Assembly: GCA_000708835.1 (NCBI GenBank)
Contig: DF237251.1
Span: forward strand, 43,683-107,682
Direction of reading: 5' to 3'
DNA from: Klebsormidium nitens
Taxonomy: Eukaryota; Plantae; Klebsormidiophyceae
Length of the DNA stretch: 64,000 nucleotides
A program made the translations under genes and the position numbers. A model generated the notes under the pieces. That model was not told where the DNA came from. It saw only the letters and a list, made by a program, of their open reading frames with translations, and ran no database searches. This document shows, piece by piece, positions 1-64,000 of this stretch (its first letter is position 1; the number at the start of each line of letters is the position of its first letter).

Positions 1-716
1 GGCCTTTGAGCTTGATGTCTCTGGAAAAGCTTTGCTTGGGATGATTACATGTTCTGGTTGAAGAAAGCGTCCTCTCAGAAGGGTGCAGGACACTGCTGGT
101 GGGTGAGGGCTGGCAGGATGAGCTTTGCCGAGGATAACACCTGGCACAGCAGTGCGCACCAGTTGACCCCATCATAAGAGCAGTCACAGCTGTTGAAGGG
201 AGCGCAGCTGTAGGATGCAGCGTACAAGAAGCAACTGCAAGATCTAGGCTGGATACCCGAAGCTCAGGCCATGAGTTTGTGCAGACTCCGAGCGACTCGA
301 AGTAAGCGGTCTGTAAAGTATATTGGCGCAATAGCTCGTCAGGCAAGGACAAGCTGATGATTTTTTGGACGGCCCCAACTTTCTTGTGAAGTTGGGTATC
401 AGTTGACGCCTTTTGGGTTCAGCTAAGCACACAGTGCAGAAGTCTTGCGACTAGGTCGAGGACTGGCCGCTTCGATGCAGGGGTCAGGTCATGCACGGCT
501 AGATGGTAGGTGTACTCTGTCAGTAAGCACACAATCTGTGCTTTGCCCTGTCGAAAGAAGACAACATTTTCGCCCAGACTAGATCGAAGCAATCCGAACG
601 GAGTTCTTGCAAGCCAGGCTTTAACAATTGTTGAGCGTTTAGCCTCCAAGTCGACAATTTTGAGTGGTTGATGACAGTTTTGAAGGTCGGCTCACTAGGT
701 GCGTCCCCGCATACAG

Positions 717-1297
717 GCACGGCGGTGCAGACCGTGGCTGCCAAGGCCGAGCAGATGAACTTGGGCCCTCTCGACGCATTTGCCGCACCCTCCAAGAAGG
801 GCGCGCAGTCGTTCAGCTTTGGCTCACTCTTCAACAAAGCGGAGGAGGGGGCCGAGGACGCCGCCGAGGAGGTCAGAGGAGCGGCCAAGAAGGTGGCGGG
901 GCGCGCCAAGGCGCAGGTGCAGCCAGCGGTGCGGAAAGCGGCTCGGAGTGAGCCCGTGAAGGAGGTCAAGAAGGCCGCGGGGGGCTTCAATTTCGGGTCG
1001 TTGTTGCCGAAGAAGGAAGAGGTGGTGGAAGAGCCGGTTAAGGAGGCGAAGAAGTCGGCCTTCGCGTTCGGGTCCCTGCTGCAGAAGAAGGTGGACGAGG
1101 GGGCCAACGGGGTGGCGGCCAAGGTGCAGCGGTCACGGCCAGCGGCAGCCAAGCAGGTGGCGCGAGTTGGCTCGCAATTGAAGAAAGCGGCCCCTAAGGC
1201 CCCCGCGCCTAAACCAGCGGCGGCCAAGAAAGGAGGGAAGGGGGGTTTGTTTGGAGGGTTGCTACCGAAGGAAGACGAGTATCTGTACGAAGACTAA
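717..1297 (+). CDS. Terminal exon of a Lys/Ala-rich disordered protein with repeated FxFGSL motifs; possibly TSP9-like plastid protein
   Basis: ORF 668-1297 has strong GC3 codon bias and a likely acceptor (catacag|g) at 716. Motifs FSFGSLF, FNFGSLL, FAFGSLL, LFGGLL; C-terminus KEDEYLYED*. The 5' exon(s) were not identified. Confidence 0.6.
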
Positions 1298-3101
1298 GTT
1301 GCATGGCAGCATGGAACGAGTTGCGGGAGGCCTGCGCAAAAGCGGGGCTCCCGGTTTTGTGTACTCTACATGCAAGGCTTTGTGTGGGCTACAGTCGACG
1401 TGTTTGGCCAACTGGCAGAACAAAGAGTGTGTACATTTATGTATTGAGGCCGTTGAGATTGGGCCTGCCGAGCTAGGGAATTATTTGCCTAAAGTCGTTG
1501 TAAGTCGCGCGGAGTTGACCACGCTTTGAAGCTCAGCGTCTCAGATGTACCTCCTTGACCGTTTCTGCACGTAAGCGCAGCGTTGGGGACAGCTCTAGGA
1601 AGTGGCGCCACAAGCCTTGACCCTTTCAGATATGTCGTTTTCTGGCCCCCATCATTCAGGATTCAAAGCTGCAAGGTGCAACAAGCCTGGAGGCGTGGTT
1701 GTCTTAATACTCAGTACGTACGATTCCTGTTCGACGCGCTCCTGTGCCTCTCATCATTTGTAATCGATGCCAGTATAGCGCGGCACATCAGGTCTCCGGC
1801 GGTAGCCAGGCTGAGGAAGTTAGACATGTGACTCTTATCCATTTCCCGTGTCGGTTGTGACATGATAGCCAACTTACCCAGCTAGCCACTCATGCACAAT
1901 GAATTTCTTGTACGTATATGTTCAGTTGCTTTTTGCATGTGACTGTATGGTGCGCGGCGCGCGCCGGCCGATCAAACATTCGATATGACCCATGCAGCGT
2001 TTGCAACCTGCATATATATGTACTGAGCACGATCATGGCCATGCGCATGGGCAATGTACGTACACTTTGAGCATGACGGTCATTCCTCAGGCTAGTGGCA
2101 CAAACGTGAATTCAATTATGATCTATAGCAGCTAGAGATAGATATAGCTCTACCGGTCGGACAGCATGTCCCGGCATCCGAGTCGCGTTGATGCTCACAT
2201 GCACATTATATTCTAAGTCAAACGCAATGGGACCGGCCAGTCCTTCGAACTTAGTCTGGAGATTGTGTCTTGCAAGCAGTTGTGATCATTTCTGACAGGA
2301 CTGTACAAGGACTACTAGCAGCTATCCCTAACTGCCTACTAGTTTCAAAACTACCAAGCTTCCAAGTTCCTCCCTGACCGATAGCATCCTCCAACGTGTC
2401 ATTGTTGATACGAAGATGGCACCTTATGTCACAAGATGAACTATCAGTCCTAAAGATAGGCCGCCAATGTGACCAGTCTCGTATATACAATTTGAGGCAA
2501 TTCGAATAAACTAGGCTGCAAGCGCCGCTTGAACACGTTAGTCAGGTGGCTTCCATGTAAGTGCTAAAGTGGGACAATTCAAGGCCCGTGCAATTGACCT
2601 TCTCAGAACCAGTCAACATACTGATCCCGTTTTTTTGGAGTCCTTCGCGGCTTCCTGTCCCTCCCATTTTCAAAATTAGCAGTTGCGATCAGCATCTCCA
2701 TTTGGTATTGAACTTCGTCCGAACGTTCACCTCTTACGACAGCACTGCATCACAACAATCTACGGTCAAGGATTGAAGAACTTGTCAAAGTTTGATCCCT
2801 TGACACCCAATATTTCGCCTGCCTCTATCACTTTGTTATTGTCTGCACTCTCCCCTCGTTAAGGCGCATTCACCCTCCACAAACGTACACGAATCAAGTA
2901 AAGAATTTCGTCAACCAAGTGCAACCCTTCGAGCTCAAAATGATTTTGAATAGTGGGAGCTCATTCTAGCTTAAACCAGGCAACAGATTCAGCCACCAAC
3001 TCACAATACCGCAGATGTACATCTTAGTCCTATGAAAGGGCTTTCCAGACCGTGTAAGTGTTTAGAGCTTGATTGGATTCTTACAATGAAGACGTCGAGC
3101 G

Positions 3102-5135
3102 TCAAAGTTGGACTTCAAATACCATCCGAGCAACTTCAAGCCGAGGAGCAGCTGCAGGATGGATTCTTTCGAGTAAAGCCGCGGGGCGATGGCAGCAGAG
3201 AAATGAAAGCTGCAGTCGGGTCCCCGGGGTCTCCATTCGAAATATACTACATCCACGCGTATAATCCTTCAGATAATACAAACAGGGGACGAAGCTCACG
3301 TGATCGACTTTACTGAGCTGCTTAAGAAAACATGATCTGCTCGATAGGACTTGCGAATACAGGCAAGGTGTATTCGCACGCACCTCTCCATCAGCTGTTC
3401 GAGCTCCAGCCGTTGGTCTTCCGTGACAAAATGAATGCAGGTTTCCGGGCATTGGCCGACAGCCATCTGAATATTGTAGTCATCGTCCCCACCTACATGT
3501 GAAGAGGCCCCGAAGCACATGAGAGAATTTCACAGCCGTAAGTCAGTGTCTGCCTTCTTCGAGAACAACAATCGAAACCCCCGATTTGAAAACAGCCGGT
3601 TGACAATCGATACTAAGAAGGGACGAAGAAAGAACGCCTCGTGTCTCTCCCGTGCAGCTAGCTTGCGGATTGCGTACCTGAACACCACCAAAACGAGCAC
3701 AATCGGAGAAGATGGAGCCCTTCTCCTCTTCACTGCTACCAATCAACACGCATGAAGAGAATTCCAAGATGGCAGAAGGGTGTGACGCGTTACCTCGATT
3801 CGTTGCTCGGGCTCTCATCGTCTCCTGGGCAAAGTAGAACGTTTTGGGTGCCTTGCGGACGCAGCTGTAAGGACACTGCGGTCCGATGCACCTAAACTCG
3901 TTGACGAACACACTGACAGCCGGCCCATCAGGCTCTCTGAATGGCCCTCGTTCCTTTCGTAATCGTATCTGCTCCCGATCATCGTCGTCGATCAGAAGCT
4001 GCGAGAAACGGGACCAAAAAGTCAGTTGCAATCACACCTTTGGGTTGGCTGGTCTTCTTCAGCCTACAAAACACCAAGTGGACAACAAATCAAGTTAGAA
4101 GATTTCAAAGAAGCTGCACCTTTTGTTGTGCTTTTTGGTATCGGATGGGGCACTTTCGTGAAAAACAATGGGTGTGTTCAGGTGATGCAGCTTCGAATAC
4201 AATTTGAGTCAAAGATCTTGTCTATGAGATGCCAAGAAGTCTTGGAGGATGAGAAGAGCTTTCAAAGAATGGGGGCAACTACTTACCTTGTAAGCTCGAA
4301 TTAGTCGATCCGCTATGATGTTTGCATCTTCTACCCCACTATAAACGTCTGGATGATACTCCTTCATCTGCAGGACATGTGGTGTCAAACAGTCAAACAG
4401 CCAAACAGTTTGTATCATCGAGGTTCGGCCCCACTCTGCTTGCTTGTGGGAGTTGAGCAGGAGGAGAGAATACCAACTGACTGTTGATTGAAAAGGAACC
4501 TGCAATGAAAGTGCTCCTTTCGAGCCGCAGAAGGATACCCCAAAAGGACTTTATTTGTGGCCAATTCACAAGGCAGACTCTCTGTTCCACCTTGTGATTG
4601 CAGGGAGAAGTCGGGGACCCTATGTGACGTGTTTGAGTACAGACTAGACCGACAACCTTGCGACGACTACTCCCTTTGCCTTCTTCTAGGAGACAGCTCA
4701 GTAACCACAACCTCACGAGTACATGCACCAAGGGCGCCACAACAGCAGGAAGGTCCTATTTGGTGGTCAGCTCACCAGATTCCTGTATGCCGCCTTTATG
4801 GTCTCAGCGTCGCTGTCCTCAGACACGTTGAGCACTTTGTATGGATCTTTTGACCGCCAATTGGCTGCAACTGGACCACCGTCGCCCCCTTGTTGAGCCC
4901 AGCACAAAGCTTCTTTCCGCAACTTTTGGCGCCCTACTTGATTAGCTGGCCTGGGCTGCAGACGACCACGTAATCTACATCCTAAGAGGCCTGGCATCCA
5001 ACCAGTGCCGCAAGGACCAGCTTCAGAGCACACAAAGAGTAGAGCCCTGGAAGCATAGGCTTTGGTTTCGACATGGCGACTCACAAGATTTAGTGGACAC
5101 GTGCGCAACACTGGATTCCTGCATGCGGTCTGCAT
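3102..5135 (-). CDS. Chloroplast DnaJ protein with 4Fe-4S ferredoxin-like domain (DJC76/77/82-type), multi-exon
   Basis: Exon peptides: transit-like N-terminus; DPYKVLNVSEDSDAETIKAAYRNLV; YHPDVYSG (J-domain HPD); VFVNEFRCIGPQCPYSCVRKAPKTF; YNIQMAVGQCPETCIHFV (Fe-S cysteines). The 3' end is uncertain. Confidence 0.85.
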
Positions 5136-5427
5136 TCTTGCAATGCTGTCAATCTGGCAGGCAGCGCGTTTCTTTATGCAACTGTCCGTCACGATATCCC
5201 GACTGGAAAGGGGCACTGTGTTCGGAAACCTGTAGAAAAGGAAGCAATCACTAGAATCCTGCAGAACTGACTTGACGCGCAGCTGTTAGTTCTGGCTTGA
5301 CAGCTGTTGTCTCCTCCCTCCTCAACTAAATTTTACGTAGGGGGCGAAGCTTTTTTAGTGCGCTTCCTAAGCCTCTTCCAACAGCCTCGGCCTCATGCAG
5401 GCTTTCGTTTGTTCTTCAGCCCCCTCA

Positions 5428-5459
5428 AAACCCTAAAGGCTAAAACTCGGAAACCCTAA
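5428..5459 (+). promoter_or_regulatory. Two telo-box motifs (AAACCCTAA) in the short divergent promoter between the DnaJ and QCT genes
   Basis: AAACCCTAA at 5428-5436 and 5451-5459, between head-to-head start codons at 5135 (-) and 5549 (+). Confidence 0.4.
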
Positions 5460-5548
5460 TAGTAAAAATAGAGATTGTCAAATGGAGAAAAGCTTTCTGG
5501 GCCTGTTTGGCGCCACATTGTACAAGTCGTTTCTGCTTCTTCGACGCA

Positions 5549-8500
5549 ATGGTGCTGTCTTCTGCCTCATCCGGGCTTAGTGGTTGTGCAATTCTAAACA
5601 GTTGCCTCTCTTTCCTTCTTTTATTGCCTGTCCTGGGAGCCTCGCAATGCAATGCGCTTGCGAGCGGAGCTGAGCAGCTCAGCCAAAAAGCAAGGCTGTT
5701 AAAAGATTCGGATGACGGGCCTGTGATTTACAGCTACGAGATTGTGGCCACATACCCTCATGATCCGAAAGCGTTCACACAGGTAAGATTTTCCTTGTCT
5801 TGACTTTTGTGTAGGTTCATCGTCTTTTGAGATTTCGATGTTTTTAGTTTTGATTGGATTGCTGACCCTCGCATCCGACAACAATGCTGGGATCTCTGTA
5901 GAACCCTTGTCCTTCTGGCCCAACTTGGTCCGTCGACTTTTGAGTTCATGGTGGCACTTCCATTCATAGAGTGTAGACTGAAAATCTGCAGTAGCTGAAA
6001 CTTGTAGATCCTGACACGCAAATGCAGGGTGGAGCATGAAAGTTACTGAGCTTGAGCAAGCTTGGACTTGATTTCAACCTGCCTCCAGAGAGGGTTCATG
6101 GCACACAAGAAACGTCTGCCTTCTCGGCCATGTTTGCAACAGCAACGTGCTATCTCTGTAAGGCTCACGGCGAGAGATCTGTGCTGGAGACAAGTTGTAC
6201 CAAACTACTCTCGTAACCATGTGGAAAGGAGCGCTGGCTCCTAGTATAACAAAATGCTACCTCGTTCCTTTGTGGTTTCAGGGCCTGCTGTTCCACAAAG
6301 GGGTGCTCTATGAATCGACGGGCTTGAACGGAGCCTCCTCCGTGCGGGAGGTGGAGCTTGAAACAGGGAATGTAAGCCGACACGGTAGCTGTTTCTGCTC
6401 TTCTGGGTTTTAAAAGACTCTAAGAATGTACCTACATGATCACCCCATTGGCATTCCACTTCCCCGCGCTTGTCAGGAACCTGAGATTCATCATTGTTGT
6501 CCCTGCCTCTTTGATTCTTCGCGTCTCTACTAGCTGTCCACCCTCCGTGACAAGGGGGTTCTTGTACCTGTGTAAAGAATGTCCAAGAAGTCAATTTCAA
6601 GTAAGTTGGCTTGTTTTGGCGATGACATCCTCGTTGAATCCTTCAGTTGGGTTACAGCGCGATGCGACAGGGGGGAGAAATGGCATGTGCCCCTTCCGAA
6701 TGCGTAGACTTAAGATGCTGATTTCACATTTGTGCTTTACATGCCAGGTCATCAAGCAGAGGAATCTGGGAAGGCAGCACTTCGGCGAGGGTCTTGCACT
6801 TTACGGAAGAAAGTAAGGACATCTGACACCCACGTGTACTTAATATAGTTTCGCTTCTTCGATGTCTGGCTGAGTGAATCTGGAGCACAACAGACGATTC
6901 CTCAATTTGCAACCTCCAAAAACATGCCCTGCTCTGACAGTTCCCCAACTTGAGCTTCTTCAGCAAGTCATTGTGGGACTTAAGGATTAAACCTTGTGAG
7001 ATGTCTGATGTATGCAGGCTATACCAATTGACTTGGCAGACCAACAACCTTCTGTCCTATACAAGGAGCACCCTTTCCCCAGTGAGTTCAGATAGATTTA
7101 GATTTTCTTTCTCAACATGCTACAAACTGCAATGCTATCATCGTATGAAATTCTCGACTTTGGCCACGAGTCCGCTGGAACATCAAGCAATTGCTGGTCT
7201 TTTGGCGGCTTTTTGGATTCCGATGTTCTTCTGGATCATTTCTATCGAGGCTTAAACGTTTGGCAACTCCATCATTGACCTGATGGAGCAGGCTGCAGAG
7301 TGTGCTCTTCTGACAAGACCCACTTTCAGATGAATTGAAACAATTGTTGCACCACTGCGGTGCAAATGGTGACTTGTCGTTTTCGAGTTCAAGCAAGCTT
7401 TGCATCAATTTCATAAGCCCGATTTAATGACTCGACTTCTGGCTGCAGGCAGCTGCGCTGAAGACGCCCCTCAACGATGGGTGGGGCCTGACAACTGGGA
7501 ACGGCACTTTCGTGGCAAGTGATGGAAGCGCAAACATCTTCTTTCTGCACCCGACGACCATCGCAGGTGACCTACCGTTCTTTCACGATCGGAAAAATTA
7601 TGTACACAGGGGGGATAGCTGTGGATTCACCGACTCTCCTGTCTCTTTCATATGCTTGGTGGTGTCATGGAATTGTAAGGAGGGGATTCAGCCGAAAGCG
7701 GGCCATCGAGATCTTTCTTGTCCACGGAGTCAGGACAAGTACAGGTTGGAACCAAGGTCTAAGGCAATGTCGGTTTGAATACGTCCAGGGCACACAAGTC
7801 TGGCTGCTTCAAACCTCTCCATGTTCATGGATCAACAATGTACAAGCACTGCGCTCGCATCCTAAGGCTGATTACTGAAACCCCTGTCGTGGGCCTACCC
7901 TGCAGCGGTCCGTCAGGTAACAGTAAGGGATAACGGCCGGGACGTGGGATACTTGAACGAGTTGGAATGGGTAGGGAACGAGATCTGGGCCAATGTCTGG
8001 CAGGTGACCGCCTTTTCCATGTTGGTCTACTCTGTTTCGAGAACGCGTGGAGGCTGGCCTCAAGAGCTCAAAAGCATGGCCTGTTATCCTTTGAATAGCA
8101 GCTACTCCGATATCTCTCTCGCTTTCTGCGGGCTGTCTGTGAACAAATGATTGATACGTTTGACAGAGTGACCAACTCTGGCAGTAGGGTCAACGCACTG
8201 GTCTCGCCGTCAAGACCAGCTCTGCTTCAAGCAGCTTGCGAACGGGCACTGCAGGCAGTCTGGCCTTTTGGATCCTCTTTGATGCACGTTGCCTTTCGGC
8301 TAGGAGTACCTGCCAAGGTTCTTTTCAAAGACGACTTTTGGTAATGCGCTGTCCCTCATGTTGCAGCGGGAGTGCATCGCCAGAATAGATCCGGAAAGTG
8401 GCCGAGTTGTGGGGTGGATAGACATGATTGGCCTTACAGCTCACGCGTTTGATAGAGCCAATGGCCAGGTAAAACCTCGAGGCGTCTCGATTCGCACCGA

Positions 8501-9123
8501 TCTGGTTGGAACTTTTCTGATCAGGGTAAAATGGATTGGTTACAACATTCGGAAGGCGCCCCAACTTCCTGTGATTGACTTCGAATCACTGCTTTGCCTT
8601 CGTTACGTCAGACCCTGTATCAATCGTCTCTTGAAACGTTGCTTCATCTTTTTGTTCCAAAATTGGAAACAATTCTTTCAAGCCCGAGGCAATCTTCTGT
8701 CATACCAGAAGGAAGCAGCGCCGAGAGGTCGTAGCTTGCTCCGAGCCTTTGTCATAATTTTATCTACCTTCGAATCCGAGGCCCATTACTTAGGTCTCTG
8801 TTTCCGAGTGCAGCGGCTGGACGTTCTGAACGGGATTGCATATGACGAAGAGCACGAGAGATTGTTTGGTAAGCATACAGTCCTTCTTGAACCTTCTTGA
8901 TGATGCGCACGGCTAGCAATCGCTCTCATCTGTGAGGACTACGTGGAATTCGACTAGTAGCTTCGCTTTGATCATGAAAACCCGAAGCAGGACTTCACGA
9001 CGGGCGCTGATTACAAGCAACCTCATGTATGCTGATTGTCTTATTTTGCTTTGGTGCAGTGACAGGAAAGTTCTGGCCGTTACTCTACGAGATTCGCTTG
9101 AAAAAAGTTTCTTCTCCCCCTGA
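5549..9123 (+). CDS. QCT: Glutaminyl-peptide cyclotransferase (plant/bacterial beta-propeller type), multi-exon
   Basis: Signal-anchor N-terminus. Exons read [10 protein letters not shown]|[29 protein letters not shown]|..HFGEGLAL|YQLTWQ|DGWGLT..SDGS|[17 protein letters not shown]|IARIDP..VVGWID|[12 protein letters not shown]|[11 protein letters not shown]; stop at 9121-9123. Confidence 0.95.
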
Positions 9124-10410
9124 TACGGAAATTGAGCGGATCAGATCATTGTGCATAGTGACGGGAAAGCTCCTATGATGGGAAGAACGCATTGCTGGCG
9201 TCCTCCCAACTATTGAGCGTCGAAACGTGCTTTAATCATTCATGAGCCTGGCAAGTAATCTGTATTTTGTAGTATTAAATGGTCATTGGAGCCTCAACAA
9301 GTCAAGAGACTCGAAGCAATGCGTCACAACTTGAACAATTGTGATAAGGTCGTTGGGAGCCTCATCGACATTCAAACATCTGATTTGTCATGATCATCAT
9401 TTGATAGATCCGAGAGTGTGTAAATGCGCATTTGAATCACTCATAAGAATAGCAATGATTTCCACCGAGCTGCCAAGCTACTTCCAAACTCAACTGCTGA
9501 ATACTGGCTTGCAGCTATACTTATCAGTGCCATGGCATAGCACGTGTTTCTTTTTTAGAGATTTAAAAGTATGATTGGAAGTGCATGTTTCTAGCTCCTT
9601 AAGTTAGAAAGTGGGCTCCCAGACGATTCGCAGCCATGATTGTTCATGCATCTTAGTAAATGGATGTCGATCAAGATATTGCATGACGCGTAAAGCTCTC
9701 ATTCGAGTGCAACACAATTCTCTCGTGCGCGGCATGGCATGGGACTTATGCAGCGAATCCTTCAATCAAAGATCCATGTATAAGTCACGACTTGTAATGG
9801 TTAAGTCGCGGATGCTATAGCTAGGCTGTCGTGTGAAGTTGCGTATGGTGTTATGCAAGGGACGCTGTACAGGAATCTAGTTCTTCATCTAGCACACCTT
9901 TTGGAAGTTTCCCCCAAAATTCTAGCCGTGCGTGATCTAATCCACCAGGAAAGTTTTTCGAGATCGAACTACCAATTTGCCGAACAAATCCGAGCTACTG
10001 CATGGCCGTGTGCGGAATTGCCAGCTAGCTAGCCAGCGTCGCTAGCGACGATATTTCAGCCCGGGGGGGTGTTGTCTCACTTTCAACGAATCTGTACAAA
10101 TCAGTGAAGCACGCTTTCCATAGAGCGTGGTCAAGTTGTCAGAATTATACCTCTCGGTCTAGTTCTGGCCCTTAAAAAGTCTTGCTAAGTTGCTAGATCA
10201 CTACCTGTGTGCATCGACATATACAGATGCAACGCGGCACGCAGTCTGTACACTAAGCACTGGAAGAATCACTTCTCCTAACATGTACAGGAACAGCAAC
10301 TAGGATTATGTACAAAGGAAAAGCCTTACCCCACAAGTCGGCCTGAACCAGTATTTACAGGAATTGTTCAATTGAGGCCTGACCCCCTACTATGTACAGC
10401 TTTGGCCATG

Positions 10411-12221
10411 TTACCGAAACATCCACTGGCGGTACATCTTTTCCACGATTCCTCCTCCTGACCGGATAGCGTGCCTGAGGCTGTCCAGCTGCGGCGGCAC
10501 GCCCCACAGCATCGGCACGTGCACCGTCATCACCAGCCGCTCGTGCAGGCCCGATGGATTGCCCAGCTCCGCATGGACAACCTGCACCGTTGATCTGGTT
10601 CGATTGATTTACAGCACCCCGAAAGGATGTAGGAATGGGCTTTGAAACCTCAGGAGAGTGGTCGCACCTTACGTGAGGAGCGGACTGAAATGATTGAAAG
10701 GACTGCTTATCAAGAAACGATCGGGGAGGCAGGAACAGGTGCCGGCAAGCAGCACTGGGAAACATTGAGGCTCCACAGCCAGTTAGGCCTCTATCTGAAG
10801 TCCTCTGCTCCTTTGCAACTTGACAAAAGGGTTAAATAGCATTCAAAGCCAATTTGGACTTTGGATTAGATGTGAAGGAGACATGCCCTCGGTTGTGCTT
10901 GCCTGCCCCCCCTGGTCCACCACGCAGTCCTCCACCACGTCACTCAGCATGGCCACCGAGCGGCAGAAACCAAGCACGGTCAGGCGCCGCCCTAGGTCCA
11001 GCCCCTGCACACACAGTGCCGCGCTGCGTAGTAGTCACAGGTCAATAGAGAAACTCGAAAACAGCTCCATACTACAGCCTGTCTTGAACCCCCTACAAAC
11101 CCGACAATATGCACAGGAGCCTTTATCCAATATGCATTTCTTGAACAAGGCTGCTTTGAGGATGACATCATCGCTTTGCAAGGGCATACGTGGATGTTCA
11201 GCTGCCATCTGACAAGAGCGCTTGCCAGAAAGGAAGCCCTTAATTGGCAAAGAACCAGGGAAATACAAGTGGCGGCCAACTTTGCTAGATTGAGGCTGGA
11301 CCTCGGATTTCCAATTGTTAGAGCAGGAGGGCGCTCACGTTGGTGGCATGAATGTCGAACGTGGCCCCCAGGCACAGCTGCTGGTGGGGGTCCATGTACG
11401 ACTCCTCCCGAAACGGGCGCAGCCGGCCGAGCTGCCCGCTCTGCCGCCGCTGCCACGCTTCTGCCCGCCTCGCTGGCACGCGCTCCCCCCCTAGCTGAAC
11501 CACCCCCTGGGAGGTCAGCAGGGTGATGATGGGCTCGCGCACCCAGTCTTCACCTGGAGGAAGATGAACGACAATCTGGAAAAAGTTGGACAACAGCTGT
11601 GACACTGACAAAACACAGCGCACTATTACAAATGACACACGTTGACTGGCCAGCCTGAAACACCGGCAGTTGTGGCCAAGCAGGTGGCACGGCGAGGTTG
11701 CAGACTTAGAATAGTGTATGTTTGACAGGACAGGGTCAGATTTTGGACTTGGCAAACTTGCCAAGCTGCTCAAGCTGCGCACATTTGATTGAAATAATCA
11801 CCGTCAGGTTCTGTGCTGCATTGGTCAGCATCTCAGCATCAGATCGCAGAGATTCTCTCCCCGACTGCATGCAGGCCATCTGCTCACCTGGTTCAGACTC
11901 CTCCCCTCCGCTACCATTCTGCTCCCAGGGATAAGGGCCATAGCCGTCTGAAGCCCCAAAGCTGTGACCCCAGCTCGGTTCCCCCTCGTTGTGCAACGCC
12001 TGCACCTTCTGCTGATCCCTTTTCTTTAAGCCCAGCTGCCGTCTGTGTAATCTGCGATGCAACAAACTCCGGCCCGGCGCCGCTGTCCAAGCGGTTTTGT
12101 CATGGCGCCGACCAATCCAGGACCTTACATGGATCCCAGCTGCCTGCTCCTGAGAGCAATGCGAGCTTGCTTGGCAGGGAAGCAAGTTTGAAGGGGTTCT
12201 GCCAAGCGTGCTTGTCGCCAT
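10411..12221 (-). CDS. Conserved plant hypothetical protein, multi-exon, with a probable GC-AG intron
   Basis: Exons give DGYGPYPWE; FREESYMDPHQQLCLGATFDIHATN|GLDLGRRLTVLGFCRSVAMLSDVVEDCVVDQGGQ|VVHAELGNPSGLHERLVMTVHVPMLWGVPP..AIRSGGGIVEKMYRQWMFR*. This resembles a land-plant family of unknown function as I recall it. Start codon uncertain. Confidence 0.75.
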
Positions 12222-13992
12222 TCGGGCCTCCTCCCAACGACCTTGCATTCCAATTCGATGGCAGAGCATGCATGACCTTTTTGCCTTACCTGCAACGGCG
12301 CGCGTACGTGCGCGGGCCTCCACTCATGCACTCCGATCGGATCCGTAACTCAAACCCTTTAAACCCTTAGCATGCGAAGTTCGCCCAATGGCCCGGCCGC
12401 GGGCACCTAGCTCGCGCGCGGCGCCAACCGGGCCACACTGTACTCTCGTTCATCTGGTTCATGCACGGTGATCTTTCTTTGCCCCTGACATCAGCGGCTA
12501 TATCGGGAACGTGGTGTTCCGACATGGGAGCAATCTTTGATTCACAGCTAATCTACTGGTGACTTGGCGAGGGCAACAGGTCGGAGGCGACCATGATCCC
12601 TGGGCCGGGCCTGGGCCGCGTGGTGACCAATATTCTGGGACGCTGAGTGGAGGTGCGCTTGAGCGCAATAAGCCATCAGAGCCCGGCAAGTTCTTCCCTG
12701 ACCATCGTTCCCAAGACTGTCACCAAAACGAAAGTATTTAGATGTTTGAAGGACACATTGACAAACCCGGCAGGAGCCTCATTAATACTATGCTAAGTAT
12801 TGCAGATTTCTTTCCACTCCGAAAACGTTATCCCCTCGCTTGGATTTTTCCATATCTTCCCGAGCCGTTGTGTACTTTCTGGTTGTGACGATTTTGGTAC
12901 CTTTGCTCCTACCTCTGCTCCTGAAGACGCGTACAATCGTTCAAGGCGACTTTCTGACTGGGAGAGCTGACGTGGAACCCAGTTGAGAGTCCGTTGATGG
13001 AGTATCGCGGCTATAGTCCTAAAGGAGGCCATGTTGCCATGTTTGTGTGCGTTGCTTCGAAGGCAGAGAGTCCATGGTGACTGTTCCAACTGCTTCTTTT
13101 CAAAGGAATGGAATATGTGGCTTGTTACGAACTTATTATGGGCCGTGACAATTGTATGCTATGATACTCGCGATTCAGTTGCGCGAATGCTCACTTCGTC
13201 TGCATCAGCCCATCACCATGCTGTCCAAAAAAAGCCCAGCATCTATGCGGCTAAGCTTCAAGTGCTCTGCTGTCCTTGTTGCTCGATTGCAAGCCTTGTG
13301 GAAGGCAAACACTGCATCCCCACTGCATCATCTGGTGACCTTATTGCTCATCTTGAAGTCATGAATCACAGTCATAGAAATTGGCCCTCCTGCTTTCTCG
13401 CCAGCAGCCTGAGAGGAAGTCGTTAAAAACCTACCGGTGTCAGAGTTGCACAAGATTAGCAAACACTTACCTTTTTCTTACAGGAGCAGTTCATATCAGA
13501 TTCATATCAGCCCTCAAAGCAGACGTCTTTTAATCCTCCTGCTCTTAAGAAAATCAGCAACTGTACTCTGCAGACTCAGCCAACCAGTCACGGGCCTGCA
13601 CAAGGGGCTGCAGCGGGGGAAGGGAGGGGCGCTGCTGGTGGCAACGACTTTCAGGGTGAGCGAACTGCAGACTTGATCAGCATCCCAAAATTGCTTAGTG
13701 CGTGAACTGGAGGGACTACTAGCAATGCTACTCTGAGTGTCAATTGAAAAACGTAGGGCTTCGAAGCGCAGTGAACATGAAACATGCACACATCGCATGA
13801 AGTGGCAGACTTAGTCTGCCAAGCAAAAGCCGATGATCTGGTTCACCTCCAGGCCCAACTAGAGAAACTTCAGTCGCGGTTTGAACCTCTTCTGTTGTAC
13901 TACGCTTGGCCAATGGCACGGTAGTCGGTCTGAGCCAAAGCAACGTTGAAGCGCAACGATCGTTTCAGATTGGTTGAGCTAGTACACCGTCG

Positions 13993-14349
13993 ATGAAAAA
14001 ATTGATCTGTTCAACTTTTCCGTCAACTTCAAGTCGTGCAGGTGCAGTTCTCGAATTTGGTACAGCAGCCACAGTCTTTCTTCCCTTGTCTGACCAGCTG
14101 CGGGGTCGAATCAGAAGATCCGACGGCAGCTCGGATTTGGCGGTGCTCGAATTTGTGGACCCGGATGGTAATGTTCTTCTCAATTCGAAGGAGGTGAAGC
14201 TGTATGGGATCGACGGGGGAGAAGTGACAATTTGCGACGGCCAGCATCTGATCAGCTGGGCTCTGGACTACAAGATCGAGGTGGAAGGTGGGCAATCGTA
14301 TTGCACCGTTCCTCCTAGGACATCGTTTGTGAAAGAGGTTCACTTGTGA
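13993..14349 (+). CDS. Probable terminal exon of an unidentified gene (beta-rich peptide)
   Basis: 118-aa ORF with protein-like composition (AVLEFVDPDGNVLLNSKEVKLYGIDGGEVTICDG). Possible upstream exons near 12570-12690 and 13550-13660. No family recognised. Confidence 0.3.
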   Translation: MKKLICSTFPSTSSRAGAVLEFGTAATVFLPLSDQLRGRIRRSDGSSDLAVLEFVDPDGNVLLNSKEVKLYGIDGGEVTICDGQHLISWALDYKIEVEGGQSYCTVPPRTSFVKEVHL

Positions 14350-14813
14350 GCGAACATGTCGGGAGGCACTGGTTTGGATCGGGTTGGGAGTGTTCAAGGG
14401 TGCGTGGCAGTGAATCTGTCATCGAAATATTGGGAACTTACGCAGCTGTGATCAAGACATGCTGCAAACTTGGTGTCCTAGCCTTCTGCATCAAGCGGTT
14501 GAGACTTGTCGATCACCATGATCCAAGTCAAACGCTTTCACCAGATTTCAGTGTCAGTTCGAAAAGCATGAGTGGTGGTTCTATACACGTCAATTTAGCA
14601 TGACAATCATGGATGCAAGGCCGTACTAGTTTGAAAGAGACGTGAGCTCTTAACTACACGTCCATCGATGATCGACCTTGCAGCTTCGCAGTCGGGCCAG
14701 CAAATATACAACCGCCGGGGCGGGGACTCAGGGCATTAGGTATTGACTAGACAGGCATCAACATTTCTACAATCAAATGCCCCGTTCATGAACCATAAGA
14801 TTAAGGCTACTTA

Positions 14814-15016
14814 GGGCGCGCGTCGACCGAAAAGCTTTCCAGATCTTTTATAGCCAATCGGATGGCTTTTCAGATCCACGTGGTAGCCTAAGGTACATTC
14901 GAACATGTGTACCATAGAAGGAATACGGCTTGGAAAGTACCGTACCTCCTACTTGTCGGTACTACAAAGGCAACACTGGAAGCAAGTAGGTTTTTGCGGA
15001 CGGTCGACGCGCAACC
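14814..15016. mobile_element. Tourist/PIF-Harbinger-like MITE, 203 bp
   Basis: 16-bp imperfect TIR GGGCGCGCGTCGACCG (14814-14829) / CGGTCGACGCGCAACC (15001-15016), with TTA on both flanks (14811-14813, 15017-15019). Confidence 0.6.
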
Positions 15017-15630
15017 TTAAGTAGAATAAGCGTATTAGTAAGTAACGGGGGTACGACGTTGTTATCACCATGGCTCTTTCCTTAGCCCCCGTCCTAGCTC
15101 ATGCAGCGCGAAACTCTCTAGGGCATGAAAAGACCGCCCTCCTGCGCACCGTAGCCGAGTAGCGGCACACATCTCTGAATGGTGTACCGCGCTGACGGTG
15201 CCTATTCTCTGGTACCAATAATTGCCCTCCCATGCTGCGCGCCGCCCCTAGAAGTCGGCGTATGTGCATAGCAGATTGTCGCCAAACGGCATCAATGATC
15301 AAGGGATCCTCTTGCATGATACCTCGTGAAATACTGAAGTGCCAGCACTCGACTCAACAAGCTCCATAATAGCCGGCCAATGCCGCGGCGATGCATGTAG
15401 AAGTGGCCCCAACAGTCTCAGCCAGGACGTGAAACCATGTTACAAAAGCGTAGCGGCTTCGCTGAATCAACGAAAATCCAACGGTGTCTCTGACATGAGG
15501 CAGGGCAGACTCCTTCATGTCCCCCCGTCCGAGACGCACTGTGGCCCACTTCGTATCCTACTGCCCAATGCCCCGTGGCGGGCAGTCTGCCTATTGTACA
15601 GGGGCTCAATCCCCGCCCTACTCACTAACC

Positions 15631-18600
15631 CTAGTCGTCTCCACCGAACCTTCTGCTGTTCGCCACTGACTGCAGCCGTTCTTGGGCCGCCCGTAGCAGT
15701 AGTTGCGCCCGCTCCAGGGCCTGCCTGCCCCTTGCCTCATTATCATCCTCGTCATCATCGCCGGATGAGTCGTCCTCGTCGTCGTCATCATCCTCGTCGC
15801 TGTCGTCATCCTCGTCCAGGTCATCGTCATCATCGTCGTCGTCATCATCGTTGTCGTCATCATCTTCCGCGTCACTCTCCTCGTCGGTGCTGCCCACCTC
15901 CGAGCCCACGTTCTCATCCGAGTCCTCGCTGGCATCGTCACTCTCGTCGCTCCCGCTATCGCTGCACACGAAGGCGGATAGCGTGTCACACTTGCTAGGT
16001 ACAGCAGATTCCTACGTCCTGCACGAGTTCCTTCAAGCTGACTCTAACCAGAATGAAGTTGTGAGGGGAAGACGTCGGTCAATGTTCACAGCCAGGTATG
16101 AAGCAGAGCCACACAGGACGCGGGCCCCTCTTTGAGGTTCATCCGCCACCAAGCAATTTTGCACAAAGCTCCGGGTTGGTCAACCCAAACCGGCCTCCAA
16201 TTGAGCCTTACCACAAAGACCTTACTAGCCAAGCTGCGCCACCAGATTCTGGCTTCTTAGGACGACGAATACTAGTCAAATACGAAATGTTATGCTCAAC
16301 GCAAATGCGCCGCAGACGTCACAGCGTCAATAACAACTCAATGCGCAACGGCTGACAAATGCACGGGTTCGTGCAGCGCAACCGGAATGGCCCTGACCTG
16401 ACGTCCGGGAAGTCGGCGGTGAGCCAGCAGCCGGGCCGCTGCTGGGGGAGGCGCGCCACCGCATCCGCGACGCGGCCGCTCTTGTGACGGGCGAACCACT
16501 CCCCCGAGGCCAACCCGTCTGCACGCATTGACAGACCATCAGCAGACCGTCACGCGGCAAGAACTGAGTAATCGACCTAGGTTATCACAAAGAAGAGACG
16601 GAGGCGTCTGGAGCTACGAGAGCTAAGCAAGTCCAATTGCGGATTGAAGAGCGGGCGGAATCCCGAGTGTCGCCAAGTCCCGCAAATCATGGGGCGAGCG
16701 AGAGGGCCGGCGGCGGCTCACTTTTACTGGAGACATCGAGCGAGCGCAGCGACTTGCACTCGTCCGACAGCAGGGCCTGCAGGAACGCCTCCACGCAGTC
16801 CTGCACGCACACAAATTGTGAGCCGAAGCAACACAGATCCAGGCCAACGACTAACCTCAGATTGACCACGAAATGACTTTTGCAATGTCATCCCTTGTTT
16901 CGAAACCGTTCCCACGCTCAGTACTCGCATTTCTTGCGGGTAGATTCCATGAAAGCTTCCAGACACAGCGGAAGCCGGCCCGACTGCCAAATCGCCAGCT
17001 AGCGTTCATAAAGAAAGGACGTGGTCATTTGTACTCCAGAAGCATCGATCCCTTTACCCTGATCTTCTCCAGGGCCCTTTCCTCGTCAAGTTTCGGTCAT
17101 GCTTTCCAAGAAGGGCCCGCCAAAGTATGGAAAGCATGGAAAAGGCAAGCCTGGGAAGAGAAGTCCTGACAACGAAGTGCCGAATCAGCATGCAAGGCAG
17201 GGCCTCAACAAGGGTAGCGTGACTCGTCACCTCTCTCAGCCGCATGCAGTCGCGCAGCAGGAGATGCTCGAGGCGGCAGTCACGCAGCGCGGCCAGGTCC
17301 CTACAACAGTCAGCAGGCAGTACGTAAGCAGCGGAACGCATTCTAAGCAGACAAAGCGGCTTGAGATACACACAACATGTCGCAAGTCGAGTCTCATTAC
17401 ACAGACGGGGCCAGTGCGCACACGAAGAGCTTTCGCACAAGAGAAGGCTGGCGGGGAGAGCTTGCGAGGGCGGAGCGGCGTACTTGAGGAACGAGCCGTT
17501 GAGGTACTGCGCGCCGCACAGGTCCACGTACTGCAGGGGCAGCTTCTGCGGGCGGGCAGGGAAGGGGGCGTGAGCACACGCGACTGAACAAGCGAGGCTC
17601 GGACGCCAAACCAGGAACCGAGTCGTTGTGCGGCAATGAACTAAGAAGTGGGAAAGGTTTGAGCGCCGGGAGCATTGAGAGTCCTCATCGTCCTTGACCC
17701 TCCAGCGTCGGTACGACTGAACGTAGAATGCCTGGTACAATTCCAGGTAGTGACTGTATAGAATGTTACAGGGGGAGTGCGAGGTGGTACCTTGAGGAAG
17801 ATGGCGACCTTCCTGTCCTGCACGATGCAGCTGCGCAGCGTGAGGGACGCCAGACTGGGGCAGCGCGCAGCCACACGCTCGCACAGCGTGCTGCGCAGCG
17901 TCGATCGGCGGGCTGCGAGAAGGAGACGACGCAATGTTCACCGAGAGATACTTACGCAGATTCTCATCAAGTTTTGTACGGAGTGCTGATGGAAAGCTGT
18001 ACATATGAGGTATGGACTCGTGAGCGACATTCGGCCCTGGACGTCACTTCTAGTCCGGCCTTTCTTTGTCAAAGCAAACGGCAGAATAACGTCTTATTGA
18101 TGTCTCCGTACGTCATTTAAGCACACGACAGGTCTTCGGAGGACGGCCATTCGAAGATCGTTGGTCTTCTATTGTGGCCCTTCGAAACAGGAAGCTGAAA
18201 CTGGCAGCGACCGACAGCGAGCAGTTGTGTCGGCAGCGTGTGGCCCGCAGGGCGGCTGACCTGGGTCCTGGTCCCAGACGTCGAAGAGGCTGGTGCGCTT
18301 GCGCGGCTGGCAGCAGAAGCGGACGAGCAAGGGGCAGTGCTCCGCCACCGCCTCCAGCATGCACGCGGGGGCCACCTGGCTGCACCATAGCGATCCTGTC
18401 GTTCGTGAGAAGCCTTGCAATGTGCGACTGATAGGATTCTTACACTTGAAAGCTTACGTTTGGGAATTCGGCCCGAGACGCATCAGCCAGACCTCAGGCT
18501 GACCTCAGGCTGTAAGGAATCTCGACCAGGTTGCACGGAACCTGAGGCCCTCGCGTCGGGCACGTTGCGACCCGACCCGACATTTGCCCGAGACCCCGAC

Positions 18601-21600
18601 CGCATTCGGCACCTCCGGCAGCTGCTAAGATTGGGCAGCCTGATTGATAGGGCATTTGCCGGAGCCTGATCGGGCTCGGGCCGAATCGGGCGGACCCTGT
18701 TCACGCTCCTAGGGTCTATACACACAGAGCGGGTGAACTTTTGGTGAATTCGCCGAGAACCGAAGGTGCTGTTTTGCGAAAGTTTACTTTGACACTCCGG
18801 GGGGTAGCTTCCGCAAGTAAAGGTAGTCCCACGCGACGGTCCAAAAAAATTACCATCGTCACCAGGCTTTTCTTGGGGTAGCAATTCGGAACACCGCGGT
18901 GAAAAAACTGACGTCAGGCCGTACTTGCCGGCGAATTGAAAAGTTCACCTGAGTTCACCCGCGGTGTTTTCTTGGCGACAAGAGCACCGCAACCCCTGCA
19001 GTACCGTCGCTCAAAACCAAGTTCACCCGCTCTGTGTGTAAAGACCCCTAGTGTAACAACCCGATGAATTTCACGGAGATCTTGTCAGCAATTCGGGTTC
19101 CTCCTGCTAAGAGGCCTTGAACTGGGCAGGGCGAACGAGGAACGATCCAACGAAAGTATAACAAGCTGGAGTATGACAACGACTGAACCTCAAACTTGCG
19201 CGACCATTAGCATCCACGCCCAAGGCATAAACCAAGCCATCGGAGGCGCACATGGGCTTGTCTGTGAACACGTGTGCCCTTCCACAGAGGCCGAGCCTGA
19301 ATAGAAGAAGGTCGTTTTGAAACCGAGCGGTGTGCGAATGTTGCTCACAGGCCAATGACCTCGAGGTCGTGCAGGCGGGGGCACGACGCGAGCGCGGCCG
19401 TAACGGCACGCCCGTCAAGTTCCACTACGTTGTACAGGTGCAGGGCGTGCAGGTTGGCACTGCACCGCAAGCGCAGGGATAAAGTGTCAAACTCGACACA
19501 ACTGCAGCGCAACACATGACGGTGGAGCCGGCAAGGGGGATCAGACCAAATGCGCAAGTGGGGAGAATGATCCTGGGCTTGCTGTCCACTTCTGACAAAG
19601 AACTTCAACAAACGGCAGCTTAATGCAAAGGCACGTGAGTTGTTCGAGTAGACAGATGCACCCGTGTGCTCACCCCGCTGCACTCTGCGCTGGGCTGAGC
19701 ACGTGCAAGGAGTGCCTGCCGAGCGGGCAGAGGCGGCCCTTCTCCTTGCCCTGCATCAGCCGCGACAGCGGCAGAGTCTTGTCGGTGTACTCGGGCACCC
19801 ACGCCGGCCGCACGAGGGGGCTGCTGCTGCCGGGACTGGCGGAGGTGGCTAGCGAAGAGCGTCGGCGGGCTGTGCGGGACGAGGGGGAGTGCGCGGCAGG
19901 CAAGGGGGGCTTGGGAAGGACCCCCAGCTTGAGAACCCTGCGCACACGAAACACACAGGAGATGAACATCATTGATGAGCACGGAGATCGATTTCAAGAC
20001 AAAACCGGTTAGTGCGAGGTTTCTGCCTGATTCCTTTGTCCAATTCAAATAAGGCCCTGGGAGAAGTGGTACAACCACGGAGGCGCTGGCAAGTTGCCCT
20101 CATAGGGTTGTTACACTAAGGAAATCGCGATTGGAAAACGGCCCGAGACCCATCAGCCAGACCTCCGGCTGACCTCAGCCTGTAAGAAATTTTGATCGGG
20201 TTGCCCACAACTCGATGCCCCTCGGGTCGGGCACATTACGACTCGACCCGATATTTGCCCGCGCCCCCGACCAAAAACGGGGCCTCCGGCAGCTGCCAAA
20301 TTCGGGCAATGTAAGCAACAGGGCATTTGCCCAAGCCTGATCGGGCTCGGGTCGTCTCGATCGGACCCTGTTCACGCTCGAGTGTAACAAACCTTTCAAA
20401 GTCCTGGTTGACAATACGACAGCTGTTGCAGGACTTCTTTTTGAAAGAGTCGCTCAGGGCAATCACGATCTGTTTCTAAAAGGAAAGCTTACCGCAGGAA
20501 GTGGCCGGCCCTGCGCACAAGTTTGATGACGGTGGCTGATGTCACGTGCAGCCCGCGGGGGACCAGGTCCAACACCTGGAGGAAGGGAGTCGAGGAATCA
20601 CCTACTGTTCCGCCAAGTGAAACTTCCACCATTTCTTGCGAAAAGGGTTTTCAGACAATCTGAGGTTCCACCTTTGGCGACCCGGAAAAAAAAGCTCATT
20701 TTCACACTGATTGGAATTTAACATTCAGCAGTGTGGCGCTCTTTCCATGCAATTTAAGTACCCATTTGATTTCCACATTTCACATCGACCCCAGAATGTT
20801 TATCTTTGGAGTGAGATACCTTGGCAGTGCGGCAAAATCGACCAGAAAGGACGGAAGGAGAAGCTGGGCAGTTGCGAACAACTTTCCAGCCTGATTAGAT
20901 GATACTTTGGCGGGCCCTACAACTGCTGCAACCTTAATTGATGAGAAATACCTTTCAGCTTGATAGACATGGCAACAGACCTTGGTTGACAAACACCCTG
21001 ATTTGCACCATCTTCTCATGCATGTTCAAGTCTTCAATCACTAATACATGGGCTACGATGACCTCATGGTTGGTGCAAGGTGGAGTTGAGTGGGTTTGGC
21101 TACCTCATAGCAGGCGGGGTCTGCTGCTGTCCTGGCGAAGAAGGTGCAGACAGCCGCAGCATGGGCACGGTCGTGGGCACTCATGTGGGAGAAGATCTTG
21201 ACACTCAGGTCCTGCAACAGAGGCAGCCCAGGGAAGAGTTCGTGGGCGTCATTCCTTTGCCATATGGAATCTGAATCTATTTCCAATTCATTTATTTCTG
21301 GATTCACTGGGCAGTCAGGCTTGAGCAATTGGCAACATGAAGGTACAATTGATGGAAATATGGGGCACGCCACCCATACATGGCCCAATTAGGGCACATG
21401 TACAAAAGTACTAAAACTAAGTTCGTTCTGGGAACACATCAATCTTTATGAGGCTGTTGTCTACACCGGCACACTCAGCACTTGGGTGGAGTGTGGCCCC
21501 CGTCACTCATCGCAATTGTGAGGCCCCTTTGCAAGCCCATGCCGAAGGGGCAGAGAACCTGAATTTCAGTTGTCCCCTTGTTTCCTCTCTCAAGTTGGCC

Positions 21601-21894
21601 TCGCACCTGCGTAAAAGGCCACACCCCAGCATTGAGATCCGCTGCGTGCTGGCGCGCCAATGTGTTGCCAAAGTCCTGCAGCTGCGCCCCCAGTGCCAGC
21701 AGCCCCCGGTACAGCGCCTCATTGCCCCCACCCGCCTTTGCTTCCATAGCTCGCAGCGCCGCTTCCACCGTCCCAGAGTTCTCCCCCTGCAGCAGGTGCG
21801 TCAGGCTGCTCTCCACCTGCCCTTCCGCTTCAGCGTGGGAGGCCCTGCTGCGCTGTCGCTTGCGGTCCCGGGTTTCTTTAAGCAAGGCATCCAT
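15631..21894 (-). CDS. F-box/LRR protein with poly-acidic C-terminal tail, multi-exon
   Basis: F-box-like LPLLQDLSVKIFSHMSAHDRAHAAAVCTFFARTAADPACY (~21110-21230). LRR exons include ALASCPRLHDLEV, VAEHCPLL, VAARCPSLASLTLRSC, LEHLLLRDCMRL and CKSLRSLDVS. Joining the acidic exon 15631-15969 to this gene is inferred. Confidence 0.75.
15738..15865 (-). repeat. GAY/GAR trinucleotide-like repeat encoding a poly-Asp/Glu tract
   Basis: Runs of tcatcg/tcgtcg on the + strand; the minus frame reads EDDDDNDDDDDDDDDDLDEDDDSDEDDDDDEDD. Confidence 0.85.
18434..19062. mobile_element. MITE family A, copy 1 (interrupted by a nested MITE), in an F-box gene intron
   Basis: Clearly homologous to 20105-20393 over ~250 bp. 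Degenerate left TIR GGATTCTTACACT, right TIR AGTGTAACAACCC. Confidence 0.7.
18712..19047. mobile_element. MITE family B (336 bp) nested inside MITE A copy 1
   Basis: 27-bp TIR GGGTCTATACACACAGAGCGGGTGAAC / GTTCACCCGCTCTGTGTGTAAAGACCC (1 mismatch), CTA duplicated on both sides (18709-18711, 19048-19050). Confidence 0.85.
20105..20393. mobile_element. MITE family A, copy 2 (uninterrupted), in an F-box gene intron
   Basis: 13-bp TIR GGGTTGTTACACT / AGTGTAACAAACC; internal sequence homologous to 18434-18711 plus 19051-19062. TSD not clear. Confidence 0.7.
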
Positions 21895-22456
21895 CGTGAG
21901 GCGCCAATTGCGCACAAGTATCCGCTTAGATCAAACGTCTTTCTTCAGAACCAGCCCTACCCTTCAAAGTGTTGGCTCTCCTGTCTTTCGTCTATGTGTG
22001 GGGCCCATGCCTTGGCAGCCCGTCTGCCAACGGAGTCTCCCAGCATCTACCTTGTGAAAGTTGTGGTGGGGTAGCAAGCGGCACAACTGTGACAACAGAA
22101 AGTCGTGGGGTTGATAATCGTGGTGGCTGTGCTGCTGCAGCCTGCACATGGCCATGAACATTTGAATTTGAAAGCTCTGCGGATTGCAATTGTGTTAATA
22201 CGTTAACCAAACAACAAAACCCATCGGCTTCTTCGAGTCTTAGGTATGGTACGATGTCTGCCTACAAACCAAGACGGTTAAACACTGACAGCGATGGCCC
22301 ACACCAGGTCACAACGGGTGGATCCTGAGCAGCGAAGTCTCGGAAGCTGTTGAGGAACCCGTTGAAGTTCTCCAGGCGCATTGTGGTGGAGGCAGCAGTT
22401 GGTCGTGGCGCTCGTGCTGTCGGCAGGTTGTGTGCAGACGTGGGTCGGAGGCAGTC

Positions 22457-24899
22457 ATGGCCGGCACCGCCGCCCCCGCCGCTGCTCCGGAGGAAGCCGG
22501 GTTCTCGACTAAGGGCAGTAATGACAGCACCAGCCCGGTGGTGGCCCTGATGAACAAGCGGCTGCGCAACTTGCGGAAGAAGCTGGTGCGCATTCAGGGG
22601 GTTGAGGCGTCACAGGCGGAGGGCAAGAGCCTGAACAAGGACCAGCAGGAGCTGCTGGCCAGCAAGGCAGCTGTGGAGGTGCTGATTGACGAATACGAGA
22701 AGTTGCAGAAGCCGCTCACGGACGCACTCAAGGAGGAGGTTGGTGCACGGGCCAAGGAGGTTTCTGAAGCGCAAGCGGCAGCAAAGGCAGCGGAAGAGAA
22801 GCTAGCGGACGAGAGGGAGAAGGCCGAGAGCGCAGAGGCAGCCAAGGCGGCGGAGAACGAGGTGGAGGAGATTCTGAAGCTGCTCTACTTTGCGCAGCTG
22901 TTTGACGTTCGCAGCCAGCAGGAGTCGAGCATGCTGACGTTCATGCGCGTGCGCGAGCGGCAGGCGTGCCTGAGCTACGACTACAATGAGAGCAGCCTGG
23001 ATGAGGAGGACCTGGACGCCATCGCGCAGCTGGGCAAGCTGCTCACCTCGCGCACGCAGAATGTGTCGCACCAGGCGGCGCTGCGCATGTGCATCGACAC
23101 CGCGGTCAGCTGGCTCGCCGGCCAGAGTGAGCCCATCGGGGCAGACTCCATCACGTGTGAGCACTCCCTCGTTGGTGCTTTCCAGCTGGTTCACATCAGT
23201 CGACACCTGTAGTTGGTTGACAATTGAGGAAATTCGAGACCCCTCATGGTAATGGTCTGTTTGAATCGTGGGAGATAGTTGATAATGGTTCGGTTGCATA
23301 CTCAGCAAGGTCTGCTGATGAATTGTGGCAATTGAGGCCAGCACTTCAATGCAAGATCTGATACATGAAGTCTCATTGCTCTGCATTATCCAGCTTGTTT
23401 GCCATTGCATAATTCTGCGCTGATTGCTTTGCCTCTCCCCTGCACTGCAGATGCGGACTTGAAGGAGCGCTTGGGGCGCATCCTGCAGTCGGACTACTTC
23501 ACCACTCCCCCGGAGCTGCAGACGCTCAATTCCAGCGCTGAGGTCGGCGCAGAGGCCACCGAGGCGCAGCCCCCGCAGGAAGTCAGCTCAGGAGAGTCAC
23601 AGCAGGTGCGCATTCTCACCCGCCTGGTCGGCGGGGTACGGCGATGGCAGGGGCGAATGATTGCATGGCTGGGATTCTTGTAGATTGTCGCGAGCGGAGG
23701 CCTGAGAATGTGGGTGCAGCGAATTGCAAAAGAGATGCACCAAAAGCACATGGGAGTGGTGTTAGCAAGAGCTGCCACATGGTGAGATTGCGTTGGACAT
23801 ACTCTCCAATTATGGTACACAGATGTTGATTCCGGGGCGCTTGACACTTCAAGGTTTACAGCAGCTAGCAGTTCTGCCTCAGTGCAAGCGGGACACAGTG
23901 GACAGCTCCAATGCGCAGATTTGCTGTTGCAGGATTGCTCGGCCCATGCTGGACATGGGTCTCTCGGAAGATTTCAGAGCTCACTAAGAGTTTGTCTTTG
24001 CTGAAAGACTGGAAGAGTCGGCTGGCCTGCTGCTTACACGCGGGTAGTCCTAAAGAGCAGGAGGAAGAGAAGAAGTACCGCACTCGAAGACCGCAAGGAT
24101 GGGTGGTGCCAGACGGATGATTATCTTGCCCCCACCTTCATGCTGCCTGCTTCTAGTGTCAGCACCCTTTCCCCTGATTCCTTCGCCTTGACTGTGTTTG
24201 GTGTAGGAGTCCGCCCCCCCCGCACATTTCTTTCCCCCCGAGCAGCCGGAGCCGACCGGTTTCCCGGAGGCCCCTCAGGAGGTGGCTCATGACGCCGACA
24301 CCGGCAACGCAGCGCCCGAGTTTGCCCCCCCGGAGCAGCAGCACCAGCAGCAGGTCAGGCACCTCTCTGGCCCTCGTCGTCAGCATGTGGGCTTACAGGG
24401 CTTTGCTCCTTTATCCCCCCAAAAACCAGACGGAGCATTTCCTACAGAAGTACTTTGTGTAGTTAAGGGCTTCGCGCAACCCCCCAGCAAGCAGGGGAGG
24501 CTGTGCTGCTTCAATGTATGATGAGGGCTTCGGAGCTCGGCGGTTTTATCGTCGTTTTTTCTTTGACGACTCCTCTGAATCCGTATGCTCCCCTCTGTAC
24601 TTACCCAGGTGTTTGCGGAGCAGAGCGCTCCAGCTCCCGGAGGTGGCCCTGTCCGCGGCGGGTACCAGCCTCGGGGTGGCGGTCGCGGGTACTACGGCAA
24701 CCGCAACGGAGGAGGAGGGGACCGAGGCGGGCGGCGCGGCGGTCGGGGCGGACCTCGAGGTGGGGGCGGGCAGGGCTTCTACGACAATTCGTACGGGAAC
24801 GGGCCGCAGAGCAACCGGGGCGGGCGCGGGGGACGGGGTGGGCGAGGGCCGCCACCGAACAGGGGTGCAGCGCCAGCGTCAGCGCCCCCCTTGAACTAG
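22457..24899 (+). CDS. At1g27090-like / caprin-like RGG-box RNA-binding protein, 4 exons (22457-23156, 23451-23605, 24207-24353, 24609-24899)
   Basis: PVVALMNKRLRNLRKKLVRI..GKSLNKDQQELLASK; LLYFAQLFDV..ERQACLSYDY; LKERLGRILQSDYFTTPPE; C-terminal RGG repeats. All splice sites are GT-AG and in phase. Confidence 0.9.
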
Positions 24900-26348
24900 G
24901 ACAGGGCAGCATTTTGCAAGCCGGGGGGAAGCACTGTAGCGTTTTGTCTTGGGACTAGCTTAGCAGAGCAGATAAGATAGCAGCAGGAGCGGTTGACTGG
25001 AATGAGCGTGACAGCTTCGCAACCAAGCAAGTTTGGACAAGGGAGCTCTCGTGAGGTGGGTTGTGAAGGCGCTTGCACAATTGCCGGAACGGCGTTTCAC
25101 TCATTTCATTTTGGTCACATTTCCCGATGTCTGTTATGTCCACCATGCATACTATCGGTGCAGGTGTTGCGTGGGACCAGTTCCTTAATACTACTGCCTG
25201 TAAGCAAAGCTTTCATGGCGCGTTATCACATCCAGGGTGCGTGCCATGCCCGCGCTATCATGCCAAACTTGATATAGCTCCCTCGTGCCGTTGAACAACT
25301 GGTCTTAAGAAAGTTGTTCAACGGCTTGACGTATAGAAAGCTGTAACGTCACTGTTTGTGCATGTCCGGGTCAGTGAACGCGCTGGTAGCGAGCTCCATC
25401 AGATCGTTCAGACGCGAAAGGTTTATTGAATTTGGTATGCATGAGCTGATTGATCTCATCAAGACTCTGCATGAAAGGTCCGTCAGAGCGTATCTAGCTG
25501 ATCGGTTCCTGACGTGGTCTCACAACCCAGTTCTTGATAGCCAATCTGGGAAACGCACATCATGCAAAAAGCTGCATGATCGGACAGTGGTAATCTGTAT
25601 ACGGCAGAAACCGAAATCGATGTCTCTCATGAGAGAGACAATTCAAATTCATGGCGCCCAGTGTGCAACTCAGGATTACCGTCAAACACCGCACTATTGC
25701 ACCATCATGCGCCGCCGCGAAGACCCACGTTTGGCGCGTGGCCTTCGATTCATAAGCCTGCGTCTGCAGTACAAACAAATGCATTAAAATAAGCTAGCAT
25801 GCTGGAGTGACCATGCGCAAATCGCGGCGGAGTTCGGGCTAGATGGTGCATGTGCAGTATATATATACTGAGACAGTCCAGGAGCATTGGGTACCGCATG
25901 AGTTCTTGATTCTGCACTTGGGTCAGCTGCATGACGGTATAGGTTTTACAGCTTTACTTTTGAGCATGTGCACAGAACGACGAAACAAGTCTTGGATGCA
26001 CATCAAACAGACCAACCACAAGTTTAGCATTGCCAGGCTTCAGCCACTGCTTGTCGAGCTATGTCAGTAAGCCATCTTCAGCAAGGTACCAGTGTGCAGG
26101 CCCACGGTGTCTGTTCGGGTGGCATGCTCTACAAACCTGTCCTAACGTGGGCTACTGGCAGTGGCTGTATACAGGTTCTAAACTGTGGAAACTTGAGTTT
26201 GTCTCCCCAACCATGGCATGGGCCTCAGTATATGGTGAGTGGCAGCAACGTGTCACTGCAATTGCTGCTCGCCCTTTCTGACACACCTCCCCCCCATTTC
26301 CTCCTCCATATAGGCTCCTTTTTGTATCCGTCTACCTGGTGCTGTCCG

Positions 26349-29300
26349 CTACACGGCCTTGTGTCGTTTTGGCGGCCGCGCGGGGGAGCCGTTGGACGTC
26401 CCCGAGGACCACCCGGACGCGTCCTCGCGCCCGCTGTCCGCTGATGGCCGCCGCGGCAGGGGGGGCGCTTTCTGGCTGCCGCCACCCCCGTTGGCGGCTG
26501 GACCGGCCCCCTCGTCGAAGTTGAGCTGACCCAGTCGCCGCATCGGCCTGCACACAAGAGCGGCGTGAGCAAACGTGCTACCAGAGGGGCCCTCAGTCAC
26601 ATAGCTCTAATCCAGGAGCCGTTTCAAAAGTCATTTGGCGGCATCCGTAATGGGGGTTCGCGGAGGCCAGTTCGCAACCTGAAGTGATTCGCTTCCAAGC
26701 AGTCGATCAAGTGAACATTGCAGCGTCAAAATGAGTGATTCAGAGGCCAACCAACAGGCTGGGTAGAACAGGCCTGGAAGAGTGAGCGCGGTTGAAGTCA
26801 CGATGATCTATTTCCTTCTTGTGAGATGTCTGAACCAAGTAGGAAACGGTGTGTCAGCCGCGACTGCATGCGCCAAGGGGGGTGTGCGCGCGTGCTCACT
26901 TGGCGGCGTTGACCTGGTCGCTGAGGCGTGCGAGCGCCTGTGAGGGGCTCTGGTAGTCGTCGGACTGGCCCAGCACCAGCACCGCACTGCGCGGGGTCGC
27001 CGCCAAGTACTGCCCCGCCTGCATACGCGGGGAACGACAGTCAGCGCGGCACACACGACGAGAGGCTTGACAACACAAGGCTGGAGCAAAGCTGATGTCG
27101 CGAATGCGGAGCGGCCGGCGGCGGCTCAAGCTTGAGTTTAGGACGAAAGAAGGTAGGCTGTTCGCAATCAGATTTGGAACAGCGGGGCGGGGCACCAATC
27201 CCACAAGGCCGCGGCCGCAGGTGTTCGCGGTCAGCATGAGCGCGGCGTGGGAGCGTTGATGCGGCTCACCCGGTGGCCTTTGAGTGGCGACACATAGATA
27301 CCGCTGGCGACCTTCTTGGGGGAGAAAGCCGCAGCGGGAAGGTTGGCGAAGGGGGACCCGGGCAGAGGCGCAGAGGCAGGGGGCGCACGGGGCGGCGAGC
27401 CAGGGGCGGCGGTCCCTGCGCAGGACAGGGGGACGGAGCGGGGATGAGAGCCACAGGACATACTCACCCCCAAAATAAGAGCCTGCTTTGAAGCACGCGC
27501 ATTAGCAGAATACCAAAGCCGCGGGACAAGCCAAAGCGGGCGCAGGGTAGCCCAATGAAGCCCGCCGCTTCCTTACCCGCGGGCTCGACTGGAGCGGCTT
27601 CTGGTTGCGGGACCGTTTCCTGCGCCACGCGCAGCAAGGCGGCCTTGACACGTGGCACAAACACCTGGTTGTACAGCTTGATGACGTCACCGGTGTCCGG
27701 CCGGGGGGGCGTGCCCGCCTGTACGTACCAGCATGAAATCAGAAGCGGGCACCGCTTAAGCCAACGGGTGATTGTGGGCATGGGCAAAGCAAGAGCCAAG
27801 CCTTCTGAGACACGGCACTCGCAGCAAGCCGGCCAAAGAGACAGCTGAAAGAAGTAGGTGCGGTCGACAGAGCAGAGGGGAGGGGCTCGCGTCGGGGAGC
27901 GGCACGTTGTGCTTCAGCGCGACGGTGCGGATGGTGTCGGGGCGGTACTGCGGCTGCTTGCGGTAGCACGCGATGATGTCCTTGAACGTCACGTCCACCT
28001 TGCACACCTGCAGCGCGCAAGGGGCGTGAGGCACGGCCGGGCGGAACAACGCAGAGTGGGGAACAACACGTGGGCCACCAGAACAAATGTACGGCCGAAA
28101 TCAGACGTCTTGGACGGATGCACAGACTTACAAGCAACGGGTACACGAGATTGGTCGGGCGTTTCGTTGCTGTTTCAATGACCGGGCGCCATCTGGTAGC
28201 TCTACTACGATCGGATCGTGCATCGTTTTAGATTGCACCTTGACCAAGGAGCTGGTTTTGAAAACTTTGGGTCCGAAGACAGATTCACGAAGACCCAATT
28301 CCAAGATAATCTGCAAGCGAGTGGGACCTTTCGACCACCTGCGCAGGTAAAGCCAGCAGCCTTCGAGATTGATTGAATGTTTGGAATTGGCTTCTTTCCA
28401 GCGGCGCCCGCGTACCTTGCAGACGCCGTAGATGGCGCAGAGCAGCAGCTGGTCGATGTGGCGCAGGAAGAAGAGGTGCGTCTCCGCCGCGAGGCAGTGC
28501 TGCAGCAGCGCGTACACCGCCTCCCCCACGCCGCGCTTCAGCCCCAGCCGCTCGCCCAGGCTGCGCAGCCGCATCGCCAGCAGCTTCAGCACCTGCGCAG
28601 CGCCGCACCGCACACATATCTTAAACCACGTGCACAAAGAACCAAGATAGGAAAAAGTTCAATACCTGCAAGGGTCTAAGAGCTATAAGACCCGGCCGGG
28701 GACCGGGTGGGGCTGGTATGGTGTTTAGGGTGGGTTCGGGTGCAGAGCGCATCATGTCTATTGGTTAGGGTGTTTGAATTGGTTTTCTTCCCGGGTGGTC
28801 TTTTGTAGGTATTGGATCCTTATAAGTATTAGACTTGATGGGTATGAAATCAAGACCCTGAAACAAGCTCAATCTGGTATTTGCCAGCCTGCGAAGTGGA
28901 CGAGGCTTTTCAGCTTTCACGGGTCCTGCTTGCGCTTCGAAACGCGCGTCGTTGATCTTGGTTGGCTACTACTTCGGAGGGCCGGCCCGGGGTTGCTCAC
29001 CTTTTGCGTGAGCATGGCGATGACCGTCTCCGCCCGCTTGACGGCTCCCGGCCCCGCCCCCCGTGTCCGCTGGGGGCTCCCCATGAGGCCCACCCCACTC
29101 CCGCCCCCGTTCCCCCCCGTCCACTTTCGAAAGCCGACCTCCGCCGCTGCGGCCTGTGACCCGGGCCCCGGGCCCGCCTCCGCCCCTTTCTCCGCCTTGT
29201 CTCCTGTTTCGTTTTGGGGCTCGCCGGGTGCCGCTGCTGTTCTTGGACCAGGCTCAACGGTCTTGGGCTCTGCTCCATTTGCCGGGGGGGTCGCCTCTCT

Positions 29301-32300
29301 GGCTGCTCTCTCGGGGGCCCCAGATGGGGTCGGGTCGGGGGGTGGCCCCCCGGGCAGAAGGTGGAGGCGCTCCATCTCAAGGACCTGCGCCTGCGCCTCG
29401 GGGGTGGCCTGCGCCTTGCGCAGAGTGTACAGCGACGTGTACATGGACGAGCCCTGGAGGCAGGGGGAGTATGTCGGTTGGGGCAGCGCAAACAGCAAGA
29501 GAAGAGTAGCATCTGAGAGCCAGAAACGAGGAGAGCCTTGATGTTGCAACTTGCAGGAAGTGCGATTCAAGGGTCACAGAATCCTCTGAGAACCTCAGGT
29601 CGGCTTCAGGATACTCCGAGAGAAAAAAGCTGGGTGCCTGACCATTGACTTAGTGCTGAGGGCAGGAAAGGCTTCCCGGGCACACACTATCGTAGTGTGA
29701 AGCCTGCGGCGCGCTCACCCTATCCCAGGCGAGGCTCTCCAGGATCTTCTCCTCAATGCTGTTGAGGTGGCGCTTGAGCTCGCGCGGCAGGCTCTCCTCC
29801 GCGCGCACGAGCGCCTCGATGACCTTGATCAGGTCGAACGCGGTGACGCGCGCCGGCTTGAGCACCGCGGGGAAGGCCATGAGCGTGCTCTTGTGGCTGG
29901 CCAGCACCAGCTCGCTGCACAGCGCCAGCAGGCACCGGTGGAACGTGTCCTGCCCCAACAGCGCCCCCGCCGCGCCGCCGCGCCCCACGCGCGCCTCGCC
30001 TGCCAGAATCGCCCCCAGCACGCGCCAGTACAGCTTGCCGCTCTCCGCGCGCCGCACGCGCGCCCACTGCCCGTCCAGCACACTACCCACCGACAGCACG
30101 TCGCCGCCCTCGCCCGCGTCGGCCCCGCTGCCGGCGGACGTTGGGAAGATGCTCGTGAGGACGCGCTCGGCGCGCGCAATGATGGCGGGGCCAGGGTCGG
30201 GGTCGCAGCTGCGGAAGACGACCAGCAGGGAGGGGGGGCGTCCACAGGGAGCGGCGCCACGACGTTGCGCAGCCAGGTGGCTGTCATCATGGCCGAGCTG
30301 AAGGGGGTCGCGGGGAGGGCGCGCCCGTCACTGCCGCCAGGCATGCCGCGCAGTGGGGGAGAGGTAGGGGGAGCCGCCGACGGCGCGGGAAGGGGGAGGC
30401 ATGGCCGGGGAAGGCGAAAAGGGCGGGGTGCGAGTGGGGGGACNNNNNNNNNNNNNNNNNNNNGGGGGAGGGCATGCCGGGGAAGGCAAAGGCGGGGTGC
30501 ATGGGGGACATGGGGGGCCGGTCGAGCAGGGTGCGGTGCTTGGAGGCGGGGGTGAGGTGCGCAGGCGTGCCCAGGGTGGCGGCCGGGCTGGGGTCCAGGA
30601 AGGAGCGCTCGTCGACGTCGCCCCCCCGCTGCAGAACCTCCGCGTACCGCTTGTCCAGCGCGCGGATCGCGCCTTCAAGGTGGCCGCCCTCCAAGAGCCC
30701 CGGAAAGCAGCAGTACCCGCCAGCAGTTTTGTCCACGGCGGGATCGTCCGCGCCTATGTTCTGTGCCCTCCTGGCGGGCGGCAGGGCATGCGCTGCCAGG
30801 ATTGCCCCCACCTGAGCCATGAGTCGCTGCACCGTGTCGCGGTCCGCCTGGTACGTAGCGCAAAGCGACCCGAGAACGTCCACACCCCCGGGCCCACGGA
30901 CGGGGAAGCGCACGGCGTCGGAGAAAGCGGCAGTGCGCAGGGGCGTGGGCATGTGGAGGAGCAGCACGTGGAGGATGCAGATGAGCAGGTTGCCATAGCT
31001 GACCAGGTCCGGGAAGGGGGGCAGTGCCTCCGCCTTGGCCACCACAAAGAGCAGCCAGCCCAGGCGGAAGGGGCGGCTGGAAGACAGGGGGGGGGCAGCA
31101 GAGCTACCGCGGCGAGGGGGGGAGGAGAAGGCCGGGGAAGGCCCCTGGGAAGGCTCCAAAGAGAAGAGCTCAAGGAAGTCCTTCTTGTACTTGCTGCAAC
31201 AACCACCGGCAAACAAGTGAGGGTGTATGCAGGAAAGCTATCAGCGCCTGATCAACATGCGAAAGTCCATAATGTACTTCATCGACTAAATGAAGGGGCG
31301 GAGCATGGGGCTGAGGTGGGTACATCGTAACTACTGCAAGGGACAATGACAATTTCCAGAACAAGGGGCACTGCATCCTGGGTGATCCTTCAGAAGAAGG
31401 GGCACTGCTTCCTTAAGACCCCCAAGAAGCATGTGGTGCCAATCATTGGTGATAGGCGTTGGTCCGACAAGGCGTTTTACACTATGACAGTCGCCAGTTC
31501 TGTGTGTATGGAGGAGCTTGGCATGCTGAAGGAGCCACAGATGCTCGATGCAACAGACCGGGCAGTTGGTTATCACAGTCTTGAAAGCGGCAGGCTAGCT
31601 CGTGCGAAGTGCTTACCCAAACAGCACTGTCAGCTTCACAAAGTCTTCCTGGAGCTCCTTAACCTGCATGCCACATGCAATGTGTGAGGACACTCAAATA
31701 TATTACCAAATGCTGGGCATTGCAATGCTGGCCAGTACAATGCTGGTGTTCAATGGGACGCCTCACCCATTCTTGTCAAACATTTACCCAGAATTTGCAG
31801 GTCCATGTTCGCAAGGTGCTGGGAGTGGTGCGCAGAGCTGACCTGCAACCTTTTCTCCACCCCCGCTCCAAAGTCTGCCGCAAGTCGCGGGCCAGCATGG
31901 TCCAGGTAATAATCGAACTCATTGAAGAAATCAACCAAGCTGCAAAGGAGGAAAAAGGGCAGTGAGAGGAAGGAGGGGTCAAGCGAGGCTCAGAGCAACT
32001 TAAGCAAAAGGAGTTATGCAGGAATGAATTGCTCTCCAAGCCGCACTTTGAGACCATGCCAATGGCAGGGGAAAGGGCACTTACTTAATGTTTGAGGCGC
32101 GGAGCAGTTGGGTAAGAGTGAATCCTGCAGTAAGCCCCCGGCTGAGCTTCTTGATGGTGTGCAGCGCACATGCGCGCCACAGGTTCTCAGTGTCCTCCAA
32201 CTGGAAGACAGAACAGCGATTCAGAAGAAGATTCTGGAGCGGCCCAGCCCCATGCAACAGGGGTCCAGGACAAAACGTTGTCACTGAATGCTGAAAGAAA

Positions 32301-32922
32301 GACAAGCTGAACTGAACGACAAACGGCCTAGATGCTCAACCTGACAAGTGAGCAAAGGGGCAGGAGATTATTTGGCGACTGATTGACAAGGCAGTGCACC
32401 TACCGAGTTTCCTGCCACGCCTGCACTGGCTGCAATGAATGGCTCGCACTTGAGGAACAAACTCCACGCCTGCTGTTGCGTCTCAGCATCCAGAAACAGC
32501 CGAGTCTGCAATAGAGCAACCAGCTACAAGCTCAGGATCACACAATAATCTTCTGGGGGTCAGCATCATGTTACAACAAGGATTTCAGTATTACCCACCA
32601 CAAGAGTTGCATCTTGTAGCACTTGTTTCGCAGGTTCAGCACTCTCTTGGGGCCTTCCAAACCTTTGACGTTGTACCCACAGCAACAAGGAGCTGACTCA
32701 GGGAACATCTAGGAGAATTGAGCCACCCTAACGCATCAGTTGCATTCTCACCTCGCACAGCTCCTTGAAGCGCTGCTCCTGCTGAGCCAGGCTCCTGGCA
32801 AAGCGAGCCTCCATGTTGGGCCCAGGGGAGGCCACTAAGTTGACAGCTGTGCGAACACCATTGGGAGCAGGCTGAGGGGTAGGATGCGGGGTAAACACAG
32901 GGTTACCCTCTGAAACCATCAT
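26349..32922 (-). CDS. RBR: Retinoblastoma-related protein, multi-exon (19-nt gap at 30444-30462)
   Basis: Pocket A: ATPFSSAMMTATWLRNVV, KLYWRVL, FHRCLLALCSELVLASHK, AFDLIKVIE..LPRELKRHLNSIEEKILESLAW. Pocket B: RHIDQLLLCAIYGVCK, TFKDIIACYRKQPQ, DVIKLYNQVFVP. C-terminal IYVSPL. Confidence 0.97.
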
Positions 32923-33829
32923 GATGGCACCCGCTTGTTGTTGCTGTACCTTAGACACCTGTTCAAACAGCTTCCTGCCGCATTGAGGACATGCAGCTGT
33001 GTTGGCGCGAATTCCCCCTCGTGCTTGGCAGAGCAGAGGACTGATACTGGATATATGTGGTAAACTAAGATTACCAGGGCTCCTTCGTGATCGTCCTGCC
33101 ACGAGCCGCTGAAGCTTCGACTCAATCAGGTCTGCGACTAAGGGATCCGAGCGGGGATAGCGTTCCTTGACAAGAGCGCTTGGTCTACGAAGACCGTGCT
33201 GCAGTGAATGTCAGCGAAGGGCTATGGTAGGGGCATTCAAGTCTCTTCAAGTTCAAGCCTGCGAAAGTCACGCCGGTTGACTCGATCGGACTCAAAACCT
33301 TAAGACGATTTGGCGGGAACTTTCTGTAATCTGATTGGTGGAAGCGGTTCCTCCGTCGCGCCATTTTGAATGTACGGTCGAGAGCAGAGGGATCGGACGG
33401 TCAGCGATGAGATTTGACGTCATTGTGAGCTTAATTTGCGGAAGCGGCTCTGGACTCTGGAGTCTGAGGTGGAGCGGTAATGCCAGTATTCACAGTAGCC
33501 TACCCAACCATTATCTTGAGCCCTTTAGTCTCAGGCTCTACCTACCTAGTTGCCTCCACGTGTTGGGAACGCGCTTTGCAGATGCTTGCAGAGCTCTTGA
33601 GCCTCAGGCTTCGATCCCCTTTGCAGCAGCAAATGCTGTTCAGAGAGGGTCACTCTTCAGACTCTTCTTCATGCTAGGGAGGTACCGGCCTTCGCTAAGT
33701 ACACTTTGCACTCTGCATCACATCAGAACGTCCTGTTTCAGCGTCAGCATTGCGGCGGACCAGCCCATCGTGTATGCTGTTTTCGCTGTCCAGGATTGAC
33801 CCAAGGCACACTCCACATTCCCGACCGGC

Positions 33830-36663
33830 ATGGCGCATTCTTGTGCAAAAGCAGTGGCTGGGCAGCTCGGACCACTTTCCTTAACACTCAAGCCACAGCT
33901 AGGGCCAGCACGGTCTGGGCGCCCGTCTACCGCAGTTCCTGGACCACATGTGCCACTAAGAAAGCCAACTCCGGGATACAGGTGGAAATGCTCGGTGCAC
34001 CAACATGCCTCGGAGAGTGCGTGTGAGGAACGACATTTGGGCTCAAGTTCAATGAAGGGGCCTCTGCAAGCTATGGTAAGCAGACTGTTCAAAGCTTACC
34101 AATGTCAAAGCTGCTCTTTTATCCGCCCTTCCACCTGCGTTGTATCTGTCAGAGCGGAGGGAGTTGCTGCTGAATGCCCATCATGCAGCAGCAAGTGTGG
34201 TCGTTGAAGTCTCCTAGTCACTGAATCAGGAGGGTGAGCTCGACAGTGTTTCTCAGGTCTGGTTCAGAGCACAATGCCACCCCGGACCGAGCTTCATCTG
34301 TAGGTTTTGGCAGGCTGCAGGTTTGTCATTCACGGCCGTAGTCAGTTTTCCAGTGTCTCTTTCGCATGGCGCCTCAACTGCTTGACCGCTTTGTTATGAA
34401 CCAGTCGCCATAGAATAATAATTGTTGGTTTGCTCCTGGTGCGCTGGCCCCTGCCCTGTGGCGGGGTGCTTTGCACTTGCTTAGTGTGGCCCTCACACGC
34501 ACCGTCCAGCTGGGAGCGCCGGTCCTGGCACTACTGCCGGGGAGGGGCGCCAAGCTGGCCAACGCAGAAAGGCCGCTGTCGGCGGACGATCGAAAGTTTG
34601 CGTGATGAGTACTGCTTGACCACCCCGGTGCCGTGTGCAGGAACAGTCTGGCGCTCCTGCCCGCCCCCTGTGGCTGCGAGCGGTCCCCTTGGCGGTGATC
34701 GGCGCGTGCTGCTTGTGTGCGGGCGCCGCCTACGCGGTCATGCCCCCACAGGATTGCGCAGCCCTGCTGCCAGCAGAGGAGGTGCGACATCTCCGCTACC
34801 TTAGGAGTAGTTGCTGATCAGATTGTTCGAAAGGAGACACACGCTCAGACATGGCCACCGTCATTCTGTGTTTGGCCAGACCCCTGTCTGTAGGTGAAGT
34901 GACCGGAGACTTGCCGCCTGTAGCCGGAACTAATCATTTATGGGTCCTGGCAACACCTTGATGACCCAACGCCCGCTTGCAATGCAGGCGCTCGACGAAG
35001 CATTTGGCATCGATGCCAATGCCAACACGGTGGTGCTGGTTGCCAGTGTACTTGAGGCGGTTGCACTGATTGGGGCGGTGGTGGGAGGTGAGGCGCCACG
35101 CGTGAAGTTGCCTATGAGCGCAGCTTCCTGGCGGTCTCAGCCCTTCGCAGCAGTCCCGTTGCACATTGTTTCAAGCTTATCTTCGATGCCGAAAGTTGCA
35201 AAGATGTTGAGAGAATTCTTGCTACTACTTCCGAGTGATGCCTGGCCGGTAGGTTGGCTGGCATGCGTTTCTGGATGCCCGACCAGTGTGCGGGTGCGGC
35301 GCAGGCGTGAGTGCTCGGAACCGCAAGGAGGAGACGGACCGGCTGAACCAGCAGCTGCGGCAGATCAACCTGCAGCTGCGCCGGCAGGCGCGCGTGGAGA
35401 GCTACGCGCCGGGCCTCTCGTACGCGCCCGTCAGCGTGGTCAGCGGCAACGCGCTGGTGGCCGACCCGGCGCCCGTGAACGGGGTATCGCACGAGCAGGC
35501 GGATCTGCTGAAGCGGCTCAAGACGGGCAAGAAGTGGCTGCGCGAGCAGCGGCCCGCGCTGGCGCTCGAGGAGTTCAAAATCGCACTGGCCCTGGCGCGC
35601 CAGTCGCAGGACGCCAACTGCGAGAAGAAGGCGGCCAGGGGCCTCGGTGAGGGCAGCAACACACGCCAGCTGGCTTACACCTGTCGAGGGTTCTGCCCTA
35701 CTTCGTACCTTCGTCTTTCGTGAATTCTATCTTGGGAAGCTACTTGTACAACAAGCGGTACCTGGACGTTGTGTCCCTGGCAATCGAAGTTGACAGCAAA
35801 CTTATTTAGGCTGTGCACACCTCTCAGTGTGCCAAAGATTTTCACACCTTCACTGTTTGTGGATCGTCTAGCGCCCTAGCAGGTGACTAGGAGCTGGATT
35901 TCAGATTTTGGTGAGAGCATGAGGGTCTGGTGCAAGCGTCGAATGGACTTAGGCGATCCGTGCACTTGAGACGTATAGCCGGAACTTACGAGCGGGGTGT
36001 GTAATTTGCATACGCAATTGGGGTTTGCCAAAGACTCGGATCGAAGCTCCTTCAAGAGCCACCGAGGCCAACCTTCTTCTTTGAGCGCGGGTTGCTTTCA
36101 AACTCTTTGAGAAATTTTTGCAAGCGGTGACGTCATGAGTACCCTATCTCCGTTTCGCCCTGGTATGTCCGTACGTGCCCTCAGCAGGATGAGACCGGTA
36201 ACTATCTTTTTCCTCATCGGATCGCCGTTGACTCCCCTGGTTGCAGGTGCCTCCTGTCAACGCTTAGGTCGGTACAAAGAAGCTATTGGGTATCACGAGA
36301 TCGTTTTGAAGACGTCGGAGCGAGCGGGAGACACGTCTGGGGACTCGGAAGCATACGGAGCGATTGCTGATTGCTACACGGAACTCGGGGATCTTGAAAA
36401 GGCAGGAAAGGTGGGCGATCACGGCTTGCCCCCCTTTTTCGAAGTTGACTGGCCGCAGGAAGTCAGAGGAGCAGTTCTGTGTCTGGACTGTTGCACAGGT
36501 GTCGAGTCGTGAATCACCGGAAGCCTTTTTCTCGTTCGTTTTCATCTTTCAATCCTACAGGCCAGCGCAAAGCAGATGTCTCACGTTTTGACGTTGTTGG
36601 CTCCTCTCCTTGCAGTATTACGACCAGTACATTTCAAGACTACAAACTACCGAGAGTGTTGAT
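33830..36663 (+). CDS. FLU: FLUORESCENT IN BLUE LIGHT (TPR repressor of glutamyl-tRNA reductase), multi-exon
   Basis: ARNRKEETDRLNQQLRQINLQLRRQARVESYAPGLSYAP; LKTGKKWLR..EEFKIALALA..EKKAARGLG|ASCQRLGRYKEAIGYH..EAYGAIADCYTELGDLEKAGK|YYDQYISRL. Transit-like first exon 33830-34075. Confidence 0.95.
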
Positions 36664-38068
36664 CTAGACATTTGAGGCCCCTTTTGTGAAGCAGCGGGTA
36701 CAGCTGGTTGGCGATCTCTGCTTAAAACTGATGATTGTTTTGTGGGTCAAGTGGTAACAGTGAGTTTAGGTTCGCGACTAATACCAATCGTCGTTGACTG
36801 GTAAGCATTGAGTGCACGCCGACTAGCTCACCATGCAAATTGTGGTGGATGCGCTCAAGAGTACTGCTGAAGTCGCTCAAACATGTCCCATCGAACATCT
36901 TCGGTGTGGATGCTACTATTCACTACCGATCCACTCATTGTTCGATTGTCCGGCGAACAATTCAGATTGCAAGATGACATCGATCGCCCATTAGGCAGCC
37001 GAATCTATATATCTCCACTTCAAGCACTGCGGCAGGTTCGGATGCAGGATCGCGTCTAGTAACAGTGTCATATAGCCGCAGTGCTAACCATGTCTCACGG
37101 CCGGGTGGATCAGTAGAACAGTCGTAGGCGTGACTGTCAGTAACACGGAACATGTCGAAAAAGAAGTTGAGCTATACCAGGTTCTGTTTTGTCACGTACA
37201 TTGCAACTAACTCGTCGCAATCTTTGAACACAATCTTAAAAGCCGAGTAGGAAGATGCCGGCCGGCCGATCTTAGTACATTATTGATAGAGGCCAGACTA
37301 GCTACGGGGCCCCTTTGCAGCTGCGCAGGCCCCGACATATGGAGTGACCATGAACTGCAAATACTCATGGACCTATGGTACTGCGTATGTTGCATGTGGT
37401 GGTGTGATTGAATAGCTTACGCAGCTGGCCCCCGCCTTCCAAGTGCATGATAAGTCATTGTACGACTCGCCAGTATCCGAAAGTGATGTCTTGATTGAAC
37501 CGGATGCAGATATCCCAAGCTTTAAGTTGGTCTCGGGCCTAGAAAATACCGTCACGCACAATCACAGGCGGATGCATTAGTTGAGGCAGCTAGAGCGGTT
37601 ACCGTATTACACAAACGTAGTCAATGACCGCGCTAAATACTGCGCCTTGGATGAGAGACACTAAACAAGATAGTAACGATTTTGACCCTTTTGATCTGGG
37701 ATCCCACAATTAAAGCTTGTAGCCGCGGCCTTCACGTAACATGTCAACATGGGTGAGCCTAGTCATGCACAGAATCAAGTTGGTAACTGCAGGGCTCTCG
37801 CAGTTGCATACGTCCAAGATAGTCACGGCGTTCAAAAAGAAATGATCAGCAGTATGCCGAAGTTTTGCATGAGTTTTCAAAGGGGACCACTCCGGCCACC
37901 CCTTAAGACTGCTTGCTAGCATGTACACGTCCATGCTTCCGAGCTGACTAGCTGACTAGCCAATCACACTGTTGAAGTGGCCAAGCTCTACGAGTTGACA
38001 CTCTCCTAGCAAGCCACGCGCGGTTGAGAGCTCTGACGGCGCTGAGTTAGACTCCTGAGGCGTCCGCG

Positions 38069-41000
38069 CTAAACGTACGGACGGTAGAACTGGCCGTCGT
38101 CCCACCTCTTGACCGGCGTCCGGGACGCCTTTGTGAAGCGCTTGAAGGCCGTGTCCGCGAGCAGCGCCCTCATGAGCCCCTCCAGCAGGCTGACGTCAGC
38201 GCACACTCCCCCCCCGTTCTCGTCGTATGCCGTCAGCAGCACGAGCCCGTCGGAGGCGCTCGACGAATGTGCTTGTCCGAGGGAGAGGGGCTGCCCGAAG
38301 CCCAGGTCGAGTGACGCGAGCGGCAAGTCTGGCGCTGACGCGATGCACACGTCAGGGCCCCGGTGGTGGTCTGCTTGGAGACGCACGGCGGCGACGTCCG
38401 GCTGAGCGGTGACCCAGTCGACCGTCGCCTGGACGAAGCCCGAGTCGGCGCGCCTCACCGCCGCGCGCACCAGGCGCGCGCTCTGAGGTCACAACGAAAG
38501 GGCGCAGTTCAAAACAACAGTGACTCACAACCTTGAATCACATATACCTATGAACTCAGGTACTCCTTACAGACAAGTTGGGAGACATGTTGGCGCAAGC
38601 CTTTACTCTGACTTAAAGTTGTGCAGTTGAAAAATCTACCTTCGTCAAAACAAGGGACTGTCCTTTGGGGGCCGATTCAGGAAGAGATATTAGGGAAATC
38701 CCATGCTCAAACACAGATTACTCTTACTCTCCTGTCCAATCCAGATGTGCACGTGTGAAGTTGCTCGAAGCAGGGGGGTGACGTTAGTGCAGCCGGTGTT
38801 TCCTCAGTGCAGCTGCTCACCCAGGTAAGCGGCTCGGCGCACAGGTGCTCGACAGCGATCGGTCCCGTCCGGTGGGGGATGAGCACATTTCCGACGTACC
38901 CTGTTCGGATCGGGATGATCTTCCGCCCGTTCTGAAGAATCACCAAGCGAGTAACCTGCCGCAGAAGAGAGGCCCGCATAAGCCTAGCAATGTAAGAAGA
39001 CGCCGGACTTGGAAACAAGTCAACAACGTCGCTTTCCATCTTGAAGTGAAAGCAGACACGGGTTCGCAACGATATTGTCAGATTGTGCCGTCATCCCGTC
39101 GCCTGGTATCAGATCCGTTCCCGTGAGGATCAAGAGCGACCCCGAAGCAGAATAAAGGTACGTGCTTACTTCGTTGGATTGACAACACAAAGCGCCGCTT
39201 TCTGGTTTTGCGTTGACATACGTCTCTGTGAGCTACTCCTGAACATTTCTGCTTGCTTGCCTAAGGCTCGCCTTAATGACACCAATCACGAGAACGTGCA
39301 GCCGCAACTGACGGCCTTCTGGTGAACCGTATGGCCGTATAACCGAGCCTTCATGACCTTTTTCCCCCAACGGGTTGCATGAAATCGCTAGTCGACGGCT
39401 CTACCTGCCGGGATTCCGTTCGGGCCAGCCCCTTGCTGCGGTGATGGAGCGCCAGAGAAGCGCGGACAGCGCGTCGTCCGTCGAGGCGGACTCTCCAGCG
39501 GGCAGGTCCCGATCGGCCTCAGCAGTCAACTCCTGCCCCGGCAAATTTGGGAGACCAAGCCTGTCTGACCATGCCAAGAATGATAGTAAGAAGCTGTTGC
39601 GAATCCTTGCTCTTGATTGATGAACGTTCGTCAATCGAGTTGACATTCGACAAACCGATGGATTCAGCTCCCTCAGCCAGCTGCTGAGGGAACGCTGTCC
39701 GCATTGCGTCAGACAAGCGGCCAACTCTTACAATCTTGAAATGAATCAGACGTGGATACAATCTTTGCAATAACGAGAGTGGGGCGGCGGCCTGACTTTG
39801 AGCTGGGCGGTTGGGAAGAAGCAGCGGTGGTGGATGACTTGGACCTGGGGGAGGCCTCTCGGGAGGAAGGAGATGAATGCCTCAATGCGCAGGGCAAACG
39901 GAGGGGCGGTGCACAGGGCGGGGTGGTACCGCGACGCGAGCGGACGACCAGAAGCCTGAGGTGAGAAGAATGGTCCTGATTTGAGTGGACCGGTTCACAG
40001 TGCAGTCGGAAAAACAATTTGCATTACATGCTCGAGTCACGGGCAGTGCCACTTGTCCAGAGACCAGGAATTGTCATAGATCTGTGCGCATCGAGAGTGG
40101 ATCTTGCGCGAGAGGAACCTATGTCCTGGTCAACGCTTTCAAGCATGGCGCGTAATGCTTCAAGAATCTGCATTGGGTACCGTCTATTAAAAGAACTTCC
40201 TCGAAACAGGCGGTCGATGTTCAGGTCGCACCTTGCTTCAGACCGGTTCGTCAGCGCAATGCTGCAAAGTGGACACAATCTGGTCTCCTAATCCTGACGT
40301 GCAATGTAACCATTAACCGAGAGACACCCCTAGAGGAGCCCTGTTCCTATATTCGTTCCTATATCCGTTTTCTCTTTATCCTTCTGGACAGCTCACCTGA
40401 AGGTTTGTGGGCCTCGCATACTCGAGCCCGACTGGCGGCTTCTCCCCGCGCATCAGATGAGCCCAGTAGCCGGCGAACGTAGCGGCGCCCCAGCCGTCAG
40501 TGAACATCGGATGGAACCCAAAGGAGACGCACAGCCGGTCGTCATGGAAGTGAGTCACCTGCGGTCGAGGAACGGAAATGCACGCTTCGGGAAAACGGAA
40601 AGGCACACTTCGAAGTTTAGTTCGACAAAATACAAAGTACTCATGCTTTGCAATTTCGACCCTGCCCTTCTGCGATCACAAACACGGTGCAGGCAAATTA
40701 CGTGCGATCCTGTACTCTAAACTTACGATGTGAAGGATCTGGGTCCGAACCATTCGTGAAATGACTCCGATCAGCGCTTTGAAATACACCAGCTGAACAT
40801 ATCTCTGCTTATCTGCTCTGGTGAGGGAAACGAAGGATGCACTTTCATGGTCGGTCATCAGAGTGCCACACCAACTTTTCCGCTTCGCATCTAAAAATCC
40901 CCTAAACACAAAGCAAGCCCCGCTGCCTGAATAGACAGCCTCACACGCCCTTGATTCCGGCAATACCTGCATCAGTAGCAGCGGGACATCCCCACCCGCT

Positions 41001-42089
41001 CCAGGAACCTCAAAGGACAGCGGTTCCGTTCCGTTCAAAGTCACACCGGAACCCAGCTTCCGGGGCAGCGGCGAGTACGCCACTGCCGTACGGAACTGGA
41101 CTCCTGCATCGTTACAGTCGACAGCCAGGTTGCCGCCATCGCGAGCCTGCAAAAGCGGGGGGCCAGGGCTGGAGACGAACGGAAAGGGACAACGGAAGCG
41201 CTTGCCGGTGTCACCTAGAGTCAGTGTGTCTCGAGTTTGGATGCGGTTAGCTTGTTGATTTGTACTCAGACCAGAGACCACACCGTGCATTCAAGGCAAT
41301 CTTGCCCCGAGCGCAGCACTTTGGTCATGAGGGGATCCTTCGAAGCTTGAAAGGATAGCTTGTGTTAAAGAAGAAGAACGAGAGACAACTCATGGTCAAT
41401 GGCTGAAATGACAAAGCTGGGCAGATTGTTCGTCAGAATCTGAGATTGGGTTAGCCAGAGATTCGAATAGGGCTAGATTACTAAACGAGCCGAGAATGCA
41501 AGTAGAACCTGTATTGTTTTGGCGAAGTCGATTCCCAGGATCCTAGGAGCGTGGCTTAAGCAGGTTGGCCCGTCGCTGAAAAGCTATGGAAGATACCCTT
41601 CGCTCGGTTCTCACCACGAAGCGTCCAGCCAACGGGGGAATGGCCACCAACGCCTCTGACAGCTTGATGCGGCATGTGGACGCAAATGTTTCGAAGTTTG
41701 TCTCTGCAAAAAGAAACCAAGCAGGCCAACCTTTGTGTTGAATAGTGTGAACAAACACATCAGGCACCAAGTGGTGGGAAAGAGAAGCGTTGGTGACTCG
41801 TTCTGCAGCCAGCAACATTGGCGAGCTTTGTCCCGATGAGGCTCCACACCTTCTTGACGTCTGCTTGTGAAAGACGCAGGGTAAAAATGCAAGATGCATG
41901 GTTTCCACATAACCGATAGTTGACTTTCCGGCATGGGGCCTGTTTCCACTTACCTTTTGGTAGCGGTGGCAAAAAGACGAGGAAGGGGGGGTGGTATGTG
42001 CGGCAGCGCCACATACAGTCCACAACGGACAGCCCCACCGCATGGCGCTTCGTGGGGGTGGCGGGCTGGACCAACACGGTGTTCAACAC
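38069..42089 (-). CDS. BAHD-family acyltransferase-like protein with non-canonical motifs, multi-exon
   Basis: N-terminal VQPATPT..GLSVVD; VPLLLMQV|THF..CVSFGFHPMFTDGWG; STDDALSALLWRSITAAR; GYVGN; ASLDLGFGQP (DFGWG variant). The 5' start is not resolved. Confidence 0.8.
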
Positions 42090-42499
42090 ACGACATAGTG
42101 GCGCCGCACGAGTACGTGCAGGGGACAGGGCCCCTTAATAGCAGGACTACGGAAATATCCGACATATATGTTCGACTGGCCCGGGTTCGCGGCCGCGGCG
42201 CCCCCCCTCGATCGGGCCCAGTTGGCGCGACCTTACATTTCCACCCAACTCCGCCCCGGGCGTTGCACTTCAGGCATAGCCTATGCGCCATAAGGCCATG
42301 GCAGCCGTTACCGTTCTCCTTTTAGCCGTTCCCGCTCACTCCGAGTTGGGCTGCAGGACCAGGTATTTTGAGCTACCTATACTAGTTGCCAGCGGTCTCA
42401 TCCTAGCTGCCCAAATCTAGATTTGCGTCGCCTCGCTCAGGAGTCAGGGACACTTCTGCCAGAAGTTTTGGACGTCACCGTTGCTTTCTTCAAGGCGTT

Positions 42500-43600
42500 T
42501 CTGTTTTCGAAATGCTGATTGCAATGCTGCCTTGTCTCCTGACTTGTCTCCTGTAACTTGCTTCTCGAGAGTTCCAGGGCTGACTTGAAAATTCAGGTCA
42601 ACCAGGTCGCTAGTCAGAGGTGGCGCTGGCGAGGTCTGGCACGTTGCGGCAGGTCTTGGACCTGCCTGATTCTTCCCGACGTTTCTCGAAGAAGGCAGAA
42701 GATTCTTGCTGAGTCAGCAGCCTGATGACTCAGCACAGCTGGCGCCGGCACCCAATGGCGCTCTCTGGCACCCTCTGGCAGCATTCTGAGCTCGATTTTA
42801 TGGGTTGTCAGGGTCTTTCTCTTCATTTCTTGACAGAACAAAGGGTCCAAATCTGGAGGGAGCTCTGGACCAAGCTCGGAAGCTGGCAACCTGCGTTCAG
42901 CGCTTGGTGCATGCAGGCGCGTGGACATGCTCAGGTAAGAGCGACTTCCTTCTCATTCTTTCTGACAATGCCGAGGGCCTGTGCTATGTGCTCCAGAATG
43001 GATGCTTTCCAAGTCTCAAAGAGGGGGCGCTGGGCTGATGTCCAAAGTCGGGGCTAGCCCCTGCTTGTTCTTTTGAAGGGGGCTGCCCCCTCGCAGCACC
43101 AGGGCTGCCCTTAAAGATCGGGGTCAGCCCCTGCTTTCTTCCGTGGAGGAAACTGCCCCTTCACAGCGCCAAGGCTGCCCTCCAGAGCCAGGGGCAGCCC
43201 CTGCTTTTCAATGATTGGGGGCTGCCCCCTCGCAGTGGTTGCCTGGTTAGCAACTTAGAAACGTGTTTGTAGGCAACTCAATTCAATGATATATTCCACA
43301 TGCATTCATGGGCATATGCATCTTGTGCAGGCTGATTGCTCTGCGACAACAGAGTGTGTGGACTGCCGCGTCGCGCCCCAGACTTTATGGTGAAGCTCTT
43401 GTTCCCGGGCTTGTCTGGTTCTGCAGCTGCCCAGCCCTGCATGCTTTCAGGCCTATGCTTCCAAAGTGGGACTCCTTCAGCCGTTGCCTACATCAAATGC
43501 TCACATGAGCTCAATCGCTCATTAGTGCGCCCCCAAACTCCGAGGAATCTCTTGATTGTTGTTCCCTCATGTTTTTGCAGCAGATGGCAGAGACGCCCGT
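42500..43600 (+). pseudogene. Diverged relic copy of the upstream region of the large primase-helicase gene (paralogous to ~50180-51300)
   Basis: QHSWRRHPMALSGTLWQHSELDFMGCQGLSLHFLTEQRVQIWRELWTKLGSWQ (42725-) aligns with QYSWRWHAMALFGILQQNSELALMGSNGPHTHFSERERVNFWKELCDELRRWQ (50403-). Both end at an equivalent CAG|GT donor, and DNA similarity extends upstream. Confidence 0.6.
43050..43236. repeat. ~70-bp tandem repeat x2.6 with short GC palindromes
   Basis: Units start at 43050, 43120 and 43191, with motifs GGGGCTAGCCCCTGCTT and GGGGGCTGCCCCCTCGCAG. Confidence 0.75.
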
Positions 43601-44041
43601 CACACCTCAACAACATGAACCAGCGGCGTCGTACTCTGATTAGATGAGCACGCTTGACTCAAGCGCTGCTTGCGTTCTCATTGTCCACTTCCACCTCCTA
43701 CGGTCTAGATCCACTTTTGTGTCGTGTCGCCGACTGCGCGTACTCGAGGATTCCGTCGAGGCGCTCTAGTGGAGCGTTGTAATCTGCAGATCTATCATTT
43801 GGCAATGCGTTTGGACCCATCGTCTCGGTCTTCATTTTAAATCAGGGAGCACTCCGTTTGTATCTGGATTCACGTCATCTAAAGAAGCCTTCGCTTTGGG
43901 TTTGTTCCAGGATTATCGATCTCTCTTGCAACGTTCGATTAGATTTAAGCTCCTTTACCGCTGATCAAGATTCACCCAAGCCTTTACGTACTGAGCAAGC
44001 AGAAAGTCTTGCTTGCGTGGCTGATGCCGCTTTCGTGTCAC

Positions 44042-44113
44042 AGGTTCACATTCGGCTTCTTTTCTAGGTTTCCATTCGGCTTCTTTTCTAGATTCACATT
44101 CGGCTTCGTTTCT
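44042..44113. repeat. 24-bp tandem repeat x3
   Basis: aggttcacattcggcttcttttct / aggtttccattcggcttcttttct / agattcacattcggcttcgtttct. Confidence 0.9.
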
Positions 44114-46237
44114 AAGTTCTGCTCCTACGTTGGCACCATTCTCTGCTTTCTCCCCCACGACCCACAGCCGGTAAGCCATTTTCCAGCTTCTCGTTTCGTC
44201 AGTTACCTCCTTCTCGTTCCTTTGGGGCCCGTTGATTGTCAGTGATGTGTTCTCGCTGACTTTTGGGATTAGGCCCCGACAACTTTGCAGATTACCTAGC
44301 AGCGTACGGAGATGGTAAGCAAAGTGTCCCATGCGCGAGCCTCTAGTAAAGTTTCACGAGCCATGGGACTCTCCATGCTTGGTTTTAGGAGCCTGTCGAT
44401 TCAGTCGGAATGGCTGTCGGTAAGCACCTGGCATCCCCCCAGTCCGCCGTCGAAGAACCTCTTTGAAGTTCATGCAATCGAGTGCACAAAGAGCAGGCTT
44501 TCATCCATTGCGTTTGACCTATAAGGCGCCTTGCCCCACTGGAAGCAGTGTCAAGGAGCAGCAGGTAGAAGAATCCCTGGCGACTTTGACACAACTGCGT
44601 GCACAAATCGCAGCAGGCAGGCATCAGTGGCCCTTTCACTCTGAGCAGTGTTGCGTACTTTTGCAGGGCCGGGACCATTTCGGAGGCTTTGGACCAATCA
44701 CCAGATGGTTCGTTGACTTTTTTCACGTGCTCTGTTGGGAGCCGAGCGACATCCTAATCTCTCAGGTATATAGTGCGGAGAAAACCCATCAAGCTTTGCA
44801 ACTTATTGCAGAGGGTACGGATCCGGAAGAGGCATCTTACAACGATTGTTCATAGATAGCTGAGGCCGCACGTGGAATGAGTGCGCAAGGATCAAATTGT
44901 CTCTCAATTCAATGAGGTGATCTTTCCCATCAACCTTCTGACGAGGGTCAAAAGGCTGCGTAAAAACAGTATCCGGACGGAGTCGGTCTGGTCGAGCCTA
45001 TCCTGCAATTGGTTCGTTACCTAGAAAGTCAGCATAGCTGTAAGGATGTATTTGACCCTTAGTGCCACCTACTCTCTTTCAAGTTCTCCATGGCACAATA
45101 CATTGATGCGAACAACAGTGTTCTTGATCGAACGGATTATTCGGCTTGCCTGGATTACTCGGCTTTCCTGGTACACTGAATCGGCTTGCCTCGATCAATT
45201 TAGGGTGCAGCGCAGATTGCATCACTTATCAAAGGGTAACAGGTTGCAGTACGTTGTTCATTAATGGTGCGGCCGGATTGGTAAGCATGGGAAGTTCGTT
45301 TTTCGATATGTACAAATGGTCGAAAGAGCATATTTATGCACGATTCCGAAGATGCCAAGATTGTTAGACTGATTATATGATCGATCGAGCTAGCGGCAAA
45401 TGTGCAAGCTTGCACGTTAGCTATAGCTAGGCTGGCCCGGACAGCTAGGCTCGAACTACTGCCAGCGCTGCATACATGCCATGATGAGGATCTAGCGCTA
45501 CAGTAGCTACATAATTCTGAACAACGTCCGCACTGCGATCATTGTAAGACAAACAGGTGGCATGCCATGCTAATATCGAACCATGCATAGTATGCAGCGA
45601 CTCGGATCGTTCTCAATATCAGCTCTAGCTAGATGCATGCATACGCACTACATATAGCATGTGCAAGAAATTTGCAAAAACGACCTCCCCTGGCGTAAGT
45701 TTGGTGCATTGCATGCTATATTTGTTCTTACATGCATATCACTATAACTGCACCTATATACATCCCGTACTCAATAGGAGGTTGATAACCTTAACGAGCA
45801 TGTTATGAGAATTAAGGATGGTGGCATGCACTTGACTAAGGCTCGATCCAGGCCCAGTAACTATACCAGATAAGATGAGTCATGCAACCCAATGATGGGC
45901 CAGAAACGTGTTGCACCACTAGTAAGCACTTGAGAGACGGTTTTGAGATTTGACGCAGCCATGGAAGTTCAAGGACTCCGAATTCATTCGTTTGGACGCA
46001 GCGTCGTATAGATGGCCGAATCTGTCTACAAAAACGAGTCCTATCACCACATGTGAGGCGAGTCTGCAGGGCGCTATGGTTGATATCTCACAGGAACTTG
46101 TCGGAGCGAACGACATTAAGCTGCTGATGCTCAACGAGTTCCAAAGTAGAATGACCCGTGCGTTCACTGCCTCTTCAAAGAGGCTGGGCTGGACTTAGAA
46201 GCAGTACTTTTATCTAACTAGAAATGAGCCTTGAGCT

Positions 46238-49200
46238 TCAGCGCACAGTTTCCTCTGCCTCCGCAACCAGCTCTAGCAACAACTTCTTCTCTAGAAGCTG
46301 GTCCTCTTCTGGTGCGGTTTCTTGCACGGACTCGAAATCACACAGGATAACATGATCCTTGTCAACCAGCAGGTTGTTGAGGGAGAGGTCCCCATGAAGG
46401 AGACGCGCCGCATGGAATCGGTCAAGTGCGCTTGTAGCTGCGGCAACTATTGCAGGCGTTCTCGCCGTGTCCTCCAGAGGGGCACCTGCAATCGAAAATA
46501 TCTTTAAAAACGAAGACTCTAGTTCCAAAATCAACACATCGCTTCAAGAAAAGCGGAAAAGCGGCAGAAGCAAAAGCATGCAATGCATACAAGCAAAGCT
46601 TCCTGACGACGAGCAAGAGCAAGGAAAGGCAAGGAAAGACGCGGCCAGCATGCGTTGCTTTTGAAGACATCCCTCGACAGAACGGTCAAGAACGGTCAAT
46701 ATGGAGCTTGTATGCACGGTCAATATGGAGCTTGTATGCAGAAGACTACTGTAAAGAGCGGCTCACCTTCATATGAGAGCGCGAGGAAGGGTGTCCCCGA
46801 ATGGGGCAGCAGGCCGTACTTGATCAGGCGGGGGATCACTTGTCCCTGCAGCGCCGCGTACTCGCTGCTCGTGTACAGCGCAAACTCGCGCTCCAAGGCG
46901 TCAGCTGATGCTCTCCTCCGCAGTTCGTACTTTTTTATGACGACGGGCTCCCCGTTGATACTCCCCTGCAAAGCAAAGGGTGGCATATTTCCAAAAAACG
47001 CCCAAATCTCCGAGGATGTCTAGAAGCAGATAAGGTTCAATGTTGTGCTTAAAAGTCAGCTTATTTGTTGGTTAACGCACATCGTCTAAGCACACACAAA
47101 GCACCTTAAGTAACTCAGGCTTCGCCAGACAAGTCAAACCATAGCGCCTCCTTTGGCCCCGCCCTCTCCTTATGCTGCATAGACCAGAGAGGACAGGGGG
47201 CCGGATATAAACGCGCACTTTTTGTAAATCTACACTCTGTGCATTGGTCTGATAAACTTCTCAGTCAAGCTGCCAGATGTTTTTGTCTGCTGGCAGCTTC
47301 GAGCAGTTCTAACGGTGGCGCAGTTGAAGGGAGACTGCTCCATCATTCCTGCTGCTTGTGCTTCTTCAACTTTTCAGACAACCAACTCAATGCTTGCCTA
47401 ACCCTGCTTTATGGACTTTGATGGATCGATCCGTCACCTCCCTCATGTGGAAGTTTCCGTAGATTTTGGAGAACAACAGACTCGTATGCTGGTTGGAAGC
47501 AAAAGTGCCGTGAGGCCAGAGGGGGAGTGCAGGAGCCTCTTTGTCCGTCCAATCACCTCGAAGAGGCTGCACACATATGGAGGCACCCACAAATGAAGGC
47601 AAAAATGCAGACAGGGTACACATCTGATGTAGTAACATCTTGCCCCTTTTTTCCTAGAATCATAAGAAAAGTTTGGAGACTCACGAAGATGAGGTTGCCA
47701 TGGCGACCGCTTGCCACTAGGGTTCCTTTGTACCCTATGCTGCCAAAACTTGTGACCTGGAAATCTTCCAGACTCGTTGCCCTTCTTTTCCGCTTCCCTG
47801 AAGTTGGTCGGGGAGTTGGTGCCTTCACAGAGAACGGGAGAGGCCTCCTGCAATGGATAACAAGCAAGACATGTGTAAGAAGCTCTGCATGGTACTCTCA
47901 AGAGAAAGCCGGACTTGCAAAAGAGCGCAGGCCTACAGATCTGTGATGCAGATTGCCAAGCTCTATCTGCGCTTCCAAGCTGTCTGAAGACTGGTCTTGC
48001 TCACAAAACCTGATTACTATGCTGAATGCAAGAGGCTTCATCAGCTCTAAATACAACACAACCAAGTCCCAAACCTGCAGGTTCTCAGCTGCATGGCCCG
48101 TCATTGTGCAGGGTCTAAACAAATTTGAATCAGGTCGCAAACCAACTATTGCTTCATAGACTACAAACAGCTACAAATTGATGCTCACGTGACTCTGCCT
48201 CGAGTGGTACTTGTTGGCAACTGAGCGACGGTGTAGCCCGCGACTGACGTGACTGGCACATCATCACGTGGCAGCCGGTCCTTCAGCGCCCTCCCCTTCC
48301 AGCACAGATCCAGGAATGTACAGGTTGCTGCGATCAGGCTGGGGGATCCCTCGTCTTGCCAATAAATTCGTGAGCAAAACAGGGTCTTTTTGAGCACGTC
48401 AGGATGGCGCGCCAGGAAGACGATTGCTTCATAAGTGGAGAGCATTCCAAATGGGGCCTCATCTTCCACCATGTCACCAAAAAGCTGCTGCAGGGCCAGT
48501 TCCACCTGCTTTCGCTTCCTTGGGTCCCTCAACAAGAGCTCGATGGAGTCGCCCTTGACCAGTTTCAGCTGCCAGTTCCCTTTGACCTCCACAGGGCCGA
48601 GAACCAGGTCACTACTCTGCGGACGGGCTTGCCCAAGCAAAGATCTGATGGCGACTACTTGGTCTGTATCGGATGCTGACCGCCCTGAGCCTCCTGACAC
48701 AAGAACTGCTCCACACCCCACCGTCTCAACAATTGCGTTCGCTACATTAGCTACATAGGTCATGAGAGGGGCTTCCACCGTCCCCTCTTTTGCGGCAGGG
48801 CTGAGTGGCTTTGCCCCTTCCTGGACACCTTGCTGGAGTTTCTGGAAAAGCAGATACTGGTCATCCAAGGAATTTACAAAATCATCCACTTTCCCTTCAA
48901 ACTCATTCCAAGGGAGAACTTCCTCGAAGGTCCTCGCATGTTGAGGTTGTGTTTTTGAATGAGACCGACGCGGGGATGTTCGAGCTGCAAGCTGTGGTGG
49001 CACCTGTTTTGCTGCTTGACGAGCAGTCAGACGACCCACAGAAAGCACGGACCGGACGCGACGAGGCACATCGTCTAGAGGAGCACCCTCCAAACAGAGT
49101 TGAAAAACAACCGATGTCGCTGGATCTTTCAAACAGTCCAATGCTGCGCTTTTTTCCCCAGGGTGTAGACCGGTGGAAGACTGGATTAGGTGCTCTTCAC

Positions 49201-49284
49201 GGGACGCCATGCTTCCGTGCGCTTTCCACCATAAATCTTCCTGCAGAGCAGTCTGACTGTCCGAGCCATTGGCTGCGAACCTTC
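46238..49284 (-). CDS. Crinkler/CR-effector-like PD-(D/E)xK restriction-endonuclease-fold domain fused to an atypical protein kinase; at least 4 exons, 5' end in gap
   Basis: REase-like TDQVV..GPVEVKGNW..ALQQLFGDMVEDEAPFGMLSTYEAIVFL. Spliced kinase: LVASGRHGNLIF|GSINGEPVVIKKYE..LQGQVIPRL..LALSYEG|APL..LLHGDLSLNNLLV..VILCDFES. Intron phases 2, 0 and 1 are all compatible. Confidence 0.8.
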
Positions 49285-49669
49285 NNNNNNNNNNNNNNNN
49301 NNNNNNNNNNNNNNNNNNNNNNNNNNNNNNNNNNNNNNNNNNNNNNNNNNNNNNNNNNNNNNNNNNNNNNNNNNNNNNNNNNNNNNNNNNNNNNNNNNNN
49401 NNNNNNNNNNNNNNNNNNNNNNNNNNNNNNNNNNNNNNNNNNNNNNNNNNNNNNNNNNNNNNNNNNNNNNNNNNNNNNNNNNNNNNNNNNNNNNNNNNNN
49501 NNNNNNNNNNNNNNNNNNNNNNNNNNNNNNNNNNNNNNNNNNNNNNNNNNNNNNNNNNNNNNNNNNNNNNNNNNNNNNNNNNNNNCGGTACACGACATAT
49601 ATGCGAACCTTCGACCAAAACCTAGCGAGACCTACCGTACCCATCTAACAATGTAACAATTTCAACGTA

Positions 49670-49935
49670 CCGTATCAATTTTGAATTTCGTCGTTCACGG
49701 TGCCGAATGATTAATTACAAGTTGAATATTGCTTTCGGCAGTCCGACAGATACTTTTCGGACGGTTCGGCACAGTACCGGATCACGCGGTCAAAATGCTC
49801 ACAATGCTGCTGAAATGACGTTTTTGCTGTCTCAAACATATTCCAACTTTTCGGCACAGGGTCTCCATATTCTCCGAAATATTTCGGCAGGGCAAATAAT
49901 TATTTATTTTTTGCCGAAATTAAAAATTGATACGG
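49670..49935. mobile_element. Tc1/mariner(pogo)-type MITE, 266 bp, AT-rich
   Basis: TA|CCGTATCAATTTTGAATTTCG ... CGAAATTAAAAATTGATACGG|TA: 21-bp TIR with 1 mismatch and a TA duplication. Confidence 0.8.
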
Positions 49936-51618
49936 TATAAGAAAACCAGTTGGCGCGACATTGCAACCCAGCCCCGGGCGTCGCCTGCTGTATAAGCTAT
50001 TAGCCATGACTGCTCAAAGGGCCCAGCATTCACCATTACCGCGCTCTGGTGAACCGTTTCCATGTCACCACGGGCCAGCCTGCTGGCTTCCTGTCCAAAA
50101 TCAAAGCACTCCCTCCTCAGGCTCAGCAGAGCAGAGCAGCGAGGTGATGCTTCAGGTTGCTCGTGTGGGCACATCACGGCGTCTGCCAGCTTTAAAATGC
50201 TGGCTGCATTGGTACCATGCCTTCTTGAAATTGCTTCTAGAAGTTTCGAAAGGTGACTCAGAATCCAGGTCACCAAGGACAGGTGGCGCTGGCAAGGTGT
50301 GGCGCTTTGCGGCGTGCTGCGGCAGATCTTTAACCAGCTTGCATTGCAGCCAAGTGTCCTGCCATGTGGCCCTGAAGATGCTTCTCTGAGTCAGCAGCTT
50401 AGGTGCCTCAGTACAGCTGGCGGTGGCACGCAATGGCGCTCTTCGGCATCCTGCAGCAAAATTCGGAGCTTGCTCTGATGGGGTCCAACGGTCCCCACAC
50501 TCATTTTTCAGAAAGAGAAAGGGTAAACTTCTGGAAGGAGCTCTGTGACGAGCTCAGGAGATGGCAGTCTGTGGTTGGTGCGCCGTGTACGCACGCATCT
50601 GGACAGCGTCAGGTGAGAGTCTTGCTTTGGTAGCTCTCTGACGCAACCTTCAAGCACAACCTGTACATATCTGTGTGACAGCAATGAAGTTGGGTTTGGC
50701 ATGTCTGCTGTGAGTGGATGTTCTCGATCTGGAAGAAGGGGCTCGTTGTCAAAGCATGAACTCATCAGTGCGACTGGGTCAGCCTGACTTTTGTGGTCAT
50801 CACCAACATGCAGTGAGTTTGGTAAGCAATGGGCATACGCATACTGGCAAGAACCATGCATAAGAGGGCTGACTTCCATAGGTTTCCAGATGCAAGTTCT
50901 GCAGTCAGCATGGGTGACAAGTCGATGAGGGTGAGAATTGCAGTGATCTGAGCCTTGATATGCTGCTGTTGGGTTGAAAGCTGAACCTACCTATGTTATG
51001 CATGCAGGCTGAATGCCCACTAACAGCAAAGAGCGTAGTCAGTAGCGCTGCGCACCAGCCCTTGAGGTAAGCCCTTTGCTTAGGCTTCTATGCTCGTGTG
51101 GCATGCGGACCTGCGCACTTGTACATTGACAGGATTCTGCGCCAAAGTGGGACTCATTTATCTGATGTCTACACTTGAGATTCAGTTGCTTGTCATGCAT
51201 TCTGAGACTCCGAGGGGTCTGCTGAGCAATCATTGTCCCTGTTCTGCAACAGATGGAAGAAAAACCGCTGCAACGCAAGTCGGCAGCCGCGGTGTGTAAG
51301 AGCAAGGCAGGCGACCATGCTGCTGATCTGGGCTCTTTCTCTGTGGTGAGCCCTTGATTGTTGGGAATATGATGCACTGATAGACTCTGCCATGAGCACA
51401 TGGTTAGGTCCGAGGATTTGAGGGCTTAGGATGCTATTTGTTGCAGATTGTCAGGTTGCTTCGCGTTGTGGTCGTTGATGGACAGGGATTCAGATGGTGT
51501 GCAGTAGCTCATAGGTGCGTTTCTGCAGAACCTGAGGTGCAAACTGTATAATTGTCAGAAGGGCCCACGCCCCTCACGCTTCCTCAGATGCATGCTGACA
51601 CGTCAATTCCTCCCGCAG

Positions 51619-54600
51619 GCGACTCCTGGTGTACCCTGCACAATGCTCTCCCGCTGTCAACCATAAAAGCAATCGTGGCAAGCGCGGCGCGGGGCTTTCT
51701 CACGAAGTCGAAGAGAGGCCGTCGCATCTTCAGGAAGGTGGCGGGAGGCGTGTGCGGGCGCGCCAAAGATCAGCTTGGGCCTGACGGCCTGCGCTGGACG
51801 AAGGCGGCCTGGGTAGGGGGCCTGCGCGCGGCCATGGCTGGGCTTGAGGCGCTCGCGGGCACTCCTGATGCAGGCCTGCAACAAGGCTTCAAGGAGGTCC
51901 TGACTTCGATCGCGCAGGCCCACTTGGAGGGGTTGCAGCAGCAAGCCAGCGCTCCCTGCAGAGGTCACAGGACGTCCACAAGCCCAGCGCCTGCGAGCCC
52001 AGCGGCCGTGAGCCAGAGCCGGGCCCCAGCTGGTGGCACATCCAGGAAAGCGAGGAAAGCGCGGGAGGAGCTTGCCAGCTACCTCTTTGGGGACAAGGGT
52101 GAGTAGCGCCACCTTGATCGGGCCAGCTCCATTGAAGCACCTGCCCGGGCCTTTGCGAGAGTCTGCTACAGGGCTTTTGGGACTACTCATGCTCTAGGGT
52201 CAGGACTTACGAGCTCGAGTGTGTGAACAGGCATATGAGAAGGCGAGACTTCTATGCCTACTCGAGTCAATCAGAGCTTCACATGTGTTCCGTTCCTGAG
52301 CCCAACTCTTCGTGCTTTCTCTTCCAGTGCCACACGGCCTCCTCTGCGGAGAATGCAGCAATCCCGCGACCTTTGGGGTGCGCGGGGGCAAGGAAGGGGG
52401 CAACCTCAAGTGCTTCTGCGGACTGCATCGCCCGTTCAAAAGCTGCTTCCAGATTGAGACGGCACGGGCAGGTGAATTCTGATTGTGCCAGCGCACCGTG
52501 GCCTTTGCATCGGACACTTGGCTCTTGATTCTGTCGGCCGCGACCTGTGGCATCGTGCAAATGTGCAAACTGTAGATATACAGGCATGTGGGGTGTCGCC
52601 AGCAAGCCTGTAAATGTCCTGCATGTGACATCTGCTTTGTGCCGTGTTTTTCAGAGTGTTTTTCAGAGTGGGCACGTGCTCGTGAAGTGTACAAGTTGAA
52701 GACGGAGTTCAAGCAAGCGCTTGATGAGGAAGCGGAGCGCGAGAAGTAGGGATGGTGAGGTTTTCGTGGGAAAAGAGCAATTCGGCTCTTGCTCGTTCAT
52801 CCTTAGATCCAGCTTGCTATCCGACTCCAATCAATATCTCTGCCTTCTGTACTTTGCTTGGTCTTGCTCAAGTTCCTTGAAAGCTCACCTCTTCGATGTC
52901 TCTCTGAGAGTATTATGTCGAGCTTGGGTCGTGCTCACACCTTTAGGCCGCTATGAACCTCGCGTGCTCACGTGCCCACTCAACCCGTTTGCTTCTCTTC
53001 CACAGCATGCGATGAATACCAGCATGACAACTTCTGGTGGGATACGACTCCAAAAAGCAGGCTCATCATTGGTGCCTCATTGGGAAGTTGTCGTCTGGTG
53101 ACAAGGTGTGGTCCTTGACCGGTTGCATGGCCGGTCGGACTCTCTGGACCACACCTTGCACATGGCTTTGGAGTGCTGAGAGCGAGTTTCCTTATGATTA
53201 TTGACAAGGTGTGGTCCAAGGCCGAACCTGCTTGCCACATTCTTCTAAACGGCCTGTACGGCGGGTCCGACTCACTGAAAAGTTGGACCACACCTTGCAG
53301 ATGGCTCTTGCTAGCAAAAGAACAGACTTCCTAAGAATCATTGACAAGGTGTGGTCCATGACCGGATGGCCGGTCTGACTTGCCGGACCACACCTTGCAC
53401 ATGGCCTTACAGTGCTGAGAGCGGGTTTCCTTATAATCATTGACAAGGTGTGGTCCTCTGGACAAACGCGTGCATGCCACTTGCTTCTTTATGACCCGGA
53501 TGGTCGGTTTGGCTTGCTTGACCATCATTCGCATTCATTTTGCAGCAAAGCTACTGCTGATCGGTGGAGTCGAGAGCAACCCCGGCTGGCCAGCGTCCAA
53601 GTCACAGTGGAACGAGGATAAGGACTTACCTGTCCTTGATGTCGGCCCTCGTCGTCAGCTTGTGATCTTGCCCTCTCGAGAGGTGAGGACAAGCCCATGC
53701 CGACTCAACAACTTGCAGCACGCGTCTGTGACAGCTCATAACTCACGAGCGCAGTGCTCTGCTTCAAAGCGTTGCTTGAGAGTATCAGAGATTATGCTGA
53801 TTTTGGAAAGAGGGCGTCATCTGAACTCGTATACCTGAGCCGAAACCTAGTGGTACTCAGGACGAGAAGCTGTTGTGCAGGATGTCGAACGGAGCTGGCG
53901 GCCCGCATCTGCTCAGCACGCTGTTCAGCGTGATATTGAGGCGTTTGAGAAGTGGCGCAAGCATGCGGAGCTCTACAAGCAGGTGAGCGGCTGTTACAGT
54001 CAAGGCGCATAGGCATGACACAGTGATCGAACACGATTCTCAGCGCTCGTCTTTGGCCACTCATTGCTCTTCCAATAAGCACGAGTATCACTTTCGAAGA
54101 CTCTTTGCAAGTCAATCGAGAAGGACAGCGGATCCGCCAATACTCCGCCACCCAGAAAGCTGCGCACAGCACCCCGTTCAGCTTAGGCATTTTGTTTGAC
54201 CTGTTGACCTCTCCACATTTCAGGTGGACGCCAGCCGTGCGGATTCGGAGGGAGACATTGCCGCACGAGCATCTGACCACGTGGTCCCCGGGGCCATCGA
54301 AAGGCTGGGGTCCACGGAAGGGATGCCGAGTGCGGCTGAGGTTTTGCTTCAGAGAGAGCTCAGTCATCAGGACAGGATAGAAGACGGTCTTCTGACTGCC
54401 CTGGTAAGTTTCGAATCCTCGTTTCATTGCTCTAGCACCGTGTCAGGGAGTTGTTACAAATGCATCTCCCTTGACTTGCAGAGCCAAGTATTTTGTGTCT
54501 TTTTAAAGGGAAGTCGAAGTGCTGAAGGGCCAAAGAACCGTGCCAAAACAGCCTACAGTCTTCATAATCTTATCAAGAAGCGAAGGCCAGCCTTTCGTTT

Positions 54601-57600
54601 TGACTGGATCTGCTGCGCATCTGATCAGATGCACGGATCAGATCAGGCGACGATGCACAATCAGTGAAGTGCTGCAACGTGTCTCTCCCCGTCCTGGTTG
54701 TAGGATCACATTGGGGATGGAATTGTGGTGATGCGCTCATCATACTCTGACCGAATGTCACTTATCGTCTTTTCAGGTGGAAGACAATGGAGTGGATGCA
54801 GAGGACCGGCGATCTACTTCGATGAGAGGGATCGCGGGCATTGCAGTCGAGAACGTGGTTTGCGGCACCACAACAGAGGTGAGAAGTGACCGGAGCGCGG
54901 TCAAGCTATATAAGTTGCACGCATCTCCACATTTGGGCAGCGCCACACAGATCCCCTCTCGGATTTTCGTTCCCTTCTCGTTCTAGAAAGCGGTCTATTA
55001 GAGTTCTGCTTTTTGGGCAAGAATTGCATTAAGCAATGCTACCGTGCTCAGATTTGGAGCTGCTGTGATGCTTCTCAGGCAGTGACTGGAGAGAAGATTG
55101 TTGAACTCGTCTACTGTTTCTCGCATGTCTCTTTTAATAGCGTGACCTTTTCGAATGGGGTTGGCTCCAGATGGTCGGATGCCACCGCTACAAGGAAAAA
55201 ATCCGAGATTTTCTGGACCGCATCAGCAGTTTGTCCGACGGCCTGTCTTGCTTCCACAGAATGCACTCGGCCCTGATTTGCATAAGGACGTCTCTTGGTC
55301 ATTCGCTGACGAAATCCCCATCTCTTGTCCAGGAAAGCGGCGGCAACCAGCTGTCGGCGACAAGTGCGGCCAGCGCATCCGGTTCCATGCGGTCAAGATC
55401 CGAAGAAGAGGGCGAGGACATTGAGGGGGCGGAGTTTGAGAGCATGGGCGAATCTTCGGACGAGGAGACATCCCAAGATCGAGACATGATCGACGACAAA
55501 AGCCAGGACGAGGAGAACCTGGTTATTGCCCGAGGCAGAATGCGCGCGGCCCAGGAGTCCGACTCCGAGGTGGACGTTTCTCAGCTTCTGGGTCGGCGCT
55601 TCAAGCTGCGAGCGCCGGGACAGGCGACGAAAATGATCCAAGCCGCTTCCCCGCCCTCACGATCGGAGTCCTCTGCCGAGTCCGGCTCTTCCGCGAGCCA
55701 CGGGCGATGCGCGGGGGCCCTGGCTGATCGGCAGCTGGCGCCGACCGCAATGGAAACGGATTCCGAGTCGGACGAGCTTCCCGTGCGCCGTAAGCGCCTA
55801 GTTTCCGATGGGGCAACCCGCTCTCCACAAACCAGGCGGCGCCGCTGGGTGCTGCTCTCATCATCGGAGTCCTCGGGTGAGAACGGCAACGTCTGGGCAA
55901 GGCAGAGCGATGCTGCTGGGTTGGACGAGGAAGTGCAGCAGAGGGGGGGCAATGAGCCCGTGCCTGGTGACAGTGCCAGCTCCGATGATCCGCCAGAGCT
56001 TGAAGACGATGGCTCTCTGGACGAAGTGGACTTTGGGGAGGAGTTTACGAATCTGTGCGTGATCGTGCCGCGTCTGCGGCAAGCGACCATTAGTCAGGTG
56101 AGCGCCATTTTAATCTGGATATTCTGCTGGAGTTCGGGCCATCCGCGAGGTGTGGTCCGGTCAGTTAGGCCGCCGGTAAGTTGGACCAGCCTTCCCTCCC
56201 ATCAAGTAAGCAAATGGCGGGCACTCTAAGCACTGGACCACACCTTCTCNNNNNNNNNNNNNNNNNNNNNNNNNNNNNNNNNNNNNNNNNNNNNNNNNNN
56301 NNNNNNNNNNNNNNNNNNNNNNNNNNNNNNNNNNNNNNNNNNNNNNNNNNNNNNNNNNNNNNNNNNNNNNNNNNNNNNNNNNNNNNNNNNNNNNNNNNNN
56401 NNNNNNNNNNNNNNNNNNNNNNNNNNNNNNNNNNNNNNNNNNNNNNNNNNNNNNNNNNNNNNNNNNNNNNNNNNNNNNNNNNNNNNNNNNNNNNNNNNNN
56501 NNNNNNNNNNNNNNNNNNNNNNNNNNNNNNNNNNNNNNNNNNNNNNNNNNNNNNNNNNNNNNNNNNNNNNNNNNNNNNNNNNNNNNNNNNNNNNNNNNNN
56601 NNNNNNNNNNNNNNNNNNNNNNNNNNNNNNNNNNNNNNNNNNNNNNNNNNCCCGTTAAGTAAGCAAATGGCGGGCACTCTCAGCAGTGGACGACACCCTT
56701 TGGACCACACCCTGTCAATGATTCTTTAGGAAGCCTCCTGTTTTGCAAGGAAGAGTCGTATGCAAGGTGTGGGCCAGTGAACTTGGTGTCGTAGCCCATG
56801 ATGCGATGCCCTTTGAGAGTTGGGCGTTCCCCTAAGTAACTGCGATGCCGCTCTGAACCAAGCGAGCGCTTGGTGCTCGGATGCAGGAGCTCGCAGGGCG
56901 CGATGGGTTTATTGTGGGCGGAAAGAGCTCCCAGACGCCCGTCGGTACCAGGATGCGGACCGGAGGCCCGTCCACTGTGGTGAGCAGCTGCGCAACTCGA
57001 GTTCGCTGCCATATGTGCAACACTGCCTCTGAAAGAGCATTTCAGTGCCGGGTGCTTGTGTGCAACTGGTGGGGAGCGAGAAGCATCGGCCCTGCTTTCA
57101 GTAGAGCATTGGAATTGAAAGCCTCTCCTCGTGTTCAATAGAAAGTGCCAAGCATCTAGAGCCCGATTGGCTGAGGCGCACACGCGTTTCCCTTCCTTGA
57201 AGGTTGCTCAGCGAGACCAACTCTGTGCTTGTAAAGAGTCGCTCTGTCCTTTTTTCGAAAACACCACCTTGACGTGGTTCACTGGCAAGCAGTCTTGTGA
57301 TCATCTGGGTTCTGAAGGCTCTCAGGCTGGTAATCGTGTCCCTTGTCTGCATGTGCGCAGGCAGGAGGCGATGGTCGGGACGCGGCCCAGCATGTGAGAG
57401 ACACCCGCGTTGCAGAGCTCGCCGAGCCTCAGGCCGTGGACGCGGCTCCAATCGTGCAAGTAAGCGTTCAAATATCGTGTTCCATCATTATTCAGAGAGG
57501 ACCGGAATTGAAAGATCATGGAAGCCATTCGAAAGGTTTTCCGACCAGATGTTGCGCCACTTGTGCGGAGTTGACCAGTCCGTTTGCCTCTGGTCGTTCA

Positions 57601-60600
57601 AACAAGCAAGTACGCCGTATGAAAACACGGCAAGTCCGGTTCCGGGATCACAAGGTCAACAAGTAAGCATCTCCATAGTACTCTCTGAGATCAATCGGCT
57701 CGTCCTGTTCTTCCTCTTCGTCGAAGTAACGCACATCGAGGCCTTCGGGATCTGTATCCAAGATAGATCGGATGTATTGCTCGACCGAGGTTCTGTCAAA
57801 GTCTTCAAAGCCGCCAGCCTCGGTAAAGTCCTTCAACAAAGCCGGCCAATCCAGCTCGCTCGTGTCACCACATGTGCCCGACCAACAAAGGTCGTCGATT
57901 GCTTGCGTAGCTGCCACCAAGAACAGCCTCGCCCTTTCGCAAGTCTCCTGGTCAGTGCTGTCAAGCTTGAACAGATCTTGTACCAGCTCCGTCGTGATGG
58001 GCATTCCATTTGCGATGGTCATTCCAAGTGAGAACTTGTCTTTGTTGGACAGACCATTTTCCTAAGTGCAAGTTTAAGGAACCAACACAGCCGCATCTCA
58101 ACCTCGGCGGCCGGTGAAGAGGGCTCCCCGACCCCGTCAATACCTATCAGAGACTCGGTCTGCTTTGCATCATCTAAAGACACTTTGCTTTCAACTGTGC
58201 AGGTGGCTTCCTTCCGTCGGCTGTCGGAAGGGGAAGTTGCTGTCCACAGCGAGCACGACGGCAGGCTGCTGACGACGAGAACGAGGGTGCTGGGCACCTT
58301 CTTCTTCGCAAAGCGCAAGTTCACGAGGGAGCCCGTCGACTACCGAGATTCGAAGGACGGGCCCCAAGGCTTCTGCAGGCGGTACGGAGAGGTCCTCGGC
58401 CACCGGGTGGAAGTCCGGCGCCTGTGCCCCTCCCGCGAGTTCGGTTCCTATCCCGACTGGCCCACGGCATACCCTAACCTGCGCGGGCAGCGCCACCTGG
58501 AGGAGGCGATCAAGGCGGGGTGCCCATGCAAGCCCTACCTTGACCTAGAGCGGGACGGGGGTTTGGCGGAAGGGGAGACGCTCGAGACGGTCATCCAGGC
58601 CTTTGAAGCGGCCATCAAGGACATCTTCCGGGAGGACTACAACATCGAGCTGCCCCCCAATTCCTTCAACTGGCTCCCCTGTGACTACGGGCCCGGCGGC
58701 AAGTTCAGCTTGCACCTGGTGGTCTCGACCCACTCCCCCCAGTTCGTCTTCCACTCCAACCTGGCTGCACCCGCCGACCATCAGGGCGCGGGGCACCTCG
58801 CCAAGGAGCTCGCCCGACGCCTGCCCCCGCGGTACGCCGAGCTCATCGACCAGTCGGTGTACACCAGGAACCGGGGGATCCGGCTCCCGTACTGTTCAAA
58901 GCTCGCAACCCCTCGCAGCCGCCTCATCCCCTTGGACGAGAGCAAGCCAAACGCCGATGCGTGCATCACTTGGCTGGACGAACACGTCCAGATCAATCAA
59001 GTGCCGACCAGCCTGCCGGACGCTGTAGCCGAGCCCCGACGCCCCCGTACCAGGCCCGAGCACTTTCGGTACCAGAACGCCACGACAGCGAGCGCGTACA
59101 CGGCCCAGAGGTGTACGGAGCTGGTCCAGACCCTGCATCCGACAGCGTACCGCAGGGGCTCCTTGTCAGCGAGCTCTCTGAACTTTAGCTGGCACGACCG
59201 GAATGAGCCGTGCTATTCGGGCAACGTTCACGAGGGCTCGCGGGACATCCTCGTCATCGCCGATCCCAAGCGTAACGCTGTCTTCGCCAAGTGTGATAGC
59301 GCGCGCCTGGATGCGGGGACGGGTTTGTGCTGCAAGGAGCTGCCGGCGCGGTACCTGGGCCCGTTCTACGCGGACGTCAAGACTTGGAAGGATGGGGCGG
59401 TGGAGGTGAACATGCGGTACCTGGAGCGGAAGCCGCTGGCTGCGGCGCCCATGGACCTGCAGCTGATTCGCGGCGGGTTCCGGGACCTGACGGACATGGT
59501 CGTGTTCAATGACGTTCTGAACAAGTGAGTGTCAGCGCTTTGTTTGTAGACAAGATCAGCCACATCAAGGACCGCCAGTCTTGCATAACTTTTGCCAGTG
59601 CGTATGCGAACTCTGCGCGTGGTCTGTGAGCGAAACCTTGAAGTGTAGATTGGACAAATCCAACAGAAACAGGCCCCATTCTTTGGATTTTGAGGCCGTT
59701 CAAGATGTGGTCCGGACAGCTAGTGTTTGGACATCCAAGTGTGGACCACACCTTGCCAATATCTCATAGGAACCCTGCTCTTTTCATTCTTAGGCCGAGC
59801 CAGATGTGGGGTGAGGGTCAGCCAGCCCTAAGTCAGTCTAGCCGTTCGAAAGCCCATGGCGAGCAGGGTTTGGTCTTGGACCACACCCTGTCGATGTTAT
59901 TTAGGAACTTGCCTTTTGCTAGAGGAAGTCTTTCACAAGGTGTGGTTCAGCCAGTCGTAAGGCAGGCCAGCCATCTGGCCTTTCAGAAGCATGTTGCGAG
60001 CAGTTCTGATTGACTGGACCGCACTTTGTCAATGATTCTTAGGAACCGTTAGAAAGAGTCTTACCCAAGGTGTGGTCCAGCCCGTGCGTAGATCAGACCG
60101 GCCATTTAGGCCGTTGAAAAACATGGGGCAATCAGTCCTGGTTAACTGGACCACACCCTAACAATGTTTGTAAAGGATCCCCCTCTTTTCTGAGCCGAGC
60201 TTTGTGCAAGGTGTGGTCCAGTCTCGTGTGATGCTTCTGGATTGGCTTCTTTCTTGGTGGTAGTGTGAGCCGCTTTTCAAGGCAGATCGACACTGAGGAA
60301 GGATGTTGCAGGTCAAGGCTTTTGCAAATGGGACAACACAGTCGCCTTGGCTGTGCAATTGGACCCACATGTTTACTTTCAGCTGGCTCATGCCAAAGCG
60401 ACTCCTTTTTGCAGGTGGCAGGCTGGCCGCTACAAGGCGGCGCTGATCCGAAGCCCCATGGACACCGCAAAGTCGACGACCACCCGGGCCATCATCCAAG
60501 AGCCCCCCCGACCAGAGACGGCCCTCGCGATCACCTATCGGCAAACACAAGCCAGCGATGCAGCCGGGAAGAACCCTGATTTCGCGCACTACGGCGAACT

Positions 60601-62533
60601 GAAAACGAAACGCGGGCGCGAGGTCGGGGAGCGCTTCATCGAGCCTCTCGCCGACAGGGAGCTCTACCCGCGCGTCATCTGCCAGGTCGACAGCCTTCCC
60701 AGGCTCCTCGGCGACCAGGCATGCGCTCCGGCCTTTGACCTGGTCATCCTCGACGAGAGCGAGTCAATCCTCGCGCACCTCTCGGCCGACACCCTCTCGT
60801 ATAGGCAGGTCATCATCCGGCTGATCGTCGAATTGCTTCGACGCGTGCGTCGAGTCATCTGCCTGGACGGGCATCTGGGGCAGCGAACCTTTGACTTCAT
60901 GACGCTGCACGGGATCCGCTGTTCCCCTATGATCATCAACAAGCACGTGCCAGAGCGGCCTCTCCAGTTTGAGTTCCTTGAGGGGCGAGCAGGGCTCCAA
61001 ATATGGGAAAGCGGAATCTTTGAGGCGCTCGAGGCCGGCCAAAACGTCTTTGCAGTCAGCATGTCGTCGGACAGGGCGCGGGACCTGGGCAGCGTGGTTG
61101 CAGAGCGGGGGCTTGTGGACGAGGGGCAGATTCTCGTCATCACGCGGCACTCTCACAGGGAGGTGAAGCGGGGCCTTGGAAACGTGAACGAGAGCTGGGC
61201 AAAGCGGCTCGTCATTATCAGTCCCACGGTGGAGGCAGGGGTGGACTTCAACCAGCCATGGTTCCACCGGATGTTCCTGTACATTTGCAGGAAAAGCACG
61301 CACCCGCGGGGGCTCGACCAGATGAAGGGGCGGGTCCGGCAGCTGGTCGACCCAATGGTCCTGTGCTTTGTCGGGAAGGGCATCAACTTGCCGACGACGG
61401 GGCCAGAGGGAAGCGCGTACAGGACGGTAATGGGGAAGAATGCTGGAAGGGTCCCGAGGCTGGGGGTCGAGGAAACGTACCAGTGGTTCCTTAACCGGGA
61501 TGAGAAGGTCGGAGCGGGGGTTTTCTGCGAGGGCGCAACCACCCGCCTGCTCGCGCACAACGAGAAGGAGCTATTCAATGGCCGGACGCACTTTTACGAG
61601 GAGTTCACGGAGCTGTTGGAGAGCGATGGCCACGTCGTGAGGGGGGTGCGAGTCCTGGACCCGGCCGTTGGGGGTGAGCCGGGCAGGGGGGAACAAAGTC
61701 GGGGCAAGTTTACGCTCGAGCAAATGATCGCCGCCTCTGACATCACGCCTGGTCAGTTCGCCGCCATCGAGGGTCGGGTCCGCAGGAACGAAGACTACCC
61801 GGGGGAGAGGGTGCAACTGAAGAAGTACCAGCTGGCACACTTCTACCGCGTGCGGCAGTTGGACGCCAACTTTCTGCGGACATTTGGCCCCTATCCGAAC
61901 CTTGCGGTCGAGTTCATCTTGCAGGTCGTTGTACCTCGGTACGAGTCCGACAGTGAGGAGATTGGGCGGCAAAGGTACGGCCCCCAAAAGGCCGAAATTG
62001 CAAAGGAGTTGCTGCAGGTGATGGGCTTTCCGCACCCCCTCGCCCACGAGCACGTCACCAGGCCCCTTGCAGAGTTGAGGGAGGAGCTGGCGGCCACCAG
62101 CTACTTCCGGGATTACTCTGAAACCGTGAAGCTGTTCCAGGCACGCGCCCTCCCAAACCAGGATGTCCTGGCAAAGCAAAAATCGGCCACGATCGCTCTG
62201 AACCACGTCTTTTCAGAGCTCGGGTTGCAGCTCGTGGCCATGCAAAACAGCCGATTGCCGCGGAACGCGCAGGGGCGAAGGGGTGCTCGTATTTATGGGG
62301 GGTGGAAAATGCTGCGGAAGCCAAAGACACGGACACGGCCAGTCGATGGGCCGGTAGGGGTAGATCTCATGGCCCAGCTCTTGAAGTTGCGACTCAAAGA
62401 TTCACCTGCTCTAAAGTCGCGAATCGTTCCCGCAGCATTGAGAGAGTACGTTGATGGGGTTCACTTCAGGTGGCCGGCGATGGTGAACCAGGATGACGAG
62501 TGTCAAATCGTAGTTAGGATGCCTAGATCGTAG
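51619..62533 (+). CDS. Large spliced gene (~1,850 aa, 5' end probably further upstream to ~50403): Cys/His finger - 2A-like motif - acidic region - AEP primase/Zn finger - UL9-like SF2 helicase
   Basis: Exons 51619-52098, 52328-52471, 53546-53682, 53881-53982, 54224-54403, 54777-54878, 55333-56097, 56887-56979, 57361-57459, 58203-59524, 60415-62533. All have YAG acceptors and GTRAG-like donors; phases 1,1,0,0,0,0,0,0,0,2 keep one open frame (5543 nt). Joining of the upstream exons is a prediction. Confidence 0.6.
53102..53456 (+). repeat. Palindromic-box repeat array, cluster 1 (intron 52472-53545)
   Basis: Full units GGACCACACCTTG-46/47 nt-CAAGGTGTGGTCC at 53146-53217, 53285-53357 and 53385-53456, plus a lone box at 53102-53114. 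Confidence 0.95.
56148..56775 (-). repeat. Palindromic-box repeat array, cluster 2 (intron 56098-56886), partly hidden by an assembly gap
   Basis: Boxes at ~56148-56158 and ~56235-56246, and a full reverse-oriented unit at 56702-56775. AAGTAAGCAAATGGCGGGCACTCT occurs on both sides of the N-gap. Confidence 0.85.
57648..58022 (-). CDS. Intronless 124-aa acidic ORF nested antisense in intron 57460-58202
   Basis: ATG at 58022 to TGA at 57648; helical, protein-like composition (ELDWPALLKDFTEAGGFEDFDRTSVEQYIRSILD). No family recognised. Confidence 0.5.
   Translation of the reverse strand: MTIANGMPITTELVQDLFKLDSTDQETCERARLFLVAATQAIDDLCWSGTCGDTSELDWPALLKDFTEAGGFEDFDRTSVEQYIRSILDTDPEGLDVRYFDEEEEQDEPIDLREYYGDAYLLTL
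58203..59524 (+). CDS. Exon encoding an archaeo-eukaryotic primase (PrimPol / herpes UL52 / NCLDV-type) plus C-terminal Zn-finger-like region
   Basis: Motif I KPYLDLERD, motif II KFSLHLVV, motif III IDQSVYTRNRGIRLPYCSK; Zn-ligand pattern EPC..VH..AKC..LCC. Confidence 0.9.
59701..60219 (-). repeat. Palindromic-box repeat array, cluster 3 (intron 59525-60414 between primase and helicase exons)
   Basis: Units at 59878-59948, 60016-60078 and 60148-60219, a degenerate unit from 59743, and a box at 59701-59713; period ~132-138 bp. Confidence 0.95.
60415..62533 (+). CDS. Exon encoding an SF2 helicase of the herpes UL9 / NCLDV replication-origin-binding family
   Basis: Walker A-like RSPMDTAKST, Walker B DLVILDESES, motif III VICLDGHL, motif V IISPTVEAGVDF, motif VI DQMKGRVRQL; long C-terminal region. 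Confidence 0.88.
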
Positions 62534-62728
62534 TTGGATAGACCACCTGAGATGCTCTAAGATAGAGGATCGAGTGCACTTTGAAATCACATGCGAATTG
62601 AATCATTGACGATGCGGGCTTCTCAATGTGCCCTATTGTGATGGTCAATGTGTCGCCCCTTCTTGGATGTGCTCATGTGAACGCTCTTCGAAGTGCGTGT
62701 ACGTGGGAAGCAAGTGACCTCTCCGGTT

Positions 62729-63050
62729 TGACCACACCTTGTCATTTCATTACCGAATTTATACCACTCACAGTGTTATTCTTCATGATGAAGCCCAATG
62801 CAAGTTTCGATCTACTCACTTGTCAGTCAGACCGGCCATTCATGCCATTTGGAAGCATGTGGCGAGCAGTTTCGGTCCTGTGTTGGACCACACCTTGTGA
62901 ATAGTTATTAAGAGTTCCACTCTTTGCTAGGAAGAGCCATATACAAGGTGTGGTCCGGCCGTCCATACGTCAAGCCGGCCATCTAGTTGTGGACCGTACG
63001 TTGTCAGTACTTCCATGCAAGTCTCCAGAGCCATTTGCAACTTGTGGTCA
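62729..63050 (-). repeat. Palindromic-box repeat array, cluster 4 (3' of the helicase stop)
   Basis: Full unit at 62885-62956, with degenerate units starting at ~62729 and ~62991. Confidence 0.9.
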
Positions 63051-63488
63051 CAATCGGAATACCGAGTAGAAGCAACAAACGGAAGTTGTGTGCAATGATA
63101 CTTTGTGAAATTTCTTTGCAAACGATACTCCAACCGTTTGAATGGATGCATTCTTTGGCTATAGACCGCAATCGCGCTTCGCGATTATAGAGATGGACAA
63201 AGCCGTGCTCGAAAGCGCTCGATCTGCAATTGTTAGATGTTATCGTGAATTTGGATTACTTGAGACCATTTTGGATGCCTCCGCTCTTGGCGGCATGCGC
63301 GCGCTCACTGTAACGTTTCTGCCCTCAAGACACATTGGACGCCATGAGATGATAAGCTCCTTTTTTAAAGGGGTGCTTGGTTAATGACACCTTTGGATGG
63401 GAGTCTGGGTGATAATCCAGGAACGCCCATAAGTTATGCATAGTCAATATAGCCTATGCCATGATGCCAATAAGCGATTCCATCATCA

Positions 63489-63950
63489 ATGGAATGTATG
63501 CATCCAATAATCCGATACGCTACACTCACCGAGCCGTTTGACCTCCGTCATATCATTAGAGCGCTCGTGCGATCATTGGTTGCCGAGGGTTTTTATGCGT
63601 TTTGGGACAGGACAGGCGTCGATGGGCCATATGCAAGAAAGGTGAGTTGGCGAACCGCATTGAATCGCGCAGTTCAAGCACGACGCCGTGCACGGCAGTT
63701 GCGAGTCAGAACGACCCCCCGTGCAAATAAGCATGATATGGCAGCGTCATCTTCCATGAAATGCGTAACAGCAAGAGCGGTGTCCCCATCACCCTCGTGT
63801 CGTGCCCCAAGCCTTGTTGTGTGGGACGACCACGAGCCAGTTTTGGGCCTTGAGATGCTTGCGAATCCGGAGAAGGCTCGAGTTGCTCACGAAGCCTCTG
63901 AAAACATGTCGCCCAGATTACGGGAATGTGCCAAAAGTTGCCATCTTTGA
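63489..63950 (+). CDS. Intronless 153-aa ORF of unknown function
   Basis: ATG-initiated ORF in the island's 3' flank; no recognisable motif. Confidence 0.3.
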   Translation: MECMHPIIRYATLTEPFDLRHIIRALVRSLVAEGFYAFWDRTGVDGPYARKVSWRTALNRAVQARRRARQLRVRTTPRANKHDMAASSSMKCVTARAVSPSPSCRAPSLVVWDDHEPVLGLEMLANPEKARVAHEASENMSPRLRECAKSCHL

Positions 63951-64000
63951 ATTCTGTACCTTGCCAGTCACAATATCCAGCGCCAGTATATTTTCAGCTG

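Follow-up and report, generated by a model that had tools for sequence, protein, structure and literature searches.

A probable copy of a multicopy, virus-derived element family with a spliced primase-helicase gene and clustered box arrays in Klebsormidium nitens

The window analysed here is a stretch of 64,000 nucleotides from the Klebsormidium nitens scaffold DF237251.1, which ends at window position 64000. Host genes had been placed up to about 42.2 kb, in agreement with the last annotated host gene that Pfam recognises, a PF02458 transferase ending at ~42014. A 33-nt plus-strand motif at 42220-42252 has an exact match (one R position) in L045, a paralogous copy of the element described below; in both places its distance from the nearest host gene, the last one, is a few hundred bases. 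This motif is unique within the window and occurs in one only of the other fetched loci (2 instances in total); it is a weak candidate for a marker of the element's left boundary. The relic copy of a gene 5' region seen in a preliminary description was recovered at 42602-42941 (plus strand) as a degenerate direct duplicate of 50265-50619, with 70-80% identity. Neither end of the element could be defined, and no target-site duplication, attachment site or empty site was seen.

The two assembly gaps, 49285-49585 and 56250-56650, were checked first, and no claim made here relies on continuity across either. The first is upstream of the coding stretch that is conserved in KFL_003020180, a lineage-restricted minus-strand gene covering 46241-49210 with its 5' ORF extension. 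An ORF that apparently spans this gap is an artefact of N read as X, because the homolog P0175 starts at 49210 (it maps to 49210-48194) and 48763 is where the annotated gene begins. P0176, the protein of that annotation, aligns with 48763-46241 at 85-100% identity per exon, with 100% for the first, 192-aa exon. The REase domain previously proposed for this gene was supported by no tool, and its kinase part is reduced to weak matches to the protein-kinase catalytic loop in the 3' exons. No paralog of KFL_003020180 was found beside any other element copy, and the gene probably lies outside the element. Nothing corresponding to a toxin-like cargo gene was found.

Plus-strand coding blocks conserved with other copies extend from 50265 to 56229 and end in an acidic, Ser/Asp/Glu-rich ORF (55171-56229) that stops ahead of the second gap; they have no Pfam matches. 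The annotators' predicted 1864-aa gene model begins at ~50561. Within its reach, an acidic 124-aa ORF with its own ATG lies on the minus strand at 57648-58022, divergent to the primase exon described below. It occurs in three lineages, is missing from two close copies and has a homolog in copy L047; its start position is conserved, and its substitutions by phase (44, 19 and 29 of ~106) show a third-codon-position excess that fits the minus frame. This conserved ORF argues against part of the 1864-aa model. The very large, intron-rich spliced gene of the preliminary description was not confirmed as such: one intron is firm and a second acceptor is likely. Copies L001 and L003 have a small ORF that runs without a break (173-184 aa). 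Its homolog in the window, downstream at 63142-63950 (plus strand), is divided between two frames, which was counted as one disruption or a putative intron.

At the sequence level, the ORFs at 58203-59524 and 60415-62533 (plus strand) are firmly established as two exons of one spliced gene. Joined, they encode 1146 aa with no internal stop, and with five intronless relatives a single BLASTP alignment spans the junction (E down to 6e-135). The first exon encodes an AEP primase of PrimPol/UL52 type with a UL52-like zinc finger; it starts at a conserved acceptor and has neither its own ATG nor an internal stop. The second, which includes the stop codon and is likewise free of internal stops, encodes an SF2 helicase with a Herpes_ori_bp N-terminal part, a C-terminal DUF8368 region and a P-loop variant common to its subfamily. 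Between them lies an 890-nt, phase 2 spliceosomal intron (59525-60414, GTGAGT...GCAG), located precisely at the junction of the primase and helicase domains, its donor overlapping the stop codon of the primase-exon ORF. Both splice sites were read in five divergent copies, spanning 57-88% protein identity, and every one of them keeps the position, acceptor and phase of the GT-AG intron; the same junction appears in three independent annotated paralog models. Neither a start codon nor a 5' exon could be located for the gene.

Both domain assignments of the preliminary description were confirmed. An AlphaFold model of the primase exon built on a 64-sequence alignment (pLDDT 86.8) best matches human PrimPol among solved structures (E 9e-10), with herpesvirus UL52 and poxvirus D5 next. 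The UL9-like helicase matches PF02399 at 48.9 bits (cut-off 20), over ~80-160 residues of the core in its N-terminal part, and solved origin-binding proteins at E 3e-5. Helicase relatives were found in 37 IMG/VR loci, some of them giant-virus MAGs and contigs 127-526 kb long, and 4 of the 37 have an AEP directly upstream. In giant-virus-type and other gene-dense virus-like contigs the AEP-helicase is one intronless ORF, and in virophage-type contigs the helicase is fused to a different primase module; one of the latter (L014), with Sputnik capsid genes, bears relatives of both the helicase and the recombinase discussed below. The module is of non-host, virus-related type, as proposed. Of the groups named in the preliminary description, herpesviruses do not supply its nearest kin; those are primase-helicases of giant-virus and virophage type.

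The locus does not stand alone: the window holds one truncated copy of a family with at least 10 loci in K. nitens, in several deep lineages, and further copies in another, metagenome-derived streptophyte genome. Helicase paralogs in K. nitens number six, plus further loci. The gene is not a syntenic single-copy streptophyte ortholog; the family is multicopy, and host flanks and neighbours differ at every locus. As judged from substitution rates, the gene is under purifying selection across copies (dN/dS 0.14-0.22 at dS 0.3-1.6). Fuller copies add the small ORF, a tyrosine recombinase, a Prim-Pol/SF3 (D5/NrS-1-like) primase-helicase and large unassigned ORFs. In the recombinase the catalytic-type columns are invariant, and one family member matches PF00589 at 2.2e-8. 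A capsid, integrase, DDE transposase, HUH-Rep or reverse transcriptase had been reported as absent, and the window ORFs scanned gave no match to any of them. The missing integrase is an artefact of the scaffold end, because in paralogs the recombinase gene begins ~190 bases past the point matching position 64000. No next window exists for inspection, but the paralogs show the recombinase and the second primase-helicase beyond this point. Copies L045, L052 and L053 seemingly have the AEP-helicase side only, and a large share of the family may thus be fragmentary. Capsid and packaging genes were looked for and not found, so the element may be a virus or, equally, a transposon or plasmid-like element.

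These data bear on two alternative origins. Domestication, in which ordinary host genes of viral ancestry have been put to use in the repair or replication of host DNA, would account for the introns, the purifying selection and the nuclear location, and eukaryotic PrimPol falls in the same primase clade. It is nevertheless very improbable: the loci number at least 10, belong to deeply diverged lineages and in many cases sit on 10-13 kb scaffolds; their neighbours change; the gene is linked, in an order that is conserved, to a tyrosine recombinase and the second primase-helicase; and the close homologs come exclusively from Klebsormidium or metagenome contigs. The copy could instead be the decaying remnant of a giant virus (Nucleocytoviricota) that became endogenised, and its arrays would then be viral intergenic repeats with no present function. 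AEP-helicase relatives are annotated in many giant viruses and found on the large IMG/VR contigs; PMC5294986 reports phycodnavirus-like polymerase, capsid, ATPase and VLTF3 genes in K. nitens, and PMC11244446 reports giant-virus endogenisation events in this species. However, host-type genes bound the copies within ~11-21 kb, and no giant-virus core gene occurs in the long ORFs scanned in the window and in the K. nitens and metagenome loci. The low dN/dS over at least five copies and the conserved introns point to continued function, and the size and gene set (recombinase plus two primase-helicases) better fit small integrating elements. A giant-virus fragment is accordingly unlikely.

Arrays of a 13-bp box, GGACCACACCTTG, occupy non-coding DNA in and near the AEP-helicase gene. 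Scanned with up to 2 mismatches, it occurs 24 times in the window against 1.84 expected, a count reached by none of 100 shuffles, and 22 of the 24 boxes fall in four arrays of inverted pairs. Array 1 (53102-53456) has 7 boxes in alternating orientation; array 2 (56146-56775) has at least 4 and is interrupted by the gap at 56250-56650, which is flanked by two 47-nt repeats that are 89% identical; array 3 (59701-60219), with 8, lies inside the intron; and array 4 (62729-62956), with 3, is in the 3' flank of the helicase. The four arrays match the earlier account of one palindromic repeat, except that the single box is not a palindrome and occurs as inverted pairs. The paired boxes are ~46 nt apart, in units of 65-76 nt with foldable terminal stems of 11-16 bp.

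The search for other loci that carry the box together with AEP/UL9 genes covered ~200 kb of Klebsormidium-type DNA. Within that scope the arrays are tied to the AEP-helicase gene rather than scattered: at related loci, 87 boxes were counted in the 55.4 kb beside the gene versus 1 in ~151 kb elsewhere. None occurs in ~66 kb of host flanks or in the right halves of the elements, and repeats likewise abut the gene in intronless relatives. Each lineage has its own box variant, and in one lineage the two arms consistently differ; a core, ACACCTTG, is common to lineages that share 57% protein identity, and the bases around it vary from lineage to lineage. The arrays are not obligatorily intronic: lineage L003 has no boxes in the intron or in the 3' flank, and a more distant lineage has a different, unrelated motif arrayed at matching positions.

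The absence in L003 means that the arrays are dispensable there and could be a hitch-hiking hairpin repeat. It is conceivable, though rather doubtful, that they represent a hairpin-type miniature transposon or satellite housed in the element's non-coding parts, with no role in replication or control. The units do resemble tiny terminal-inverted-repeat elements, their copy number and presence vary, and the assembly broke at array 2. Weighing against such an origin are the empty host flanks and right halves, with one stray match elsewhere, the lack of target-site duplications or isolated single units among the loci seen, the preserved core, and the unrelated motif at equivalent positions in the distant lineage. 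The arrays could also be transposase-binding subterminal repeats of a large cut-and-paste Kyakuja-Dileera-Zisupton (KDZ) DNA transposon carrying viral replication genes as cargo. Two adjacent minus-strand ORFs of the metagenome copy L004, ordered as expected, match KDZ (E 2.7e-4) and the CxC4 cluster associated with it (E 1.2e-3), a 685-aa K. nitens ORF is 38% identical to the L004 KDZ segment over 74 residues, and in L047 arrays also stand at the right extremity of the element. Both L004 Pfam matches fall under curated cut-offs, though, and the K. nitens ORFs have no KDZ match even at E 5; no terminal inverted repeats or target-site duplications were defined, most arrays are internal, and the genes could come from a separate neighbouring transposon. 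A KDZ origin is quite unlikely.

Taken together, the region from 50.3 to 64.0 kb probably represents the left and middle portions of a single member of a multicopy family of integrated, virus-derived mobile elements of Klebsormidium; this copy possibly extends left to 42.2 kb. Such an element would insert by means of its tyrosine recombinase and be expressed from the nucleus, and it may, as the preliminary description proposed, replicate autonomously. The arrays may be binding sites for an element-encoded protein, most plausibly the helicase through its C-terminal domain, in which case they would act as iteron-like origin or control sites beside the initiator gene. Intronic arrays would be present in the DNA and absent from the mRNA. 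On this reading, viral replication genes persist and diversify inside a relative of land plants.

Several known systems share features with this family. Endogenous giant-virus elements of the same genome (PMC5294986; PMC11244446) also place viral-type replication genes in the nuclear assembly; in their available portions, these papers concern phycodnavirus-like core genes and do not describe the AEP-helicase/recombinase/Prim-Pol element, its intron or the arrays. Among giant viruses themselves, primase-helicases annotated as "replication origin-binding protein" occur in Bodo saltans virus, Marseillevirus, Catovirus and Yasminevirus, and ASFV has F1055L. These AEP/SF2 proteins have the same order of a PrimPol/UL52-type AEP, zinc finger and UL9-like SF2 helicase, a similar size (~1050-1170 aa), and are the best viral-structure-library matches of the predicted primase-exon fold (E down to 1e-22). 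Sequence identity is only ~21-33%, however, and whereas the giant-virus genes are intronless single ORFs, that of Klebsormidium is interrupted by a conserved spliceosomal intron where its two domains meet, needs an upstream exon and resides in a small multicopy nuclear element.

Integrated virophages and polinton-like viruses of protists and algae are comparable in size (~15-30 kb), in their many copies per genome and in combining a tyrosine recombinase with a primase-helicase replication module. Their double-jelly-roll capsid, penton, packaging ATPase and protease were undetected in any Klebsormidium locus, which instead features two different primase-helicases, spliceosomal introns and lineage-specific box arrays.

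The resemblance to herpesvirus UL9 lies in the helicase N-terminal motifs, which match PF02399 and solved origin-binding proteins; it is limited to this core, the C-terminal region of the Klebsormidium protein being DUF8368. Herpesviruses also encode their primase separately, unlike the fusion gene seen here. The herpesvirus origin has short boxes in inverted orientation, similar to those near the Klebsormidium gene, although the latter form long arrays at four sites. Compared with the tightly spaced direct repeats of iteron-controlled plasmid and viral replicons, the Klebsormidium units are inverted pairs with spacers of ~36-46 nt, and the arrays occupy several places per element, one of them intronic, with a putative origin role. 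As in those replicons, arrays of short sites adjoin the presumed initiator gene, and the site varies between related replicons.

The open reading frame at 58185-59528, which holds the primase exon (58203-59524) of the AEP-helicase gene, matched no Pfam family, and Pfam, PHROGs and PADLOC were equally silent on this exon and on most of the small ORFs. An exhaustive HMMER search recovered 213 relatives, most of them ∼1030-1170 aa long, with the primase region N-terminal and a PF02399 domain behind it. Five residues (A3, H177, D222, Y226, R233) do not vary in a 64-sequence alignment, and three more (D120, K116, S175) reach 90% conservation or higher; the acidic motif I, SxH motif II and acidic motif III residues are all present in the window's primase. 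A putative metal site lies at the C-terminus in a UL52-like Cys/His zinc finger, with C343 the same in every sequence and H349, C370 and C383 conserved in 90% or more. A structural model of the exon was generated with AlphaFold from this alignment (pLDDT 86.8); single-sequence prediction had given an unusable model (pLDDT 36). Among solved structures, Foldseek ranked human PrimPol first (E 9e-10, TM ∼0.6 on the target), with further matches to HSV UL52, poxvirus D5/E5 and ASFV PrimPol, and the matching viral models were giant-virus proteins annotated as replication origin-binding protein, helicase or primase. By its motifs and predicted fold, the exon belongs on all criteria tested to the AEP superfamily, within the PrimPol/UL52 (giant virus-herpesvirus) clade.

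The second exon (60415-62533) lies in an ORF at 60347-62533 that matches Pfam Herpes_ori_bp (PF02399) with 48.9 bits (cut-off 20, E 3.7e-13), the best stretch being confined to profile positions 121-199 of 820. Solved origin-binding proteins match it at E 3e-5, and the Walker A lysine K42, the DExx residues D136/E137 and the motif VI residues Q325, R329 and R331 are invariant in the helicase alignment (A1). The C-terminal region corresponds to DUF8368, and no match of this region to the DNA-binding part of UL9 was obtained. The P-loop (60440-60470) has an unusual Walker A motif, in which the lysine is kept and the preceding residues are unlike those of all other family members; because this variant is conserved among three paralogs of the window's subfamily (proteins P0001, P0002), it is not a copy-specific defect. 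Alignment motifs, predicted structure matches and the Herpes_ori_bp match thus all agree with the preliminary description, which had read an AEP primase and a UL9-like SF2 helicase from the DNA.

The two exons are separated by a predicted spliceosomal GT-AG intron (59525-60414) that is real by every sequence criterion. The stop codon of the primase ORF falls within a consensus donor (GTGAGT from 59525), and a pyrimidine-rich acceptor (GCAG, ending at 60414) agrees with the donor in phase. Donor, acceptor and phase are identical in five copies of 57-88% protein identity, namely the window, two close K. nitens copies (L001 and L002), a distant K. nitens lineage (L003) and a metagenome copy (L004), and the exon junction falls at this same point in three annotated paralog models. 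In intronless relatives, the primase and helicase domains abut within a few codons. Joined unaltered, the two predicted exons give 1146 codons with no internal stop, and a single BLASTP alignment spans the exon junction against five intronless proteins of 1064-1175 aa. The intron contains array 3 of the 13-bp box repeat. Its birth from the insertion of a hairpin unit was considered and set aside, since one lineage has the same intron without any box.

The extent of the gene upstream is less secure. No ATG is found in the primase exon, whose start is a conserved acceptor near 58203; at least one upstream exon is therefore absent from the present gene model. An ATG-bearing first exon between the nearest minus-strand ORF and the primase acceptor was rejected because its candidate donor is in the wrong phase. 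This minus-strand ORF of 124 aa, located between array 2 and the primase exon, has a conserved start position and substitutions that follow a coding minus-strand pattern. Its place is shifted in L047, a deeply divergent lineage, and circular permutation was discarded as an explanation, the ORF's orientation being different there. The annotators' 1864-aa gene model, which follows gene KFL_003020180, chains plus-strand blocks from ∼50.56 kb through the helicase, and the models of other paralogs run to 1033, 1054, 1301 and 1693 aa. These clashing models, together with the opposite-strand ORF, leave a single very large gene unproven; of the very large intron-rich gene originally proposed, one intron and one further acceptor stand. 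Across the copies, annotation of this element region has produced six models that disagree with one another (P0003, P0011, P0027; 1864-aa, 1301-aa, 323+721-aa), and the recombinase and Prim-Pol/SF3 ORFs described below are unannotated in scaffold DF237660. The K. nitens annotation thus chains element ORFs into inconsistent models of 1000-1900 aa, and the assemblies break at the copies; both need correction.

The locus is one member of a family spread over several K. nitens and JGI metagenome loci. Six K. nitens proteins are helicase paralogs (58-91% identity), several of them on 10-13-kb scaffolds, and the primase search with contig look-ups added DF237498, DF237223 and KFL_009660020. At least four contigs of one JGI sample hold further copies. 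Two of these adjoin TIR and EDS1-type genes, which indicates a position in the nuclear genome of another streptophyte; in JGI 3300060284, the copies concerned (L052, 12680-17542; L053, 11667-18131) sit beside TIR-domain, TPR and EDS1-type (immune-receptor-like) genes. The host-type neighbours differ at every locus of the family. Between the window and five copies, dN/dS is 0.14-0.22 in both exons at dS 0.3-1.6, so the copies diverged with the protein under selection. The two verified exons of the window carry no coding disruption; when compared with intact paralogs, its small downstream ORF shows a single break of frame. Disruptions among the paralogs amount to an in-frame stop in one helicase exon and a frame shift in one primase exon.

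Window position 64000 is the final base of scaffold DF237251.1 (assembly GCA_000708835.1; record coordinates equal window coordinates plus 43682), so there is no next window in which capsid or integrase genes could be sought. The paralogs supply what follows. Beyond the helicase, L001, L003 and L047 share the same order of a small ORF, a 351-aa ORF, an 800-906-aa ORF, a 685-701-aa minus-strand ORF and more ORFs. The 800-906-aa ORF has Prim-Pol (PF09250) and DUF5906/D5-like SF3 helicase domains and at least eight K. nitens paralogs. On IMG/VR contigs, among them a Sputnik-type virophage genome, relatives of the 351-aa family occur near the helicase gene. In alignment A4 of this family, R189, K235, R303 and Y338 are invariant and, together with a recognizable His motif, follow the order that typifies tyrosine recombinases. 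One viral member matches PF00589 (Phage_integrase; 2.2e-8) and the K. nitens ORFs have no direct match to it, making the assignment transitive; a search of the family profile against PDB sequences returned only noise. Judged by its residues and this viral match, the 351-aa ORF of the paralogs, just past the point equivalent to the window's end, is a tyrosine recombinase. The lack of an integrase recorded earlier is therefore an assembly artefact. Three copies, the paralogous L045 and the metagenomic L052 and L053, seemingly hold only the AEP-helicase side, followed by host-type genes. The 685-aa ORF had no PDB match and no IMG/VR relative.

Annotation of the host side shows a TPR gene (at or below 36.7 kb) and a minus-strand PF02458 transferase (38069-42014). 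The host/element boundary of L045 repeats a 33-nt motif found at 42220-42252; these two instances hint that the left edge may lie near 42.2 kb, with 42.9-50.3 kb as DNA acquired later. The relic copy noted previously is real, 42602-42941 being 70-80% identical to 50265-50619. No tRNA gene marking an integration site was found. Between the last host gene and the kinase-like gene, the gene-poor stretch carries short tandem repeats at 43033-43206 (70-nt period, 3 copies) and 44042-44119 (24-nt period, 3.2 copies). A 23-nt inverted-repeat pair at 49668-49937 (96% complementary, 224 nt apart), just past the first assembly gap, has the look of a small transposon with inverted repeats, distinct from the box arrays.

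KFL_003020180 is encoded at 46.2-48.8 kb, its first exon (192 aa) matching at 100% and the remaining exons at 85-99%. It had been described as a REase-kinase gene; the kinase half survives as weak catalytic-loop matches, and homolog, Pfam, PADLOC and PDB searches returned no nuclease. As no counterpart was found beside other element copies, the gene is not counted as cargo. The toxin-like cargo gene likewise gained no support, nothing toxin-like being detected in the subset of small ORFs scanned. The conserved part of the kinase-like gene begins downstream of assembly gap 1 (49285-49585). A 477-aa ORF seems to span this gap, which is an effect of N read as X, given that the gene begins at 49210 in a 68%-identical homolog and at 48763 in the annotated gene. 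Assembly gap 2 (56250-56650) falls inside array 2, between two 47-nt repeats that are 89% alike, and the plus-strand ORF upstream ends at 56229, ahead of it. The results reported here are independent of continuity over either gap.

The box, GGACCACACCTTG, occurs 24 times in the window at up to two mismatches, against 1.84 expected, and no shuffle matched this count. Four clusters contain 22 of the 24 boxes: 53102-53456 (seven), 56146-56775 (four plus the gap, a lower bound as the assembly broke in the tandem array), 59701-60219 (eight) and 62729-62956 (three). The repeat had been called palindromic; the box itself is not, and what is seen are paired boxes facing each other ∼46 nt apart, with two kinds of arm distinguished by the bases that follow the box. 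As single strands, the units can fold with 11-16-bp terminal stems and little else (Z-scores -1.9 to -6.6), and Rfam detected no RNA family in 42-64 kb. A census with a permissive pattern, covering all Klebsormidium-type DNA at hand (∼200 kb) rather than the whole genome, counted 87 boxes in 55.4 kb around and upstream of AEP-helicase genes versus one in ∼151 kb of host flanks, right halves of elements and two other loci. Within this DNA, the box is linked to these genes and not scattered. Exact inverted box pairs were absent from JGI metagenome contigs and IMG/VR, a null that says nothing on linkage since the metagenome collection evidently lacks samples holding Klebsormidium-type contigs.

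Comparison across lineages bears on what the arrays do. The core ACACCTTG is kept and the outer bases vary by lineage; in one lineage the two arms are consistently unlike each other, a difference that fits recognition sites better than a selected hairpin. L047, at 25-39% protein identity, has none of these boxes and instead bears another motif, arrayed within the helicase region, on its 3' side and at the element's right extremity. The intron and 3' flank of L003 are both without any box, which counts against an obligatory role. Repeats also adjoin the gene in the intronless relatives L049 and L006. In L049 (GCA_013573075.1, a 25-kb contig), a short C-rich repeat array at 13431-14012 lies next to the closest intronless AEP-helicase relative and finishes, where the contig ends, as a perfect palindrome of 55 nt. 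This palindromic end is reminiscent of the hairpin terminus of a linear genome, and the L049 AEP-helicase protein is present on 18 contigs of 2-50 kb (16/18 at 10-50 kb). In L006, an ENA metagenome locus, 212-nt direct repeats of 92-94% identity (3647-3858, 7326-7537, 7608-7819) flank the intronless gene on both sides; a sister contig has neighbouring genes with AEP_C962R and PriCT_2 domains.

Miniature inverted-repeat transposons would offer another source for such arrays, recognizable by dispersed host copies with target-site duplications; no such copies were seen, and ∼66 kb of host flanks, a small sample, contained no box. Iterons would appear as clustered, replicon-specific short repeats beside a presumed initiator gene, which is the arrangement found. 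Their distribution marks the arrays as cis sequences specific to the element. Proteins probably bind them, and a plausible, inferred function is that of an origin or control site.

Several classes of element were weighed against this gene content. Major capsid, polymerase B, A32 ATPase and VLTF3 were not detected among the long ORFs scanned in the window, L001, L003, L004 and L045, so that, within this part of the ORFs, the core genes of a giant endogenous viral element (Nucleocytoviricota) are missing. The combination expected of a virophage or polinton-like element, an integrase with a primase-helicase in a multicopy unit of 15-40 kb, is found in the paralogs and not within the window; for a double-jelly-roll major capsid, penton protein or packaging ATPase, sequence comparison showed no similarity to the capsid genes of virophage-type loci, and there was no Pfam match. 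KDZ transposons were considered on account of L004 alone, where KDZ scores 21.2 bits against a Pfam threshold of 26.6 and CxC4 19.1 against 26.9; the K. nitens copies had no KDZ transposase match. The two sub-threshold L004 ORFs are adjacent on the minus strand (13988-17449 of JGI 3300060284), 3 kb downstream of the helicase, and a stretch of 74 residues in one of them has a counterpart in the 685-aa ORF from K. nitens copies. We rate the element as falling among the integrated virus-derived elements of algae, already a known class.

A bolder reading, which we consider rather unlikely, is a capsid-less, nuclear, spliceosome-adapted replicon of viral descent, the eukaryotic counterpart of an integrative plasmid, with the arrays as true origins or incompatibility determinants. 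The AEP/origin-binding-type helicase would serve as the replicon's own initiator, accompanied by a second primase-helicase and a tyrosine recombinase, and the lineage-specific box arrays, some inside the initiator's intron, would co-evolve with that initiator.

Taken as an integrated virus-derived element, the family presents a replication gene of giant-virus/virophage type that would have gained conserved spliceosomal introns; the gene has remained under selection while being copied many times within a nuclear genome. The family offers a dated, multi-lineage series for the study of how viral genes adapt to host expression, and the lineage-specific arrays beside a putative initiator gene make it a natural system for following protein-DNA recognition through co-variation. 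Were the arrays shown to be origins, they would place iteron-like control in a eukaryotic nuclear element, which is rarely seen. Chlorophytes and protists are well known to harbour integrated virus-like elements; in streptophyte algae, to which land plants are more closely related than to any other algae, such elements have, to our knowledge, hardly been mapped. No description of the element family, the conserved intron or the arrays was found in the part of the literature covered. Earlier reports already credit K. nitens with giant-virus-like genes (PMC5294986; PMC11244446; PMC12344493). Giant viruses are known to carry the AEP-helicase gene type itself, annotated there as an origin-binding-protein-like helicase or primase; in virophages the helicase is fused to other primase modules.

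Follow-up and report, generated by a model that had tools for sequence, protein, structure and literature searches.

The 64,000-bp stretch of Klebsormidium nitens DNA analysed here (GCA_000708835.1, DF237251.1:43683-107682; referred to as the window, with positions counted from its first letter) contains a primase-helicase gene with clusters of inverted 13-bp boxes in its introns and 3′ flank. The locus raises the question of what these boxes are, and whether they belong to the protein encoded around them, as proposed in the initial annotation, which took them for binding sites of a UL9-like helicase.

Inverted-box arrays in the introns and 3′ flank

Allowing up to 2 mismatches, a search of the window for the 13-mer gave 24 matches, compared with a mean of 1.84 and a maximum of 7 in shuffled controls. 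As 22 of the 24 were located within 53102–62956, the box arrays are real. The remaining two (at 41275 and 50293) are at chance level, in line with the initial annotation, which had noticed no arrays in the first 53 kb. Plus and minus boxes alternate in most cases along the arrays and bound units with inverted ends of 13–14 bp. The annotation had described at least eight full units of 63–74 bp; we counted eight from box to box (72, 73, 72, 74, 71, 63, 72 and 72 bp), in addition to a degenerate 60-bp unit at 62991–63050.

Array 1 (53102–53456, minus strand) has 7 exact boxes and 3 full units, recognised by box matches at 53146–53217, 53285–53357 and 53385–53456, and lies in the opposite orientation to arrays 2–4, which are all on the plus strand. 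Array 2 (56146–56775) comprises 4 boxes and 1 full unit (56702–56775), and is interrupted by a gap of 401 N bases at 56250–56650. At this array, contigs return from 56778 to 56651/56661, which suggests further monomer copies within the N gap or elsewhere. Array 3 (59701–60219), with 8 boxes and a period of 132–138 bp, lies between the primase and helicase exons; its full units, also identified by box matches, are at 59878–59948, 60016–60078 and 60148–60219, and another unit, starting from 59743, has a degenerate right box. Array 4 (62729–63050) is in the 3′ flank, 196–517 bp past the stop at 62533, where its single full unit (62885–62956) starts 352 bp past the stop and has degenerate neighbours. 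A palindromic minisatellite of unrelated sequence was also observed at 43033–43230, within an intron belonging to a 5′ fragment that is a paralogue.

Arrays 1–3 were assigned to spliced introns (53106–53545, 56098–56886 and 59525–60414, respectively) because contigs join their GT..AG ends, at about 53103/53544, 56094/56884 and 59524/60415. These contigs came from four runs that are presumed to be RNA (they are not recorded as such), and whose contig depth is unfit for ranking expression. In one isoform the donor at 53106 is supplied by box 1, so the first 4 bases of that box are exonic, while another run used a second donor at 53071. The claim that the boxes avoid exons thus held for the arrays, three being intronic and the fourth in the 3′ flank, with the exception of these four bases.

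Pairwise identity among the units was 0.90 and 0.96 in the two boxes versus 0.59 in the interior. Since the units had been found through their boxes, we added to the count five degenerate boxes from the array edges, with 3–6 mismatches each. Even with these included, mismatches were found at 34 of 351 box positions (9.7%) versus 94 of 358 interior positions (26%; Fisher p 9e-9), and the boxes are indeed much better kept than the sequence between them. The long spacers outside the units are also homologous to one another (56–78% identity, z 2.3–10.9 in 10 of 10 pairs). The repeat therefore consists of unit plus spacer, a diverged monomer of ~100–155 bp, so that box conservation stood, whereas the unit alone is not the repeat. 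Similarly, the regular period of ~135–140 bp held for only part of the arrays: four of the eight measured steps between units were 132–140 bp, and the others were 99, 103, 106 and 156 bp.

With a profile built from the interiors only, hits below E 4 in the window were limited to the eight training units and a ninth, at 59758, whose right box is decayed. The AT content of the interiors (0.59 vs 0.49 in introns without arrays) is modestly enriched. Tandem Repeats Finder did not detect the arrays, and no match to the exact paired-box pattern was found in the viral or prokaryote contigs searched.

A primase-helicase of a multi-copy gene family

The RNA-supported exon chain gives a single open frame of 1,640 codons that ends at the stop at 62533; some of the spliced contigs are identical to the window copy, and paralogues account for most of the depth. 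Upstream spliced exons (50143–53105, plus strand) include a Cys/His-rich exon at 52328–52471; exon 52655–52754, as read in the RNA-supported chain, has a stop that parts these upstream exons from the long frame. The 1864-aa database protein P0019, named Klebsormidium nitens and 100% identical in the primase exon, omits two exons and thereby fuses the upstream exons to the long frame. Seven small or low-complexity exons (53546–57459, plus strand) are in frame with the primase-helicase, and the first of them has a motif, LLLIGGVESNPGW (53551–53589), which we take to be 2A-like.

The primase-polymerase (AEP) exon (58203–59524, plus strand) was labelled from the Pfam DNA_primase_S matches of the aligned relatives P0025 and P0030 and from its motifs KPYLDLERD and KFSLHL, a pattern that is presumably of AEP type. 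It is followed by the exon for a UL9/CyRepA1-like SF2 helicase with a mainly helical C-terminal domain (60415–62533, plus strand). The domain order of the product is AEP primase, then Herpes_ori_bp helicase, the latter being matched above cut-off by Pfam PF02399. The CyRepA1 model NF042913 matched P0019 with an E value of 5.6e-37 and 127.9 bits, which is below its curated cut-off of 200 bits.

Structural comparison of the helicase exon (model pLDDT 91) identified the origin-binding protein of HSV-1 (9hgi) as its best PDB match, with E 1e-18, Z 25.2 and rmsd 3.7 over 377 aligned residues. Together with the Herpes_ori_bp match, this bears out the earlier description of the helicase as UL9-like. 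In the viral library the best fold matches were giant-virus replication origin-binding proteins. When the whole exon was aligned, model residues 1–671 were placed onto UL9 66–833, reaching the C-terminal part of UL9, at an rmsd of 14.6. When modelled by itself (pLDDT 92), the C-terminal domain, encoded by about 61688–62485, had no Foldseek match in PDB at E ≤ 0.001, and a second structural comparison gave nothing above Z 2.9 and no match to the UL9 DNA-binding domain; plasmid RepE, at Z 2.9, was rejected as being within noise.

In the family alignment, the Walker A motif of the window copy is degenerate (MDTAKS, 60458–60475, plus strand), while its Walker B is intact. The same MDTAKS is present in 4 paralogues, making 5 of 16 family proteins, and the other 11 have an intact G[ST]GKS. 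No transposase or recombinase families were detected in P0019 or 7 relatives.

The family includes eight further proteins named K. nitens and several others at 57–66% identity. Summed DNA contig depth in run X1, which is a rough guide only, was ~21 in 44–48.7 kb, ~140–150 in the helicase exon and 507 at 53332. The unit depth is thus ~24 times single copy, versus ~7 times for the helicase exon, which fits several units per paralogue and also fits independent arrays. Contig joints (53321 to 53194, 60221 to 62852, 60079 to 62825 and 59760 to 62917) point to other tandem arrays of the monomer.

The surroundings are those of host genes, with ORFs in 1–52 kb matching DnaJ, glutamine cyclotransferase, retinoblastoma, TPR and transferase families and a kinase-like frame. 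No capsid, A32 ATPase, polymerase or integrase was found among the 122 ORFs of at least 112 aa in this region, a scan which short exons escape. Giant-virus inserts have been described at other places in the K. flaccidum genome (PMC5294986, in the part of the article available).

A profile search returned 3,788 relatives, many of them primase-helicase fusions of ~1,050 aa. In a midpoint-rooted FastTree of helicase cores (127 of 131 sequences, 4 being left out), the Klebsormidium proteins formed one clade (support 1.0), nested among metagenomic fusions and apart from both CyRepA1 and the small A32-ATPase viruses; this tree names no donor. No locus turned up in scans of metagenomes, whether these used the family alignment or a degenerate coding pattern.

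Inverted repeats at the gene ends of relatives

The position of array 4 is where relatives carry an inverted repeat, at the 3′ end of the primase-helicase gene. Two viral contigs have an A32 ATPase and a primase-UL9 gene followed by a palindrome of 71–72 bp, and in L002 the palindrome is present in three copies at 119–120 bp. All seven small viral loci of the A32-ATPase type (five of them distinct) have a palindrome of 71–73 bp directly 3′ of the gene, in 1–3 tandem copies with a period of 119–163 bp, and within ~45 bp of the coding end if the in-frame TGA of four loci is read through. Among the CyRepA1 loci of bacteria in GTDB, a spaced repeat of 50–67 bp near the stop is frequent.

We examined this tendency in distant relatives of the Klebsormidium clade by a test written down before the scan results, in which the 1-kb tile around the stop was ranked for its best spaced inverted repeat. 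Among the new viral loci, the stop tile was top-ranked in 8 of 27 (2.18 expected, P 8e-4). The same test gave 7 of 16 for plasmids (P 0.009) and a non-significant 3 of 11 for GTDB (P 0.07), with a window size that was chosen after part of these data had been seen. Three primase-only loci (L048, L050 and L051) were left out of the tests, and another three (L060, L074 and L058), with no 3′ flank or a short frame, were left out of the ranking.

As gene ends are rich in hairpins, we also compared these stops with the ends of other ORFs of at least 200 aa, scoring a repeat within 500 bp of the stop. L072, L084, L047, L010, L011 and L002 were left out of this comparison as near-duplicates, and L054–L056 duplicate other loci. 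In the new viral set the repeat was scored at 10 of 25 gene ends versus 18 of 156 other ends (p 0.001), in the GTDB set at 8 of 11 versus 8 of 63, and in the first viral set at 6 of 8 versus 6 of 43; in plasmids the difference was not significant (8 of 15 vs 3 of 11, p 0.18). All sets together gave 32 of 59 loci versus 35 of 273 other ends, numbers for which a pooled p value overstates the case since related loci are not independent. The remaining 27 of the 59 relatives had no scored repeat; L052, L003, L004 and L005 had none, and pSYSA showed no clear inverted repeat.

In 29 of 32 cases the repeat has a centre with more AT than its own locus, an excess that its intergenic position explains in part. 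Tandem or dispersed copies were found in L006, L007, L008, L012, L014, L062 and L067, and two bacterial loci (L019 and L021) have two copies bracketing 5–10 kb that include the gene. In two plasmids a protelomerase adjoins the gene. L049, which is 27% identical to a member of the nearer clade, carries at +356 an almost perfect palindrome of 55 bp, along with a decayed second copy; the array-4 unit of the window is at +352.

The 13-mer pair of the window was present in none of 85 relatives' loci at up to 3 mismatches. The repeat sequences differ between groups, as would be expected if each protein had its own site. Since a spaced inverted repeat is much commoner at this gene's end in relatives than at the ends of other genes, the idea that the boxes are cognate sites of the encoded protein is partly supported by an independent comparison. 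As a separate observation, in 5 of the 27 bacterial loci 9-mer pairs resembling the window box (up to 2 mismatches) coincide with the repeat near the stop; stray pairs occur elsewhere in these loci too, and the resemblance is a lead only.

Candidate origins and competing readings

We lean towards reading the arrays as amplified copies of an oriS-like cognate origin belonging to the enclosing, virus-derived primase-helicase family. The gene family was probably inherited from a DNA virus or a virus-like replicon.

In HSV-1 oriS, two inverted boxes flank an AT-rich spacer and are bound by UL9 dimers via the C-terminal domain, as described in the available part of PMC12543377. The window has in common with that system a helicase of the same SF2 family, inward-facing boxes and an AT-richer spacer. 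On the other hand, it differs in its N-terminal primase fusion, its box sequence, its span (72 bp vs ~49 bp, the 49 bp of oriS being our own count), its arrays, which stand in tandem within the introns of an alga's nuclear gene, and its C-terminal domain, which alone did not match that of UL9.

CyRepA1 (Slr7037) is essential for replication of pSYSA, with priming placed upstream of the gene (PMC9978351, available text). CyRepA1 proteins resemble the window product in having a primase-type N-terminus and the same helicase family (E 5.6e-37), and several members have an inverted repeat of 48–67 bp near the stop; the cyanobacterial loci L044 and L046 are examples in which the repeat is clear. The window protein, at 128 bits against the 200-bit cut-off, belongs to a separate clade, and the cyanobacterial N-terminus is DUF3854/Toprim-like rather than AEP, according to the accessible part of PMC10079941.

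Fusions of AEP to a UL9-like helicase are reported for mimivirus R8, ASFV pF1055L and mriyaviruses in PMC11253617, whose available text describes no cognate DNA site for them. These fusions have the domain order of the window product, AEP then UL9-like helicase, and giant-virus proteins gave the top folds in the viral library; the window gene differs in being spliced, multi-copy and located among host genes. Loci L001 and L006–L011, which we read as Polinton-like or virophage-like viruses, also have an AEP-UL9 gene followed by a 71–73-bp palindrome in tandem at 119–163 bp. They are only ~20% identical in the helicase core and are not the sister group; their arms are fully palindromic and of another sequence, and they have capsid and packaging genes, none of which was seen in the window.

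Arrays of ~70-bp palindromic units in tandem are also known from the baculovirus hr regions, which resemble the window in this respect and differ in belonging to an unrelated replication set. In HHV-6, tandem origins arise and replicate more efficiently (PMC5923074, in the part available); the multiplication in tandem is comparable, whereas the HHV-6 repeats are ~1 kb long and were selected in culture.

Based on this comparison and the cited systems, the ancestral element would have had a single site past its stop, of which array 4 may be the descendant. The monomer would then have been amplified in tandem and copied into introns, where it escaped coding constraint, and selection for protein binding would have preserved the boxes while the interiors drifted. 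Protein dimers are predicted to contact a pair of inward-facing boxes by means of the C-terminal domain; spacer opening would fall to the helicase and priming to the AEP, as in the HSV-1 UL9/oriS scheme with the primase built in. Copies of the locus might thus re-replicate or amplify in the nucleus, which could account for the spread of the family. Because of its degenerate Walker A, the window copy is predicted to bind without unwinding, relying on paralogues with an intact motif, and the arrays may now be relics.

Several observations speak against origins: the degenerate Walker A itself, a C-terminal domain that matched nothing, relatives lacking the repeat (27 of 59), the distance of the relatives compared, pSYSA, with no clear repeat and with priming proposed upstream, and the unrelated intronic minisatellite at 43033–43230. 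The last of these implies that palindromic intron arrays can arise without any link to a primase-helicase. The arrays could be a generic intronic minisatellite, or what is left of a small transposon, having spread together with the repeat-rich gene, the boxes being conserved by inverted-repeat conversion, by a host factor or through the way the units were found. The multi-copy nature of the unit, the other tandem arrays in the genome, the decay of the edge boxes (3–6 mismatches) and the inversion of array 1 would all agree with this explanation. Yet all four arrays are in one gene and none is among the many host introns of the other 53 kb, the excess conservation of the boxes holds with the decayed ones included, target-site duplications are absent, and the same kind of repeat is found at the same gene end in relatives; we regard such a minisatellite or remnant as unlikely.

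The MITE identity, which the initial annotation had named as an alternative, was discarded: inverted ends are present, but none of the eight units has a target-site duplication of 2–10 bp, and the flanks are homologous spacers instead of unrelated sequence. With these duplications missing, a degenerate Walker A and a score below the 200-bit cut-off, we did not class the locus as a member of MITEs, of UL9/oriS or of CyRepA1.

The boxes might instead be bound by the encoded protein as operators or tethers for transcription or splicing, with the helicase-dead copies acting as repressors of the family. Three of the four arrays are intronic, a splice donor is within box 1 with the second donor at 53071 also in use, and the subfamily with the degenerate Walker A is expanded, yet otherwise keeps an open frame with spliced contigs across it. 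However, in the intron-less viruses and plasmids the repeat either follows the gene or overlaps its 3′ end and is not at the promoter, and we consider a purely regulatory function rather improbable.

Another reading takes the inverted boxes as recombination or integration sites (of att-, res- or resolution-type) for a recombinase whose gene lies elsewhere. In Polinton-like viruses, inverted repeats that adjoin the primase-helicase gene have been proposed to serve integration as well as replication (PMC11296320, available text). The repeat copies bracketing 5–10 kb in L019 and L021 and the protelomerase beside the gene in two plasmids would also fit. Against it, no recombinase or transposase family was detected among the 122 ORFs of 1–52 kb or in the gene product, and the arrays are within the gene rather than at visible ends. 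The spacers of ~46 bp are moreover long for tyrosine-recombinase cores. Altogether, recombination sites have only a slight chance of being the explanation. A small structured intronic RNA, such as a snoRNA- or pre-miRNA-like hairpin, would suit the ~72-nt length, the 13-bp terminal stem and the intronic position, but it was rejected as highly improbable given that a Rfam search of 52–64 kb had no match at E ≤ 5, the interiors added no folding signal beyond the boxes (z −2.1 to +1.4, 32 folds), array 1 is antisense to the others and, as a weak point, the array 3 bin is almost without contig cover in the four RNA-like runs.

Returning to the origin reading, we found no account of this family or its repeat in Klebsormidium in the literature searched, nor of a 3′ inverted-repeat rule at AEP-UL9/CyRepA1 genes, for which an entry in a repeat library or supplement could exist. 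A wider proposal, which we put forward tentatively and with some doubt, is that a spliced nuclear element without capsid or transposase spreads in Klebsormidium by its own primase-helicase acting on intron-borne origins, while its helicase-dead subfamilies are carried along by intact ones, and that the 3′ repeat of AEP-UL9/CyRepA1 genes serves as an oriS-like origin in general, common to plasmids, herpesviruses and DNA viruses both giant and small.

If the arrays are such origins, a herpes-style pair of origin and initiator works, or once worked, in the nucleus of an alga related to land plants, its origins being housed in introns, and offers a route to gene amplification that requires no transposase. 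For the UL9-like replication proteins of viruses and plasmids, the comparison names a concrete candidate origin, a spaced inverted repeat of 46–80 bp at the 3′ end of the gene, which, if the wider proposal is right, would give many replicons that lack a mapped origin one that can be tested directly.

Other repeats in the window and the gene beside the primase-helicase gene

A further array, with a 70-bp period and palindromic GGGGCAGCCCC-type boxes, was identified at 43033–43230 of the window and is unrelated to the box arrays of the primase-helicase gene. It is intronic and lies inside a fragment (42.6–43.6 kb) that shows 70% similarity to the 5′-terminal part of the primase-helicase gene (50.3–50.6 kb). 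The gene adjoining the primase-helicase gene (46241–49282, minus strand) is spliced and has a kinase-like C-terminal frame, whose RIO1/Pkinase matches were below or near the cut-off. Just upstream of the primase-helicase gene, an AT-rich stretch of 270 bp (49668–49937) carries 23-bp terminal inverted repeats and was found in multiple copies among the DNA contigs; it is probably a MITE. Another possible mobile element is located at 18428–20379, where a direct repeat of 280 bp (79%), its two copies lying at a distance of 1.67 kb, encloses a 29-bp inverted repeat pair (18712–19047).

Repeat copies and in-frame TGA codons in related loci

Two copies of an inverted repeat flank 5–10 kb, with the CyRepA1 gene inside, in the bacterial loci L019 (219–10739), L021 (4205–9686) and L017 (28–5446). 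These loci may represent small replicons, circular or arranged in tandem. In the viral contigs L062 and L067, the repeat located at the stop codon of the helicase gene occurs in 3–4 dispersed copies, an arrangement resembling that of baculovirus hr.

Four small A32-ATPase-type viral contigs showed an in-frame TGA at an equivalent position of the primase-UL9 gene, ~400 nt from its end, after which the frame runs on (L001:5050–5463, L007:2178–2582, L008:5611–5997 and L009:2850–3245). Since the place is shared, the frame continues and the L006 gene has no stop at this position, the sequences suggest that the TGA is read through.

N-terminal regions of the primase-helicase paralogues

The 1,640-codon open frame of the primase-helicase gene carries at its start the peptide motif LLLIGGVESNPGW (53551–53589), which we take to be a 2A-like peptide, with the canonical D and the final P absent; its counterpart in the paralogue P0014 is LLIIGGIEPNPGW. 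N-terminal extensions differ among the paralogues P0020, P0021 and P0014, and P0020 has a ubiquitin-like domain, which suggests that the 5′ exons of the primase-helicase paralogues were captured or shuffled.
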